From NCBI GenBank assembly GCA_008632985.1, contig QPGO01000099.1, positions 62,001 to 102,299 on the forward strand: a stretch of DNA of 40,299 nucleotides, written 5' to 3'. Numbering within the stretch: position 1 is the stretch's first letter; each line of letters starts with the position of its first letter. This document shows positions 1-40,299 of this stretch, one piece after another. This DNA comes from Psammoneis japonica. Lineage: Eukaryota. The position numbers and the translations under genes were made by a program. The notes under the pieces were generated by a model, which was not told where the DNA came from, did no database searches, and saw only the letters and a program-made list of their open reading frames with translations.

Positions 1-1310
1 CGCAGCTTCGCAAGGGATCGGCTTTTACGGATCGAGCCATGTATATTACCGTGAATCGAAACAAGTGGGGTGAAAATGTTGTATCCGTTGTCAATACGTT
101 GGGTATTCATGGTATTGAAGATGAAGACTTTCCGTTTAATTGTGGAAAAGCAATTCAGCATTTGGATGCCTACCAACAAGACGTGCGGGAGGGTTACGAA
201 CGAGCCATGGGGAAAAGTTCCGACAGTATTCACGGTCAAGCCAAGGCTAGTGATGTGGGTTATGCCAAGCGACTTTGTGACAAAAATAAAAGTGATCAAG
301 TGGCTCGATACAATGCCGATACTCGAGGATGTGATTGCAATCGATCCGAAGGAAAAGTGCTGATTCTAGCCACGGTTCACGATACCTTTCCTCGTCCCGT
401 CGAAAAGAAATCGTTTTGGATTTCTTTTTGTGATTTAGAAACAGCACTGGCGTTTCGAAGAGAAGTGTGTCTAGAAAATGAAAAGGATTTGCCGATTAGT
501 TTGGAGTACATGGATCGGGATTCATTTGATGTGATTGATCGTTCTGGCAGAATTGTTGCCAATTTAATAAAGTTGGTTGGCACCGAGAGCCCCGTGGTGA
601 GCAAATTGTGGGCTCTCAAGTTGTGGTTTGAAGGCTTGCCGATAAGTGGCGCTCCGTTGTTTTGTGATAAAGTCCTACACGGACTCAACCCATGGGTTCC
701 AGCCGTTTTGCCGTCTCGAATGATGGATGCAGGTCGACAAATGGACCATCACGTGGCCATGACGGTTGGCGAGTTTGGAGACGGCAACATGGAACGTGTG
801 TTAAATCGATTGCAAACCTTTGCATCTGCTCACGGTAAAGACAAGATTTCCGTTCATGAGTGTCGCTCTGCGGGAGAAGCAGCCAGTTTGACAGCCTTTC
901 GATTTGTGGCTGCGCCAGCGTTTCGAACATGGTGTGTTGGCGAAGGAGTGCAGGGGTTCAGTGTGGACTATGCACTCCCAAAGAATAATGGAACTGCTCC
1001 AACATTGAATTCATCACTTTCTGCAAAGCCATTAAAGCGTATGCGATACTCGCACTTTGGATGCAATGTTGTTCACGAGGACTTGGCGTACGGACCCGAG
1101 GTTGATGTACAAGAGGCAAAAATGGCACTCAAGGAAACGGTCGAGGCTCAAAATCGAGGAAAGCTTCCCGCGGAACATGGGCATGGGACAGAATACCGTG
1201 CGCCTAAGGCCACACAGGAGCGTTGGAAACGCATGGACCCTCTGAATGTAATGAACCCGGGCATTGGCGGACTCTCTCGTGGATTTCAGTACAAGGACGA
1301 GCATGACTAG
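1..1310 (+). CDS. dld: FAD/quinone-dependent D-lactate dehydrogenase (bacterial Dld-like), 5' truncated by the window edge
   Basis: Frame is open from base 3 (QLRKGSAFTDRAM). C-terminal motifs GKLPAEHGHGTEY and DPLNVMNPGIGGLS resemble the E. coli Dld C-terminus (YPAEHNVGHLY...DPTNSMNPGIGKTS). HFGCNVVHED and LEYMDRDSFD are also Dld-like. Normal dinucleotide composition. Confidence 0.85.
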   Translation, partial: QLRKGSAFTDRAMYITVNRNKWGENVVSVVNTLGIHGIEDEDFPFNCGKAIQHLDAYQQDVREGYERAMGKSSDSIHGQAKASDVGYAKRLCDKNKSDQVARYNADTRGCDCNRSEGKVLILATVHDTFPRPVEKKSFWISFCDLETALAFRREVCLENEKDLPISLEYMDRDSFDVIDRSGRIVANLIKLVGTESPVVSKLWALKLWFEGLPISGAPLFCDKVLHGLNPWVPAVLPSRMMDAGRQMDHHVAMTVGEFGDGNMERVLNRLQTFASAHGKDKISVHECRSAGEAASLTAFRFVAAPAFRTWCVGEGVQGFSVDYALPKNNGTAPTLNSSLSAKPLKRMRYSHFGCNVVHEDLAYGPEVDVQEAKMALKETVEAQNRGKLPAEHGHGTEYRAPKATQERWKRMDPLNVMNPGIGGLSRGFQYKDEHD

Positions 1311-1574
1311 CTAGTGGTCGATAGCCTACGGTCAGTAGTTTCGACAAGATCATCTTGTAACAAGAACACGGATTCCCTTCAGTACAGTAGTAATGCCGTC
1401 TTCAACTTTGACTGTTGGATGGTGTGGTCTCCTGTGAGGTTTCTTGTAGTGATTGGTGGAACCAAAGATCCGAATCTGACGCCATTCAGCAGCAACACCG
1501 ACGATATCAAAGAACATTATCGAATTATAAAGAGCAAACATACATAGTTAATTTCAAAGAGACTGTTTTCATTT

Positions 1575-3830
1575 TCAAGAACCGAAACACCATGAGACCA
1601 AGATGATTCCCGATTGCAGAGACTGCTTTTTAGCAAAAACAACGCCCAAACCCAGCAGTCGATTCGTGCGGCTATTCTTCAGTCTTCCAGCCTTCCATGC
1701 TTTCTTTTGATAGCTCAACCAAAATCCAAGTCTCTTTCCATTTTCAATGTGGTGACAAGGCACTTTGCAACTTCCCTCGCACTCCGCAAATTGTTCTAGA
1801 GAAGAGAAAACATAGTCTCCCATTGCTCAGCCAAAATGTCCCACTCAACTCCAGCCTTCTCCAGTCGTTCTTGTCTAGAAGCATTAAGTTTTCCTTTCCT
1901 TTTGGCTGTCCGTTGCTTGATCAACCACCTTCCAAGGTTCTCCCCATCCTCTTTGTGACCGTGCAGCACCCTGCAATGGCCCTCACGCACCACAAATCGT
2001 TCAAGGCAAGAAAACACAGTCTCCCATTGCTCAGCAAAAACTTCCCACTTAACTCCAGCCTTCTCCAATCGTTCCTGTCTAGAAGCGTCCAGAGTCCCTT
2101 TCCTTTTGGCTGTCCGTTGCTTGTTCAACCACCTTCCAAGGTTCTCCCCATCCTCTTTGTGACCCTGCAGCACAATGCAATGGCCCTCATGCACCACAAA
2201 TCGTTCAAGGCAAGAAAACATGGTCTCCCATTGCTCAGCCCGAATGTCCCACTCCACTCCAGCCTCCTTAATTTTTTTCTTTGTCAATGTCAAGCTTGCC
2301 AAGCTTGCATTTTTGCCGTTGCTTCTGCGACCAACTTCCAAGGGCAAAGCCATCCTCGGTGCACATTTGTTGGGAACATCACAATTGTTTTCTCTCTCCA
2401 AGCAAACCAAGAGCAGGCTGCAAGCATGACTCCATTTGTCATCATTCACACTCCACTTGACTCCGCCTTCTTGAGTGCTTGTTGACAAGAAATGTCCAGC
2501 ACCCCATTCTTTTTAGCTCGCTGTTGTCTGCTTGGCCCCCAAATTCATCCCCTCCTCTTTGTGGCCACAAGGAACGTTGCAACTCCCTTCGCGGTCTCCA
2601 CACACCAAGAGCACATCGCACATGCGATCCCAGGAACTCTTGTCTTTGCATTCTCTGATTGCCCTGTGCATGATGTCATTTTTCTTTTCAAAGGACAATG
2701 AATCAGGAAGCATGAAGGAATCAAGGACACAAGGAGGGTGCTCATTTCTTCAAATGGCCTTCCAAGTCTGTTGCTCTCTTCAATCACAAACAAGACGTCC
2801 TGATGCAATTCAGGATCTAGACCAACCATGGCCTCAAAAGCAAAGGCAAACATTTTGCATCCATTGGTGTCCTTGGACAACAGTTCTTCATCAGAAGTGT
2901 TTCTGGCTCACACGCCCAATCATTTGTTGTGCCAGGACTGAACTCCGAACGGGATCAGCCACCATTGCAACCAACTCCCAATCTGCCTCGTCAACACCTG
3001 CAGCCAGTGCTTTCCAGTTGGCAATGATGGGTTTGGATGCAGACTTTCCTTTCAACAAACCTTTTCCCGTTTTGTGGCAGACATTTTTGGGCTGCCACTG
3101 ACAGGAAATGCAGCAATGTTGTCCTTCAAAAGGAGAGTCAAGAAGAGTCCGCAAACGCATGTGCCCGGGCATTTGCAGAGTGAAACGAGACTGCATGATT
3201 CACGTTGAGTTTGTGAAAAGCTGCTTGAATGGCAAAAGGCACCAGGGAATGATTTGAAAGATCATTTGAATGATGGGCATGTGGCCACAGATTTTGCCTC
3301 TGTCCAACACGCACAGCGCAATGGGAACCACAATGTTGCACTCTGCACTTTCCTGCAGTGTCTTCCTCTCAACACATGACCCAAACAATGGCTTGTCATC
3401 AAAGCTCCGAACAGCTGCAGCCTTGTGAGCCACAGTCTTGTCGTCCCTTTTCAGCGACAGAGTTTGTGCTCCAAACTTGTCAAGCTTGGATCCTGACATG
3501 GCAACTTGCTTCAGAGATTTGGTGCATCGACAAGGGGTGGCTGCAAGAAAAAGTTGACAGTCAATGGGAAGGATGCTGTTGTAGAGACCGCAACCAAACA
3601 AATTGCCAGCACCTTCCATCTTGTGTGCTTTGTCAAAGATGCCAAACCTGATGCTGCTGCCCAGCTTGTTTGAAGCCTTGCCAACCTTGGGCAATGAGTT
3701 GCACGTGCAGCTGACAAACTGCAACTCATCATCATTGGAAAAAAGAAATGCTGCAATCTTGTCAACAGATGTTGTGCATGCCTCAGATCGACTGGTTTGG
3801 CCAGCCGCAATCAATCTCGAGTGAGTCACA
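1575..3830 (-). pseudogene. Decayed SF2 helicase C-terminal part plus tandem helicase-associated (HA, PF03457-like) repeats, copy 1
   Basis: HA repeats of about 60 aa (WETMFSCLERFVVHEGHCIVLQGHKEDGENLGRWLNKQRTAKRKGTLDASRQERLEKAGVKW) at 1796-2488 and 1575-1823. Helicase motifs SCTCNSL, IFDKAH and LFLAATP at 3200-3829. Stops, frameshifts and TpA depletion. Confidence 0.8.
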
Positions 3831-4762
3831 TTTTGTCAAATGCTCCAGATGAATCCAAAACTCCCAGAACTTGATCCACAAGTGTGAGCTTTGGTGTTGC
3901 ATGAATCGCCACTTGCACTCCTTTGAATCACAATCTTGCAAGCATTTCAAGGCTGAGCAATGTTTCACCCCCATCCCCGGGGAAGCTGAGTGTTGGCTTG
4001 GTGGTGTTTCTCATCATCAGATGATCTCAGTGTGTCACCTGCACTTCCATTTGAATTGCTCCCTCTCCCCACAGAGGATTTGTTGTCATCTCCACAGCAG
4101 TGACTTGTGAGAGAATCAATGACATCATTGTGTTGATCATCACAACATTGACAGCAGCGGCTTTCTTGATTTTCTGTGCACGACACTTTGATTTCTGAAG
4201 ATCATGTTTTTGTTCTTTGATCAATCTCGCTGGTGATCATTCTGTGGTCTTGTTGCAGATGCTCAATCCCAGAACAGATCAGATCCTCACTTGAGTCAAA
4301 ACTCGAAACACCGCTTTGCTGAGAGTCCAGATTTGATGGCTCATGAACAAAATCGACAGCTGTGTTGTTCAGCACATCCAAACATGCTGATTTCAGGTGA
4401 GCTGGGCCTTGTGGCTTTGCATGGAAAACTTGCATTGGTTGAAATGACAAAGAGCCAGAACAACAGATGCAAATCAGCACATGAACCAGAAACGTCTTCA
4501 TTGCATTGAAACACACGCATCAACCATGGCCACGTTGTTGTCGGTGGTCAGAAAAAATCACGCGAACAACACAGTGATGCCATTGGCATGAAATTCTGGG
4601 TGGACGGTGGATGTGCCGGCCCTCATGTTGTGCTGGAAATGCACTTTTGGCAGTGAAAATTAATCGAAACGGTTTCTGATCTTAACAGCTTCTCTCACTT
4701 CATTTTGTCTGCTTTGCAAAACACACACACAAAAACAAACAAACAAAACAGGCAATCTGGCG

Positions 4763-5640
4763 ATGATGAGCAATCAGGCACTGCCATCTGCTGGCAACAG
4801 TTTGTCCAATGGCGACACTGCATCTGCAATGCCTGAAAGCAGCAGCGGTTCAGCAGCACCTCATGGTGTTCCCAACCGCAATGCAGCTGTTTGTGTCAAT
4901 GTCCTGTGGGGCAAACAAGGCAGAGACAACACGTTCAAATTGCAAACCAAGGTTGATCCACAGTCATTTGGTCCAACTCAGGGTCTGCAATTGTGAGAAG
5001 AAGACACTCAACAAATGAACTGACAAATGAACTGAAGGGCAGCTCTGGAAATGTGAGGAACAATGGTGCTTCAGAAACCCGGAATGGATCATCCCTGAAC
5101 GGCAACAATGCTCATCAAGCAAACGGGGGCGGTTTCACCATTCGCGTGAATGAAAATGGCATGCCTGCAGCAACAATGCAACCAAACAGAGCACGTCATC
5201 AAAATGGCATTGGAGGTTCGAACGCAGTTGGTGGTTTGGGTCCCAATGCTTGCACATCACCCATGGCTGGATGCAATGGTGCCGCACGGCCTGTGCTGCC
5301 ACCCTTGCTCCCTCAGCAAGCAGAGTTCAAGTCGATGATTGTTCTTCATTGAGCTTGAAATGTGCCATTTGTTGAGATGTCCTGCAAGATCCAGTGGGAT
5401 GTGGAAATGACTGTTCTGCAAGGTTTTGTCAAATGTGTTTGGAGCAGCACTCTGCTCGTGCTTGGGGCAGAAACGATGCACCCAAGTGTCCTTGTTGCCA
5501 AAGAGACACTCAATCAATCAAATCTGATGCTGAGTTCAGGAGCAACTCAAGGACATCATTGTGGAGCGTGCTTGTGGTTGTGATCAACAAGACATTGAGC
5601 TCTGTGATTGGAAGAGACACAAACACGATTGTCCGAATGT
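4763..5640 (+). pseudogene. Hypermutated RING-finger (E3 ligase-like) gene fragment
   Basis: From about 5355 reads LKCAIC*DVLQDPVGCGNDCSARFCQMCLEQ...KCPCC, a RING-type Cys spacing with an in-frame TGA. Preceded by low-complexity N/G-rich coding-like sequence. No TpA seen. Confidence 0.55.
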
Positions 5641-5649
5641 GAAGCTGCA

Positions 5650-6790
5650 TTGTGCCCACAAGGTCCACAAACAATTTGAACACCGGAAACAATTTGATCA
5701 GAGGCACCCCACTTTAGTGTGAGTGCTTGGGCTCCAAGCTCGCCCAGCTTGGATGTCAACACAGCAACTTGTTTTGGAGACTCAGTGCAACGACAAGGCA
5801 TGGCCATTGGGAACAGGCGGCAGTCAACTGGAAGCAACGAATTACAGAGTCCATGACCAAACAAATTTCCAGCCCCTTCCATCTCGTGCACTTCATCAAA
5901 AATGCCGAATCCCGCGCTGACTCCAAGCTTTCTAATGGCATCTCCTGCCTTGGGCAGTGAGTTGCAAGTGCAGGTGATGAAGGGCAGCTTGCCCTCATTG
6001 TGAGACAGAAATTCCACAATTTTGTCAATGGATGTCGTGCAAGCCTCAGCACGGCTCGTTTGGCTGGCCACAATCTGTTGGGAGTGAGGAATTTTGGCAA
6101 ACACACCAGATTTGTCTGTGGATTCCAATGCTCGATCCACCAGAATCAGCTTCATTGTCGCGCAAATGGCAGACTCGATTTTTGATCTAGATGGACCTGA
6201 TCCTTGTTTTGCCATCCTGGCAAGTGTTTCCAAACCAAGCAATGTTTTGCCCCACCCCGGTGGAAGTGCTGCATTGGCCCTGCGATGATGATCATGTGCG
6301 ACTGTGGAAGAAATCTTGTCTGAATGCCATCTTGAGTTGTTTCCATTCTCTCCTCCCAACGGTTTTTGGTCTCCACGATGACATTGCACGAGACATTCTG
6401 TTGTGTCATCATGACGGTTGCCTCGATGTTGACAGTTTGCTTGACTGTTTGATGATGCACCGGCACTTGGAGTTGTTCTTCTTGCAGTGGAGTGTTGCAG
6501 GTCTTGCTCACACTCACAATCTTGGGTTGGAAATGTCAGCTCATTTCGACAAAACTGTCAACATGCTTTTGGAAGAAACTCTCTTGGAGGCGGTTCAACT
6601 ACAAGCTCAACAAGACTGTCATTAAATGCTTTGACGGATGCCACTGAGAGTTGAAAAGCACTTTGTGATCTTTTTGGCAGTCCAAATCGCAGTGGCTGAA
6701 AAGATTCAGGCAGTTCAACTTGGAGCAAGAGGAGACATGGAAAGAGCTGTGAAGACTTCATTGTTCTTGGCATCTGCAGAGCAGCAAACT
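5650..6790 (-). pseudogene. Decayed SF2 helicase N-terminal part (motifs I-III), copy 1
   Basis: ORF 5556-6389 contains LPPGWGKT (Walker A), ITCTCNSL (Ib), IFDEVH (II) and RLFPMAMP (decayed TATP, III). Colinear with 23397-24660 on the opposite strand. Confidence 0.75.
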
Positions 6791-7084
6791 GTGCAATGTG
6801 CGATGGCCGTCACAAACCAGATGGTGAGTTTGCATGCTTGCGCGCAACTTCTGATCATCTGCACTGCTCTGTGCTCACCGGGCAGAACACACCAGAGGAG
6901 AGGTGACAAATGAGAGAGAGAGACAGAGAGAAACAGACTTCTCTTCTGCTGCTCAAGCACACCACACCACAGTCATGCTTGTCAGAAGATTGTGCCAGCT
7001 TCACAAAAATGTGTTTGGGGCAGAGGTCGACAAAACATGATTTTCCACCCAGTCCCGCCAGCCTCATGTTCATTCTTGCCAACT

Positions 7085-7690
7085 GAATGATGGCAAAGTT
7101 CAGAGATGGTGGCTCGGAGCATGTGTTGAGTTGTTGGCTTTGCAAGCCTTTGCCTCCAAAGAACACACAAGCTTTCCACTCACATGAGCGCCCCATTGTT
7201 GATTGCTGTGCAAGAAAAGCTGCCAACTTGGCTGCCTCTCAAATTGTGGCTGCACCACAGCCTTTCAAACGCAGTGTGTTGGTGGAGGAGTGTGTGTGTG
7301 TGTGTGTGTGTGTGTGGGTCCAGCTTGGGCTGTGCACTCACAAAGTGCACCAGAACAACTTCTCAAACCTTGAGTTGTTTGCTGCCTTCTGAAAAGCCAC
7401 CCAGGTGTGCCCAACACTCAAACTTTGGGTGCCATGTTGGCTCATGAAAACTTGGCACACAGATGACCCAAGGTTGATGCCCAAGAGGCAAAACTGGCAC
7501 TCAACACCAAAATGGCAGAGGCTCAATGCAAAGGGAAGCTTCCCATGGAAAATGGGCATGATGGGAAAGACTGAGGAGCATTGGAAATGCGTGGACCCCC
7601 CCATGAAAGCAATGGTCCCGGCATTGGCAGACTCTCACAACGGTTTCAGCACCACAATGGCGAGCATGACCATTTTGGTCAGTGCAGTCC
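7085..7690 (+). pseudogene. Hypermutated duplicate of the 3' half of the D-lactate dehydrogenase gene
   Basis: Aligns by eye to about 760-1310. Examples: gacccaaggttgatgcccaagaggcaaaactggcactcaa vs gacccgaggttgatgtacaagaggcaaaaatggcactcaa, and ggcattggcagactctc vs ggcattggcggactctc. Indels and frameshifts. Confidence 0.85.
7290..7316. repeat. (GT)n microsatellite inside the dld pseudogene
   Basis: About 13 TG units, absent from the intact dld copy (gaaggagtgcagggg). Confidence 0.95.
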
Positions 7691-7866
7691 ATGGAGCAGA
7701 GCAATTGCCATGTGTTCCTCATGCTCCAACTCTTTAGCTGGTCGAGAGCGGCAAGGTTATCTTCAACGATGACTCTAGCTGGTAGACGATGCAGTCTCCT
7801 GTGTGTTGTTTTCTATGTATCACTGCGTAGCTGACAAGAGTAATAAGAGCAAGGACATCATCTACT

Positions 7867-10239
7867 TTAACTCTTTAGCTCTTCAAGAGCCGAAATGACG
7901 TCTTCAACTGTGATCAGCAGAGAATCAATACCTCCACCTTCGGTGCGGGCACGAGCCAAAGCCATGGATCCAGCACATCGGACCAAACCGGCAATATCTG
8001 CACCCGAAAAGCCTCCAGTCCACTGACTGGCCGCCAAGTCTCGTATCCGCGGGCTTCGGCCAATGGAAAAACGTGTTCGAAGCTTTCTGCTTCTTCTTGA
8101 TTTGCCACCAATACCACTCTTTACTCCGTCAATCGCCTCACACAGCGGTTTGCTCAGTCTTCCCTTTCGTCGCAACGCTTCAAAGTGTATTTGCAATATT
8201 TCACGACGACCCTCTCGATCTGGAAAGGGTATTTTTACCTGCACTTCAAGACGCCCTGGTCGAAGAAGAGCACTGTCCAACAGCTCTCGTCGGTTTGTCA
8301 TTCCAATCAACAGCACATTCCCAAGCGCATTTACGCCGTCAAGCTTTGCAAGGATTTGATTTACACACGAGTCGCGAGACACTTGACCACTGTCTTCACT
8401 AGTCGTACGTCGGCGAAAGACAGCGTCGATTTCGTCAATGACAATAACATGCAATGAGCATTTCGTGGCGTCTCCGTTGTTTCGTCTTAGTTCGTCTTCT
8501 GCATCCGCGAAGAGTTCTCGGACCAGCTTTTCACTTCCGCCAACCCATCGATCAAGTAACTCTGGTGCAGCTACAATCTTGGGACGTCGTGCATTCAAAC
8601 TTTTCGATATCTCTCGTGCCAAGGCCGTCTTTCCGCATCCGGGCGGCCCGTACAAAAGCAATCCCCGCACCGGCTCTAGTCCAAGCGCCGCCAAGGTTTC
8701 CGCCTCATTGATTCTCTTTTGATGATTTTCCGTGTTACTTTCATTGGTATCACTAGTGTCCGACACCGGCTGGATAACTCTACCATCTAAAACCCTGCGA
8801 ACAATGGCTTGGATTTGGGTTTGGAGGCCGCCCACGTTGGAGGTAAACGACGACTCGAGAAGGTCGACATGGTCCTTCCCAGACAGGTCCTCGTTATTTG
8901 GAAAAGAAGCATCGTTGACACTGGCTTGTATGATTTCTGGTTTTGTTTCATTTACTTGAACAATATCAAACATTTGAGTTGGATTCCATCTGATTTGATC
9001 AAGTGCCATTTCGTCCCCTTGTTGAGATAGCAGAGGAAGCGATAAACCTTTTGGCAGCAAAACCACTTCTACCAAGGCACAGGGTCCCATATCCACCGCC
9101 TAAATAGACAGAGGAAGAAGATTCATATAAATCATTAACCTTTGCAATTTCTTGTTTTCACGAGTAAGACTGATACAAACTCACCTAGTAGTTTCGATCT
9201 GGTCCGCCGTACTGAAGCCATGATTTGACTTGATCGTTGTATACTTGTACTCGTTCTCCTACACGTCGTTGTTGCTTCCCAAGCAACCGATATCGCTTCG
9301 CACCACCATACAATAGTTTTCCGTATGCCATGGCTCCCGGGGCTGTTTGGAGCGCATGACGTAGTTCTGCCCCCGATGGGAGCAAAACGACGCGGCAGCC
9401 AATCCGTTCAAGGAACTCATCCCGTGACGAGTCTATTGTCTATTCAGTCCGTACAGTACAGGTTCGAATCTTGTTAGCTAGATTTCGATGGGAGATGGCA
9501 GAGTTAACTTGTAGAATAGCCACATACCTTTAGTATGGGATCTCCAACAGTAGCATTCACCGCCTTTCGTAGTTCGGGAGCAAGTTCCAGAATCATTGGA
9601 GATGGACAAGCCTTCATCCATTTAACCCAACGCAATGTTTCATCTCTAGATTCCAACAGGTCCACAAAGTTTGGATCTTGCGGGTTATTCTGTATAAACC
9701 ACAACGCTTTGTAGTGAGTGGATACATGTTGTATAATCAGGCAAACTACTACGCCTTTCGAGAGCCGTATTCTTTCTTACCAAAGTGCATAAGCACAAAG
9801 AATCTATACAAGACTTCAATCGAAACGAAGACGCTTCATCCACCCAAGAAGTCCATCCAGTCGAGGCTCCATCATTTCCTTCTTGTCGCTTCAAGTCACT
9901 CATCACGAGGCAGTTTCCCACATTTCCCGCAAGCAGTTCAAACGCACTGGTTGCTGAGTCATTATCCTCATTGTCTAATATATGAGAAGCCTTGTTCGTA
10001 ACGTCACTATCCGCCTCGGAAATTTCTTGATTGATTATTTGCTCATGCTCTGGCACCACCGACCATATCATCGCAGTTCTTCCTACGTGGCGCAGCTCAT
10101 TTTTCTCGCCAACGTGCCGGTAGTTCTGAGGAACAAAAAATCCCCAACAACGCAAATTCATTCCAACAAGAAGTAGCGTCCATAATTGTATTGGAGTTAT
10201 TCTTCTGAGAGCAGCGGTATAAAGTTTATTGTCTAACAT
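7867..10239 (-). CDS. NSF/Sec18-like AAA+ ATPase with N-terminal extension. Predicted exons 10239-9781, 9689-9528, 9439-9185, 9099-7867, with an in-frame TAG at the end of exon 3
   Basis: [13 protein letters not shown] (Walker A), [11 protein letters not shown] (Walker B), [11 protein letters not shown] and [21 protein letters not shown] are NSF-type. Three phase-0 GT-AG introns join the ORF pieces. The hydrophobic N-terminus ending RCWG-F resembles a diatom bipartite presequence (inference). Confidence 0.8.
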
Positions 10240-10499
10240 CTCTATCGTACTAGAGAGCGATCATTCTGACCGCAACATCAAACAGCGCGTATCTCATGGT
10301 CTAAAAAAAAAAAATCGGTCTAATACGTAGGTAGAACTTGTGTAGAATTTGATAAGGACGCAATTCCATTTGATAAGGACAAGTAGAAAGCAACGGTCCA
10401 GTTTGGTAGAAATTTGAAAAGGACGCCTGACGGGGAATCCTCTTCATTTCCTTCATTCCACTCAAATGATCCCGATTTGGCACATCGTACCGTAAGAAA

Positions 10500-11960
10500 C
10501 GGCCATTCGCATTGCACTTTGATGTGTCTCGGCATGGCAAACATCGTGGGGCAGACGCATTTTGCATGTGTGATCTCTTTCTATCGCTGTCATGAAGAGG
10601 TTGACACATTGGCTTGGCTTCCTGGGGGGCTTTGGTTGTGACACACGGTGCAAACCGTTGCATGCATCGACTCGTGCCTCGATTGCTGCACACTGCGGGT
10701 TACATCTGAATGGTCGACAACATTGCCAAGGTGAGTTCTTCATGCATTTTCTCATTTTATTTCATTTCCCTGTTTGCTGAAGATTGTTGTTGTTTTTTGT
10801 TGCAGCTCACAAGGTGGGTTGATCGTCTCATGCGGTCGATTAAGATTCTGTAATGTTGGCATGTTGTTCAAGTCGCTGGTGCAGCCAAAGCACATCCGTT
10901 TGGGATCTTTGCACTTCGTCCCACTCTGCGTCCTTTGGCGCACCCAGTGTGCACATCAATGTGGATTTGTGATGTGCTTGGCATCCTTCTTGGGGGCTTG
11001 GTCGGCACATGATCACGGCATGCCGTGCATTCGGCCGTCACAATTTTTGGAAAGCGCGCGCCGTTGGAACAAAATGATGCGATGGAGCCTGGGGGACACT
11101 TGCAACATCAGCAATTGTCAGACAGTCTTGTCACAGTCCAAAAAAGGTGATCCTGTGAGTGTGCTCCAATTGTTTCATTGCTGGACTCGTTTTGACAAAA
11201 CTTGCACACCTCACGAGCCTTTTTTTGTGCGTCTCATTCATGCGTGCAGGCATCTGGTCTGTGATGAGCCTTTTTTCCTGTTCTGCAATCGATTCTCTTC
11301 ATTGTCTAAGACACAATGTCATCCACGTCATTTTGGGAGATCTTGGCAGTGCGCCAATGAGCCCAGGAGGCTTTGCACAGGGTAAAATGGGGAGGTCGAG
11401 GCTTGTGTTGGCGGGCTCATTGCCTGCTCTTGAATGTGCGGATGCCACGAACTGCTGATGGCACATTGGGGCACAAAAATTGGTGAGGCGACTCAGCTCT
11501 GCCTCCAAAAGGTGCCCTGGTGAGCACACTGTGTCATGTGATCCCATGTTGTTGTGTGCGTTGTTCCACTCATGTTTTTGTTTTGCCTGTCATTTTCCAG
11601 TGTGAATGTTGTTTGCTGTCACAGGTTGCAGTGGCATTTCCAGGCCCACATTCTAAATGAAAGATGTCTTTTGATGTTCCTCACTCACATGGGGAAATCA
11701 GATCCTGGAACTTTCTGCATCTGGTCGGGTCTCTAGAGAGGGAATGGATGGAACAATGTGGAGCCGGTTGCAGAAAAGTGATGAAAAAATGTTTGGCAAG
11801 TGCGCTGTTGTGTGTCGACTGTGGAGTCAGTCAGCTGTGGGTGTGTGCTTTTTCTGCATTTCTGTGAGCAACGAACCAGCAGATGATGCACCTGGACAGA
11901 TCATGCAGTGTTGTTGTTCTTCAGAGTGTTTGCTCCAGAGAGCAGAGAGCCACGACTGGC
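10500..11960. other. Hypermutated (TpA-free) sequence of unknown origin, probably a decayed transposon or gene
   Basis: Sharp compositional change between two divergent genes. Only Cys/His-rich short ORFs, with no motif I recognise. Confidence 0.45.
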
Positions 11961-12088
11961 TGGCCAGCTAGAGCAGATAGCTTCTCTCTTTCCCCTCCTC
12001 CTTTTCCTCTTCTTTTTTTCACAAACTTGGAGCCACCTGCGTGACCGGACACATGCCGAAATTCCTCAAATCCAAAATGAAACCAGCG

Positions 12089-12590
12089 GCGAGCCCGCTT
12101 GGAAGATGGTGTGTTTCTGCACAGTCTGCTGTGCAAGAAATGTCTTGGCCTGCTTGGAAGATGGTGCACACTCCACACAGTCCACATGAAATCCTGCAGC
12201 CCACTTGGAAGATGGTGTGTTTCTACACAGAGTGCTTGAAATCCCGCAGCCTGCTTGGAAGATGGTGTGTTTTCTCCAGAGGGGGGAGTCTGCATGGTGC
12301 AAAGATCCTGCACAAATTTTGCTTTTAGCCTGCTTGGAAGATGGCATGCTTTCCACACAGAGAGCTTGAAATCCCGCAGCCTGCTTGGAAGATGGCACAT
12401 TTTCCACAGGGAATCTGTGAGGTCCACAGATCCTGTGCAAATTTCACTTGGTTGGAAGGAGTCCCGCAGCCTGCTGGAAGATGGTGCATTTCTACACAGA
12501 GTGCTTGAGATCCCGCAGCCCACTTGTTTGTATTTTCTATGGGGAATCTGCATGGCACAAAGATCCTGTACAAATTTTACTTGGAAGGAA
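12089..12590. repeat. Degenerate tandem array of about 50-bp units (core gcctgcttggaagatgg, 7 copies) interspersed with three copies of a second unit (gatcctgtacaaattttact type)
   Basis: Unit A consensus atcccgcagcctgcttggaagatggtgtgtttctacacagagtgcttgaa. Unit B copies at about 12304, 12429 and 12562. Confidence 0.9.
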
Positions 12591-12889
12591 CCTTGGGCGG
12601 GGGTCTGCCCTCGCAAAAACTTTTGAAAATTTGCGAGTTCGTGCGTCGACCGATAGTTGGGGCATATTATTTTTTGCATTTAAACAGTATGACGTATACA
12701 GTATTAAATTGAATATATACACCTCGATATGCTTAGTGATGAAGATCATAATAATATGCTTCTTATAATGAACATTTATCATCATTTATTCAGAAGGGGA
12801 TATCAATCAAATTTTTGAGCGTGAACAACAACAAACCGTTTTCTCGCCATTTTTTCACGCACCCGCGACTCGATGCTCGATCGAGCGTC

Positions 12890-14337
12890 ATGTTGATGTT
12901 CAAACGTTCAACCAACCAAAACAATCGCTCTCGACGGCAGCAAGTCACTGACAATACAGCGGCTGAGGCGACTTATCAAACGTCTTTAGAGTTTCATAGC
13001 CTTGTCTTTGGTTCAATCCACTTTTCAAAGCTCCTCTCGTGGATATTGAATAACGGTATTTTTCGTTACTTGCTGACAAGAATCATGAAGAGCGGAAGCT
13101 CCACATCAATTATTGGTCCGTGGTGGGCTACTCTGATTCAGTCAAAAACTAGCAAAACTGCAGATCGAGCTTTGGGAGCAGCCTTTACGTTGGGGCTGAG
13201 TATTGCAATCATCAAGTTTGTCAATCGCTCATTGAGGTCATCTGCCAGACAGCATGATTTGTCTGGAGAATACCGTTGCGTTTCGCAGAGTCTCGTTTCG
13301 TTGGTTCGAGATATTTTGCGCAGTCTGGTAACTTTGAAGGATCAACTGGAAGGAAATGGTAACGAATTGGTCAAACACAGAGGCGCGTGTCATTGTCGAT
13401 CAATCGAGTTTGAGGTGAGTGTGGCATTTCGTGAAGAAGAGTCATATGAGCAACATACTGTTTGCAAAAAACTAACTCATATTGTGCTACTCTATGGACC
13501 GTCACTGCATTTCGCTCTCAGTTCCTCGGTCAGCGATGCTTAAAAGCAATTGATGCCCCAGGAAAGATACGGTATCCAAGAGCACGAGTAGAGGCGTCAA
13601 GCTTTCGATTCACAAAGGGTGCCGAATGCTCCCACATGTATTATGTACCAATTGAAGAAGATGACGGTGGAATGGGTTACGCAAGCCATCAAGGATCCGT
13701 CGTTGCAGCTCATTCGTTCTGTATGCAATGCGGCGTCCACATTTTGCATGCTCCGAGATCTGATTCCAATATTTTGGAAGTCAATATTGACTGCGTAGAC
13801 GAACGAAACGGCATTTCCGCGGGGTATCCGCAAGGTGCACCCCCATTCCAAACAAACGAGAGACAGTCCAACTCAAGGAGCCTTTACGGCGGTGAGAACT
13901 TTGCTAACGGTCATTTATCCACCATTTCATTACCCCAGAAGGAAACGCCGTACTCACCGCCAAGAGACTATGTCACACCGAAAAAGTTGATTCAACCCGT
14001 GGAGCCAACCACCGACTCGGCTGTCATTTCACCCGGGACACCATCAACCACAAATACAAGTCAGGAAACAGACAGCTTTGTAGCAGCCATGCGTATAAGA
14101 GCCAGCGCGCTTGAACAATTTTCTACGGGTACTTCGACGATTGAGGATGAATCCATATCGGGGGAATCGTCGTCCGTGGGGGCTCTGAGTATAGGAGCAC
14201 AATCTATGAACTTGCCGCCCCTTTCTTCAAAGCTGCCAGTTACTCACGAGTCACCAACAAAGTCGTCTGCAACACCAATGATGAGAGACCAGCTAAAATA
14301 CTACATGAAGAAGCACTTAAAGTCGGCGACAATGTAA
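12890..14337 (+). CDS. GFA/CENP-V (Mss4-like zinc-binding) domain protein with N-terminal hydrophobic segment and S/T/P-rich tail. Exons 12890-13414 and 13522-14337
   Basis: HRGACHCRSIEFE, HSFCMQCGVHILH and LEVNIDCVD motifs. A phase-0 intron (gtgagt...ctctcag) joins the two ORFs in frame. Confidence 0.75.
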
Positions 14338-14492
14338 TAGACTTTGAACAATTCATACTTTATAGCGACCTTTCCTTTCAGGCACAGCCTTTTTTTTCTC
14401 CCACGCCCTCGTTTTTGACCATATGTTCTGACGACTTCTCATGGCCGTAAATGATACTCCTACAACGGAAAGAGCTATAACAATACTCTGGT

Positions 14493-14890
14493 GTGCATCG
14501 TTGTCGTCTGTATCATTACACTACACTGTAGAGTACCGGTACGAGTATGTTCGGATCGTGGAATACGCCACGCCTTCTTTTCCGCAAACGTTGTACTCTC
14601 GTGCCTCTCCATCCATTCGGAGTGTCTGTATTCACAAAAAACCTCCCAGTTCCGCCATTTTCGAAATGTCATAGCTTGAAAGTGCCTCAACAATCTCCTC
14701 CTCCAAGACGTTGTGCATAATGAGTTGAGCACAAGCATTCTTGGGCTGTTGTGCAAGTGCAATTGGCTGCATAAGTTTTTTTCTAAAAAGGCGGGCAAGC
14801 AAAAAATATGCACTCCACGTTGAGGTGCCGGGGACACATTTGTCTCAAGATGAGACATGCTCCGTTCAAGCTTGGAATCAATATCTATAA
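14493..14890 (-). pseudogene. Fragmentary duplicate of the 3' end and downstream flank of the CRAL-TRIO gene
   Basis: Aligns to about 16589-16985 (gcatcgttgtcgtctgtatc...ggaatacgccacgccttctttt...; IDSKLERSMSHLETNVSPAPQRGVHIFC vs INFKLERSVAHLTANVFPVPQRGVHVFC). Confidence 0.85.
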
Positions 14891-15158
14891 CGCCTACGCG
14901 CCTTCTAGCTAGTGGGGCGTTGGGCAATCACCATCATTCAACCGTGGCACGCATTGAAGTATCTGATGGCATGAATCGCCCAATGATCAGTCCAGAATGA
15001 CACAAGAGACGCCATCGTACCGTATGAGGGCGGGGTGTGCTTGCGGTTCGGGGTTCGCATTCGCAAAGTTCCGCTTTTCAGCTGGGAATTTTTAAAATGT
15101 CGGTTGCCCCAGATATCTTCGTCGGGTTCGCATAAAGTTACCTTCTACCAACACCACC

Positions 15159-15770
15159 ATGGTAGCCTCCACAGACAACACCATCCCGGAACCTCTCTAC
15201 GATCCTGTCACCGGCGACTTGATGATTGACCCTGTCGTCAACCCTGCCGGCGATTCGTACGAGAGGAGCACTCTTGAGGGTTCGGATGTGACGTATTACC
15301 CCAACCGAGCTCTACAATCCATCATTCAGCGAACAATCGAACTCGAATCGGACTCACTGCATGGAGCGTTGCGACGAGTCAATGAATCCCTCCAAACAGA
15401 ACTTGCACGTTTCCTCGAGGCCACTCTCGGCATCGAGCGTCATCCTCTTCACGAAGCATTTTACTGTCCAATCACACATGAACTGATCTGTGATCCAGTC
15501 ATTACACCAGATGGGGTGAGCTACGAGTATGAAGCAATTGCTCAGTGGATTCAAAGCAGAGGCCAATCACCGGTATCGCGAACTCCATTGTCGTTGAATG
15601 ACTTGCGCGACAACAACGCGTTGTACGAACTCATTCAACTTGAAAAACACCGCAGCGTTGACTCGATTCATCCCTCGATTCGACGCTGGAAGGCTTCTGG
15701 CAGTACTTCACGAAGAGCTCGGAATTCCCATCATGTAGAAACTGGTTCCGTGTCTTCATCAAACGCGTAG
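15159..15770 (+). CDS. Tandem U-box domain protein (E3 ubiquitin ligase-like)
   Basis: Two U-box motifs: LYDPVTGDLMIDPVVNPAGDSYER...YPNRALQSII and FYCPITHELICDPVITPDGVSYEYEAIAQWI...SPVSRTPL...NNALYELI. Confidence 0.85.
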   Translation: MVASTDNTIPEPLYDPVTGDLMIDPVVNPAGDSYERSTLEGSDVTYYPNRALQSIIQRTIELESDSLHGALRRVNESLQTELARFLEATLGIERHPLHEAFYCPITHELICDPVITPDGVSYEYEAIAQWIQSRGQSPVSRTPLSLNDLRDNNALYELIQLEKHRSVDSIHPSIRRWKASGSTSRRARNSHHVETGSVSSSNA

Positions 15771-15929
15771 ACCTTGATGTTCGTGTGCTGTAGTGGTCGC
15801 TGGAAGTAGGCAGCTGCAGCCGGGCGATCGAAGGCAAAAACCAGAAAATATTCCCTTAATGCACAATTAGGAAACAGATGTCAACATAGCGCAAGGCGTC
15901 TTCTAGAGCTAGCCTTCAACAATGACGGA

Positions 15930-16320
15930 ATGTGATGGTTAACCTTGATTCGCTCTACACACTTTGCAGGCGGCGTATCGTAGCTTTCCAAATAGATCTG
16001 CAGCCTCAACCCGCTGCATGTTCATGCAGTCCAAGGTGGAATTTGATGAAAATACGAGGCTCGTTACCGTCCACGTTATCATATCGGAACTGTTCCTGTG
16101 AGACCTTCTCTTTGAAATGCGACGGAGATAACATGCACGAATTTTTTATTGTTCCGCGTGACTCAACCATCGGTCATTATTGATATCAACGTCTCGAGCC
16201 TTTGTGACGCCTCGTTTCCGATGGTTAAGCTTGTTTAGCTTTACACGCTTTGCAGGTGCGGTTAACGATACTCGCAGCGTTTCAAATAACAGATCCATAC
16301 GCGCGAGTTTTTCCCCGGAC
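15930..16320. pseudogene. Mosaic of short decayed fragments of the CRAL-TRIO gene (about 17350-17545) and the 19-kb gene (about 19437-19645)
   Basis: tgtgatggttaaccttgattcg matches about 17457. gcagtccaaggtggaatt(t/c)gatgaaaa(t/c)acgaggctcgttac matches about 19450. gcgtgactcaaccat matches about 19627. Confidence 0.75.
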
Positions 16321-16683
16321 ACTTTGTCCATACAAGAACGAGCAGCGCCTGTGTCGTTGTAAAATGCAAAATTTTGGAAAAGAAAGCCGTGCCCATTAAT
16401 TGCCATGGCTCCAGTACCAATTTCGAGCTTGTTGTTCTAAGTGCTGGACTTGAGAGCTGTCTCTTGCTTTCATTTACTTTCGACATACGGTATAGCTGCA
16501 AGTGATATCTTGCGAAGGACACTGTTTCGTCTAGTGGGGAATTTTGGCCCACTTTAAAATAAGGACGACTTCCCGGAAGCACATGCCGGCATCGTTGTCG
16601 TCTGTATCTTTACACTACACTCGAGCATACCAATACGTTCGGAGCATGGAATACGCCACGCCTTCTTTTCCAAACCTTCTACT

Positions 16684-18591
16684 CTAGTGCCTCTCCATCC
16701 ATTCAGAGTGTATGTATTCACACGTACCTCCCAGCTCAACTGGAATCGCCTTTTTCGAAATGCCATAACTCGAAAGCGCCTCAACAATGTCTTCCTCCCC
16801 GACGTCGTGTATAACAATTCGAGCACGAGCATTCCTGGGCTGTTGTGCCAGCGCAATCGGCTGTATAAACTTAGCCAAAAAGAAGGGCACGCAAAACACA
16901 TGCACTCCTCGTTGAGGTACCGGGAACACATTTGCCGTAAGATGAGCCACGCTCCGTTCAAGTTTGAAATTGATATCCCACGCTGACGCGCCTTTTATAT
17001 TGAGCATCAAAATAAATCCCTTGTCAGCGTTAGGGTGTTGGGCCATCACTTCATGCAGAAGCCAATACACTTGAATCAAATTCCTAGTATCGTATCCATT
17101 GTAATCATTCAGTCGAAGCATGCAATGAAGTATTTGACGGCCTGAATCGTCCAATGAAGGTAGCAGTCGAATTAACCCCACTCGAACAGCCGCCTTTGCA
17201 TCTCCCATAGCTTCATCGATGGTAAGAGGCAAACAGAACTTGTCTCGTCCAAACAACTGCAGTCGTTCTTCCCAATATGAAACATATCGACGTGCCGCCG
17301 TCTCAGGATCCATGTCTACTCGTTTCAGAAATAGCTCCAGTCGGTCGTCATTTATCTCAACATCTCGAGCCTTTTGCTTTGCCTCTAACCAAGCTTTCTT
17401 TTCACGTGGCAGGATGAGTTCCATGTGACGCTTCATTTCCGATAACAAGGATGGAGTGTGATGGTTAACCTTGATTCGTTTTACACGCTTTGTAGGTGGC
17501 GTTGTCGATACTCGTAGCTTTCCAAATAGATCCGCGGTTGCAGCCCGTCGCTCATCTTCTGTGAGATCAAGGTCTTCCGGATGTTTTTGAATTGATGACG
17601 ATTCTGTCAAGGTTGAGAATAAGAATTCAGCAGCCGCAATGTCTTGACTCGTTAATGATTCTGATGGTTCTTCGGGAGACGTGGTTTGCTGTTCGTAGGC
17701 GTCTTTCCGGTGCTGAGTAACCGGCAATTCTTCAGGAGAAGTGGAACGTGGTTGATCAGCGCCTTCGTGGCTCTGCGGTGGGCTATGAAGACTAGGGGAG
17801 TTTCGTGCCTCGTTTCGAGCAGGAATGGGCCTTCCAGAAAAGCTTCTGGTCTCGTTAGTATTAAGTTGGTCTCGCAATGACTTTAATGGGGAGATATCTG
17901 CATCACTGCTGTCTCGTTTCTGTGCCTGGTTGCGGGTACCATTTCGCTCTTCTTGTTTCTTGTCTGGTGTCAAAGCTTCTGTGCCTATAGGTGGTGCGAC
18001 ATGCTGAGCATCCCGAGGTAGCGACGGCTTCTGACCCTCTACGAGATGGACAATGCCATTCCTTTGATCAGAGGCGCATTGGGACCAGGTCATCCGACTT
18101 TGTATCGTGGGTACTGGCTGTGAATATTGTATTGGCAATAGGCGTAAAGGTGACATCGGAACTGCAGCAGGCGGAAGAAATGGATTGCGAGCCAAGAATC
18201 CAAGTTGATGGAGCATACTTTGGCTGCCATGGGCTGTATGCATAGGCGAAACATTGCTGCCTGACCCACTGTGCTCGTTCTCACCAATCTCACACTCCAG
18301 TTTTTGTCGCAAAGCGTGCTTGATCTTGGTGAGGGCACGCTCAGTCGTTATTTCCCTCCATTGGCATACATCAGTGACTTCCATAAAGCGCCCCCGTCTT
18401 GCATGGACGTCATTCAGTATCTGCTGTGCCAAGGCCATCTTGTCAACTCGTTTCCGTAGCGACTGGTATGTGCTTTTGTATCTTCGTACAAGCTGTGAGA
18501 AGTGACGATTGCCGCTATGCTCTCGTGGACCCCTTCCTCGTCCTAACAATACGTCATTTTCAGTGGGATGTAAAGAGGAAGCTTGTTGCAT
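16684..18591 (-). CDS. DUF6824-like N-terminal domain, low-complexity linker and C-terminal CRAL-TRIO/SEC14-like domain (635 aa, intronless)
   Basis: NDVLLGRG...HSGNRHF...KIKHALRQ is the diatom-expanded DUF6824 pattern. FLKRVDMDPETAARRYVSYWEERLQLFG, DDSGRQIL and YGISKKAIPVELGG fit CRAL-TRIO. Confidence 0.85.
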   Translation of the reverse strand: MQQASSLHPTENDVLLGRGRGPREHSGNRHFSQLVRRYKSTYQSLRKRVDKMALAQQILNDVHARRGRFMEVTDVCQWREITTERALTKIKHALRQKLECEIGENEHSGSGSNVSPMHTAHGSQSMLHQLGFLARNPFLPPAAVPMSPLRLLPIQYSQPVPTIQSRMTWSQCASDQRNGIVHLVEGQKPSLPRDAQHVAPPIGTEALTPDKKQEERNGTRNQAQKRDSSDADISPLKSLRDQLNTNETRSFSGRPIPARNEARNSPSLHSPPQSHEGADQPRSTSPEELPVTQHRKDAYEQQTTSPEEPSESLTSQDIAAAEFLFSTLTESSSIQKHPEDLDLTEDERRAATADLFGKLRVSTTPPTKRVKRIKVNHHTPSLLSEMKRHMELILPREKKAWLEAKQKARDVEINDDRLELFLKRVDMDPETAARRYVSYWEERLQLFGRDKFCLPLTIDEAMGDAKAAVRVGLIRLLPSLDDSGRQILHCMLRLNDYNGYDTRNLIQVYWLLHEVMAQHPNADKGFILMLNIKGASAWDINFKLERSVAHLTANVFPVPQRGVHVFCVPFFLAKFIQPIALAQQPRNARARIVIHDVGEEDIVEALSSYGISKKAIPVELGGTCEYIHSEWMERH

Positions 18592-18992
18592 GGTGCACTT
18601 CAGAAGGCACGTTTTGAAGAAAGCACGGTTGTATTGTTCTCTCAGCAGAATGAGAAAAAGTGCTTATCGTTGTGTGAGAATGCAGGCTTCACGTCGTGCG
18701 AGAATAGCAGGTGGCGGGCGGGGGGTGAGTGAGCCCCCCTCTGCATAATTTTTAGTATTCAGATTTATATATACTTGTATTTGAATAGCGGGGCAAATAT
18801 TTCAAAAAGTAAAAGGGTGGCAAATATTTCAAAAATGTGTTGCGACGCAACGATGCACAGATCCAAGATCGAAGACCGGCGGATGCGAGGCGATGAGTGA
18901 TGAGGAGACGCGGATTATTCTGTATCTAACCAAAAATAAGTGTGCTCATATAGTGCTGTTAATCATCAACCCGTACCTTTTTCAAGAGCATC

Positions 18993-19771
18993 ATGACGGT
19001 AACTTCAACGAATCAAACTCCTACTGGGAGCGAGACTCGGGAATGGAAAGCAACTTCAAGTCCGGGTAAGAATTGCAACAGACATTCTAATCGCGATGTG
19101 CAGTAATAGCGTCTCGGAGTAGTGACACCGAAAACCGTCTTGTTGAAACGTACAGAAACAAATGGAGCTCACAGTGCATAATTTTCTTTGTTTTTCTTTC
19201 TCGGACTCTCGTTTCTACCTGCGCTAACTGAATTCATTGACGAAAAGTATCCCAGAACACCGCTTCCAACATCCCAACTCAGAACCAGCCGATTCCATTA
19301 TCGGACCTTGTCCCGAACTCTGCATCGGGTTCTCCGAAGCTTGTCCCCGACAAGAATGGGATTGCTGTCGTTGAGACACCGCTACCATGTCTCGCCTATC
19401 TGTTCATGCTTCCCTTCCCATTCTTTTGTATGGGATGCTGCATGTTCAAGCAGTCCAAGGTGGAATTCGATGAAAACACGAGGCTCGTTACGGTTGTTGT
19501 AAGGAGAGGCGCATGTCCTTGCTCTCGGAAGAAAACCTTTTCCTACGACGATATCGGAAATGTTGCTGTGAGACCCGTCTCTTTGACGGTCGATGGGGTT
19601 AAAATGCACGAAACTCTTATTGTTCTGCGTGACTCAACCATGATTGGAACCGGCCGAGTCGAGTCTAAAGAGAGTGCCTTTGAGTTTGCAAAGGAGATTC
19701 ATCTCTTTATCTTTGGTCGATCTGGCAAGACCTACGTCCCGCCAACCATGAGTGACATTCTCCTCTCATAA
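18993..19771 (+). CDS. Hypothetical small membrane-anchored protein. 5' exon structure uncertain, last exon about 19249-19771
   Basis: ATG at 18993 followed by a GT donor (gtaaga). The last exon is open through a hydrophobic segment (CLAYLFMLPFPFFCMGCC) and a beta-rich domain to TAA at 19771. A decayed copy near 16010-16170 supports it being a gene. Confidence 0.55.
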
Positions 19772-20118
19772 CTGTCGAGTAGGGATCAGGTATCATTGCA
19801 CGACTTTGGGTCACAGTGGAGCTATTGCTGATGATGGCTCGGGATACGACCGACAGTTCTTCTGTCAATGGGCATTGTTTGGTAGTGCCTTTCTTCTGTG
19901 CATTTACCATGTATGCTGTCAATACCTACTACAGGAAGTGACAACTTTGTCGATTTTCTGGGTGCTTGGGATGCTAGTCATACTGTAGGGCTATGGTGCA
20001 ACGTGGCGCAAAGGTGCAGAACAGTAGGAATGTCACCGAAGAGTCGAAAGAGTTGGCAGCTATCACGGTAGAGAGTCTGTGTCGAAAGAAAAAGAAGAAG
20101 GTGATGGAAATGAATCCG

Positions 20119-20705
20119 ACGGTAGCCACCACAGACAATACCCTCCCGGAACTTCTCTACGATCCTATCACCGGCGACTTGACAGTTGACCCGGTCGTCA
20201 ACCCTGCCGGAGATTCGTACGAAAAGAGCACTCTTGAGGGTTTGGATGTGACGTATTACCCCAACCGAGCTCTACAATCCATCATTCAGCGAACAATGGA
20301 ACTCGAATCGGACTCACTGCATGGAGCTTTGTGACGAGTCAATGAATCGCTCCAAACAGAACTTGCACGTTTCCTCGAGGCCACTCTCGGCATCGAGCGT
20401 CATCTTCACGAAGCATTTTACTGTCCAATCACACATGATCTGTGATCCAGTCATTACACCAGAGGGAGTGAGCTATGAGTTTGAAGCAATTGCTCAGTGG
20501 ATTTGAAGCCAGAGGCCAATCACCGGTATCGCGAACTCTATTGTCGTTGAGTGACTTGCGCGACAGCAACACCTTGTACGATTTCATTCAACTTGAAAAA
20601 CACCGCAGCGATGACTCGTTTCATCCTTCCATAAGACGCTGGAAGGCTTCTGGCAATACTTCACGAAGAGCTCGGAATTCTAATCGGTCTTCATCAGACG
20701 CGTAG
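20119..20705 (+). pseudogene. Pseudogene duplicate of the U-box gene
   Basis: Near-identical to 15159-15770, but ATG>ACG, CGA>TGA at 20332, small deletions and a second TGA near 20504. Similarity continues into the 3' flank to about 20820. Confidence 0.92.
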
Positions 20706-20849
20706 ACCTTGATGTTCGTGTGCTGTTCCGCGGATCGAAGGCCAGAAGCCAGAAAATATTTCGTAAATGCACAAATAGGAAAAAGACATCAAAAGAGCGA
20801 GAGACATTTTCTAGAAAGCGCAGCAACAATACTAACAACGGGGTGTAGA

Positions 20850-21098
20850 GCCATTACTTCACGTATAGCCAATACACTTGAATCAAATTCCTATTATCGT
20901 ATCCATTGTAATGCACAATCGCGGCACACGATGAAGTATCTGACGGCCTTAATCGTCCAATAAAAGGAGCAGTCGAAAGGTGCCCACTAGAAGAGCCGCC
21001 TTTGCATCTCCCATTGCTCCATCGATGGTAAGAGGTAAACAGAACAGTCGTTCGTCCCAATACAACATATCGGCGTGCCGCCGTCTCAGGATCCATGT
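20850..21098 (-). pseudogene. Internal fragment duplicate of the CRAL-TRIO gene
   Basis: MDPETAARRYV and YNGYDNRNLIQVYWL match about 17040-17315, with deletions. Confidence 0.85.
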
Positions 21099-21245
21099 TT
21101 TTCGTTGCATCATACTAGACGACGGGAGAAACGCTGCGATTATATGGTAGAGACCAGATGTAATACAAAAGCAAAGTGGATTTTACAAAATACTATCAAG
21201 ACGAAGACGTTTGGTTCTCTATAGAGGCTTTTGGTACTACCTCCC

Positions 21246-22942
21246 CTACGCTCCAACACCTTGATCTTCAAAAAAGCTTTCGCCCTTTGCTTTTGTTCCG
21301 GATGGCACCGTCTTTCCCGGTGCCACCTGAACATCGTTAAGACTGCAATTCTCGCCAACACTACTGCCGGTCCCAAGAATGGAATTCTGCAAGACACAAT
21401 TGTCGCCCACCGTCACGTCATCCATAATCACGACATTGTTCAGGCGGCACTTTGTTCCAAGCTTGGATCGTCGACCCACTGTACTCGATTTACAAGTTAC
21501 CTTTTCGCCAGTGACTGCATCCTTGAGAAGAATGGAACGGAATTTCGATTGCACCGTGGATCCCTCTGGAATAGTAGGATTCGTATTAGTGGGATTGACA
21601 GCGACAGAAACAGCCTCTCGACAAGCATATAGATAGGCAGGTACATAGGATGCACGAAGTGCCACAACCTTTGTGTCTGCGTCGTTCGGTGGTTCCAATA
21701 CATGGGCACAAACAGCGTACTCGTATTCGCGTCTTTGCGTAAAGGCCGCCTTGATCCCACCGCCGGAGGTTGCTCCCATGTTGCTAATGCTCTCATCAAA
21801 ATCGGAACCTGACGTAACATCACTTGAAAAGGGAGGTTGGCTCAATACTTGTTCCAGCGACTCCTTTTGTTCGTCCGTCAGTTTTTCAATTTGACTCGCA
21901 TAGGTTGCCACGACACCACGAAACTGCCTCGACACCAAGAGGGGCAACACGTCACTTTGCATAGAGATAGCACCTGGTCTTGTGGCCAACCAACGACGGA
22001 CCCATGGAGCAATTACATAGGCATGTAAATCATTCCATTCCGTCTTGACCCGGACGGTGGATCCTCGTAATCTTGGTTTGGGCAAGATGAGCTTTGGAGT
22101 CTTTCCCAGTAGCTCCTCGTCCTCTTCAACATCAATTTTGGATTCCTTCCAAATGATTCGCGGTGGAGACTTGTCAGATTGTGTAGCCAAGCCAATGTAT
22201 TCCACGTCTTGTTCTTCTCGAGCGAGACCGCCTTTCTTTTGCTATATGACGAGAATAACAATAAATACAGTACGATGAGAGATTGCTGCTTTCTCTATAG
22301 ATGAAATCAAAAGTCAAGAGGAGCATAGTATCATACCTTTGCAGACTCTTTTAGCGGAATGCCATTTGCATCAAGCTCTTCTACATTTGCCAGCAGAATA
22401 GTACAGGCGGTTGGTATGGTTTTCTTCTTTTTGGAAGACAGCATTATGGAGCTGTTGCCGTGACGGTGGTCTTGAGCCAGCTGTACCAACGCGTCTGGAT
22501 CTAACACAACCAAGTCGGATGGCAAGACCATGACATGACTGCTGGATGGAATCACGTGGTCCACCTGTCGTAACGCATCCGCTGATCCAGCACAATCTTC
22601 TGACAAGTTCACCAACGTTACGTGTAGCTTGTTGATTTGAACGCAAGCGCAGTGATGATGATGTGTTGTTCGTGCAGCAGAAGAAGCATCCGTCTCTTTT
22701 GTTTCTGCTTGTTGCAATACAGGTAACGTCACGGAATCATCATGAGCAAGAGCAACAACACATGATTCAAATCCACTCTTTTCCAACGTCTGAAGGAGAT
22801 GCAGCAAAAGAGGGACACCGCCGACCGGAAGCAAATGTTTGGGAGTTTGTTTTGAAGTTAACGGAAACAATCGGGCGCCTGTAGTGGCTGCAAAAACGAC
22901 AGCCACAAACTCGGGGCTGCTTTCAGTCAAACTACCGGTCAT
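21246..22942 (-). CDS. EIF2B3: Translation initiation factor eIF2B gamma subunit. Exons 22942-22337 and 22241-21246
   Basis: N-terminal nucleotidyltransferase-like AVVFAATTGARLFPLT...PKHLLPV, GSADALR and LPSDLV. C-terminal left-handed beta-helix repeats (KCRLNNVVIMDDVTVGDNCVLQNSILG). Phase-0 intron 22336-22242. Confidence 0.88.
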
Positions 22943-23396
22943 TCCTTTGCAGTTCTGGGGTATATTAAGAGGAATAGGAACTAGCTAATGTTGATAACAC
23001 TGGCAGAGACGCCGCAACAATGTTTGATAATGATAAGGTACGGTATTCGTATGCGTCATGGCCTGCGACCTGCGACCCGCAGAAAAAAATGTGGGGAGCG
23101 CGCGCGGCGCGCGTTCGTCTCGACCAGATGCTGACGACGTTCAGACGACTAAGGCGCGGATCTTGGCTTACGCTTGCTTGCTTGCGCTTGATTTACAGCA
23201 TTGCTTGCTTTCGAGCGGTCAAAAGTGTTGACGGATGACGGCCATGCATGCGACGTACGGCCCAAAATAAAACCCAAAACACCAAATGGGGGTGTGCGGT
23301 GTGCGTGTCATTGGCGAGTTCTGACATCTGTGGCTGGCTTGGACTTCAAATGGTGGTTCCACCGGTTTCTCTTGCCTTGTCCTGTTGCCACACTCG

Positions 23397-26211
23397 CTCT
23401 GCAGATGCTGAGAATGACGAAGTCTTCAGAGATCCTTGTGTGTCTCCTCTTGTTCCAAGAAGTTGAGCTCTCCAAATCTTTTTGGCCCCTGCAAACTGGG
23501 CTGCCAAAAACATCATGAAGAACTTTTTAACTCTCGGCAGGGTCTGCGGTGGAAGCATTGCTCTCATTGAGCTCGCAACTGAACTGCCTCCCAGAGAGAT
23601 TCTTCCAAAAGCATGTTTGCAGTTTCGTCCAAACAAGCCAACAGCTCCAGCCCAAGATTGCGAGTGTGAGCAAGACCATCAACACTCCGTCACACAAGAA
23701 CAACTCAAAGCACATCATCAAACTGTCAAGAAAGCTGTCAACATCAACGCAGCTGGTGCGATGACACAGAGTGGAATCTCTCATGCAACACTGTCATGGA
23801 GACCAGCACCCGTCAGGAAGAGAGAACGGAGACAACTCAAAGCAGCATGAAAAGGAGAGAGCTCTCCATCAGTCACATGTGACCATCACAGCAGGGCCAA
23901 CAGAGCACTTCTGCCGGGGTGCTGGTTGTGAATCTGGTGCGTTTGCCAACAGCTCTCATTTCCGACTTGTTGTGGCCAGCCAAACAACCCATGCAGAGCC
24001 TTGCATGATGTCTTTCGACAACGTTGTGGCTTTTCTGGCTTTTCCAATGAGGGCAAGCTGCCCTTCACAGCTTGCACTTGCAACTCATTGCCCAGGGTGG
24101 GAGGCCTGTTCCAGCTCCAGGTGATCCGCTTTTCATCATGTGATGGGCCGATTTTCTGCGCAGTTTGGCGCATTGAACTCCTTCAATTTTGATCGTTTCA
24201 AAAATCAAAAGGCAAGTGCACACCCAAAAACACATGCAAAGTGCACACTTGCCCTTTGATTTGGCAAAAAATGGATTTTGAAAAAGTTCAATGCGCCAAA
24301 TGCACAAATTTCCAAATGATGGGAATCGAACCCGCGCGGATCACCTGGAGCTGGAACAGGCCGGGAGAGGCCATTGGAAAGCTTGGTGGCAGCATGGGAT
24401 TTGGCATTTTTGACAAAGCACACAAGATGCTGGAAGGGACTGGAAATTTGTTTGGTCATGGTCTCTGTGATCTGTTGGCCCCAACAGTGGACTGCCACCT
24501 GTTCCCAACTGCCATGCCTCGTCATTGCACCAAGTCTCCAAAACAAGTTGCTGTGTTGGGATCCAAGCTGGATGAGCTTGGAGCCCCAGCACTCACACCA
24601 AAGTGGGCGCCCCTGATCAAATTGTTTCTGGTGATCAAATTTTTTTGTGGATGGGTCGCTGTTTGGATCATGTGTTGAAGAACAGAGCCAGCAAGAAAGT
24701 GTGGAGCTCATCATTGCAGCTCCTGCAACACTTTGCATGTTGGACAGAGAGGCCAAATTGCAAGTGTTGTTCTCAGAGACATGTGCATCCATGAAAGGGG
24801 CTCGCTTCTTCCATTTGCCACTTGAGCATCATTTTGCAAGCCCAGTGCTGTGTCCTTTCACTCTGCAAATGCAAGAGCAGAGGTGTCTGCAGATTCTGCT
24901 GGAAGAAGACATTTCTGCATTGGCAGTGAGCGGCAGCCCAAGAATGTCTGCTGCAAAGCGGAAAAAGGTTTAAAGGAAAGCACAGTCTGTGCCCATGTCT
25001 GTTGTTGCAAACTGCAAAGCACTTGTGACAGGGTGTCAACAAGGTGGATTGGGAGTTGGTTTGTGATGGCTGACCCTGTTTGGAGCTCAGTCCTGGTGTG
25101 TGCCAAATGATTGGACATGCAAGCTGGAAAAAGAGAAAGAAAAACCGTGGCTGTGCTCTTGTTCCTGCTCCAGTTGCTTTGGACAATGCATGGTTGTCCA
25201 AGGATGCCAATGAATGCAAAACTTTTGCCACTGCTTTTGAGGCCATGGTTGGTCTAGATCCTGAATTGTGCCAGGATGTCTGGCTTGTGATTGAAAAGGG
25301 CTGCAGGCTTGGAAGGCCTTTGAAAGACAACAAGCTCCCTCCTTGTGTCCTTGATTCCTTCATGCTTCCCAGTTTTGTGTCATTTGAAATTAAAAATGAC
25401 ATCATGAACACCATCAGAGAACACAAGGACGTGAATTCCTGGGATCACATGTGCAATTTGCTCTGGGTGCACTGAGGCCGCGAAGGGAGTTGCAATGTTC
25501 CTCACAGGCACAAAGAGAAGGGGACAAGTTTGGGGAGTTGGTTGAGCACACAACAGCAGACCAGAAAGAATGGGATGCTGGATGTTTTTTTTTTCAACAA
25601 GCGCTTGAGAATGCTGGTGTCTGGTGCTGGAAAGAGAACAAGGGCAGAAGATGGAATCATGCTCACAACCTGCTCTTGGCTTGCTTGGTGAGAGAAGGCA
25701 ATTGCAATGTTCCTCTTTGATGCACCAAGGATGGCTTTGCCCTTGAAAACTGGCTGCAAAAGAAATGGCAAAAATGTGAGCTTGGCAAGATTGACATTGC
25801 CAAAACAAGAAAAACTCAAGCAGGTTGGTGTGAAGTGGGGCTTCTTTGAAGACCAGTGTGGGACAGTGTTTTCACTTCTTTTGCAATTCAAGAAATGGGA
25901 GGGACATTGCAGAGTGCCAAGGGGCCACAAAAAGGATGGGGTGCATCTTGGAAATTGGCCAGGCAAGCAGCAGACAACCAAAAGGAAAGGGACTCTGGAT
26001 GCTTCTTGACAGGAACAACTGGAGCACGCTGGAGTTGTGAGGGATGTCCATGCTGAGCAACTGGAGACTGTGTTTTTTCTCTTCCAGAACAATTCAAAAA
26101 AGGGGGGAGGGCATTGCAAAGACTTGGACCTTGGCTGATGAGCAAAAAAAGAAGGTCCAAGGGTGGAAGACTGAAGAACAGCCAAAAGGAGTGACTGTTG
26201 GATCTTGGAGT
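23397..26211 (+). pseudogene. Decayed SF2 helicase plus HA repeats, copy 2 (inverted relative to copy 1), interrupted by a MITE and by the copia element
   Basis: Colinear with the reverse complement of 6790-5650 and 3450-1660 (GFGIFDKAHKM, CHLFPTAMP, WEGHCRVPRGHKKDGVHLGNW). Confidence 0.8.
24103..24362. mobile_element. 260-bp MITE with perfect 27-bp TIRs and 4-bp TSD GGGA
   Basis: TIRs ggcctgttccagctccaggtgatccgc and gcggatcacctggagctggaacaggcc. GGGA at 24099-24102 and 24363-24366. Removing it restores alignment to helicase copy 1. Confidence 0.92.
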
Positions 26212-26225
26212 TTACGGACCAGTGG

Positions 26226-26379
26226 TGTCGGGACAATCTAACAGATGTCTGGGACAGATGACAATCGTGCACCAGATGAGAAAGAAAGTGAGCAGAGAGA
26301 GATCATCGGATCTCTCAATGCTGTCCATGCCAGTCTGTCTGAGACAAGGGAGTGCACTCCCCGTCTCAGATGTCTGTCA
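26226..26379 (-). repeat. 3' LTR (154 bp)
   Basis: Direct repeat of 33382-33535. Begins TG on the minus strand. Confidence 0.92.
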
Positions 26380-26388
26380 CCCTCCCCT
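26380..26388 (-). promoter_or_regulatory. Polypurine tract (AGGGGAGGG)
   Basis: Immediately precedes the 3' LTR on the minus strand. Confidence 0.85.
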
Positions 26389-26491
26389 GATGAGCAATGC
26401 AAAAGCTCATCAAGAAAGAAAGGAGACAATCCAAGAAAAAAAATGAGGACCAGAATGGCAAGCCAAAGAGACACACAAAACAGAACAACAA

Positions 26492-29400
26492 TCAATGGCA
26501 GTGTCCCATGAGACGACGGGCATGGCGGGAATGAAGCATCCAACCCACAGCCTTGGTTGGGATGTCGGCAGGGTTGATGACACCCGGAACATGTCTGGCG
26601 ACAATTTTCCCTGTGTCGCGCCAGTCTTGGATCGCAAAATGTCGAATGTCAATGTGGTGCAATCGCTCCGCAGGCACCTTGTTGTTGATCATCCGGACAG
26701 TGGAGGAATTGTCAATGTGCAAGGGAGCAGGGTCACATTGGACAAAACCTGGCTCTTCAAGGACCATGCGAAGGTACAACGTCTGCTTGGCAGCAGTGAC
26801 AGCCGCGAGGAATTCAGCCTCAGTGGAGCTGGCAGCTGTGATGGTCTGTGTGTGGCAACGGCAATCAATCGCAGCACCAGCAAGGACATGTGCATGCCCA
26901 GCAGCAGATCGGCGATGCCACAGTTCATTGCCATGTTCCGCATCAATGAAGCCAAGCAGTTGAAACAGATTGGCAGCACGGGGGAACTCAGGAAGGGATG
27001 GATCATCTTCGAGCCACTCAAAGGCGCAGGGAGGTGAGCCCGGATCACGCTCAGTCTTCTTGCATGTCAAGCCCCAGTGTTTGGTGTCGCAGGTGCTTGG
27101 TCATGCGCTTGAGGGAATTGCAGCGAACATCAGCGGGAGCCTTAGAGAACTTGGACAAGGTGACAATGGGGCATCCGACATCCAAGCAACAGCACGAGCA
27201 TGCAAAAACCAATTCACCCAAGAGAGAGCGACAGGAAAATCCATGAGAGTCAGAGAGAACATCGCATTCAGGGGTGCCCTCCTCAGGGCCTTCAGCAGTG
27301 TGCAACTCAGGGACGCAGTTGACCGGCACAGGAGTGGCCTTGAAATCACTGTCAGTTTCATTCGCAGCGGGAGTGTCCCATCCATGGGTCTTGAAGACAC
27401 GGTCGAGGCAGCTGGCAACGTTGATTGTGATCGAATCATCATTCTGAACAACATCGATGCCATTGAATTCAGCAACAAGGCCAAGACATTTGAAGGGAGG
27501 AGTGTCCTCATTCTCCATCTGGAGAGCTTTCCCAATGTGATTGCAGATTTCCTTCACAATCTTCTCGGAAGGACAAGCAAGTGCAAAATCATCAACTTGA
27601 TGGAGCAATGGGACCTTGACGCTGTCACATTCACCAGAGTGGATGCACTTGTCATGAGCAGTGTTGCAAAAAAGAAGTTTTGCACCAGCGAGGATCAAGT
27701 TGATGTGCTTTTCCCATGGAACACCAGCTTCGGGATGACCTTGGAGAGCATGCTTGAGTGGAAGGACGCAGTGGCGAGGCACCTTCTTCCCAAAGCAATT
27801 CTCATGCCAAGCAGCACAGGCATCATCAGTGGCGACAAACACCGGTTGTGAAGGGCCAGGAGAATGAGCACATGCATCTCGTGCGTCACCACCATAGATT
27901 CGGTGAGACATGGCAGCACCAAGAGCGAAAAACATCTTTTCAATTGAGCGTTCCACACATGAAGAATGCGTGGAAGTCAGTTTGTGTGATGCTGGCACAG
28001 CCAACTTGGATGCGTCTCCACACTGCAGAGAGCGACGTTGCCCATCTGGTTTTACCATGCAGTCCCAATGCGGATGCATGACATTCACTCCAGGAGGACA
28101 AGGTTGCGGAGGACCACACATGCCATGTTTCAAGTTTGCGGAGCTTGGCACGGGCAAGGCGTTCAAGGGCAGCTTCTTCCGGGGTGATTTCACGAGAGCT
28201 GACAGCATGGAGATGAGCACAGAACACCTCCGTTGGAATCGCATCATCAGAGAAGTCATCATCAGGATGCAGGACGGCAGCAATGGATCGCACATCTTCC
28301 AAAGCAAGCTCCGGTGCATGAGAGTCATCTTCCATTGAATCAGGATCAAACAGCTCTGCTTCCTCAAAGGCTTTGTCAAGGGTGTGAGAGTCTGGACGTC
28401 GTTCGGGCGCAAACGTGAGCTCAAAAGTGGGAATGTCATCTTGGTGGACCTGTGGGAGTGCTTTTTCAGCATCTTGCGGCGCAAAGACTTCATGTTTGTT
28501 GACAGAGACAACACAGGCACCCACAAGCTTGTTCCGAGCAGCACGGAGAGAAGAGAACAGGGGTGCTGCGGGACTGCATTGCTTGATTTCCGAGACACAT
28601 GCACGGTCCATGAGAGCACACTTGGAGAACACGACCCCCCCCCTGACAGTCTTGGCAAAAGGATTCGACGAAGAAGCAAATGTGGGGACAGTCGTGTCCT
28701 GTGTTTCAGCCGGAAAAGGCTGGCCATTTTCCACACGTTGCAATTGGGCAGCATTCGGAGGGAGTTGATCCATGGAGAGGTCATTCACACCCTCGTCACA
28801 ATGGACGTGTTTGGCTGTCTTGACCTTGTCAGTCTCCAGATCCCACCAAAGAACATTCTTCAGGGTGTTCAGAAGACATCCAAGGAATGCGCCTTTCTTG
28901 GAGTTGGAGCGAAAAGTGGCAGAGCGTTTTGTGGAGCGTTTGGCCCATGCTCGACATCCAAAAGTCTTCAAGGCAGTAAAATCTTCAACCTTTCCAGCAG
29001 CAAGGGTGACAGGAGATGCATCTTGATCTTTCGCAGGAGTGGCATTCTTGATGCGGAGGCAATGGCAAAAAGCATGGGGCCAGAATCTGATCGGGAGATT
29101 GGCGCCAATTAAGATTGCATGAATTGCATTCTCAACAGTTAAATGTGAGTGTTCCACAGGGCCACATTGATTGGCAGCGCCAGCACCTGATGGGCAAATG
29201 TTGCACTGGAATTCTCGTTGGAAGAGGTCACGAACTTTGGGGTTTTTGTGCAGTTCCCCTCCCTGGTCCACAAATGCACATTTGTCATGACAATTCAGCG
29301 AGTGTCGATCCAAGAATCGGTGAAGCCACTTGAGAGGACTGGCCTTCGAGACTCGTGCAACACCATGAAGCACGCGTGTTTTGTGGTCGCAGACGGTGAT

Positions 29401-31165
29401 CCAACATGTTTCACCATCACAACCAAGGTGTTCAGAGGTGCAATCTTCATTCTTGGAGGCTTGACCAGCAAAGGCAAAATCCACAGTGAGACCTTGACAT
29501 GGTTGAGTCGCCGTGCGAGTGGAGTTTGGTCCAGCAGGAGTCTTGACTTGTTTCGCCTGGATGCACGTTGGACAAATGTCAAGAACCGGATTGGCATGAC
29601 GGACGCGTTCCAGACGTAGGTGGGAATCCGTGTGACATTGGGCCCGTAGACTTCTACGTGCGAGCTCCGTAGTAAAATTATACGGTAATTAAAATGTCAA
29701 TGATCGCCAACAGAAAATGAGGCAATTTTTGCGAACGCACAAACTCGCACATGATTGAAGTACATCATTTTTTACTTATCCAGTAGTTACATTCTTCAGA
29801 CATTGAAGAATGTAACTGGCGCATTATTGTTTCTAGAAATTTGTTATATAAAACGTCTGGGGCTTCGCAAAACAGCGAGTCTGGACAATTTTTTTTAAAT
29901 ATCACACGTAGAAATCTACGTACGAAACATACGACGGATGATAAAAATTGTTGTTGTCACACGTCAGTACTACGAGCTCCCACCTAGGGCTGGAACGCGT
30001 CGACGGAACTTAGGAACTCCCTTGACACACTTGTGAACATGGTGCAAATGGTGATCGCTGGGATGTCCAAGGCGTTGGTGCCAAAGGAGACGTTCAGTCT
30101 CAACTTTCAGAGAGCGGACCGGGGTGGGACTTGGCGGAGGCGATGAACAATGGACAACAGAGTTGCACTGCATTGGAAACAATTCAGTGTCCATCAACCA
30201 AGGGTCAGACGGCGTTTGCTGAACATTGACATAAAAAATTGCACGTTGGCAGGCACCGTCAATGTCGTCAACCGGTGTCAAGTCAGAAGTCACAGGCATG
30301 GAAGGAGCATCAGTCAGAGACGGTGGGACTGGGGGCTGGGTAAAAACTTTTCCATGTTGGAGGATGCCATGGACAATGACCGCTTGAGTGTCAGTCGAAG
30401 CAGCACAGGCACATGTTCCATCAGCATGGGTCTTCTCAAGGGACTCGGAACGAATGGCTTTCGGTGTAAATCCAGAAGCCCGTGCAAAGTTGCGTTCATC
30501 AATCAGGGTGGAACAGAGGCTGGGATGGTGGAAAGTGCGAACAAGAAGGAAACCATCAGCATCTGCAGCAGGTGCGCCTGCAGATGACCAAAGCCATGAG
30601 GGATCGTGTCAGAGCCTTCAGCAGCAGGGAGCATTTTCAAAGGACAGGGGTCATCCGGACCAAATGGAGTGCAGGCATGGAGGAGTTGTTTGTCTCCGGC
30701 ACATGACACCCAAGCACCAGTGTCAATTTGCGCACAGCAGATCGTTGAATCACGTGTTGCATGGTTGATGGGGATGACGGGGGTGGTCAAGGAGTCAAAC
30801 GTTGTGGGTGCTTCAGGCAGGGAAAAAATCGGAGAGATGCGTGCTGCACTCAAAGGTGAGAGATGTTGGTTGGTGTCCACATCGATGTGCTCAAAATCTT
30901 GATCGTGGTCAGTGGAGAGAGAGATGTCGTTCTTGCTGGTGGATGTTTCATGAGAAGGTGTTGCCCTCCCCTGATTGGTGGCATCAGGGTCATCATCTGG
31001 AACAGTGTTGAGATCCAGGTTTCCAGTCTTTGTTGAGGGTGATGGGAGGTCAGCAAATGAGACACGTGAAAGAGGTGGTTCAGCGGGAGGTGACAAGTCT
31101 TTGGGACCCTCTTTTGGAGTTCCCCACTGGCATGCGGTTTCGGATTGGGAGGTGACGGGCAGCAT
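26492..31165 (-). pseudogene. pol: Copia pol (protease, integrase, RT, RNase H), frameshifted
   Basis: IDTGA (PR), LWHQRLGHPS...CPTC (IN zinc finger), DQGGEL and FWPHAF (IN core), LKHALQGHPE and HQVDDF (RT), SSTEAEF, HIDIRHF and NPADIPTK (RH). Confidence 0.92.
29602..30001. mobile_element. 400-bp MITE with 24-bp TIRs (2 mismatches), 4-bp TSD GACG and a central palindrome
   Basis: TIRs gacgcgttccagacgtaggtggga and tcccacctagggctggaacgcgtc. GACG at 29598-29601 and 30002-30005. Excision restores the integrase frame GVPKFRHANPVLDICPTCIQAKQ. Confidence 0.93.
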
Positions 31166-33179
31166 TGTTCATCCGAACGTAACAACGGCCCTGGGAAAAA
31201 TCCGTTTTAGATTTTCCATCCTTGAGGGCTTCTTGGGCATGACGGTCACGTTGAAGGAATTGGCAGAAGCGGATGAGATGGGCATGCAGGCACTCAGCAT
31301 TGTTCAAGACCGGACACTCGTGGAACAAGTGGTCATCACCACATGCAACACATGGTCGAGAGTGGGCAACAGCAGGAGAAGACTTGATCCTGCAGACACA
31401 AGCCTCACAAATGCCGTGCAGTGAAAGTTCATTTACAAAGCACTCCACAGTTTCCGCAGGTTCTTCGACAGGGGTGGGAGCAGTTTCCATTGAAGGTTCT
31501 GGAGCAATCGGAGGTGGATCTGGTGCCTCGTCCTTGGGTGACAAGTCAAGGGCTCGAAGAGGAGCTGCCAACGGAGGATTGGCCAGATTCTGGTCATGGA
31601 GGCATCGTGCAGGACATTTGGGAGGATCCTTGACACGAAGAGCAGGACTGCCCGGTTCCTTGAGAATTGCAGCAATCGTCTCGACAATCTTCTTCTGAGT
31701 GAATTTGTGTTCCTGACTCTTGTCTTCCCCAGTGGCAACTGTCTTTTGATGCAGGTGCTCTCCACATTGAGCATTGCTGACAAAGACATCCAGCTCACCA
31801 GGATCATCAAGAGAGGCATCAACATTGGAAATGATGGCCCGCAGTTGGAGGAAATCCCTGAACAGAGTGCAGCAACTGAGAATCGTGAGATTGTTTTGGT
31901 GCGGGTGGCTTTTGATCAGCTCATGCGGGCGCTTGGTCCAGATCGGAAGAATGTCAAATGGGATCATCTTGAGGGCAGCATGTCCGTCTCCACAGCATTG
32001 GCGAACAACATCAGGATGCTTGGAATCGGCTGGGAAAATTCCAGCCTTCTGAATGTGCTGAAAAAGTGCAAGCTTCATGCAGTCAAGGGGTGCACGCATG
32101 CGAAGTGGCAGGTCATCAGTTGGGTCATTGCCGCTCGTGAAACCCCAGTTGCCACTGTCCTTGATGAAACACCAGAGAGGATGCATGCAGATGCCACAAG
32201 CCGAGGCTTGTTGGGTCACTGCAGTGCACCACGCTCGGATTCCTTGAGGTGAGATGTCGTCGCACGTCAAAGGATCACGGAGAAAAGACTTGGCATCCCA
32301 ATCAGTGCAATGGACAAAGAGGGAACCATCTGCGAGGATGAGACATTCAGTGCCGTCTTCACAGCAGAGGTTTCCCAATTTGCAAGGGACTGGTGACTTC
32401 CCAAGTGCTGCTTTCCCAGATTCCTTGCATTCACAGCAAGCCCACACGTCTTTTGGAAGTCCTTTCAGGTTGAAAGTGTGCAACGCACCAGCAGCAGTCG
32501 ATGAAGAGGTTGTGCCAGTGGCGGTCATGGCAGATGGTGCAGGAGACAACACCTTGGGAGTGGAGTTCTTCAGCGCATTTGTCACAGCTTGCTCAAACTG
32601 TTTTGGACCAGGTGAATGAGCAGCCAAGGCCTTGGCAAAATCTTCAGGAGTCAGACCTGCAGCAGCAGTCAATTGAGATGTAGATTTTGGAGGAGACGCT
32701 GAAGGTGGGTGTGGAGTGTCAGAGATGTCATCCCAACACAGACAATTCTCGAAACCAGGGCAAAAGAAGAGACTGACAGTCTCAACACAGACCGTCATGG
32801 CATCTTGACCATCTGAGATCGCCTTGATCACAGCCTTCTGAAGATTGGCAAAGTTCAGATGAACCGGAGGAGCTTCAGGAGCAGCCACAAAGAGAGGAGC
32901 TTCATCCACAATCGGTCCAATCCATGCAAGATCTTCAGTCAACACAGCCTCAGGGATGATGAGGTCATGAACAATCTCATGACGGAGAACAGCAATGGCA
33001 TCGCTCTTGAGGCCTTGAGGAGCAAATCCGTCCAGAAGTTCTTCAGGAGCAGGCATCTCATCGGGATGAAGGACGTTCAGGTGATGATGGGCACCTGGCA
33101 AGCGATTTTGCTGTTTGAATTCGACCTGTGTTGACTTGATCTTGGCCAAATCGACGGAAGTTTGCTTGGTCGGTGCCAT
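31080..33179 (-). pseudogene. gag: Copia gag (699-aa ORF, hypermutated)
   Basis: Lies between the 5' LTR and protease. Zinc knuckle CVACGDDHLFHEC. Only one Tyr in 699 aa. Confidence 0.8.
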
Positions 33180-33371
33180 GGTTGCATGGGAAAAAAATCA
33201 AAATCCCATGTAGAATGCTGGCATGTGTTCTGCGGTGGTCGTTTGATCACAAATCGAGAGGTGAAAAAACAGCTGTGACAATGGTGACGATTTCAACGAA
33301 GAAAAAGTCGCCAAATCACACAGCCGGCGCTGCGGCAGAGGAGCGTGGAGGAAGAGGAACAGTGCACTGCT

Positions 33372-33380
33372 GCTCACAAC
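33372..33380 (-). promoter_or_regulatory. Probable primer-binding site (GTTGTGAGC, possibly mutated GTTATGAGC)
   Basis: Directly follows the 5' LTR. Resembles the internal half-tRNAiMet PBS (GGTTATG(G/A)GC) used by copia/Ty5-type elements, with one TA>TG change (inference). Confidence 0.5.
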
Positions 33381-33381
33381 G

Positions 33382-33535
33382 CATCGGGACAATCCAACGG
33401 ATGCCCAGGACAGATGACAATTGCGCGCTAGATGAGAAAGAAAGTGAGCAGAGAGAGATCATCGGATCTCTCAATGCTGTCTGTGCCAGTCTGTCCGAGA
33501 CAAGGGAGTGCACTCCCCGTCTCGGATGTCTGTCA
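33382..33535 (-). repeat. 5' LTR (154 bp)
   Basis: Direct repeat of 26226-26379, with 15 transition differences counted by eye. Confidence 0.92.
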
Positions 33536-33665
33536 GGAGTTGTTTTTTGCCAACAAACAGAGTCTGCAATGCAAGGATCTTCTTGGTCTTGCTGGTGTTT
33601 CTGTTTCAAAGAATGAAAACTGTTCCATTGAAATCGATTGTGCATGGCTCCTCTTTAGAGTGCAT
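33536..33665 (+). pseudogene. 3' end and flank of helicase/HA copy 2, separated from the rest by the copia insertion
   Basis: ggagttgttttttgccaacaaacagagtctgcaat...gaatgaaaactgttccattgaaat aligns to the reverse complement of about 1530-1650. Confidence 0.8.
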
Positions 33666-33829
33666 GAGCACTGCTGCTGCAAACCATGAAAACAATTGCT
33701 TCAGAAATGTTTGTGTGTGCAGTTGCACTTCATTTGTGTTTTTGGCCAACCACTCCAGCCAGAGGGTGCCTTCATGATGGGTTGGCTCAAATGCTTCTGT
33801 TTTGTTGTGAGAGTTCTTGCACAGCATCG

Positions 33830-33833
<4 letters not shown>

Positions 33834-33870
<37 letters not shown>
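33834..33870. repeat. (TC)n microsatellite
   Basis: About 18 TC units. Confidence 0.95.
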
Positions 33871-33873
<3 letters not shown>

Positions 33874-33949
33874 CAGCTCAACATTGCTGCTCTGACTGGA
33901 GCGGAGCTCTGTCTGCTGCAGAGCAGCAGCAACAAACTTTTGCATGAAA

Positions 33950-36300
33950 CGATCTCTGCCCTGTGCAGATGGCTGCAATCATGAAACCCTTTCCTTCTTC
34001 CACATTGACCAGCATTTGTTTGTTTTGCCATTGGACAAAAAACATTGCAGCCGCTTCTTTCTGTTGTGTGGGTGATGGGCAATTGTGGTTTTAGATGAAG
34101 TGTGATGACCCTGTGACAACATGTGAGATGGAGGAGCCACAATGTGCGCTGCAGCAGGAGTCAGCAACAGAGAATCAAAAGATTGTTTGGCACTGCCTTT
34201 GTCAACACATTTGCCATTTTCATTGGCAATGCACTGGCCATTTTCCATTGGGATCTCATTTGCACCCCCCAAGGTGTGAGTGTTTGTGCACCAGGGTTCT
34301 GCTGTGGCTCTCTCCTGCGGAAGCAGACACAGTTGCAGTCTAAGTCCAAAACAAACTGTGCCAAAGTTGCCGCTCTGTGATGCACTTGTTTTCATTTTCC
34401 TTGTTGGCTGAGTGCAGATGTTTCCTTGATGCAAAGAAGCCAAACAACGTGCTTCATTCATCTGTGAAACAGCTGCGTTGGTGTGAACTTCATGACAGCT
34501 GGCACAGCATCCAGAAAGAGTTTTTCTTCTCAGGGAGTGAAGTGGGTGAGGTTGTGGCAGTCTCTGACTCAACGTTTGGCAGTCCAATGACTCGAGTGGA
34601 GCCAGATGCCACCTTTGCCATCAACGGGGGAGAGGTCTCAAATCCACGACACATCATGAAAGTCCTCAAAGAGGACTGAGCCAGTTGACTGTGACAAAGA
34701 GACAACTTTTCCAATCTCAAAAAGATGGCCAAAGACTTGGACTTGGGCATTGAATTCAGTCCCCCCCTTGTTGCCATCCGTTGCCACATTGTCTTTGCAT
34801 GTTTTCTTGACAAAGGTGTGCACCACCTGCAGCACCACTTTTTTCAGTCGCTGTGATCTGGGCTGCAAAAAAAACACAACAGGTGCTCTTTAACTTTCTG
34901 CAGTGTGCATCAAAGCATCAACAACATTGCATTGCCTCTTTGTTCTCCAGCACTGCAAGTTGGGCTGCCCGTTGATCTGTGCCAGCACAGCCTCCATCCA
35001 TGCCAATGTTGAGGTTGTTCAAGTCAGATTTGCCGCCACACCCAAATGATTTTGCAAAAAGGGGCTGGACACAATTGCCAGTCAATTCATTCTTTTGTTT
35101 AAAATGCACACCATGAAGCAGCCAAGAACATGATGATGTTGTTGTGTGAGACAAATGAGCATGTTTCATTTTCTCTTCAATCTCACCCAGCACATTTGTC
35201 TTTCTGAGTCATTGCCTTGGTCGCCAGCAATCGCCAATGACACAATCCTGGAGGCAATGGCAGACACATGAGCCCTGATGACAACACTCCTTTTCATTTC
35301 ATTAAAGGCACCCTCAAGGTGACAAATGAGTGGGTTCTCTTGGCAAGCTTGGTGGCCCTCTCTGTGCATTGCATTGCAACGGCTTTCTCCACATGGACAC
35401 CCACTCTGCCTTTGATGTGCAACCCTGTTTGACCTTGGCTTTGTCAAGCAGCCCTTCTGGATCCAACAACACTGAAGAGAGTGCACTGCAAGCTTGCAGC
35501 ACAAGCACAGCAGAGAACAATTTCAACACATGCTCACAAGTCATTTTCAATTTAGTCGTGGGCATTTGGTGCACAAACTCAGAGTCCTGTTAAAAGAGCA
35601 AATCTGCCACAAGAGCAAGTGGTGGTCATTCCTCTTCTCTCAGGTCTAGAACATTGCTTGCATGACTGTCCTGAATGTGTCACACCTCTGACACAAGTGA
35701 CTGCTGGGGTCCTTGTCAATTGACCTCTCCAGTCTTTCTGCTGTGCATGTCCTTTGCCTCCTCAAATGGTTGCATCATCCACAGGTGGGTCACAAACAAA
35801 GAGATCTTCATGAAAATCTGCATTTTTGTCATCACCGTGTGATCGTGCTGTTCTGCATCACACCTTGCCCAAAAGCCTGGATCATGAAAAAATCAGAGAG
35901 ATTTTCCACTCTTTTTGTGCAAGTCAAAGATTGGTTCAGTGTCATCCTCACATTCAGAATCACTGTCAAATCACAGCAAAGGCAGCCTGTCTCTCGGGCC
36001 TGGCACATTGTCAGCACCAGCAGCCAGCATTGTGGGGTTTCCATCCACACCCAACTCCATGTTGTCATGTCCAAACGTGCCGACACTGTTGTCAAGTCCC
36101 TCCTTCGTTGCTGTCAGCATGCTGGCTCACTCGAGCAGAGGAGATGTGAGAAGCCAAGCCAGCAACATTTGACACCACCTCCATGCTGCTGCCCATTGGT
36201 CCTTGGATGGTGCTTTGCTTGTTGGATGGCTTCTTAACAGCCACTGATGTCACTTGCACGTCTCCTCTCGATCTGACATGCCGACAGCAAATTTGCACAT
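33950..36300 (-). mobile_element. Heavily hypermutated relic, possibly a piggyBac-like DDE transposase
   Basis: TpA-free block. SDLNNLNIGMDGGC (about 34987-35030) back-mutates by two TG>TA changes to MDRGY, a DDE-transposase-type motif. Otherwise unrecognisable. Confidence 0.35.
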
Positions 36301-36328
36301 TTCAATGTTCTACCGGCACGCATGGGGT

Positions 36329-36483
36329 GCGGCTGTCGCCGCTTTTCTCGTTTGTCCTCGGCGGCGATCTTCAAGCTAGTGTAAATCTAAAGGCCAGTGA
36401 TCCAAGGTGGGAGTGGAGTGGGCTTCACTGGCACACGAACTTTCCTTCTCCAAACAAAAAACCCAGGCTGGACGGCAAGGGCC
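36329..36483. repeat. Terminal direct repeat B2 (155 bp)
   Basis: Identical to 36651-36805 except TG (36408-9) vs CA (36730-1). Confidence 0.95.
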
Positions 36484-36650
36484 AGAGGGCGGGAGAGGTG
36501 GGAGCGTTTTAATCTGTCTGCGGGCCGGCTTGCTGTTGTTGTTTCCAAAAGAATGAGAGGAAACAAAGCAGCCGGTGAGAGAGGCGGCCAGGAAGTTTGG
36601 GAACTTTCAAATGGAATGGGGAATCTCGCCTTGCGGATTGCTCGAGGACA

Positions 36651-36805
36651 GCGGCTGTCGCCGCTTTTCTCGTTTGTCCTCGGCGGCGATCTTCAAGCTA
36701 GTGTAAATCTAAAGGCCAGTGATCCAAGGCAGGAGTGGAGTGGGCTTCACTGGCACACGAACTTTCCTTCTCCAAACAAAAAACCCAGGCTGGACGGCAA
36801 GGGCC
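36651..36805. repeat. Internal direct repeat B1 (155 bp)
   Basis: Matches B2. The 167-bp spacer 36484-36650 is the presumed A2 repeat. Confidence 0.95.
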
Positions 36806-36905
36806 TCCAGCCACCTCCAAATGCATTGCATGAGCTGCGCAGGGCACAGTGGAGGCTGTGACAAATTGGGTGGGAGAGGTGGGATCGTCTGGCGGGCTGT
36901 GGCGG

Positions 36906-38081
36906 TCAAGGCATGGCAGGAGCAATGGGAACGTCGGCATTCGGATGGAGGACGAAGTGGCCACCGGCAAGCATGCATTGGGTGAAATTGCGCATGACAG
37001 GCTCCGCTTGTAGATGGAGGCATCGGAGCATTTCGTCGGACCGCCATCGGCCCAAGAGACGAATTGTGTCCGTGTCGACTTGGGCACACAGCAATCCCAT
37101 GGCACCCACGGCTCGAAGGCAGCGCGCGGAGACATCGGAGGGAAGGAATCCGAGATTCTGTGGACCAAGTGCAGTGACGGCAGTGCAGAGGATGGACGTG
37201 ATGTCAGTGGGACTGACTCGGTGCCAGCGTCCGTTGCAGAAGTGGACTGACAAAGGTGTGTCAGGCAAAGCGCCAAGGTCGCGCAAGTGAAGCATTCGGC
37301 GTACGGCAGCTTTGACGGGGCAGAGTTGCGGGTGGCCGGAGAGGCCAAGGCCGACAACTTCGCCACGAACTCCATTCTTTTGTGCAGTGAAGGTGAGCGT
37401 GGTGAAGGTTGCAGCGGCGAGCTGCGCGTCTGGGGTGTGGAAGACACCCAAACAGATGCCACCAGCGGAGAGGCGTACATCGGCGAGCCGAAAAGGAGCA
37501 GTCTCTGAAGGGGTGGCTGTGCACTCACCAGGACACAAGAGAAAGAAAAAGGCAAGGGCGATCATGTCAGCGACAGCATGGGTGCCGGGGTGCTGACTGG
37601 CAGCAGCAGCAGCCAAGATCCAATGGAGCACGGCCACGGGGACAGGTTTTACATGGTCGGTGGGCGGATCCTGCTTCTTGCAGTAACGGATCTGGCGGGT
37701 AAGACGGAAATCCAAGCCGCCTTGGAGGGTGAGCCGTGGGTCCGGGGCCCCCATTGCAGCGAACGTTTGGCCAACCGACCGCAGGGCATCTTCAGCGGTG
37801 CGTGCACGGACGGGATTGCCACGTGGGGCAAGGACTCCGACTCGACATCGGTGGAGGAAGACTTGGAGGAATAAGATGGGGTCTTCGACTTCGACAAGGA
37901 GTGGATCGACGGCCAGTGTGTGGTAGAAATTGGCCCAGAGGTTCCAATGGGTGTCGGCGGCGGAGGCTCGTGAAGGGGTGACTGCGAGGGCAACGGCTCT
38001 CTGTGCAGCACCGAGGTCACGAAGGAAATCAGCTTTCGTGGCGGGGTCCACAAGCGCCAAGGTTTGGTCTGCGGGTAACAA
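36906..38081 (-). pseudogene. Tyrosine recombinase, ORF open but catalytic residues mutated
   Basis: AFFFLLCPGEC (expected LLRPGEY), QKNGVRG, SARCLRAVGA and LGRWRSDEMLRCLH (expected LRYLH). Confidence 0.88.
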
Positions 38082-40156
38082 GCATTAAAATGGTGCAAAA
38101 ATTCCGTGTCAGTCAGGGATTGTAAACGGGAAGCATCGTCAGCGGCGGTGTTGAGGGTGCCTTGCAGGAAGTCGTGAATGGTGACGTGACGATGGAATCG
38201 TTGATGGCAAGCTTGGCAGCGATGGAACTCGGCACGAAGCTCAGAGGCAGTGGAGGAACCTTTGCGTTGCCAGAACAAAGCACCTGAACTGTCAGTGCGC
38301 TGAAGGTTGGTGTGCTCCCGCAGGTCGAAACATTCGGATGCAGCGCATGTGTGGACGATGCTGCCCACGAGTTCAAGGTCGGTGTTGGTGATCGGGCCGT
38401 GAGGATTCTCGTAGGTGGCGAGGTCCTGGGTGACCTGGTTTGGGAAAGGCACACGCCAAACAACGGGACCGGGGTTGGTTTGAATGCGGCGGCGTCCGTG
38501 TGGACTAAATTTTAGTTTGGTGGCGCGTGGGACGGAGGCTGCGGTGGGTAAGATGACACCGCCGGCGCCATGACCGGCCGCATCATGGCAACCATGGACA
38601 CTCGGGTCCAAGGGGACAAGTTCTTGAATGCGCACCGGGCGTTGTTCGACGCATGCNNNNNNNNNNNNNNNNNNNNNNNNNNNNNNNNNNNNNNNNNNNN
38701 NNNNNNNNNNNNNNNNNNNNNNNNNNNNNNNNNNNNNNNNNNNNNNNNNNNNNNNNNNNNNNNNNNNNNNNNNNNNNNNNNNNNNNNNNNNNNNNNNNNN
38801 NNNNNNNNNNNNNNNNNNNNNNNNNNNNNNNNNNNNNNNNNNNNNNNNNNNNNNNNNNNNNNNNNNNNNNNNNNNNNNNNNNNNNNNNNNNNNNNNNNNN
38901 NNNNNNNNNNNNNNNNNNNNNNNNNNNNNNNNNNNNNNNNNNNNNNNNNNNNNNNNNNNNNNNNNNNNNNNNNNNNNNNNNNNNNNNNNNNNNNNNNNNN
39001 NNNNNNNNNNNNNNNNNNNNNNNNNNNNNNNNNNNNNNNNNNNNNNNNNNNNNNNNNNNNNNNNNNNNNNNNNNNNNNNNNNNNNNNNNNNNNNNNNNNN
39101 NNNNNNNNNNNNNNNNNNNNNNNNNNNNNNNNNNNNNNNNNNNNNNNNNNNNNNNNNNNNNNNNNNNNNNNNNNNNNNNNNNNNNNNNNNNNNNNNNNNN
39201 NNNNNNNNNNNNNNNNNNNNNNNNNNNNNNNNNNNNNNNNNNNNNNNNNNNNNNNNNNNNNNNNNNNNNNNNNNNNNNNNNNNNNNNNNNNNNNNNNNNN
39301 NNNNNNNNNNNNNNNNNNNNNNNNNNNNNNNNNNNNNNNNNNNNNNNNNNNNNNNNNNNNNNNNNNNNNNNNNNNNNNNNNNNNNNNNNNNNNNNNNNNN
39401 NNNNNNNNNNNNNNNNNNNNNNNNNNNNNNNNNNNNNNNNNNNNNNNNNNNNNNNNNNNNNNNNNNNNNNNNNNNNNNNNNNNNGAACCCATCGGACATG
39501 TCTATTTTCATGAGGTAGACCCGTCCTTTGGCGGGATTGGCAAGGAGAATGCGACGCAAGAGTCGATTGAGCGCGCGTCCAAATTGCACAGCCTCGACTG
39601 GTGCGTCAGGCTGTGTGGCGTCGTTGGTGCCAAAATGCGTGTAGTCGACAATTGGCCGAGGCCGTCGACTGTGTTGTGGGACCACGCCAATGGGGCTAAT
39701 GCGGAGGCCCGGCAGTTGTCGGACTTCCTCGTGCGGGACCACGACCCAGAAACCCTTGTCCACATGGTCGGACATGTCTTCTCGTAAAAACTCGACACAT
39801 TCGTAGGCGGACTTGTGGGGGCCCCTGTCGATGCTAGCGTCGAGTTCCTCAGAGCTCCATGGTGCGTCGGCAACGGTGATGGGGACTCCGTGATGCTGGC
39901 AGTGGCGAAGGATCCGGCGTGCCGGATGATTCTGAATGCGGCGCATCGGGCCCAAGTCACCTCGTCCACGACGTTGACGCAACAAATGGCTGAGACCGTG
40001 CTGACACAAAATTTTAGTGTCGCGCACAATGCTCTCACCTGATTTATCAGTTTCAACTGATGCAGCAATCGCCTGTCCACGGAGCGTGGGGCGGCGTTGC
40101 TGTTGACTAAACTGCACCACCTGCGGGGGTGGCGGAGGAATGGGCACCAGGTTCAC
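37649..40156 (-). pseudogene. Reverse transcriptase / RNase H of the YR retroelement (spans an assembly gap)
   Basis: ISPIGVVPQHSRRPRPIVDYT, QFGRALNRLLR and KIDMSDGF (RT). HDAAGHGAG, ITNTDLEL and NTAADDASR (RH). Confidence 0.85.
38657..39484. other. Assembly gap (Ns)
   Basis: Run of n. Confidence 1.
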
Positions 40157-40299
40157 AGTCCCCGAACTGGAACCATTGCCGACGACCTGTTCGGTCGTCC
40201 AATGCTCGGCCGCCCATTCGTAGAGGGTGTTTTGCTCTACCTCGGTGTGGCCGGTCTGATGGTCATGACTGCTGCCACAATTCGTGTTGCATTGGCCTT

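Follow-up and report, generated by a model that had tools for sequence, protein, structure and literature searches.

Results

An intact gene lies beside pseudogenes and nested repeats

The window, by which we mean the whole analysed stretch of 40,299 nucleotides from the diatom Psammoneis japonica (contig QPGO01000099.1, positions 62,001 to 102,299), contains one end of a D-lactate dehydrogenase (D-LDH) gene followed by three TA-poor blocks (Table 1). The gene has diatom homologs up to 71% identical and a normal TpA content (observed/expected ratio, o/e, 0.46). Block 1 holds helicase remains: an HA domain is matched at 1799-2512 on the minus strand (8e-35), homologs bearing ResIII, Helicase_C and HA domains (P0130, P0131 and P0147) align along copy A from 4396 to 1635, and an internal repeat joins 3464-3850 of this copy with 5727-6111 of a second fragment. 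In copy B, helicase homologs align at 23936-26212. Block 2 gives no Pfam match, and summed depth in the public sequencing run X1 reaches 300-960 at 10006-12673, as compared to ~55 on genes.

Table 1. Coordinates of features in the window.
Feature	Position	Strand	Description
D-LDH gene, intact, 3' part	39..1310	+	Pfam Lact-deh-memb, 3.5e-60; ORF open to the window's start
Helicase pseudogene, copy A	1635..4396	-	Near full-length ResIII/DEAD-Helicase_C-HA-repeat; Pfam and tblastn
TA-poor block 1	1886..7734		Pieces of helicase pseudogene plus a gene fragment, captured or duplicated; sequence supported by X1 contigs of single-copy depth
Second helicase fragment, N-terminal	5658..6761	-	Same family as copy A; tblastn, P0130 residues 1-378, 44% identity
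Hypermutated duplicate of D-LDH 3' end	7205..7670	+	66% identical to 865-1307
TA-poor block 2	10852..12492		High-copy non-coding repeat; internal 130-180-nt repeats; families D6, D12
TA-poor block 3	23269..36234		Nested repeats: helicase copy B, Copia element, unclassified DNA; 1-5 TA per kb except in MITE-like insertion
Helicase-HA pseudogene, copy B	23396..26212	+	Inverted relative to copy A; 69-84% identical to it
Degenerate Ty1/Copia LTR retrotransposon	26228..33535	-	gag, integrase, RT, RNase H; Pfam RVT_2, SH3_retrovirus
Copia 3' LTR	26228..26379	-	152-nt direct repeat of 33384-33535, 91% identical; purine tract adjoins
MITE-like insertion	29601..30003		Imperfect terminal inverted repeats of ~24 nt, read directly from the sequence
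Copia 5' LTR	33384..33535	-	Pairs with 26228-26379
GC-rich stretch (58%), weaker TpA depletion	36235..38656		TA o/e 0.23, CpG o/e 0.88

The Copia element of block 3 is recognizable from seven homologs that align over 32339 to 26501 in several frames (tblastn), its reading frames being broken by frameshifts and stops; we looked for a target-site duplication around the element and recognized none. The protein alignment is split between ~29634 and 29985 by a MITE-like insertion that carries 30 TA in 403 nt (TA o/e 0.87, CpG o/e 1.56). Beyond block 3, the GC-rich stretch may hold a tyrosine-recombinase element, a lead suggested by an ORF (36909-38084, minus strand) similar to clusters of diatom hypothetical proteins, in one of which 34% of members carry a Phage_integrase domain. 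A run of 828 N (38657-39484) precedes the last segment, 39485-40299, where TA o/e is 0.34.

TpA is nearly erased from repeats and pseudogenes and spared in adjacent genes

We pooled the TA-poor blocks (1886-7734, 10852-12492, 23269-29600 and 30012-36234; 20,045 nt in total) and predicted dinucleotide counts by applying the o/e values of the window's normal DNA. Only 53 TA were seen against ~764 predicted (Poisson P 4e-249), such that ~93% of the expected TpA is missing; CG falls to 491 from a predicted 1246, while TG and CA rise to 2059 and 2104 from 1434 and 1486 (TpA o/e 0.04; CpG at 0.40 of expectation; TG/CA 1.6-1.7). In 1-kb bins, TpA o/e is 0.01-0.08 at 2001-7000, 24001-29000 and 30001-36000, and TA-poor bins hold 1-5 TA per kb versus 56-74 expected, with CpG o/e at 0.09-0.60 and TG+CA o/e at 1.48-1.86. 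Block 2 contains 9 TA (bin 11001-12000: TA o/e 0.10, CpG o/e 0.48). Gene-bearing bins range from 0.45 to 0.78. As judged from TA positions, the borders of the blocks are sharp to within ~100 nt (~1885/2050, 7735, 10851, 12493 and 23268). These data support a TpA loss that is restricted, in this window, to repeat and pseudogene blocks and that spares adjacent genes.

A preliminary description of this DNA, made from its letters, had noted three such blocks. Its estimate of about 17 TpA in 1801-7700 is exact (17 TA, versus 396 expected from base composition), as is its report of tyrosine-poor ORFs (no Tyr in 514 residues, one in 699). Depletion in its second block begins near 10.85 kb rather than at 10.5 kb, and its third, drawn to 40.3 kb, is depleted as claimed but is interrupted by the TA-normal insertion and weakens beyond 36.2 kb.

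The combined TG and CA excess (1243), set against deficits of 711 TA and 755 CG, is larger than CpG loss alone can supply. A TA>TG/CA process thus operates in addition to ordinary CpG>TpG/CpA decay, in agreement with the earlier proposal that TpA loss is distinct from CpG decay and opposite in direction to fungal RIP. The CpG loss itself is best explained by known cytosine methylation of diatom transposons, described as CpG methylation by DNMT5a (PMC9998398).

Comparisons with related copies polarise the change

Within the window, polarity can be read from three samples, all of them small: 8 TA sites, 48 columns of conserved Tyr and 13 positions at which the LTRs differ. With the D-LDH gene as reference for its duplicate, the gene's 8 TA sites have become CA (4), TG (2) or CC (2), with none kept, and its 22 CG sites read CA (12), TG (6), CG (1) or other (3); the five aligned tyrosines are replaced by His (3), Cys (1) and Met (1). 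A>G changes at non-TpA adenines (18/104) are not negligible in this alignment, a small and, for these sites, unpolarised comparison. Conserved tyrosines of the Copia element tell a similar story: two of 39 columns are kept, as compared to 568 of 943 for other conserved residues (Fisher P 1e-12), with 16 now Cys (TGY), 12 His (CAY) and 4 Phe, and Leu is converted to Pro via CCA seven times. The Tyr-to-Cys/His replacement pointed out previously therefore accounts for 28 of the 39 codons, and coding capacity is destroyed. Among helicase sequences at 1700-7800 (copy A and the second fragment), none of six conserved Tyr columns is kept (Cys 3, His 2, Phe 1), as against 13 of 13 for Trp and 37 of 41 for Gly; copy B keeps none of three (Cys 2, Leu 1). 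Finally, of 152 positions compared between the two Copia LTRs, 13 differ, by transitions without exception: six are CG versus TG/CA, two TA versus CA, four lie in two TG-versus-CA doublets and one is of another kind. Because 12 of the 13 fall at CG, TA or TG/CA steps, these changes appear to have arisen after integration.

Environmental relatives of the Copia element, 79 metagenome loci from the best 80 of 368 matches, extend the comparison. Examination of one pair shows that the 89 TA sites of L016 have become CA (35) or TG (27) in L065, for a total of 62/89, and remain TA in 14; in the reverse direction, 3 of 20 L065 TA sites are changed in L016, and CpG changes between the two are symmetric (27 versus 21). 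In L048, the 159 TA sites of L016 read CA 55, TG 47 and TA 31, and in L025 (1215-2500) the 58 TA sites of L017 read CA 27, TG 25 and TA 2. The sharp switch seen within L025 may stem from chimeric assembly. Pooled over the relatives, A>G occurs at 284 of 851 TpA adenines (0.334), and at rates of 0.069 at ApA, 0.057 at GpA and 0.119 at CpA; the polarised spectrum that the preliminary description had proposed as a check thus bears out an excess at TpA (0.334 versus 0.057-0.119 elsewhere). Taken together, these comparisons support TA>TG/CA mutation as a genuine, polarised process.

T-A-pyrimidine is the preferred target, and the two strands are affected about equally

Resolving A>G changes in the environmental relatives by triplet reveals a further preference, with TAT (0.456) and TAC (0.394) exceeding TAA (0.245) and TAG (0.217; chi-square 35, P 3e-9). 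The TA sites that survive in the window mirror this bias: 35 of 53 are YTAR, versus 103 of 660 in normal DNA, and 1 of 53 is RTAY, versus 231 of 660 (chi-square 84, P 6e-19). The preferred target is therefore T-A-pyrimidine and the survivors are mostly YTAR, a specificity that goes beyond the preliminary description.

Both strands are changed about equally, whether judged from the pooled TG and CA counts, from Copia codons (Tyr>Cys 16, Tyr>His 12) or from L065, L025 and L048, three of four polarised pairs (TG 99, CA 117; binomial P 0.25). Strand runs in the four pairs (35, 56, 28 and 27) resemble shuffled means (31.5, 51.7, 26.8 and 31.0), and no strand-coordinated runs of changes were found among these pairs. 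Since the changes are strand-equal and interleaved, and since DNA other than retroelements is affected, they arise in chromosomal DNA rather than in RNA or cDNA. Because TpA is palindromic, A-directed and T-directed chemistry look alike.

Discussion

The repeats and pseudogenes of this window have undergone a chromosomal hypermutation, on balance likely carried out by a DNA adenine deaminase, postulated from sequence patterns, that would be aimed at silent or foreign copies; the signature is probably the mark of a putative DNA-editing defence. Such an enzyme would deaminate adenine in DNA to hypoxanthine, which is then read as G, converting 5'-TpA-3' to TpG or CpA (A:T>G:C on either strand) in chromosomal repeats. 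The likeliest candidate would be a TadA/ADAT2-type deaminase, favored since such enzymes naturally act, in tRNA, on the A that follows U33. It would act on individual copies, in episodes rather than constitutively, and would leave each irreversibly inactivated through Tyr-to-Cys/His and Leu-to-Pro replacements and loss of TAA/TAG stops.

The closest precedent is described in a 2026 preprint on Bigelowiella natans, which reports that integrated viral DNA is hypermutated A:T>G:C, at TpA only, in mutation-accumulation lines sequenced by Illumina: 231 of 302 new mutations fell in two viral regions, all except one being A>G or T>C and these all at TpA, at ~1000 times the background rate and in only some lines (bioRxiv 10.64898/2026.01.13.699255). 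As far as that account goes, the P. japonica window has the same signature of TpA-specific transitions and differs in showing an end point, on transposons and dead gene copies, rather than new mutations on viral DNA. The earlier belief that no such system had been described is hence superseded by the preprint. Our literature search found no report of TpA-erasing hypermutation in a diatom; the repeats studied here are a further case, from an unrelated alga, of a very recently described kind of hypermutation.

An unlikely alternative is that there is no dedicated deaminase or defence, and that TpA is lost as a by-product of replicating or repairing silent, methylated chromatin, for example where flexible TpA steps undergo error-prone repair or attract misincorporation, where a modified T or A mispairs, or through a T-directed reaction. 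The palindrome hides which base is attacked, independent, strand-symmetric and unclustered changes are as compatible with a slow bias, in chemistry or in repair, as with an enzyme, and CpG decay in the same blocks makes a shared chromatin state probable. The process is copy-specific, however, among environmental copies that are 82-89% identical, with L065 but not L016 affected and CpG changes balanced between them; its specificity, for TpA with a 3' pyrimidine and for transitions only, is extreme, and no repair bias known to us eliminates over 90% of any single dinucleotide. The restriction of B. natans mutations to some lines likewise argues against a by-product, as does the MITE-like insertion, which is untouched within its block. 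The latter argues against a constitutive, purely domain-wide action and requires that the insertion be recent, that the action be episodic, or that targeting depend on copy or on length; the 'domain-restricted' mutation of the preliminary description thus needs qualifying, as the process is not simply constant throughout a block.

Three other explanations are each very improbable. Editing before integration, by ADAR-like A-to-I conversion of transposon RNA or by a deaminase acting on cDNA during reverse transcription, would deliver elements that carry their mutations on arrival, in the manner of proviruses hypermutated by APOBEC. An LTR retrotransposon is indeed the largest annotated target, and ADARs prefer a 5' U (bioRxiv 10.64898/2026.01.13.699255, Discussion). 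This route is nonetheless largely refuted by strand equality, by interleaved events, by the helicase pseudogenes, host gene fragment and non-coding repeat that are also affected, and by the TA and CG steps at which the two LTRs disagree; moreover, TAG, the triplet preferred by ADARs, is the least affected context.

A systematic sequencing or assembly error, such as modified bases that are consistently called wrongly at TpA and CpG where repeats are methylated, is scarcely credible either. Modified bases do provoke basecalling errors on some platforms, and X1, the sole run containing this stretch, was compared as contigs and is probably from the assembly's own sample, so its support is not independent. 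Nevertheless, X1 k-mer contigs at ~55-fold depth span 1-20000 with the same TA-poor sequence (one of 1458 nt matches 5860-7279 with 7 letters differing), the blocks also bear indels, frameshifts and 15-35% ordinary divergence, the copy-specific signature recurs in metagenome contigs under several record-name series, and B. natans acquired it as new mutations in Illumina data.

Native composition or selection, such as UpA avoidance in RNA or a TpA-poor donor genome, agrees with the moderate TpA under-representation that is general (o/e 0.60 in the window's own genes), and we judge it refuted by the eight TA sites that the D-LDH gene keeps and its duplicate has lost, by replacement of conserved Tyr at 37 of 39 columns in frames already broken, and by a block o/e far under that of all 79 related loci from the best 80 of 368 matches (0.15-0.86, most 0.5-0.8).

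The helicase copies bear on timing. Copies A and B show TG:CA mismatched doublets at 63 of 197 double differences, and since CpG decay alone could, under a simple model, yield ~63, much of their TA loss may have been shared from before their duplication instead of arising independently in each copy.

TpA is nearly absent from sharply bounded blocks

Dinucleotide counts in 1-kb bins revealed TpA observed/expected (o/e) ratios of only 0.01-0.08 across 2001-7000, 24001-29000 and 30001-36000, where each kilobase holds 1-5 TA and 56-74 would be expected; gene-bearing bins lie at 0.45-0.78. The TA-poor bins have a CpG o/e of 0.09-0.60 and a TG+CA o/e of 1.48-1.86. Pooling the blocks over 20,045 nt (1886-7734, 10852-12492, 23269-29600 and 30012-36234), with predicted counts taken from the o/e of the window's own normal DNA, gives 53 TA where 764 are predicted (Poisson P = 4e-249) and 491 CG where 1246 are predicted, along with 2059 TG (1434 predicted) and 2104 CA (1486 predicted). 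The joint TG+CA excess of 1243 is larger than the CG deficit of 755, indicating that loss of CpG alone is insufficient as its source; the TA deficit amounts to 711. Within this 40-kb window, TA o/e is 0.04 in the pooled blocks versus 0.60 in the intervening genes, and the block borders, at about 1885/2050, 7735, 10851, 12493 and 23268, are sharp to within ~100 nt. Past 36.2 kb the depletion weakens (TA o/e 0.23 and 0.34), and a run of 828 N occupies 38657-39484.

These figures bear out the preliminary description, whose count of 17 TA in 1801-7700 (396 expected) was reproduced exactly, as were its tyrosine tallies of zero for a 514-aa ORF and one for a 699-aa ORF. With their TAA and TAG stops gone, the TA-poor blocks contain 98 stretches of 80 aa or longer without a stop (six frames, 17.7 kb examined: 1700-7800, 10700-12600, 23200-26300 and 33500-38650), most of which must be false ORFs.

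Read evidence comes from contigs of one study. Contigs of the public sequencing run X1 (~55-fold depth) span 1-20000 and reproduce the TA-poor sequence, with 7 letters differing from the window on the contig that covers 5860-7279. Among the differences listed (40 of 275), 17 of the 28 in 2568-7190 set CG against TG or CA and represent ongoing CpG polymorphism or paralog differences; in another five, TA in the contig stands against CA or TG in the window, and one short contig (2568-2619), probably a less mutated paralog, accounts for four of these. Because X1 may be the source of the assembly, its agreement rules out gross misassembly but would not reveal an artefact of the platform. The metagenome contigs considered below are independent, which makes a sequencing artefact unlikely.

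Contents of the TA-poor blocks

Features of the window, with coordinates
Feature	Coordinates	Strand	Remarks
D-LDH gene	39-1310	+	open to window start
Block 1	1886-7734		TA-poor
Helicase pseudogene (ResIII/DEAD-Helicase_C-HA-repeat), copy A and second fragment	4396>1635 and 6761>5658	-	two pieces in block 1
D-LDH duplicate	7205-7670	+	last ~150 codons of the neighbouring gene, diverged; 66% identity to 865-1307
Block 2	10852-12492		TA-poor; non-coding repeat
Block 3	23269-36234		TA-poor
Helicase copy B	23396-26212	+	inverted
Ty1/Copia element	26228-33535	-	152-nt LTRs; purine tract adjoins 3' LTR
MITE-like element	29601-30003		403 nt; ~24-nt imperfect terminal inverted repeats; splits Copia integrase region
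392-aa ORF	36909-38084	-	GC-rich, moderately TpA-poor tail

Block 1 contains no classical transposon. The D-LDH gene beside it has homologs in Thalassiosira, Ditylum, Cylindrotheca and Mayamaea at 57-63% identity (best match 71%). The helicase family is rare, with 38 relatives at E <=1e-3 in an exhaustive search of 1.8 billion representatives and no homolog among longer proteins in a protein homology search, and it may belong either to the host's own genes or to a mobile or viral element. The only repeat that Tandem Repeats Finder reported in the window is the 204-nt HA-domain repeat. Block 2 is a member of a high-copy repeat family, as judged from a summed X1 contig depth of 300-960 over 10006-12673 versus ~55 on the flanking genes.

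Block 3 consists of nested repeats: helicase copy B, the Copia element and unclassified DNA. The nearest named relatives of the Copia element come from Nitzschia inconspicua, and no recognisable target-site duplication was found around it. Together with the D-LDH homologs and an Atlas look-up that points to Bacillariophyta, these relatives identify the DNA as that of a diatom. The MITE-like element that interrupts the Copia element is normal in both TpA (o/e 0.87) and CpG (o/e 1.56); either it inserted after the hypermutation or it escapes the process, and it could serve as a timing marker. The gene region carries TA-normal segmental duplications at 79-85% identity (14495-16001 with 16589-17535, and 15161-15907 with 20121-20815) that include a second copy of the U-box gene region. 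Since these duplicates lack TpA depletion, duplication alone does not trigger the process.

TpA sites have changed to CpA and TpG inside the window

Four independent polarised comparisons, namely gene against duplicate, conserved tyrosines, the LTR pair and the environmental relatives, agree in direction and support the earlier reading of the depletion as mutational. Alignment of the D-LDH gene with its duplicate shows that the gene's eight TA sites have become CA (4), TG (2) or CC (2), with none kept, and that its 22 CG sites have become CA (12), TG (6) or other steps (3), with a single CG remaining. By comparison, the duplicate retains TG at 28/35 sites and CA at 17/33. All five aligned tyrosines of the gene are replaced (His 3, Cys 1, Met 1). 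The functional gene itself has kept its TA sites, at a TA o/e of 0.46.

Codons of the Copia element were compared over 32339>26501 with seven homologs of normal tyrosine content (2.7-3.8%), taking as conserved the 982 columns in which at least four homologs align and at least 75% agree. Tyrosine survives in just two of 39 conserved columns, the remainder including 16 Cys (TGY), 12 His (CAY) and 4 Phe, versus retention of other conserved residues in 568 of 943 columns (Fisher P = 1e-12). Leucine has also given way to proline through CCA (seven times) and valine to alanine through GCA (three times), which are the changes expected from CTA and GTA. Conserved arginine is kept in 32 of 72 columns, and its losses to His (8) and Cys (3) are the CpG component. 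The helicase copies behave likewise: conserved tyrosine is kept at 0/6 positions in the block 1 pieces (Cys 3, His 2, Phe 1) and at 0/3 in copy B (Cys 2, Leu 1), while tryptophan is kept at 13/13 and glycine at 37/41. One proposed example did not hold, as the reverse transcriptase motif, thought to have lost the tyrosine of YVDD, has a lineage consensus of RQVDD; the HQVDD of the window is a CpG-type Arg>His change.

The two LTRs of the Copia element differ at 13 of 152 positions, and all 13 differences are transitions: six set CG against TG or CA, two set TA against CA, four make up two TG-versus-CA doublets, and a single one lies outside CG and TA steps. Changes at TA and CG steps are far more numerous than ordinary substitutions, and, because the LTRs were identical at insertion, they arose after integration. 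Two further comparisons were set aside. Between helicase copies A and B, 63 of 197 double differences are TG:CA doublets, and CpG decay alone could give a similar figure, such that the pair does not prove independent TA loss. The Copia element of the window and the metagenome loci were too divergent to be polarised directly at the nucleotide level, the best HSP reaching 65% over 494 nt and the others being short pieces of 67-95 nt at 76-82%.

Environmental Copia relatives show the same change, copy by copy

When metagenome contigs were scanned with the mutated reverse transcriptase piece of the window itself, 81 pattern matches and no relative emerged. With an alignment of four full-length Copia homologs as the query, the best 80 of 368 matches yielded 79 loci, and among these the whole-locus TpA o/e is mostly 0.5-0.8. 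Five of these loci from the best 80 of 368 matches fall at or below 0.31 (L065 0.15, L048 0.24, L025 0.26, L047 0.30, L071 0.31), and all five have raised TG+CA. Pairing TA-normal with TA-poor copies of one family, at 82-89% identity, allowed the change to be polarised.

Fate of TA sites of TA-normal metagenome copies (L016, L017) in TA-poor copies of the same family
Reference copy (TA sites)	TA-poor copy	CA	TG	TA kept
L016 (89)	L065	35	27	14
L017 (58)	L025, 1215-2500	27	25	2
L017 (49)	L025, 2501-3660	5	5	37
L016 (159)	L048	55	47	31

L065 has CA or TG at 62 of the 89 TA sites of L016, and in the reverse direction L016 has CA or TG at only 3 of L065's 20 TA sites. CpG changes between the same two copies are symmetric (27 versus 21). 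A one-sided TpA change accompanied by a symmetric CpG change indicates that the TpA process is copy-specific and separate from CpG decay.

Within the single Copia copy L025, TpA-erased sequence (2 of 58 reference TA kept) switches to TpA-normal sequence (37 of 49) near position 2500; either the process stops abruptly inside this copy or the contig is an assembly chimera.

The target is T-A-pyrimidine, on either strand and site by site

The preliminary description had looked to a polarised spectrum by sequence context, which we obtained from the environmental relatives by pooling A>G changes per adenine over four pairs and both strands; the pairs share reference copies and are not fully independent. 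The rate is 0.334 at TpA (284/851) versus 0.069 at ApA, 0.057 at GpA and 0.119 at CpA, the last being inflated by CpG decay in the reference copy. The A>G excess at TpA that had been anticipated is thus present. The base 3' of the adenine also matters, with rates of 0.456 for TAT, 0.394 for TAC, 0.245 for TAA and 0.217 for TAG (pyrimidine 195/461 versus purine 89/390; chi-square 35, P = 3e-9). The TA steps that survive in the window blocks confirm this T-A-Y target context: 35 of 53 lie in YTAR, where a purine stands 3' of the adenine on both strands, versus 103 of 660 in normal DNA, and one of 53 lies in RTAY versus 231 of 660 (chi-square 84, P = 6e-19).

Neither strand is favoured. Three of the four environmental pairs (L065, L025 and L048) together have 99 TG and 117 CA outcomes (binomial P = 0.25), and the window has 16 Tyr>Cys and 12 Tyr>His changes in the Copia element and 2059 TG and 2104 CA in the pooled blocks. 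TG-type and CA-type events are interleaved at random, with 35, 56, 28 and 27 runs against shuffle means of 31.5, 51.7, 26.8 and 31.0, which leaves no sign of a processive burst along one strand such as APOBEC or ADAR would produce. The data show a T-A-Y-specific transition process that acts on integrated DNA, on either strand and site by site, and that is limited to particular silent or selfish copies while flanking genes are spared.

Likeness to hypermutation in Bigelowiella natans

The preliminary description knew of no account of such a system. A 2026 preprint on the chlorarachniophyte Bigelowiella natans supplies one by reporting TpA-only hypermutation (bioRxiv 10.64898/2026.01.13.699255, Mettrop et al.). 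According to the preprint, 231 of 302 new mutations lie in two integrated viral regions, where all but one are A>G or T>C and all of these occur at TpA; the rate is ~6e-7 per site per generation, a roughly 1000-fold excess, hypermutation occurs in only 11 of 15 lines, and an ADAT2-like enzyme is the candidate (bioRxiv 10.64898/2026.01.13.699255). Diatoms and CpG are absent from the main text of the preprint, which makes no statement on flanking bases. In the literature searched, this account of one rhizarian alga, which names no mechanism, is the only one of TpA-only hypermutation, and full-text searches found no report of a TpA-erasing signature in diatoms. The diatom case is not categorically new: its kind has one earlier description, a very recent one that concerns a distant alga.

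Set beside the preprint, the present case shares A:T>G:C transitions only at TpA, with TpG or CpA as the product depending on the strand, chromosomal DNA as the substrate, and sharply bounded selfish or foreign DNA beside a normal genome. The two may also have non-uniform action in common, which there affects some lines and here some copies. In our data the A:T>G:C change at TpA is found at 6/8 D-LDH sites, 28/39 conserved tyrosines and 62/89 L065 sites, the affected regions are bounded within this 40-kb window, and the pattern is copy-specific among environmental relatives and leaves the MITE-like insertion unaffected. The blocks also pass the footprint cut-offs given in the preprint (Rho TpA no higher than 0.43, together with Rho CpA+TpG no lower than 1.52, over clusters of three or more 1-kb windows), at 0.04 and about 1.66. 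Among single bins of 2001-8000, 24001-29000 and 30001-36000, TpA is at or below 0.22 throughout and TG+CA is 1.48-1.86, with two bins, at 1.48 and 1.50, just under the latter cut-off.

The cases differ in host, a diatom (Stramenopiles) as opposed to a rhizarian, and in targets: the preprint describes NCLDV and virophage insertions, whereas the diatom blocks hold an LTR retrotransposon, pseudogenes of a helicase, a fragment of a host gene and a repeat without coding function. Depletion is deeper here (TpA o/e 0.04 versus 0.45 in the B. natans NCLDV region). Strong CpG decay and a 3' pyrimidine preference accompany it, features on which the preprint's main text is silent. Finally, the process is known here from its sequence footprint, whereas the B. 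natans rate derives from new mutations.

A possible mechanism and its alternatives

The block borders at 7735 and about 1635-1885 coincide with the expected 3' ends of the AAA-ATPase and D-LDH transcription units. Given these positions, and since the mutated D-LDH fragment is not a transposon, targeting would appear to track local chromatin or copy state rather than transposon sequence. The untouched MITE-like element, the copy-specificity of the environmental families and the line differences reported for B. natans suggest that the action is episodic or specifically directed, and speak against a standing feature of the whole domain.

The most economical chemistry would be deamination of adenine to hypoxanthine, which is read as G. 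Enzymes of the TadA/ADAT2 type act in tRNA on A34 after U33, a T-A context, and the substrate loop of bacterial TadA is U-A-C-G. The target context of TadA and ADAT2-ADAT3 matches the observed T-A-Y preference, making such an enzyme a candidate that would fit better than an ADAR with its UAG preference. The preprint cites reports of activity on DNA for BjADAT2 of amphioxus and ADAT2 of Trypanosoma (bioRxiv 10.64898/2026.01.13.699255). Pfam searches of the ORFs in the window turned up no deaminase domain. A thymine-directed reaction or a repair bias may instead underlie the same transitions, as judged from the sequence record.

Survival in the blocks is ~7% for TpA, about 93% of the predicted TA being gone, and ~39% for CpG. 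From these figures and the LTR pair, rough kinetics on weak numbers would place the TpA rate at least two orders of magnitude above ordinary substitution, in line with the roughly 1000-fold excess that the preprint gives for B. natans. We advance only tentatively, and as somewhat on the doubtful side, the proposal that one enzyme system, common to diatoms and chlorarachniophytes, edits adenine at 5'-T-A-Y-3' directly in the double-stranded DNA of the chromosome. It would attack single selfish or foreign copies, on either strand and independently site by site, until they are coding-dead, and would thereby form a RIP-like defence whose chemistry is A>I in place of C>U. That there is an enzyme, a targeting signal and a role in defence is what we infer from the footprint. 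Were such a shared system real, it would possibly be ancient, extending across the SAR supergroup or beyond, and its enzyme would edit DNA adenine naturally, at a defined target of three bases.

Deamination of 5-methylcytosine accounts for the CG>TG/CA part of the record (CpG o/e 0.40 in the blocks; 18/22 CG sites in the D-LDH duplicate; 6/13 LTR differences), but it is unable to remove TpA. The symmetric CpG change and one-sided TpA change of the environmental copies uphold the earlier exclusion of this route, and CpG decay and TpA loss are two separate processes. CG has passed to TG or CA with some residual and polymorphic CpG, a footprint in keeping with 5mC-driven decay. DNMT5a methylates diatom transposons (PMC9998398), and the co-located CpG decay would fit DNMT5a-dependent transposon methylation of the kind reported there.

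The likeness to the RIP (repeat-induced point mutation) of Neurospora and other fungi is one of outcome. Fungal RIP converts C>T, mainly at CpA, and thereby creates TpA; it mutates both copies of a duplication, and is tied to a premeiotic stage and to methyltransferases of the RID/DIM-2 type. Shared with the present case are irreversible dinucleotide-specific transitions that are confined to repeated or selfish DNA, leaving genes intact and destroying the coding capacity of transposons. The direction is opposite, however, as the preliminary description had argued, with TpA lost rather than made, and the blocks show no AT enrichment (GC 0.495 versus 0.47 in normal DNA); the diatom process therefore does not belong to the RIP family. 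Mutation of both copies is likewise not seen: the functional D-LDH gene is intact at a TA o/e of 0.46 while its duplicate has no TA, though purifying selection could explain this difference.

Editing by ADAR or APOBEC3 before integration is rejected. Such editing is strand-specific and clustered, and acts on RNA or single-stranded cDNA; APOBECs produce C>T or G>A, not A>G, and ADARs favour a 5' U, with UAG preferred. Although deaminase-driven hypermutation of selfish elements would be common ground, the changes here are strand-symmetric, interleaved and post-integration, as the LTR differences indicate, and extend to non-retroelement DNA, which rules this explanation out. ADAR hyperediting of RNA fixed through retrotransposition is rejected on the same lack of strand coordination and because TAG is the least affected context.

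Implications

The original observation is confirmed and its mutational reading supported. To what was known, the present data add transposons and pseudogenes as targets, near-complete erasure, the T-A-Y context, the lack of strand coordination, separability from CpG decay and copy-specificity in environmental families. The process is thus no oddity of one species or of viral insertions, and it is able to push transposons and pseudogenes to near-total TpA loss. Any responsible enzyme is constrained to act on chromosomal DNA, on both strands, non-processively, copy by copy and at T-A-pyrimidine. These constraints make a search for it feasible, the more so as diatoms include transformable model species, and a natural DNA-adenine-editing enzyme would be of interest to base-editing research.

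For genome annotation, TpA-poor, TG/CA-rich windows offer a simple genome-wide marker of silenced or foreign DNA in such genomes. Gene callers will over-predict in these blocks, where TAA and TAG are erased, and dating by LTR divergence overestimates the age of affected elements.

Other features of the window

The 392-aa ORF of the tail resembles unnamed diatom protein clusters, one of which carries Phage_integrase on 34% of its members; by this resemblance, it may belong to a tyrosine-recombinase element of Crypton- or DIRS-like type. A contig from a second matching public run, X2, skips 182 nt with GT..AG ends at 19064-19247, suggesting that this segment is an intron and that X2, which is recorded as 'DNA?', behaves like RNA.

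Follow-up and report, generated by a model that had tools for sequence, protein, structure and literature searches.

Why do kilobase-scale domains of a diatom-like nuclear genome contain almost no TpA? The question is raised by the window considered here, the whole 40,299-nt stretch of DNA that was analysed, and all evidence comes from this one 40-kb window. Four of its domains are TpA-poor, with observed/expected ratios of 0.03–0.11 for TpA, 0.37–0.61 for CpG and 1.4–1.8 for TG/CA. In the normal domains TpA stands at 0.48–0.86 and CpG at about 1.0, and the totals compared were 20.3 kb of depleted DNA and 15.7 kb of normal DNA. The lowered CpG is a feature of methylation-type CpG decay. This decay accompanies the TpA loss and cannot account for it. 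An initial annotation had proposed, from the few TpA sites that survive, a mutator that prefers 5'-TAY-3'.

Organization of the window

The window opens with the 3' part of a live D-lactate dehydrogenase (LDH) gene (3–1310, + strand; Pfam Lact-deh-memb, E = 3.7e-60), and the region 1–1885 has a normal TpA content (observed/expected 0.48). Segment 1886–7734 has 14 TpA (observed/expected 0.04), a depletion far beyond chance. Copy A of a helicase-HA repeat (1699–6782, − strand; Pfam HA, E = 6.9e-35, with a weak ResIII match) forms the core of the block 1801–7700, where TpA is at 0.04 and CpG at 0.37. It consists of HA-domain units (1590–2743) and helicase-like pieces (3200–3829 and 5556–6389), with an internal partial duplication and a 204-nt tandem array. 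A dead, hypermutated duplicate of the LDH 3' end (7205–7670, + strand; 66% identity to 865–1307) also sits within this TpA-poor domain, neighbouring the live gene on the same window.

The second TpA-poor domain (10494–12492; observed/expected 0.11) contains short internal repeats, and a Pfam search found no recognisable protein family in it. Copy B of the helicase-HA repeat (23396–26224, + strand) is inverted relative to copy A, to which it is linked by inverted repeats I1–I11. The two copies are colinear at 69–84% identity, with BLAST segments of copy B at 68–84%, and HA homologues align to 25245–26290 in the copy B region. It is followed by a Copia-type LTR retrotransposon (26225–33535, − strand), in which full-length Copia homologues could be aligned between 30733 and 26501. 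The element has LTRs of 155 nt each (26225–26379 and 33381–33535), gag, pol and an extra ORF (31080–33179); its Pfam matches, to RVT_2 and retroviral SH3, are weak.

Inserted in the Copia element is a 400-nt MITE (29602–30001) with 24-nt terminal inverted repeats that are 92% complementary; one contig skips 29598–30005. The MITE is not mutated (TpA 0.86, CpG 1.55), and its copy number is very high, with a summed contig depth of about 74,000 vs about 50 for single-copy bins. Further TpA-poor repeat DNA lies past the Copia 5' LTR (33536–36000; 0.03–0.08 per 500 nt), and its first part, 33536–33657, is similar to 1528–1646 in a normal domain. The G+C-rich domain 36001–40298, which includes a gap of N (38657–39484), is partly depleted (0.16–0.36). 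Protein families recognised by Pfam in the window are of diatom type, and the best database protein match has only 68% identity. The diatom-like assignment was read from these families and from the names of the best hits.

Loss of TpA from sequences that once had it

The live LDH gene served as the unmutated reference for the dead duplicate. None of the 14 aligned TpA is kept in the dead copy, where they now read CA (8), TG (2), CC (2), GA (1) and TT (1), and CpG is retained at 2 of 29 sites. The Copia element was compared with 35 homologues. The 21 Tyr codons conserved among these have become Cys (10), His (5), Trp (2), Ser, Phe and Leu (1 each), with one still Tyr. Phe (14/16) and Asp (21/23), by comparison, are mostly retained. 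Aligned in this way, the copies show that TpA was lost by mutation from sequences once having it, and that both strands were affected.

The two Copia LTRs differ by 12 events over 155 columns, all of them transitions and none transversions. The differences comprise six CG<>TG/CA, three TG<>CA double changes, two TA<>CA (both at YTAR) and one other transition, that is, at most one background transition in 155 columns vs 11 TpA- or CpG-type events. The two LTRs belong to a single insertion, and their TpA- and CpG-type differences show that mutation went on after integration. A repeat pair at 36329 and 36651 has one TG<>CA double change as its sole difference.

Surviving TpA and the base 3' of A

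A TpA site can be read as TAN on either strand: YTAR is TAR on both strands, RTAY is TAY on both, and a half-site has TAY on one strand. The earlier manual count for 1801–7700 proved exact, with 17 TpA comprising 13 YTAR (TTAA 6, CTAG 4, TTAG 2, CTAA 1), four half-sites (ATAG, GTAG, TTAC and CTAC) and no RTAY. The share of YTAR, 13/17, exceeds both the 15% of normal domains (p = 3e-8) and a flat 25% (p = 1e-5), and the absence of RTAY has p = 0.001 with the normal-domain baseline and 0.01 with the flat one. The pattern was replicated outside this block, in 10494–12492, 23269–29616 and 30012–36000, where 25 of 44 TpA are YTAR (p = 3e-10) and one is RTAY (p = 2e-7). The domain 10494–12492 by itself has 13 TpA, namely six YTAR, seven half-sites and no RTAY. 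Over all depleted DNA (20.3 kb), 61 TpA divide into 38 YTAR, 22 half-sites and one RTAY, vs 105, 340 and 238 among the 683 TpA of normal domains (chi-square p = 3e-19).

We fitted an additive half-site model that treats the two strands independently, each as a T-A-N reading; the NTAN composition that the repeats had before mutation was assumed to be either that of normal domains or flat. The fitted rates are 3.2 for TAT, 2.1 for TAC, 0.8 for TAG and 0.5 for TAA, and the fit is far better than with a single rate (LRT 92.9, p = 5e-20; LRT 57.8 with the flat baseline). A pyrimidine at +1 favours loss in this model, and A at +2 gives added protection. As the initial annotation had led us to expect, the 16 NTAN classes are unequally depleted between mutated and normal domains of this window, and the additive model reproduces them all. 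Among half-sites, TAGA survives best (31 in depleted vs 85 in normal DNA), with TACG at 2 vs 100, TACT at 1 vs 91 and TATT at 1 vs 127.

The domain 36001–40298 was held out from the fit. Its 36 TpA comprise 13 YTAR, 21 half-sites and two RTAY; the model predicts 13.1 YTAR and 5.1 RTAY, and uniform loss predicts 5.5 and 12.5. The fitted rates, applied at a lower dose, thus describe this domain, and uniform loss does not. Of 16 polarised asymmetric sites, 14 changed on the predicted strand (p = 0.004; YTAY to TG 10/12, RTAR to CA 4/4) and two ran in the wrong direction. The products agree, with an excess of 20.9 per kb for YTGY and RCAR vs 8.5 per kb for RTGR and YCAY.

Survivors, held-out domain, product classes and polarised substitutions all speak for the proposed TAY preference. 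It is graded and not absolute, however, since most YTAR sites have been lost as well. These comparisons show that the loss is set by the base 3' of A, strand by strand, and because it depends on that base on each strand separately, RTAY is lost first and YTAR last. Some observations fit less well. The one surviving RTAY in depleted DNA, at a conserved Tyr codon (26776), goes against the rule, and Fisher tests restricted to the Tyr codons give weak significance (p = 0.12; p = 0.057 with the HA units added). The 93 TG<>CA discordant pairs between copies A and B have flanks Y..Y (30), Y..R (23), R..R (16) and R..Y (15), with differing flanks in nine, and show no R..Y enrichment, which a simple rule predicts. 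CpG-derived sites and mutation shared before duplication might explain why it is missing.

The hexamer TCTAGA was found at every place where it had been reported (starts 1874, 2078, 2816, 6186, 25253 and 35645), and an additional start at 11732 brings the total in depleted DNA to seven. It accounts for 7/9 of the surviving CTAG and is not depleted itself, with seven in 20.3 kb of depleted DNA vs six in 15.7 kb of normal DNA. Two pairs are homologous copies, such as 2816–2821 and its equivalent position 25253 in copies A and B, and therefore only about five sites are independent. TCTAGA reads TAGA on both strands. Speculatively, it may escape either because TAGA is by nature the substrate used least or because something shields the site, such as a bound protein or a modification specific to it.

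Alternative explanations

We regard context-dependent TpA hypermutation as likely. The same process could instead rest on chemistry at the thymine of 5'-R-T-A-3', through oxidation to 5-hydroxymethyluracil or through excision and faulty repair, giving T>C. In every sequence test T>C on one strand equals A>G on the other, and the half-site model serves equally as an N-T-A model read on the T strand. We found no direct evidence for thymine chemistry in this window, we know of no natural enzyme that makes T>C changes at such a rate, and tRNA adenosine deaminases have U before their A, which would account for TpA; we therefore consider this version unlikely. A more improbable reading is that TpA was lost regardless of its flanks and that the present sites are new, made by APOBEC-like C>T changes at Y-C-A. 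With such gain on either strand, YTAR and half-sites would each make up about 50% and RTAY 0%, close to the 62%, 36% and 2% that were counted, and the TTAA at 1885 seems to be derived, not ancestral, because TCAA or TCCA stands there in its paralogues. The C>T changes of the polarised LDH pair, though, show no preference for YCA (4/32) over RCA (3/35), and at 1813 and 2050 the paralogues have both CA and TG, so the ancestral state there was TA. Gain also sits badly with asymmetric sites lost on the predicted strand (14/16), with a held-out, less depleted domain that is already RTAY-poor (2/36 vs 12.5 under uniform loss), and with an LTR pair that has at most one non-CpG, non-TpA transition in 155 columns, yet two TA<>CA.

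The A>G changes with T or U 5' of A, in a window that includes a Copia retroelement, would also suit ADAR-like editing in which repeat RNA is changed first and then reverse transcribed, the mutated copies being inserted ready-made. We give this very little weight. The LTRs of one insertion differ, so their changes postdate integration; the dead host-gene fragment and the helicase-HA repeat, both without retroelement features, are equally affected; and the same rule holds on both strands. ADARs favour G 3' of the edited A, whereas TAG here ranks with the most resistant sites. Least credible of all is an origin from foreign or selected DNA in which TpA was absent from the start, or an assembly artefact, for which the composition itself speaks and nothing else. 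It is refuted by the host gene fragment that lost all its TpA and by the conserved Tyr codons turned into Cys or His. Contigs independently built from a public run, which may be the source of the assembly, agree with it letter for letter over long pieces.

Comparison with known systems

In fungal RIP (Neurospora and others), C is changed to T mostly at CpA, which creates TpA. The likeness lies in dinucleotide-specific transitions that ruin repeats in place, on both strands and with sharp borders; the difference is that TpA is here removed, not made. RIP is set off by any duplication of a few hundred bases. Here, duplicates in normal domains (about 700 nt, 85% identity overall with blocks of 90–94%) are untouched, and therefore duplication alone would not be sufficient. 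These duplicates (15161–15907/20121–20815 and 14495–14907/16589–16997) have normal TpA and an ordinary spectrum with 42–47% transversions, although selection on live genes could mask mutation in them. The high-copy MITE is unmutated too.

Bacterial TadA reads U-A-C-G; its natural substrates are tRNA loops, and base editors were engineered from it for DNA. TadA and ADAT2–ADAT3 resemble the agent sought here in having T (U) directly 5' of the target A, since only TpA is lost. TACG belongs to the most strongly depleted half-sites, but TACT and TATT are as low. TadA differs in that TAT is here lost at least as fast as TAC. ADARs act on RNA and are enzymes known from animals. ADAR hyper-editing likewise gives A>G clusters in repeats with U preferred before A, but here G 3' of A is disfavoured, both strands are affected and the LTRs changed after integration.

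The closest match is the chlorarachniophyte Bigelowiella natans. According to the main text of a recent preprint, the A>G and T>C changes that its mutation-accumulation lines gain within integrated viral DNA are restricted to TpA, and new mutations appear in living lines about 1000-fold more often than background. The authors propose that an ADAT2 homologue is responsible and cite DNA activity for a few natural ADAT2 proteins (Mettrop et al., bioRxiv 10.64898/2026.01.13.699255). In both cases, as far as that text goes, TpA changes only to TpG or CpA, in sharply bounded foreign or repeat regions, and low TpA goes with high CpA+TpG, there in reverse-transcriptase and transposase genes. These features, A:T>G:C changes confined to TpA and low TpA with high CpA+TpG in bounded transposon regions, are all present here. 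Going by the same text, the erasure differs in degree, being near complete here (0.03–0.11) vs 0.45 in the viral region, and in its targets, which are giant-virus inserts there and a Copia element, a cellular-type repeat and a piece of host pseudogene here. The lineage also differs, the present window having diatom-type families. A word search of the main text turned up nothing on flanking bases (bioRxiv 10.64898/2026.01.13.699255), and a 3' flank rule is seen here. Set against what is described there, the footprint is Bigelowiella-type TpA hypermutation in another lineage, with the flank rule as an addition.

Proposed mechanism and meaning

Taken as a whole, the observations are probably best explained by in-place TpA hypermutation with a T-A-N flank rule, likely through adenine deamination. 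Transition hypermutation would act in the chromosome on kilobase-scale repeat domains of a diatom-like nuclear genome; it would be nearly confined to TpA, turning it into TpG or CpA, with ordinary CpG decay in parallel. The agent would read a single strand at a time as T-A-N, which suggests the behaviour of an enzyme rather than of chemical decay, and its target appears to be silenced repeats, not any duplicated DNA. The most likely chemistry would be deamination of adenine to hypoxanthine in DNA, then copied as G. The enzyme could then be a deaminase of the TadA/ADAT type, which on its natural tRNA target likewise edits an A preceded by U. By this analogy we put it forward tentatively as the candidate agent, in agreement with what the preprint proposes for B. 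natans (bioRxiv 10.64898/2026.01.13.699255). An agent of this kind would be expected to carry the HxE...PCxxC motif and to act on DNA by way of inosine. None of the 29 window ORFs scanned with Pfam matched a deaminase family.

Enzymes that naturally edit A to G in chromosomal DNA are almost unknown, and the one report we found is the 2026 chlorarachniophyte preprint. That its footprint recurs in a diatom-like genome, in a far more complete form, suggests that fungal RIP has a widespread counterpart in algae, chemically opposite to it. The flank rule (TAT, TAC >> TAG, TAA, with TAGA most resistant) is a biochemical fingerprint for candidate deaminases, any of which, if it fitted, would be an interesting adenine base editor of natural origin. 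It is conceivable, if some way from established, that diatoms and chlorarachniophytes have in common a genome defence by DNA adenine editing, with an enzyme that reads single strands as T-A-Y and erases nearly every TpA from silenced mobile DNA; being common to both, it may be old within the SAR supergroup. Such a defence would strip every Tyr codon and every TAA and TAG stop from silenced mobile DNA. The flank rule also bears on annotation: as Tyr codons and two of the three stops are lost from genes in such domains, long false ORFs arise there.

TpA-Poor Domains and Their Setting

Two-state segmentation on TpA density divided the window into normal DNA and four TpA-poor domains, at 1886–7734, 10494–12492, 23269–29616 and 30012–40298, with borders that are sharp on a 500-base scale. 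Observed/expected ratios in the TpA-poor domains are 0.03–0.11 for TpA, 0.37–0.61 for CpG and 1.4–1.8 for both TpG and CpA; in the normal domains they are 0.48–0.86 for TpA and ≈1.0 for CpG. A gap of 828 N lies at 38657–39484 inside a G+C-rich, partly depleted domain, and ORFs listed across it are artefacts.

The window is eukaryotic and diatom-like judged by its protein families. Pfam domains on long intron-free ORFs include DUF6824, HA (helicase-associated), CRAL/TRIO, U-box, AAA and D-lactate dehydrogenase, and a Copia-type reverse transcriptase is also encoded (Pfam). The closest named relatives of the HA ORF are from Fragilariopsis cylindrus. A Pseudo-nitzschia transcriptome is among the named matches to the AAA protein, which is without a close named relative; its top match is unnamed, and none exceeds the 68% identity of that one. 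Given this ceiling, proteins of the source organism itself seem to be absent from the database, and the organism is probably not Bigelowiella natans. The search with the DUF6824 protein returned a single weak match and carries no lineage signal. A Pfam scan of another 13 ORFs from TpA-poor DNA found no family, and Rfam and tRNA scans across the window were blank. The live D-lactate dehydrogenase (LDH) gene at 3–1310 is of the membrane-binding type (Pfam Lact-deh-memb, E = 3.7e-60) in a eukaryotic nuclear setting; the family is mainly bacterial.

The depleted DNA includes recognizable repeats and a dead copy of part of a gene. Copy A of a helicase-HA repeat (1699–6782, minus strand) lies in the block 1801–7700 and has 204-nt HA units and an internal partial duplication. 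Copy B (23396–26094) is inverted relative to copy A, with 68–84% identity to it. The HA protein alignment reaches only 33–45% identity, too distant for Tyr replacements to be read directly, and four codons were usable when the HA units were mapped codon by codon. Inside copy B, at 24164–24300, there is a near-palindrome of ∼137 nt with 60-nt arms that are 77% complementary and 17 nt apart; it has no TpA and a bin contig depth of ∼11,000, and may be a second, older, mutated high-copy MITE.

A Copia-type LTR retrotransposon occupies 26225–33535 on the minus strand, with LTRs of 155 nt each at 26225–26379 and 33381–33535 found by LTR alignment, and its match to full-length homologues runs from 30733 down to 26501. 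Between its 5′ LTR and gag, at 31080–33179, lies a 699-residue ORF without a Pfam match, rich in Cys and His and, owing to the loss of TpA, devoid of Tyr. This ORF may encode an additional protein of the element or be an artefact of lost TAA and TAG stops. The remaining identified component is a dead duplicate of the LDH 3′ end at 7205–7670, also inside the block 1801–7700, with 66% identity to window positions 865–1307, the corresponding part of the live gene, which lies in a normal domain. The duplicate contains a (GT)13 microsatellite at 7290–7316 that is absent from the live gene.

TpA Is Lost by Mutation in Place

None of the 14 aligned TpA of the live LDH gene is retained in the dead copy, where they read CA (8), TG (2), CC (2), GA (1) and TT (1). 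The dead copy also retains just 2 of 29 CpG. For the Copia element, we searched 1.84 billion representatives and used 35 full-length homologues to map 21 conserved Tyr codons, defined as Tyr in at least 60% of at least six homologues. These codons now encode Cys (10), His (5), Trp (2), Ser, Phe, Leu and Tyr (1 each), while other columns of the same alignment are kept (Phe 14/16, Trp 10/11, Asp 21/23, Pro 28/31). Tyr to Cys and Tyr to His correspond to TAY>TGY and TAY>CAY, precisely the two products expected, and TpA is thus removed by mutation. Some TpA show changes on both strands or transversions, such as TTAA to CCCA and GTAC to GCCC in the LDH copy, and in the copy at 33500–33700 a TTAA has become TCGA, making a new CpG.

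Since the two LTRs of one insertion started identical and now differ, the mutation took place after integration. Scored by eye from the alignment, the LTR pair shows 12 events in 155 columns and no transversions: six CG<>TG/CA, three adjacent TG<>CA doubles, two TA<>CA and one other transition. Both TA<>CA differences (CTAA/CCAA and CCAG/CTAG) are at YTAR, the context with no TAY on either strand. Among normal-domain duplicates, 42–47% of differences are transversions and just 5–12% are of TA type. The sole difference in a 99%-identical repeat pair (36329/36651) is one TG<>CA double change, which is also by far the most frequent double difference between copies A and B (93, with no other kind above 17). 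Over 16001–36000, the contigs of sequencing run X1 (4540 records; 2720 variant rows) gave a spectrum of mostly transitions (A>G 535, G>A 580, C>T 467, T>C 420; transversions 57–127 each).

Surviving TpA Follow a Flank Rule

The initial annotation, made by a model, had tallied the TpA surviving in 1801–7700 and proposed a mutator preferring TAY. The tally proved exact: 17 TpA, comprising 13 YTAR (TTAA 6, CTAG 4, TTAG 2, CTAA 1), four half-sites with TAY on one strand and no RTAY, which has TAY on both. Among 683 TpA in the window's normal domains, 105 are YTAR and 238 RTAY (p = 3e-8 and p = 0.001, respectively, for the comparison with the block). Three TpA-poor domains outside the block repeat the pattern, with YTAR at 25/44 (p = 3e-10) and RTAY at 1/44 (p = 2e-7). 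Altogether, 20.3 kb of depleted DNA holds 61 TpA, of which 38 are YTAR, 22 half-sites and one RTAY (chi-square p = 3e-19).

The preference for TAY is borne out as a graded loss, on which the survivors, a held-out domain, the products and the polarised sites concur. In a model where the strands are read separately as T-A-N and their contributions are additive, the fitted loss exponents are 0.49 for TAA, 0.79 for TAG, 2.08 for TAC and 3.15 for TAT. The model matches the counts of all 16 NTAN classes within the window, and is favored over a single rate both with the ancestral mix of the normal domains (LRT 92.9, 3 df, p = 5e-20) and with a flat one (LRT 57.8, p = 2e-12). The +2 base also has an effect: the best survivors, counted in depleted vs. 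normal DNA, are TAGA (31 vs. 85) and TAAA (28 vs. 80), and the worst are TACG (2 vs. 100), TACT (1 vs. 91) and TATT (1 vs. 127).

The hexamer TCTAGA survives because TAGA is read on both strands. It was found at every position named initially (1874, 2078, 2816, 6186, 25253 and 35645) and once more at 11732, giving seven occurrences in depleted DNA vs. six in normal DNA and accounting for seven of the nine remaining CTAG. As some sites are homologous copies, the one at 2816 being shared by copies A and B, about five of these occurrences are independent.

Probable Biased Loss Rather Than New Gains

By symmetry, the same set of survivors would result if C>T changes at Y-C-A created new TpA, and the TTAA at 1885 does seem to derive from TCAA. 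We consider this explanation very improbable, as five results favor a bias in the loss over one in the gains. Asymmetric polarised sites changed in the direction of the flank rule in 14 of 16 cases (binomial p = 0.004): YTAY went to TG in 10/12 (Copia Tyr codons 7/8, HA units 2/2, LDH pair 1/2) and RTAR to CA in 4/4 (three in the LDH pair, one in the pair 1500–1700/33500–33700). The products are skewed as predicted, with an excess of 20.9 per kb for YTGY+RCAR and 8.5 per kb for RTGR+YCAY. Across the LDH pair, where changes are polarised, C>T occurred at 4/32 YCA and 3/35 RCA, that is, without a preference for Y-C-A. The held-out, partly depleted region 36001–40298 is fitted by unchanged relative rates and a lower dose; the model predicts 13.1 YTAR and 5.1 RTAY, uniform loss predicts 5.5 and 12.5, and 13 and 2 were observed. 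Finally, the LTR pair holds two TA<>CA differences against at most one background transition.

Some observations run contrary to biased loss. Two of the 16 polarised sites go against the rule, the one surviving RTAY is a conserved Tyr codon at 26776, and Fisher tests on the Tyr codons alone gave p = 0.12 and 0.057. Individual surviving TpA could be polarised by paralogues at a few sites only. The flanks of discordant TG<>CA sites between copies A and B also lack an enrichment of R..Y (Y..Y 30, Y..R 23, R..R 16, R..Y 15, differing 9); sites derived from CpG, and mutations that both copies inherited from before the duplication, may be the reason.

Targeting

Colinear duplicated blocks in a normal domain (14495–16170 vs. 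16589–21098; 79–94% identity), which include two U-box gene copies (15161–15907 and 20121–20815), serve as an internal control. Normal-domain duplicates of ∼700 nt with 85% identity overall (blocks 90–94%) have retained their TpA and show an ordinary substitution spectrum, and duplication by itself is insufficient as a trigger. It is possible that these duplicates are live genes subject to selection. A 400-nt MITE inside the Copia element (29602–30001; 24-nt terminal inverted repeats, 92% complementary, with GACG on each side) is unmutated, with observed/expected ratios of 0.86 for TpA and 1.55 for CpG. Its copy number is very high (summed contig depth ∼74,000 vs. ∼50 for single-copy DNA), and one contig lacks it. 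Its insertion may postdate the most recent round of mutation; alternatively, elements of this kind escape. The host pseudogene fragment in the depleted domain carries the mutations, and the live gene, at a distance of 6 kb, is spared. Taken with the CpG decay of the TpA-poor domains, these observations would fit an agent that acts on silenced chromatin.

Candidate Mechanism and Relation to Known Systems

The process is a mutation of TpA to TpG or CpA that occurs in place, separately on each strand and graded by context, as would be expected of an enzyme reading single strands. Adenine deamination by a deaminase of the TadA/ADAT type is the leading candidate, still a tentative one; its TpA specificity would follow from the U that precedes the target A in tRNA. 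The target of TadA itself is UACG. TACG ranks among the most depleted contexts in the window, yet TAT is lost no less readily than TAC. A chemistry aimed at the T of R-T-A would leave the same sequence traces as one aimed at A; we regard it as unlikely, less probable than the deaminase. Repeat-induced point mutation (RIP) was ruled out by its opposite direction and by the insufficiency of duplication, and ADAR-like editing by change after integration, on both strands, with TAG resistant.

The nearest parallel is in Bigelowiella natans, where, according to the main text of the report, 231 of 302 new mutations in mutation-accumulation lines fell in two integrated viral regions, almost all of these being A>G or T>C at TpA, with the process active in some lines only (bioRxiv 10.64898/2026.01.13.699255). 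Reverse transcriptase and transposase domains are enriched there among genes poor in TpA and rich in CpA and TpG, and an ADAT2 homologue was proposed as the agent (bioRxiv 10.64898/2026.01.13.699255). Both processes, as far as that text describes its own, are restricted or nearly restricted to TpA. The window belongs to another lineage, its erasure is far more complete, and the DNA hit is that of ordinary transposons and a pseudogene, unlike the integrated viral regions of B. natans. In literature searches, judged by the lists that they returned, neither a loss of TpA nor any RIP-like process turned up for diatoms, and a word search of the main text of the B. natans report found neither a statement on flanking bases nor a mention of diatoms. 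The flank rule is an addition to the B. natans account as given in that main text.

Follow-up and report, generated by a model that had tools for sequence, protein, structure and literature searches.

Composition and features of the window

The stretch of DNA analysed here, referred to as the window, comprises 40,299 nt from the genome of the diatom Psammoneis japonica. It opens with the 3′ part of an intact D-lactate dehydrogenase gene and includes four blocks that are poor in the dinucleotide TA and contain degraded Copia elements and other repeats (Table 1). Together the blocks hold 55 TA in 19,746 nt, compared to 621 in 14,552 nt outside (2.8 versus 42.7 per kb, a ∼15-fold depletion), and the longest TA-free run in the window is 1443 nt. 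CG is also reduced, by ∼2.3-fold (25.2 versus 57.3 per kb), and both TG (103.7 versus 69.1 per kb) and CA (104.7 versus 75.4 per kb) are elevated. Relative to the DNA outside, the blocks have 39.9 fewer TA and 32.1 fewer CG per kb, with 34.6 more TG and 29.3 more CA; the combined loss of TA and CG (72.0 per kb) is nearly matched by the combined gain of TG and CA (63.9). In terms of odds ratios, TA stands at 0.04 in the blocks versus 0.61 in the genes between, and CG at 0.41 in the blocks. The density of AA is unchanged (77.7 in the blocks, 74.2 outside, per kb), and GC content is slightly higher in the blocks (0.494 versus 0.472).

Table 1. Features of the window, numbered from its first nucleotide
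Feature	Position	Strand	Basis or remark
D-lactate dehydrogenase gene, intact, 3′ part	3–1310	+	Lact-deh-memb, E 3.7e-60; unmutated reference
Block 1	2270–7735	.	11 TA in 5466 nt; HA-domain repeats, weak helicase match; element relic
D-lactate dehydrogenase pseudo-copy (3′ end of gene), hypermutated, within block 1	7140–7671	+	alignment
High-copy repeat	10338–12061	.	summed contig depth 786–1237 versus ∼55
Block 2	10520–12224	.	fading edge to ∼12600
Single-copy tandem array, TA-poor, flanking the high-copy element	12062–12600	.	depth, TA positions
Eight A units (A1–A8), interleaved with B units	12075–12540	+	repeat search, alignment
Unit B copy 1	12283–12324	+	YR sites CA, TG, CA, TG
Unit B copy 2	12408–12449	+	sites TG, TC, TG, CA
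Unit B copy 3 (B3), closest to block edge, half mutated	12541–12582	+	sites CA, CA, TA, TA
Block 3	23268–29617	.	14 TA in 6350 nt
Degraded Copia-type retrotransposon	26228–33535	-	domain matches, direct repeats
152-nt direct repeat pair bounding the Copia element	26228–26379 and 33384–33535	.	91% identical
Reverse transcriptase (RT)	27051–28784	-	profile match, RVT_2, E 1.8e-4
Integrase SH3-like domain	27940–29688	-	profile match, SH3_retrovirus, E 3.2e-9
MITE-like insert, unmutated island inside the Copia element	29602–30001	.	24-nt terminal inverted repeats, 92% complementary
Gag-pre-integrase	29970–30608	-	profile match, gag_pre-integrs, E 3.5e-6
Block 4	30011–36235	.	19 TA in 6225 nt

Block 1, which starts at ∼2270, is homologous to 23396–26076 on the opposite strand. 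On the left, TA loss sets in gradually from ∼1550; on the right, the block ends abruptly. The left edge contains a 204-nt tandem repeat with one further site at which TA, CA and TG alternate (CATAG, CACAG, CATGG), the repeat being otherwise too diverged. Assembled contigs diverge at both ends of the high-copy repeat (∼10338 and 12061), and its TA-poor core begins at ∼10520. No family reached the gathering score in an Rfam scan of the window, and a protein search with the DUF6824 open reading frame gave no match.

Blocks 3 and 4 are occupied in part by the Copia-type element. Its three recognizable domains (gag_pre-integrs, SH3_retrovirus and RVT_2) follow the Copia order, all on the minus strand, and its RT has 1291 relatives at E values up to 0.001. 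The direct repeats that bound the element may be its LTRs; these candidate LTRs lie 13 transitions apart over 152 nt, and neither a primer-binding site nor a target duplication was identified for the element. We considered whether the RT motif HQVDD is a mutated YVDD. The family consensus is RQVDDF, however, which makes the change Arg>His, consistent with CpG decay, and involves no tyrosine. Within this saturated region, the MITE-like insert has normal densities of TA and CG. Either the process had stopped there or its targeting is not purely regional. A gradient of mutation describes only some of the edges, since that at 7735 and the two junctions of the MITE-like insert are abrupt.

The loss of TA has a practical consequence. 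TA-free relics are poor in stop codons and hence carry long spurious open reading frames, and they have drifted far from their families, both of which would mislead the annotation of genes and repeats in diatom genomes.

A single-copy tandem array beside a high-copy element

Adjoining the high-copy repeat is a tandem array in which A and B units alternate between TA, TG and CA at particular sites. The array is single-copy: its depth is 52.7, compared to ∼55 for unique DNA, and one contig of depth 54.2 covers 12028–13500. These depth figures refer to assembled contigs from one sample, probably the same source as the window; three runs of that sample contain the stretch, none of them RNA. TA is found in the array at 12224, 12326, 12493, 12531, 12538, 12569 and 12578, and is dense from 12654 onward. 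Mutation reaches ∼0.5 kb into unique flanking DNA. A degenerate unit-B motif had 0 matches in the metagenome contigs. On our reading, the array is unique sequence adjoining a high-copy element, and its units mutated independently once it had formed.

The repeat search of the window groups the three B units into one family. String searches place gatcctgCAcaaatttTGct at 12304 in the first copy, gatcctgTGcaaatttCAct at 12429 in the second and gatcctgTAcaaatttTAct at 12562 in the third, exactly as given in the first-pass annotation. When the three are aligned, 12 of the 42 columns vary, and eight of these fall within four YR dinucleotide sites, which read (copies 1/2/3) CA/TG/CA, TG/TC/CA, CA/TG/TA and TG/CA/TA. 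The last two are the sites from which TA had been proposed as the ancestral state.

The A units show variation of two kinds, TG/CA/TA at the YR sites and CG/TG/CA at others. At one position, all four combinations reported previously are present among A1–A7: gg-TG-TG (A1, A3, A4), gg-TG-CA (A2, A7), gg-CA-TG (A5) and gg-CA-CA (A6). The edge-most unit, A8 (12504–12540), has TG-TA there. An ancestral ggTATA, as had been suggested, is therefore supported for the second dinucleotide, while the first may once have been either TA or CG. At a third site, A3, A7 and A8 have tcTAcaca, A2, A5 and A6 have tcCAcaca, and A1 has tcTGcaca. Two further sites involve CG. AGCC[CG]CTTGG retains CG in A1, with CA in A3 and A8 and TG in A2 and A4–A7; ATCC[CG]CAG retains it in four units, with TG in A3.

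Given the TA counts of the blocks and the TA-free runs of the window, the pattern lies far beyond chance. It also fades toward the block edge, as had been suggested: among informative sites, TA survives at 2/18 in the first nine units versus 4/4 in the last two (Fisher p 0.002, a post hoc value from site states tabulated by hand). The outermost units keep TA because the effect fades over the last 100–350 nt.

Direction, specificity and targeting of the change

Three outgroup tests fix the direction of change as TA>TG/CA. The first uses the host gene fragment in block 1, aligned over 7140–7671 with gene positions 810–1310. Where the gene has TA (12 aligned sites), the pseudo-copy has CA at six, TG at two and TA at none. 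By comparison, TG is kept at 32/40 sites and CA at 20/37, and neither was converted to TA (0/40 and 0/37). Four tyrosine codons are now TGT or CAC. Across 60 D-lactate dehydrogenase homologs, three of these sites are tyrosine in 60/60 and one in 37/60, and the residue now encoded by the pseudo-copy occurs at these sites in none of the 60. Since the pseudo-copy contains indels, it is free of coding selection.

The second test compares the Copia RT to 59 homologs. None of 12 consensus-tyrosine columns is kept (now five Cys, four His, two Phe and one Ser), whereas control columns largely are (Trp 4/4, Asp 9/10, Pro 11/13). The third test rests on 46 related RT segments from metagenomes, here termed the environmental family. 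In its most mutated copies, 8–13 of 51 consensus TA remain, 22–24 are TG and 12–15 are CA, and TA appears at just 0–4 of 83 consensus TG sites and 0–1 of 80 consensus CA sites. For the family as a whole, the corresponding ranges are 0–5/83 and 0–7/80. Conserved tyrosines, the host-gene fragment and the environmental family thus all give this direction and support TA as the ancestral state at the two unit-B sites, bearing out the first-pass annotation on this point. Because changes from TG or CA to TA are rare, the two TAs of B3 are unlikely to be derived.

These data bear on two simple alternatives. One is that no mutation took place, the blocks being foreign DNA that is natively poor in TA, DNA under selection against TA, or an artefact of sequencing or assembly. 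In its favour, the blocks stand out in composition and have sharp boundaries, and the sequence data covering the stretch may be the window's own source. However, the organism's own gene fragment has been converted, in a pseudo-copy whose indels leave no role for coding selection; TG and CA occur at the same site in different copies; and metagenome assemblies (short-read style) from other places contain the same graded conversion. We regard this alternative as highly improbable. The second is that CpG decay alone is responsible, the sites having once been CG, with single deaminations giving TG or CA and two hits giving TA. Such decay is real. In the pseudo-copy, 20 of 25 gene CG have become CA (13) or TG (7) and one is still CG, the odds ratio of CG in the blocks is low, and sites varying among CG, CA and TG are found in the array. 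Yet decay of CpG cannot remove TA, which falls from 42.7 to 2.8 per kb, and it leaves unexplained the conversion of conserved tyrosine codons to Cys or His. Moreover, with TG or CA to TA so infrequent, two TAs arising by double hits in one 42-nt unit would be very unlikely. As a sole cause, CpG decay is barely credible.

The specificity of the change can be read from five low-TA copies of the environmental family. Substitution of A by G depends on the 5′ base: 169/500 after T, 49/591 after A, 51/800 after C and 13/625 after G. Transversions at TA number 11/500, so that A>G transitions account for 169 of the 180 changes (∼94%) at this A. The second-best target is A in AA, for which the 49/591 compares to 32/1198 in little-mutated copies. 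On the 3′ side, a pyrimidine is preferred. TA counts inside versus outside the blocks are 1 versus 224 for RTAY, 20 versus 303 for mixed contexts and 32 versus 94 for YTAR, which indicates that TAY mutates faster than TAR, and the environmental copies give the same ranking. In these copies, YTAY became TG 46 times and CA 24 times, whereas RTAR became CA six times and TG once. The change is therefore A>G at 5′-TA, with the neighbour preference T >> A > C > G on the 5′ side and pyrimidine over purine on the 3′ side.

Both strands are affected. The Copia RT shows five Tyr>Cys and four Tyr>His changes, and an environmental copy (L051) has TG at 23 sites and CA at 15. With A changing to G on either strand, one ancestral TA can become TG in one copy and CA in another. 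Among partly mutated copies, we found no strand-coordinated runs of TG versus CA (146 of 271 adjacent pairs alike versus 135.6 expected, P 0.11).

This strand symmetry is difficult to reconcile with ADAR-like editing of transposon RNA, in which A>G changes made before integration would be fixed by reverse transcription. In favour of such editing, the blocks contain retroelements, and the 5′ order resembles the ADAR preference; the 3′ preference of ADAR, in contrast, is the opposite of the pyrimidine preference seen here. In addition, a host gene fragment and a single-copy array outside the repeat were mutated too, units of one array differ among themselves, and the members of the candidate LTR pair differ from one another. 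These observations make an RNA-level origin very unlikely.

CpG decay nonetheless accompanies the loss of TA. The blocks and the array alike show CG>TG/CA change, and the earlier statement that TA>TG/CA occurs rather than CpG decay was wrong in this respect, although the TA change itself proved real and directional. With both processes together, ∼94% of TA and ∼56% of CG have been removed from the four blocks. In the environmental family, loss of TA and loss of CG are positively correlated (Spearman 0.47, p 0.001), so that neither process is wholly independent of the other, a correlation that age or shared targeting could explain.

Coupled loss of this kind would be expected if deaminated 5-methylcytosine in methylated repeats drew patch repair by a polymerase-eta-like enzyme, with mutation of A:T at WA motifs as in antibody hypermutation. 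The standing of AA as second-best context fits such error-prone repair as well. But polymerase eta makes many transversions, in contrast to the transitions that make up nearly all changes at TA. The blocks hardly differ from the DNA outside in AA density, and C>T change at CG is nearly the same in the most and the least TA-depleted environmental copies (45/454 versus 69/914). Nor is CpG mentioned in the main text of the Bigelowiella natans preprint discussed below. We consider error-prone repair quite unlikely.

As for targeting, the data show it to be regional rather than homology-based, with the caveat that the MITE-like insert may speak against a purely regional rule. The array is single-copy and lies beside a repeat of 14–22 times its depth. 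Gene-family duplicates outside the blocks, with 84–91% identity over aligned columns, are untouched, keeping TA at 16/20, 13/18 and 9/13 sites, and only one of the two D-lactate dehydrogenase copies was mutated. TG/CA double differences number 27 per aligned kb for block pairs, compared to 4 for a control pair. Their share of all double differences is not discriminating (44/141 for block pairs versus 3/9 for the one control pair).

Possible origins and relation to known systems

Taken together, we put at roughly 75% the probability that the array pattern is the local trace of a TpA mutation process that acts directionally and by region in the diatom genome. Such a process would convert the A of 5′-TpA-3′ to G, on either strand, in transposon-derived DNA and for a few hundred bases beyond, with ordinary decay of CpG to TpG/CpA in the same regions. 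The chemistry would plausibly be the conversion of DNA adenine to hypoxanthine by a deaminase, as proposed for B. natans, the targeting may follow the silenced, CpG-methylated state of the repeats, and the effect would be to disable mobile DNA, with a possible role in defence.

A bolder and more tentative proposal, to which we give somewhat less than an even chance, is that diatoms, and perhaps the SAR supergroup, possess a dedicated defence mutator, a DNA adenine deaminase that acts on 5′-TAY in both strands of duplex DNA, changing A to G and erasing TpA from silenced repeat chromatin, the mirror image of fungal RIP. Were this so, transposons would lose two of the three stop codons along with tyrosine codons and TATA-like signals, and the neighbour rule would be the enzyme's fingerprint. 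Leakage of a few hundred bases into host DNA would also follow, and promoters and gene fragments could therefore be remodelled.

A further alternative dispenses with a dedicated mutator enzyme and invokes a modified base at TpA in silent chromatin (a methylated adenine or a modified thymine) that is chemically labile and miscodes or deaminates spontaneously. Like the sites of maintenance methylation, TpA reads the same on both strands, and the effect is regional and strand-symmetric and lacks strand-coordinated runs, all of which would suit a modified base. On the other hand, we know of no such TpA modification in diatoms. In B. natans, mutation was seen in only 11 of 15 lines, which the authors take to indicate a switchable activity (Mettrop et al., bioRxiv 10.64898/2026.01.13.699255, main text). 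A labile modification thus appears unlikely to us. Whatever the mechanism, it has to accommodate the neighbour-base rule, TG and CA products without strand-coordinated runs, a partial separation from CpG decay, spread into unique flanking DNA and a young insert that was left untouched.

Hypermutation of transposons is well known from ascomycete fungi, in which RIP, triggered by sequence duplication, changes C to T mostly at CpA, creating TpA and lowering GC content. Like RIP, the process described here involves transition hypermutation of transposon copies, with possible leakage into adjacent unique DNA and inactivation of mobile DNA. Unlike RIP, it destroys TpA and slightly raises GC content, and it spares duplicates outside the blocks while affecting one of two D-lactate dehydrogenase copies. 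In animals, ADAR (A>I on RNA) and APOBEC (C>U on cDNA) are directed at retroelements and viruses. Deamination-type transitions, a nearest-neighbour preference (ADAR-like in its 5′ order, T > A > C > G) and the targeting of selfish elements are shared with these systems. Action on both DNA strands, in place and on DNA other than retroelements, together with a 3′ pyrimidine preference, sets the diatom case apart. Transposon methylation in the diatom Phaeodactylum is reported to depend on DNMT5a (PMC9998398). The CG>TG/CA changes in the blocks and the array resemble the decay of methylated CpG in silenced transposons, but such decay cannot account for the loss of TA or the Tyr>Cys/His changes and is a second process alongside. 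Our literature searches returned no account of TpA hypermutation, or of RIP-like mutation of transposons, in diatoms, and, by a search for these terms, a 2009 paper on diatom Copia elements makes no mention of hypermutation, dinucleotides, RIP or deamination.

The closest parallel comes from B. natans, a chlorarachniophyte, for which a 2026 preprint gives, in its main text, the one prior report of TpA-directed AT-to-GC hypermutation of foreign DNA (Mettrop et al., bioRxiv 10.64898/2026.01.13.699255). In mutation-accumulation lines, TpA>TpG/CpA made up 230 of the 231 mutations of integrated viral DNA; the genome contains clusters that are depleted in TpA, enriched in CpA and TpG, and over-represented for reverse-transcriptase and DDE domains; and an adenine deaminase is proposed (10.64898/2026.01.13.699255, main text). 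As in that account, A:T>G:C transitions at TpA yield TpG and CpA here (in the gene/pseudo-copy pair, the Copia RT and the environmental family), TpA depletion is coupled to enrichment of CpA and TpG, and mutation is confined to discrete foreign or mobile regions, with normal genes between the blocks. The two differ in host (Stramenopiles versus Rhizaria) and in targets: here relics of Copia and other repeats, part of a host gene and the unique DNA alongside, there giant-virus or virophage inserts. They differ also in degree, the TA odds ratio in our blocks being close to saturation (0.04) compared to 0.45 for the B. natans virus region. Neither CpG decay, the TAY-over-TAR rule nor a secondary AA context figures in the main text of the preprint. 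B. natans-type hypermutation is further characterized by a mutation rate raised by orders of magnitude, measured in real time and only in some lines; the diatom case is read from assembled contigs of one sample. The same signature, saturated in a diatom, would show that the process is not limited to one species and would extend its targets from integrated viruses to ordinary transposons, in a group that offers genetic tools, methylation mutants and many genomes for its study. Judged by its sequence signature, the window is a further, diatom member of B. natans-type TpA hypermutation.

TA-poor blocks and their contents

The tandem array at ~12062-12600 is the edge of a much larger pattern. A sliding dinucleotide count shows TA to be nearly absent from four blocks, with TA-free runs as long as 1443 nt in the window. 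When counts are pooled over 19,746 nt of block sequence and 14,552 nt outside, TA stands at 2.8 per kb in the blocks (55 sites) versus 42.7 outside (621 sites), and CG at 25.2 versus 57.3. TG is raised (103.7 versus 69.1), as is CA (104.7 versus 75.4), while AA is unchanged (77.7 versus 74.2). Together, TA and CG are down by 72.0 per kb, and TG and CA up by 63.9. GC content is nearly alike (0.494 in blocks, 0.472 outside).

The blocks contain mobile-element relics. Genes between them are ordinary (D-lactate dehydrogenase, AAA ATPase, DUF6824+CRAL/TRIO, U-box, nucleotidyl transferase), and ORFs in the window are long and intron-free. Among 120 dehydrogenase homologs listed, all organism-bearing names are diatoms (Thalassiosira, Ditylum, Cylindrotheca, Mayamaea, Bacillariaceae; best identity 71%), and the Atlas clusters nearest the DUF6824 ORF have mostly Bacillariophyta among their known members. 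These affinities, with which the long intron-free ORFs agree, mark the source as a diatom lacking a close named relative among the matches, and not as Bigelowiella.

Three side observations concern this landscape. The high-copy repeat reaches 14-22 times single-copy depth (contigs at least 90% alike) despite being TA-poor. The tandem repeat codes for HA domains despite falling within block 1's TA-poor left edge, and it has a homologous counterpart in block 3 (24379-26076). Finally, 36200-40299 is unlike both blocks and genes, being GC-rich (0.54-0.61) with a low TA odds ratio (0.05-0.37) and near-normal CG; it includes an N run (38657-39484), and its long ORFs have no Pfam match.

Features of the window, in order of position
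Feature	Position	Strand	Remarks
HA (PF03457) x2	1796-2512	minus	E 8.3e-35; encoded by 204-nt tandem repeat 1805-2265
Block 1	~2270-7735		TA-poor
Element with HA-domain repeats and weak helicase match	block 1		reversed and shortened in block 3
Dehydrogenase pseudo-copy	7140-7671		within block 1
High-copy repeat	~10338-12061		class unassigned; summed contig depth 786-1237 vs ~55 in unique DNA
Block 2	10520-12224		TA-poor
Tandem array	~12062-12600		interleaved units A1-A8 and B1-B3
Gene-family duplicate pairs (a U-box gene and others)	15161-15907 v 20121-20815; 14495-14907 v 16589-16997; 17033-17315 v 20841-21098		outside blocks
Block 3	23268-29617		TA-poor
Copia-type element, RVT_2	27051-28784	minus	
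Copia-type element, integrase SH3-like domain	27940-29688	minus	
MITE-like insert	29602-30001		400 nt; 24-nt terminal inverted repeats, 92% complementary
Copia-type element, gag-pre-integrase	29970-30608	minus	
Block 4	30011-36235		TA-poor

Direction of the change

The first-pass annotation had read TA as ancestral in the array's repeat copies, giving way to TG and CA rather than reflecting CpG decay. Its observation is confirmed and its interpretation partly supported. The three unit-B strings and their positions are exact, and a repeat search grouped them as one family. Their alignment (3 copies, 42 columns) has 12 variable columns, 8 of which make up four pyrimidine-purine (YR) sites; across B1/B2/B3 these read CA/TG/CA, TG/TC/CA, CA/TG/TA and TG/CA/TA, so that B3 is half mutated, with CA at two of four. 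All four reported combinations (gg-TG-TG, gg-TG-CA, gg-CA-TG, gg-CA-CA) are present among the eight A units, and A8 (12504-12540), the outermost, reads TG-TA there; the proposed ancestral ggTATA is thus established for one half. A further unit-A YR site is TA in A3, A7 and A8, CA in A2, A5 and A6, and TG in A1. The exclusion of CpG decay does not stand, as that process is also active, including in this array: AGCC-CG-CTTGG is retained in A1, with CA in two A units and TG in five, and ATCC-CG-CAG is retained in four, with TG in one.

Remaining array TAs lie at 12224, 12326, 12493, 12531, 12538, 12569 and 12578, and TA is dense from 12654. The suggested fading toward the block edge is borne out by a hand tabulation from both unit alignments: over the four sites where any unit has TA, it is kept at 2/18 in the inner nine units and 4/4 in the outer two (Fisher p 0.002, post hoc). 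The array is single-copy (depth 52.7; one contig, depth 54.2, covers 12028-13500) and directly adjoins the high-copy element, with copies of that element diverging at ~12061; the process therefore extends ~0.5 kb into unique DNA. Within unit A7, at 12492, the sequencing-run contig is 12 nt shorter than the window. No further copies of the array were found, metagenome contigs included.

Three outgroup tests support a real, directional TA>TG/CA process, with TA the ancestral state at the unit-B sites. The first uses the intact D-lactate dehydrogenase gene, whose 3′ end (810-1310) has a pseudo-copy with indels in block 1 (568 columns, 64% identity); this copy sits at the block's right end, 5.8 kb downstream of the gene and in the same orientation, and may stem either from capture by the element or from a flanking duplication. 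The 12 aligned gene TAs became CA (6), TG (2), CC (2), AA (1) and TT (1), with none retained, and of 25 gene CGs 13 became CA and 7 TG, with one CG left; TG was retained at 32/40 sites and CA at 20/37. Four Tyr codons read TGT or CAC in the pseudo-copy, and Arg CGN codons TGC, CAA or CAT. Tyr323, Tyr349 and Tyr430 are Tyr in 60/60 homologs (the 349 position is Tyr in E. coli Dld as well), and Tyr363 is Tyr in 37/60 and Phe in 22; the pseudo-copy's residue at these four sites occurs in none of the 60. Arg300, Arg346, Arg348 and Arg407 are likewise Arg in 60/60. This conservation indicates that the gene retains the ancestral state and that the block copy underwent both TA>TG/CA and CG>TG/CA.

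The second test uses the Copia reverse transcriptase (RT), for which a full HMMER search returned 1291 relatives with E no higher than 0.001; 59 homologs covering >300 residues, among 150 listed, were aligned. At the 12 columns with Tyr in at least half of these homologs, the window has no Tyr but Cys (5), His (4), Phe (2) and Ser (1), and at an 80% threshold it has His or Cys at 4/4. Control columns are retained (Trp 4/4, Asp 9/10, Pro 11/13), and Arg columns at 3/10. Overall, the window RT region contains 0.3% Tyr, 7.0% Cys and 5.9% His, compared to 2.3-6.4% Tyr in the first 40 homologs. A>G on the sense strand turns Tyr into Cys, and on the antisense strand it turns Tyr into His, so both strands are affected.

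For the third test, metagenome contigs were scanned with an alignment of the window RT and ten homologs. Among 435 confirmed relatives, the best 80 loci were analysed (whole-locus TA odds ratio 0.23-0.83), and 46 of the 80 RT segments formed one DNA cluster (single linkage, 85% identity). The majority state of these 46 copies, taken as reference, contains 51 TA, 46 CG, 83 TG and 80 CA. Most copies retain 37-47 of the 51 TA, and a graded minority retains fewer: 8 in L051 (23 now TG, 15 CA), 11 in L019, identical to L022 (24, 15), 13 in L060, identical to L061 (22, 12), 18 in L043 (16, 14) and 22 in L046 (13, 12). The five most TA-depleted copies (the first three and their duplicates) read TA at just 0-4 of the 83 consensus TG sites and 0-1 of the 80 consensus CA sites. 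Two copies mutated at one site carry the identical product in 53-77% of cases, so copies often have TG versus CA at one ancestral TA. The annotation's pattern thus recurs in this related family, with TA as the majority state, and the consensus check that the annotation proposed is in effect answered on relatives. The seven TA-poor loci have 45-49% RT protein identity to the window, with graded TpA loss within one family; the 3′ part of L060 and of L061 has normal TA density again, resembling a block edge.

Neighbouring bases and CpG loss

The change is A>G at the A of 5′-TA, on either strand, with about 94% transitions. Five environmental copies low in TA show A>G at 169/500 sites after T, 49/591 after A, 51/800 after C and 13/625 after G, compared to 48/1018, 32/1198, 62/1629 and 31/1269, respectively, in ten little-mutated copies; transversions at the A of TA numbered 11/500. 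The preference is accordingly 5′ T >> A > C > G, and on the 3′ side Y > R. By context, TA counts in the window (blocks v outside) are RTAY 1 v 224, mixed 20 v 303 and YTAR 32 v 94, suggesting that adenines of TAY are hit preferentially; CG retention is flat across contexts (0.43-0.46). The logarithms of TA retention are roughly additive per strand, which fits an A of TAY mutating ~4 times faster than an A of TAR. The 55 residual block TAs are mostly YTAR (TTAA, CTAA/TTAG, CTAG). Environmental copies rank contexts as the window does (TA kept: RTAY 15/100, YTAY 35/110, RTAR 3/10, YTAR 19/35), and their products are those predicted by the 3′ rule (YTAY, TG 46 versus CA 24; RTAR, CA 6 versus TG 1).

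Sites are mutated independently. Strand-coordinated clustering of products is absent, with 146/271 adjacent pairs alike versus 135.6 expected (P 0.11). CpG decay runs in parallel. Over the 46 copies, TA loss rises with CG loss (Spearman 0.47, p 0.001); the most TA-depleted copies nevertheless retain 32-34/46 CG, and C>T at CG is 45/454 in low-TA copies versus 69/914 in the ten little-mutated ones.

Targeting, mechanism and known systems

Repeat-derived DNA is targeted regionally, with leakage into flanks. Edges at ~1550-2500, 10407-10851 and 23050-23528 are graded over 200-1000 nt, and that at 7735 is abrupt. As controls, we took the duplicate pairs outside the blocks (identity 84-91% over aligned columns; BLAST, 79-85%), which retain TA at 16/20, 13/18 and 9/13 sites and are not hypermutated. 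Given these pairs, and one mutated dehydrogenase copy of two, targeting is regional and not duplication-triggered as in RIP. The MITE-like insert is unmutated within Copia, with normal TA and CG density, and either arrived after local mutation had ended or is not a target. A 152-nt direct repeat pair, candidate Copia LTRs, shows 13 differences; each is a transition and nearly every one falls at a YR site, which would be compatible with post-integration mutation.

A dedicated enzyme may deaminate adenine in DNA to hypoxanthine, as proposed for B. natans in a preprint that names an ADAT2-like candidate (10.64898/2026.01.13.699255). Its guide could be repeat silencing with CpG methylation; in Phaeodactylum, DNMT5a is documented to methylate transposons (PMC9998398). 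The function would be defence. Five less likely rivals are CpG decay alone, RNA editing that preceded retrotransposition, a polymerase-eta-like repair tied to deamination of 5mC, a TpA modification that is chemically labile, and an artefact or a foreign base composition of the blocks.

The B. natans case is the closest known. Its mutation-accumulation lines gained 231 mutations in two integrated viral regions, of which 230 were A>G or T>C and confined to TpA, and the genome has 124 TpA-depleted, CpA+TpG-enriched clusters; the preprint's main text makes no mention of CpG, diatoms or flanking context (10.64898/2026.01.13.699255). In the literature searched, we found no report of a TpA-loss signature in diatoms. 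The defining features of B. natans TpA hypermutation are present here at the level of sequence, the basis of this comparison, with the rate measured in B. natans alone. Compared to fungal RIP, the process is opposite in chemistry and trigger and similar in effect. Beyond B. natans, the window brings in a second host lineage, distant from the first, in which ordinary transposons and host DNA serve as substrates and conversion is near-complete; a neighbour rule, the behaviour at edges and the relationship with CpG decay are further additions. A barely known genome-mutating system is thereby extended to diatoms, with testable constraints on its enzyme.
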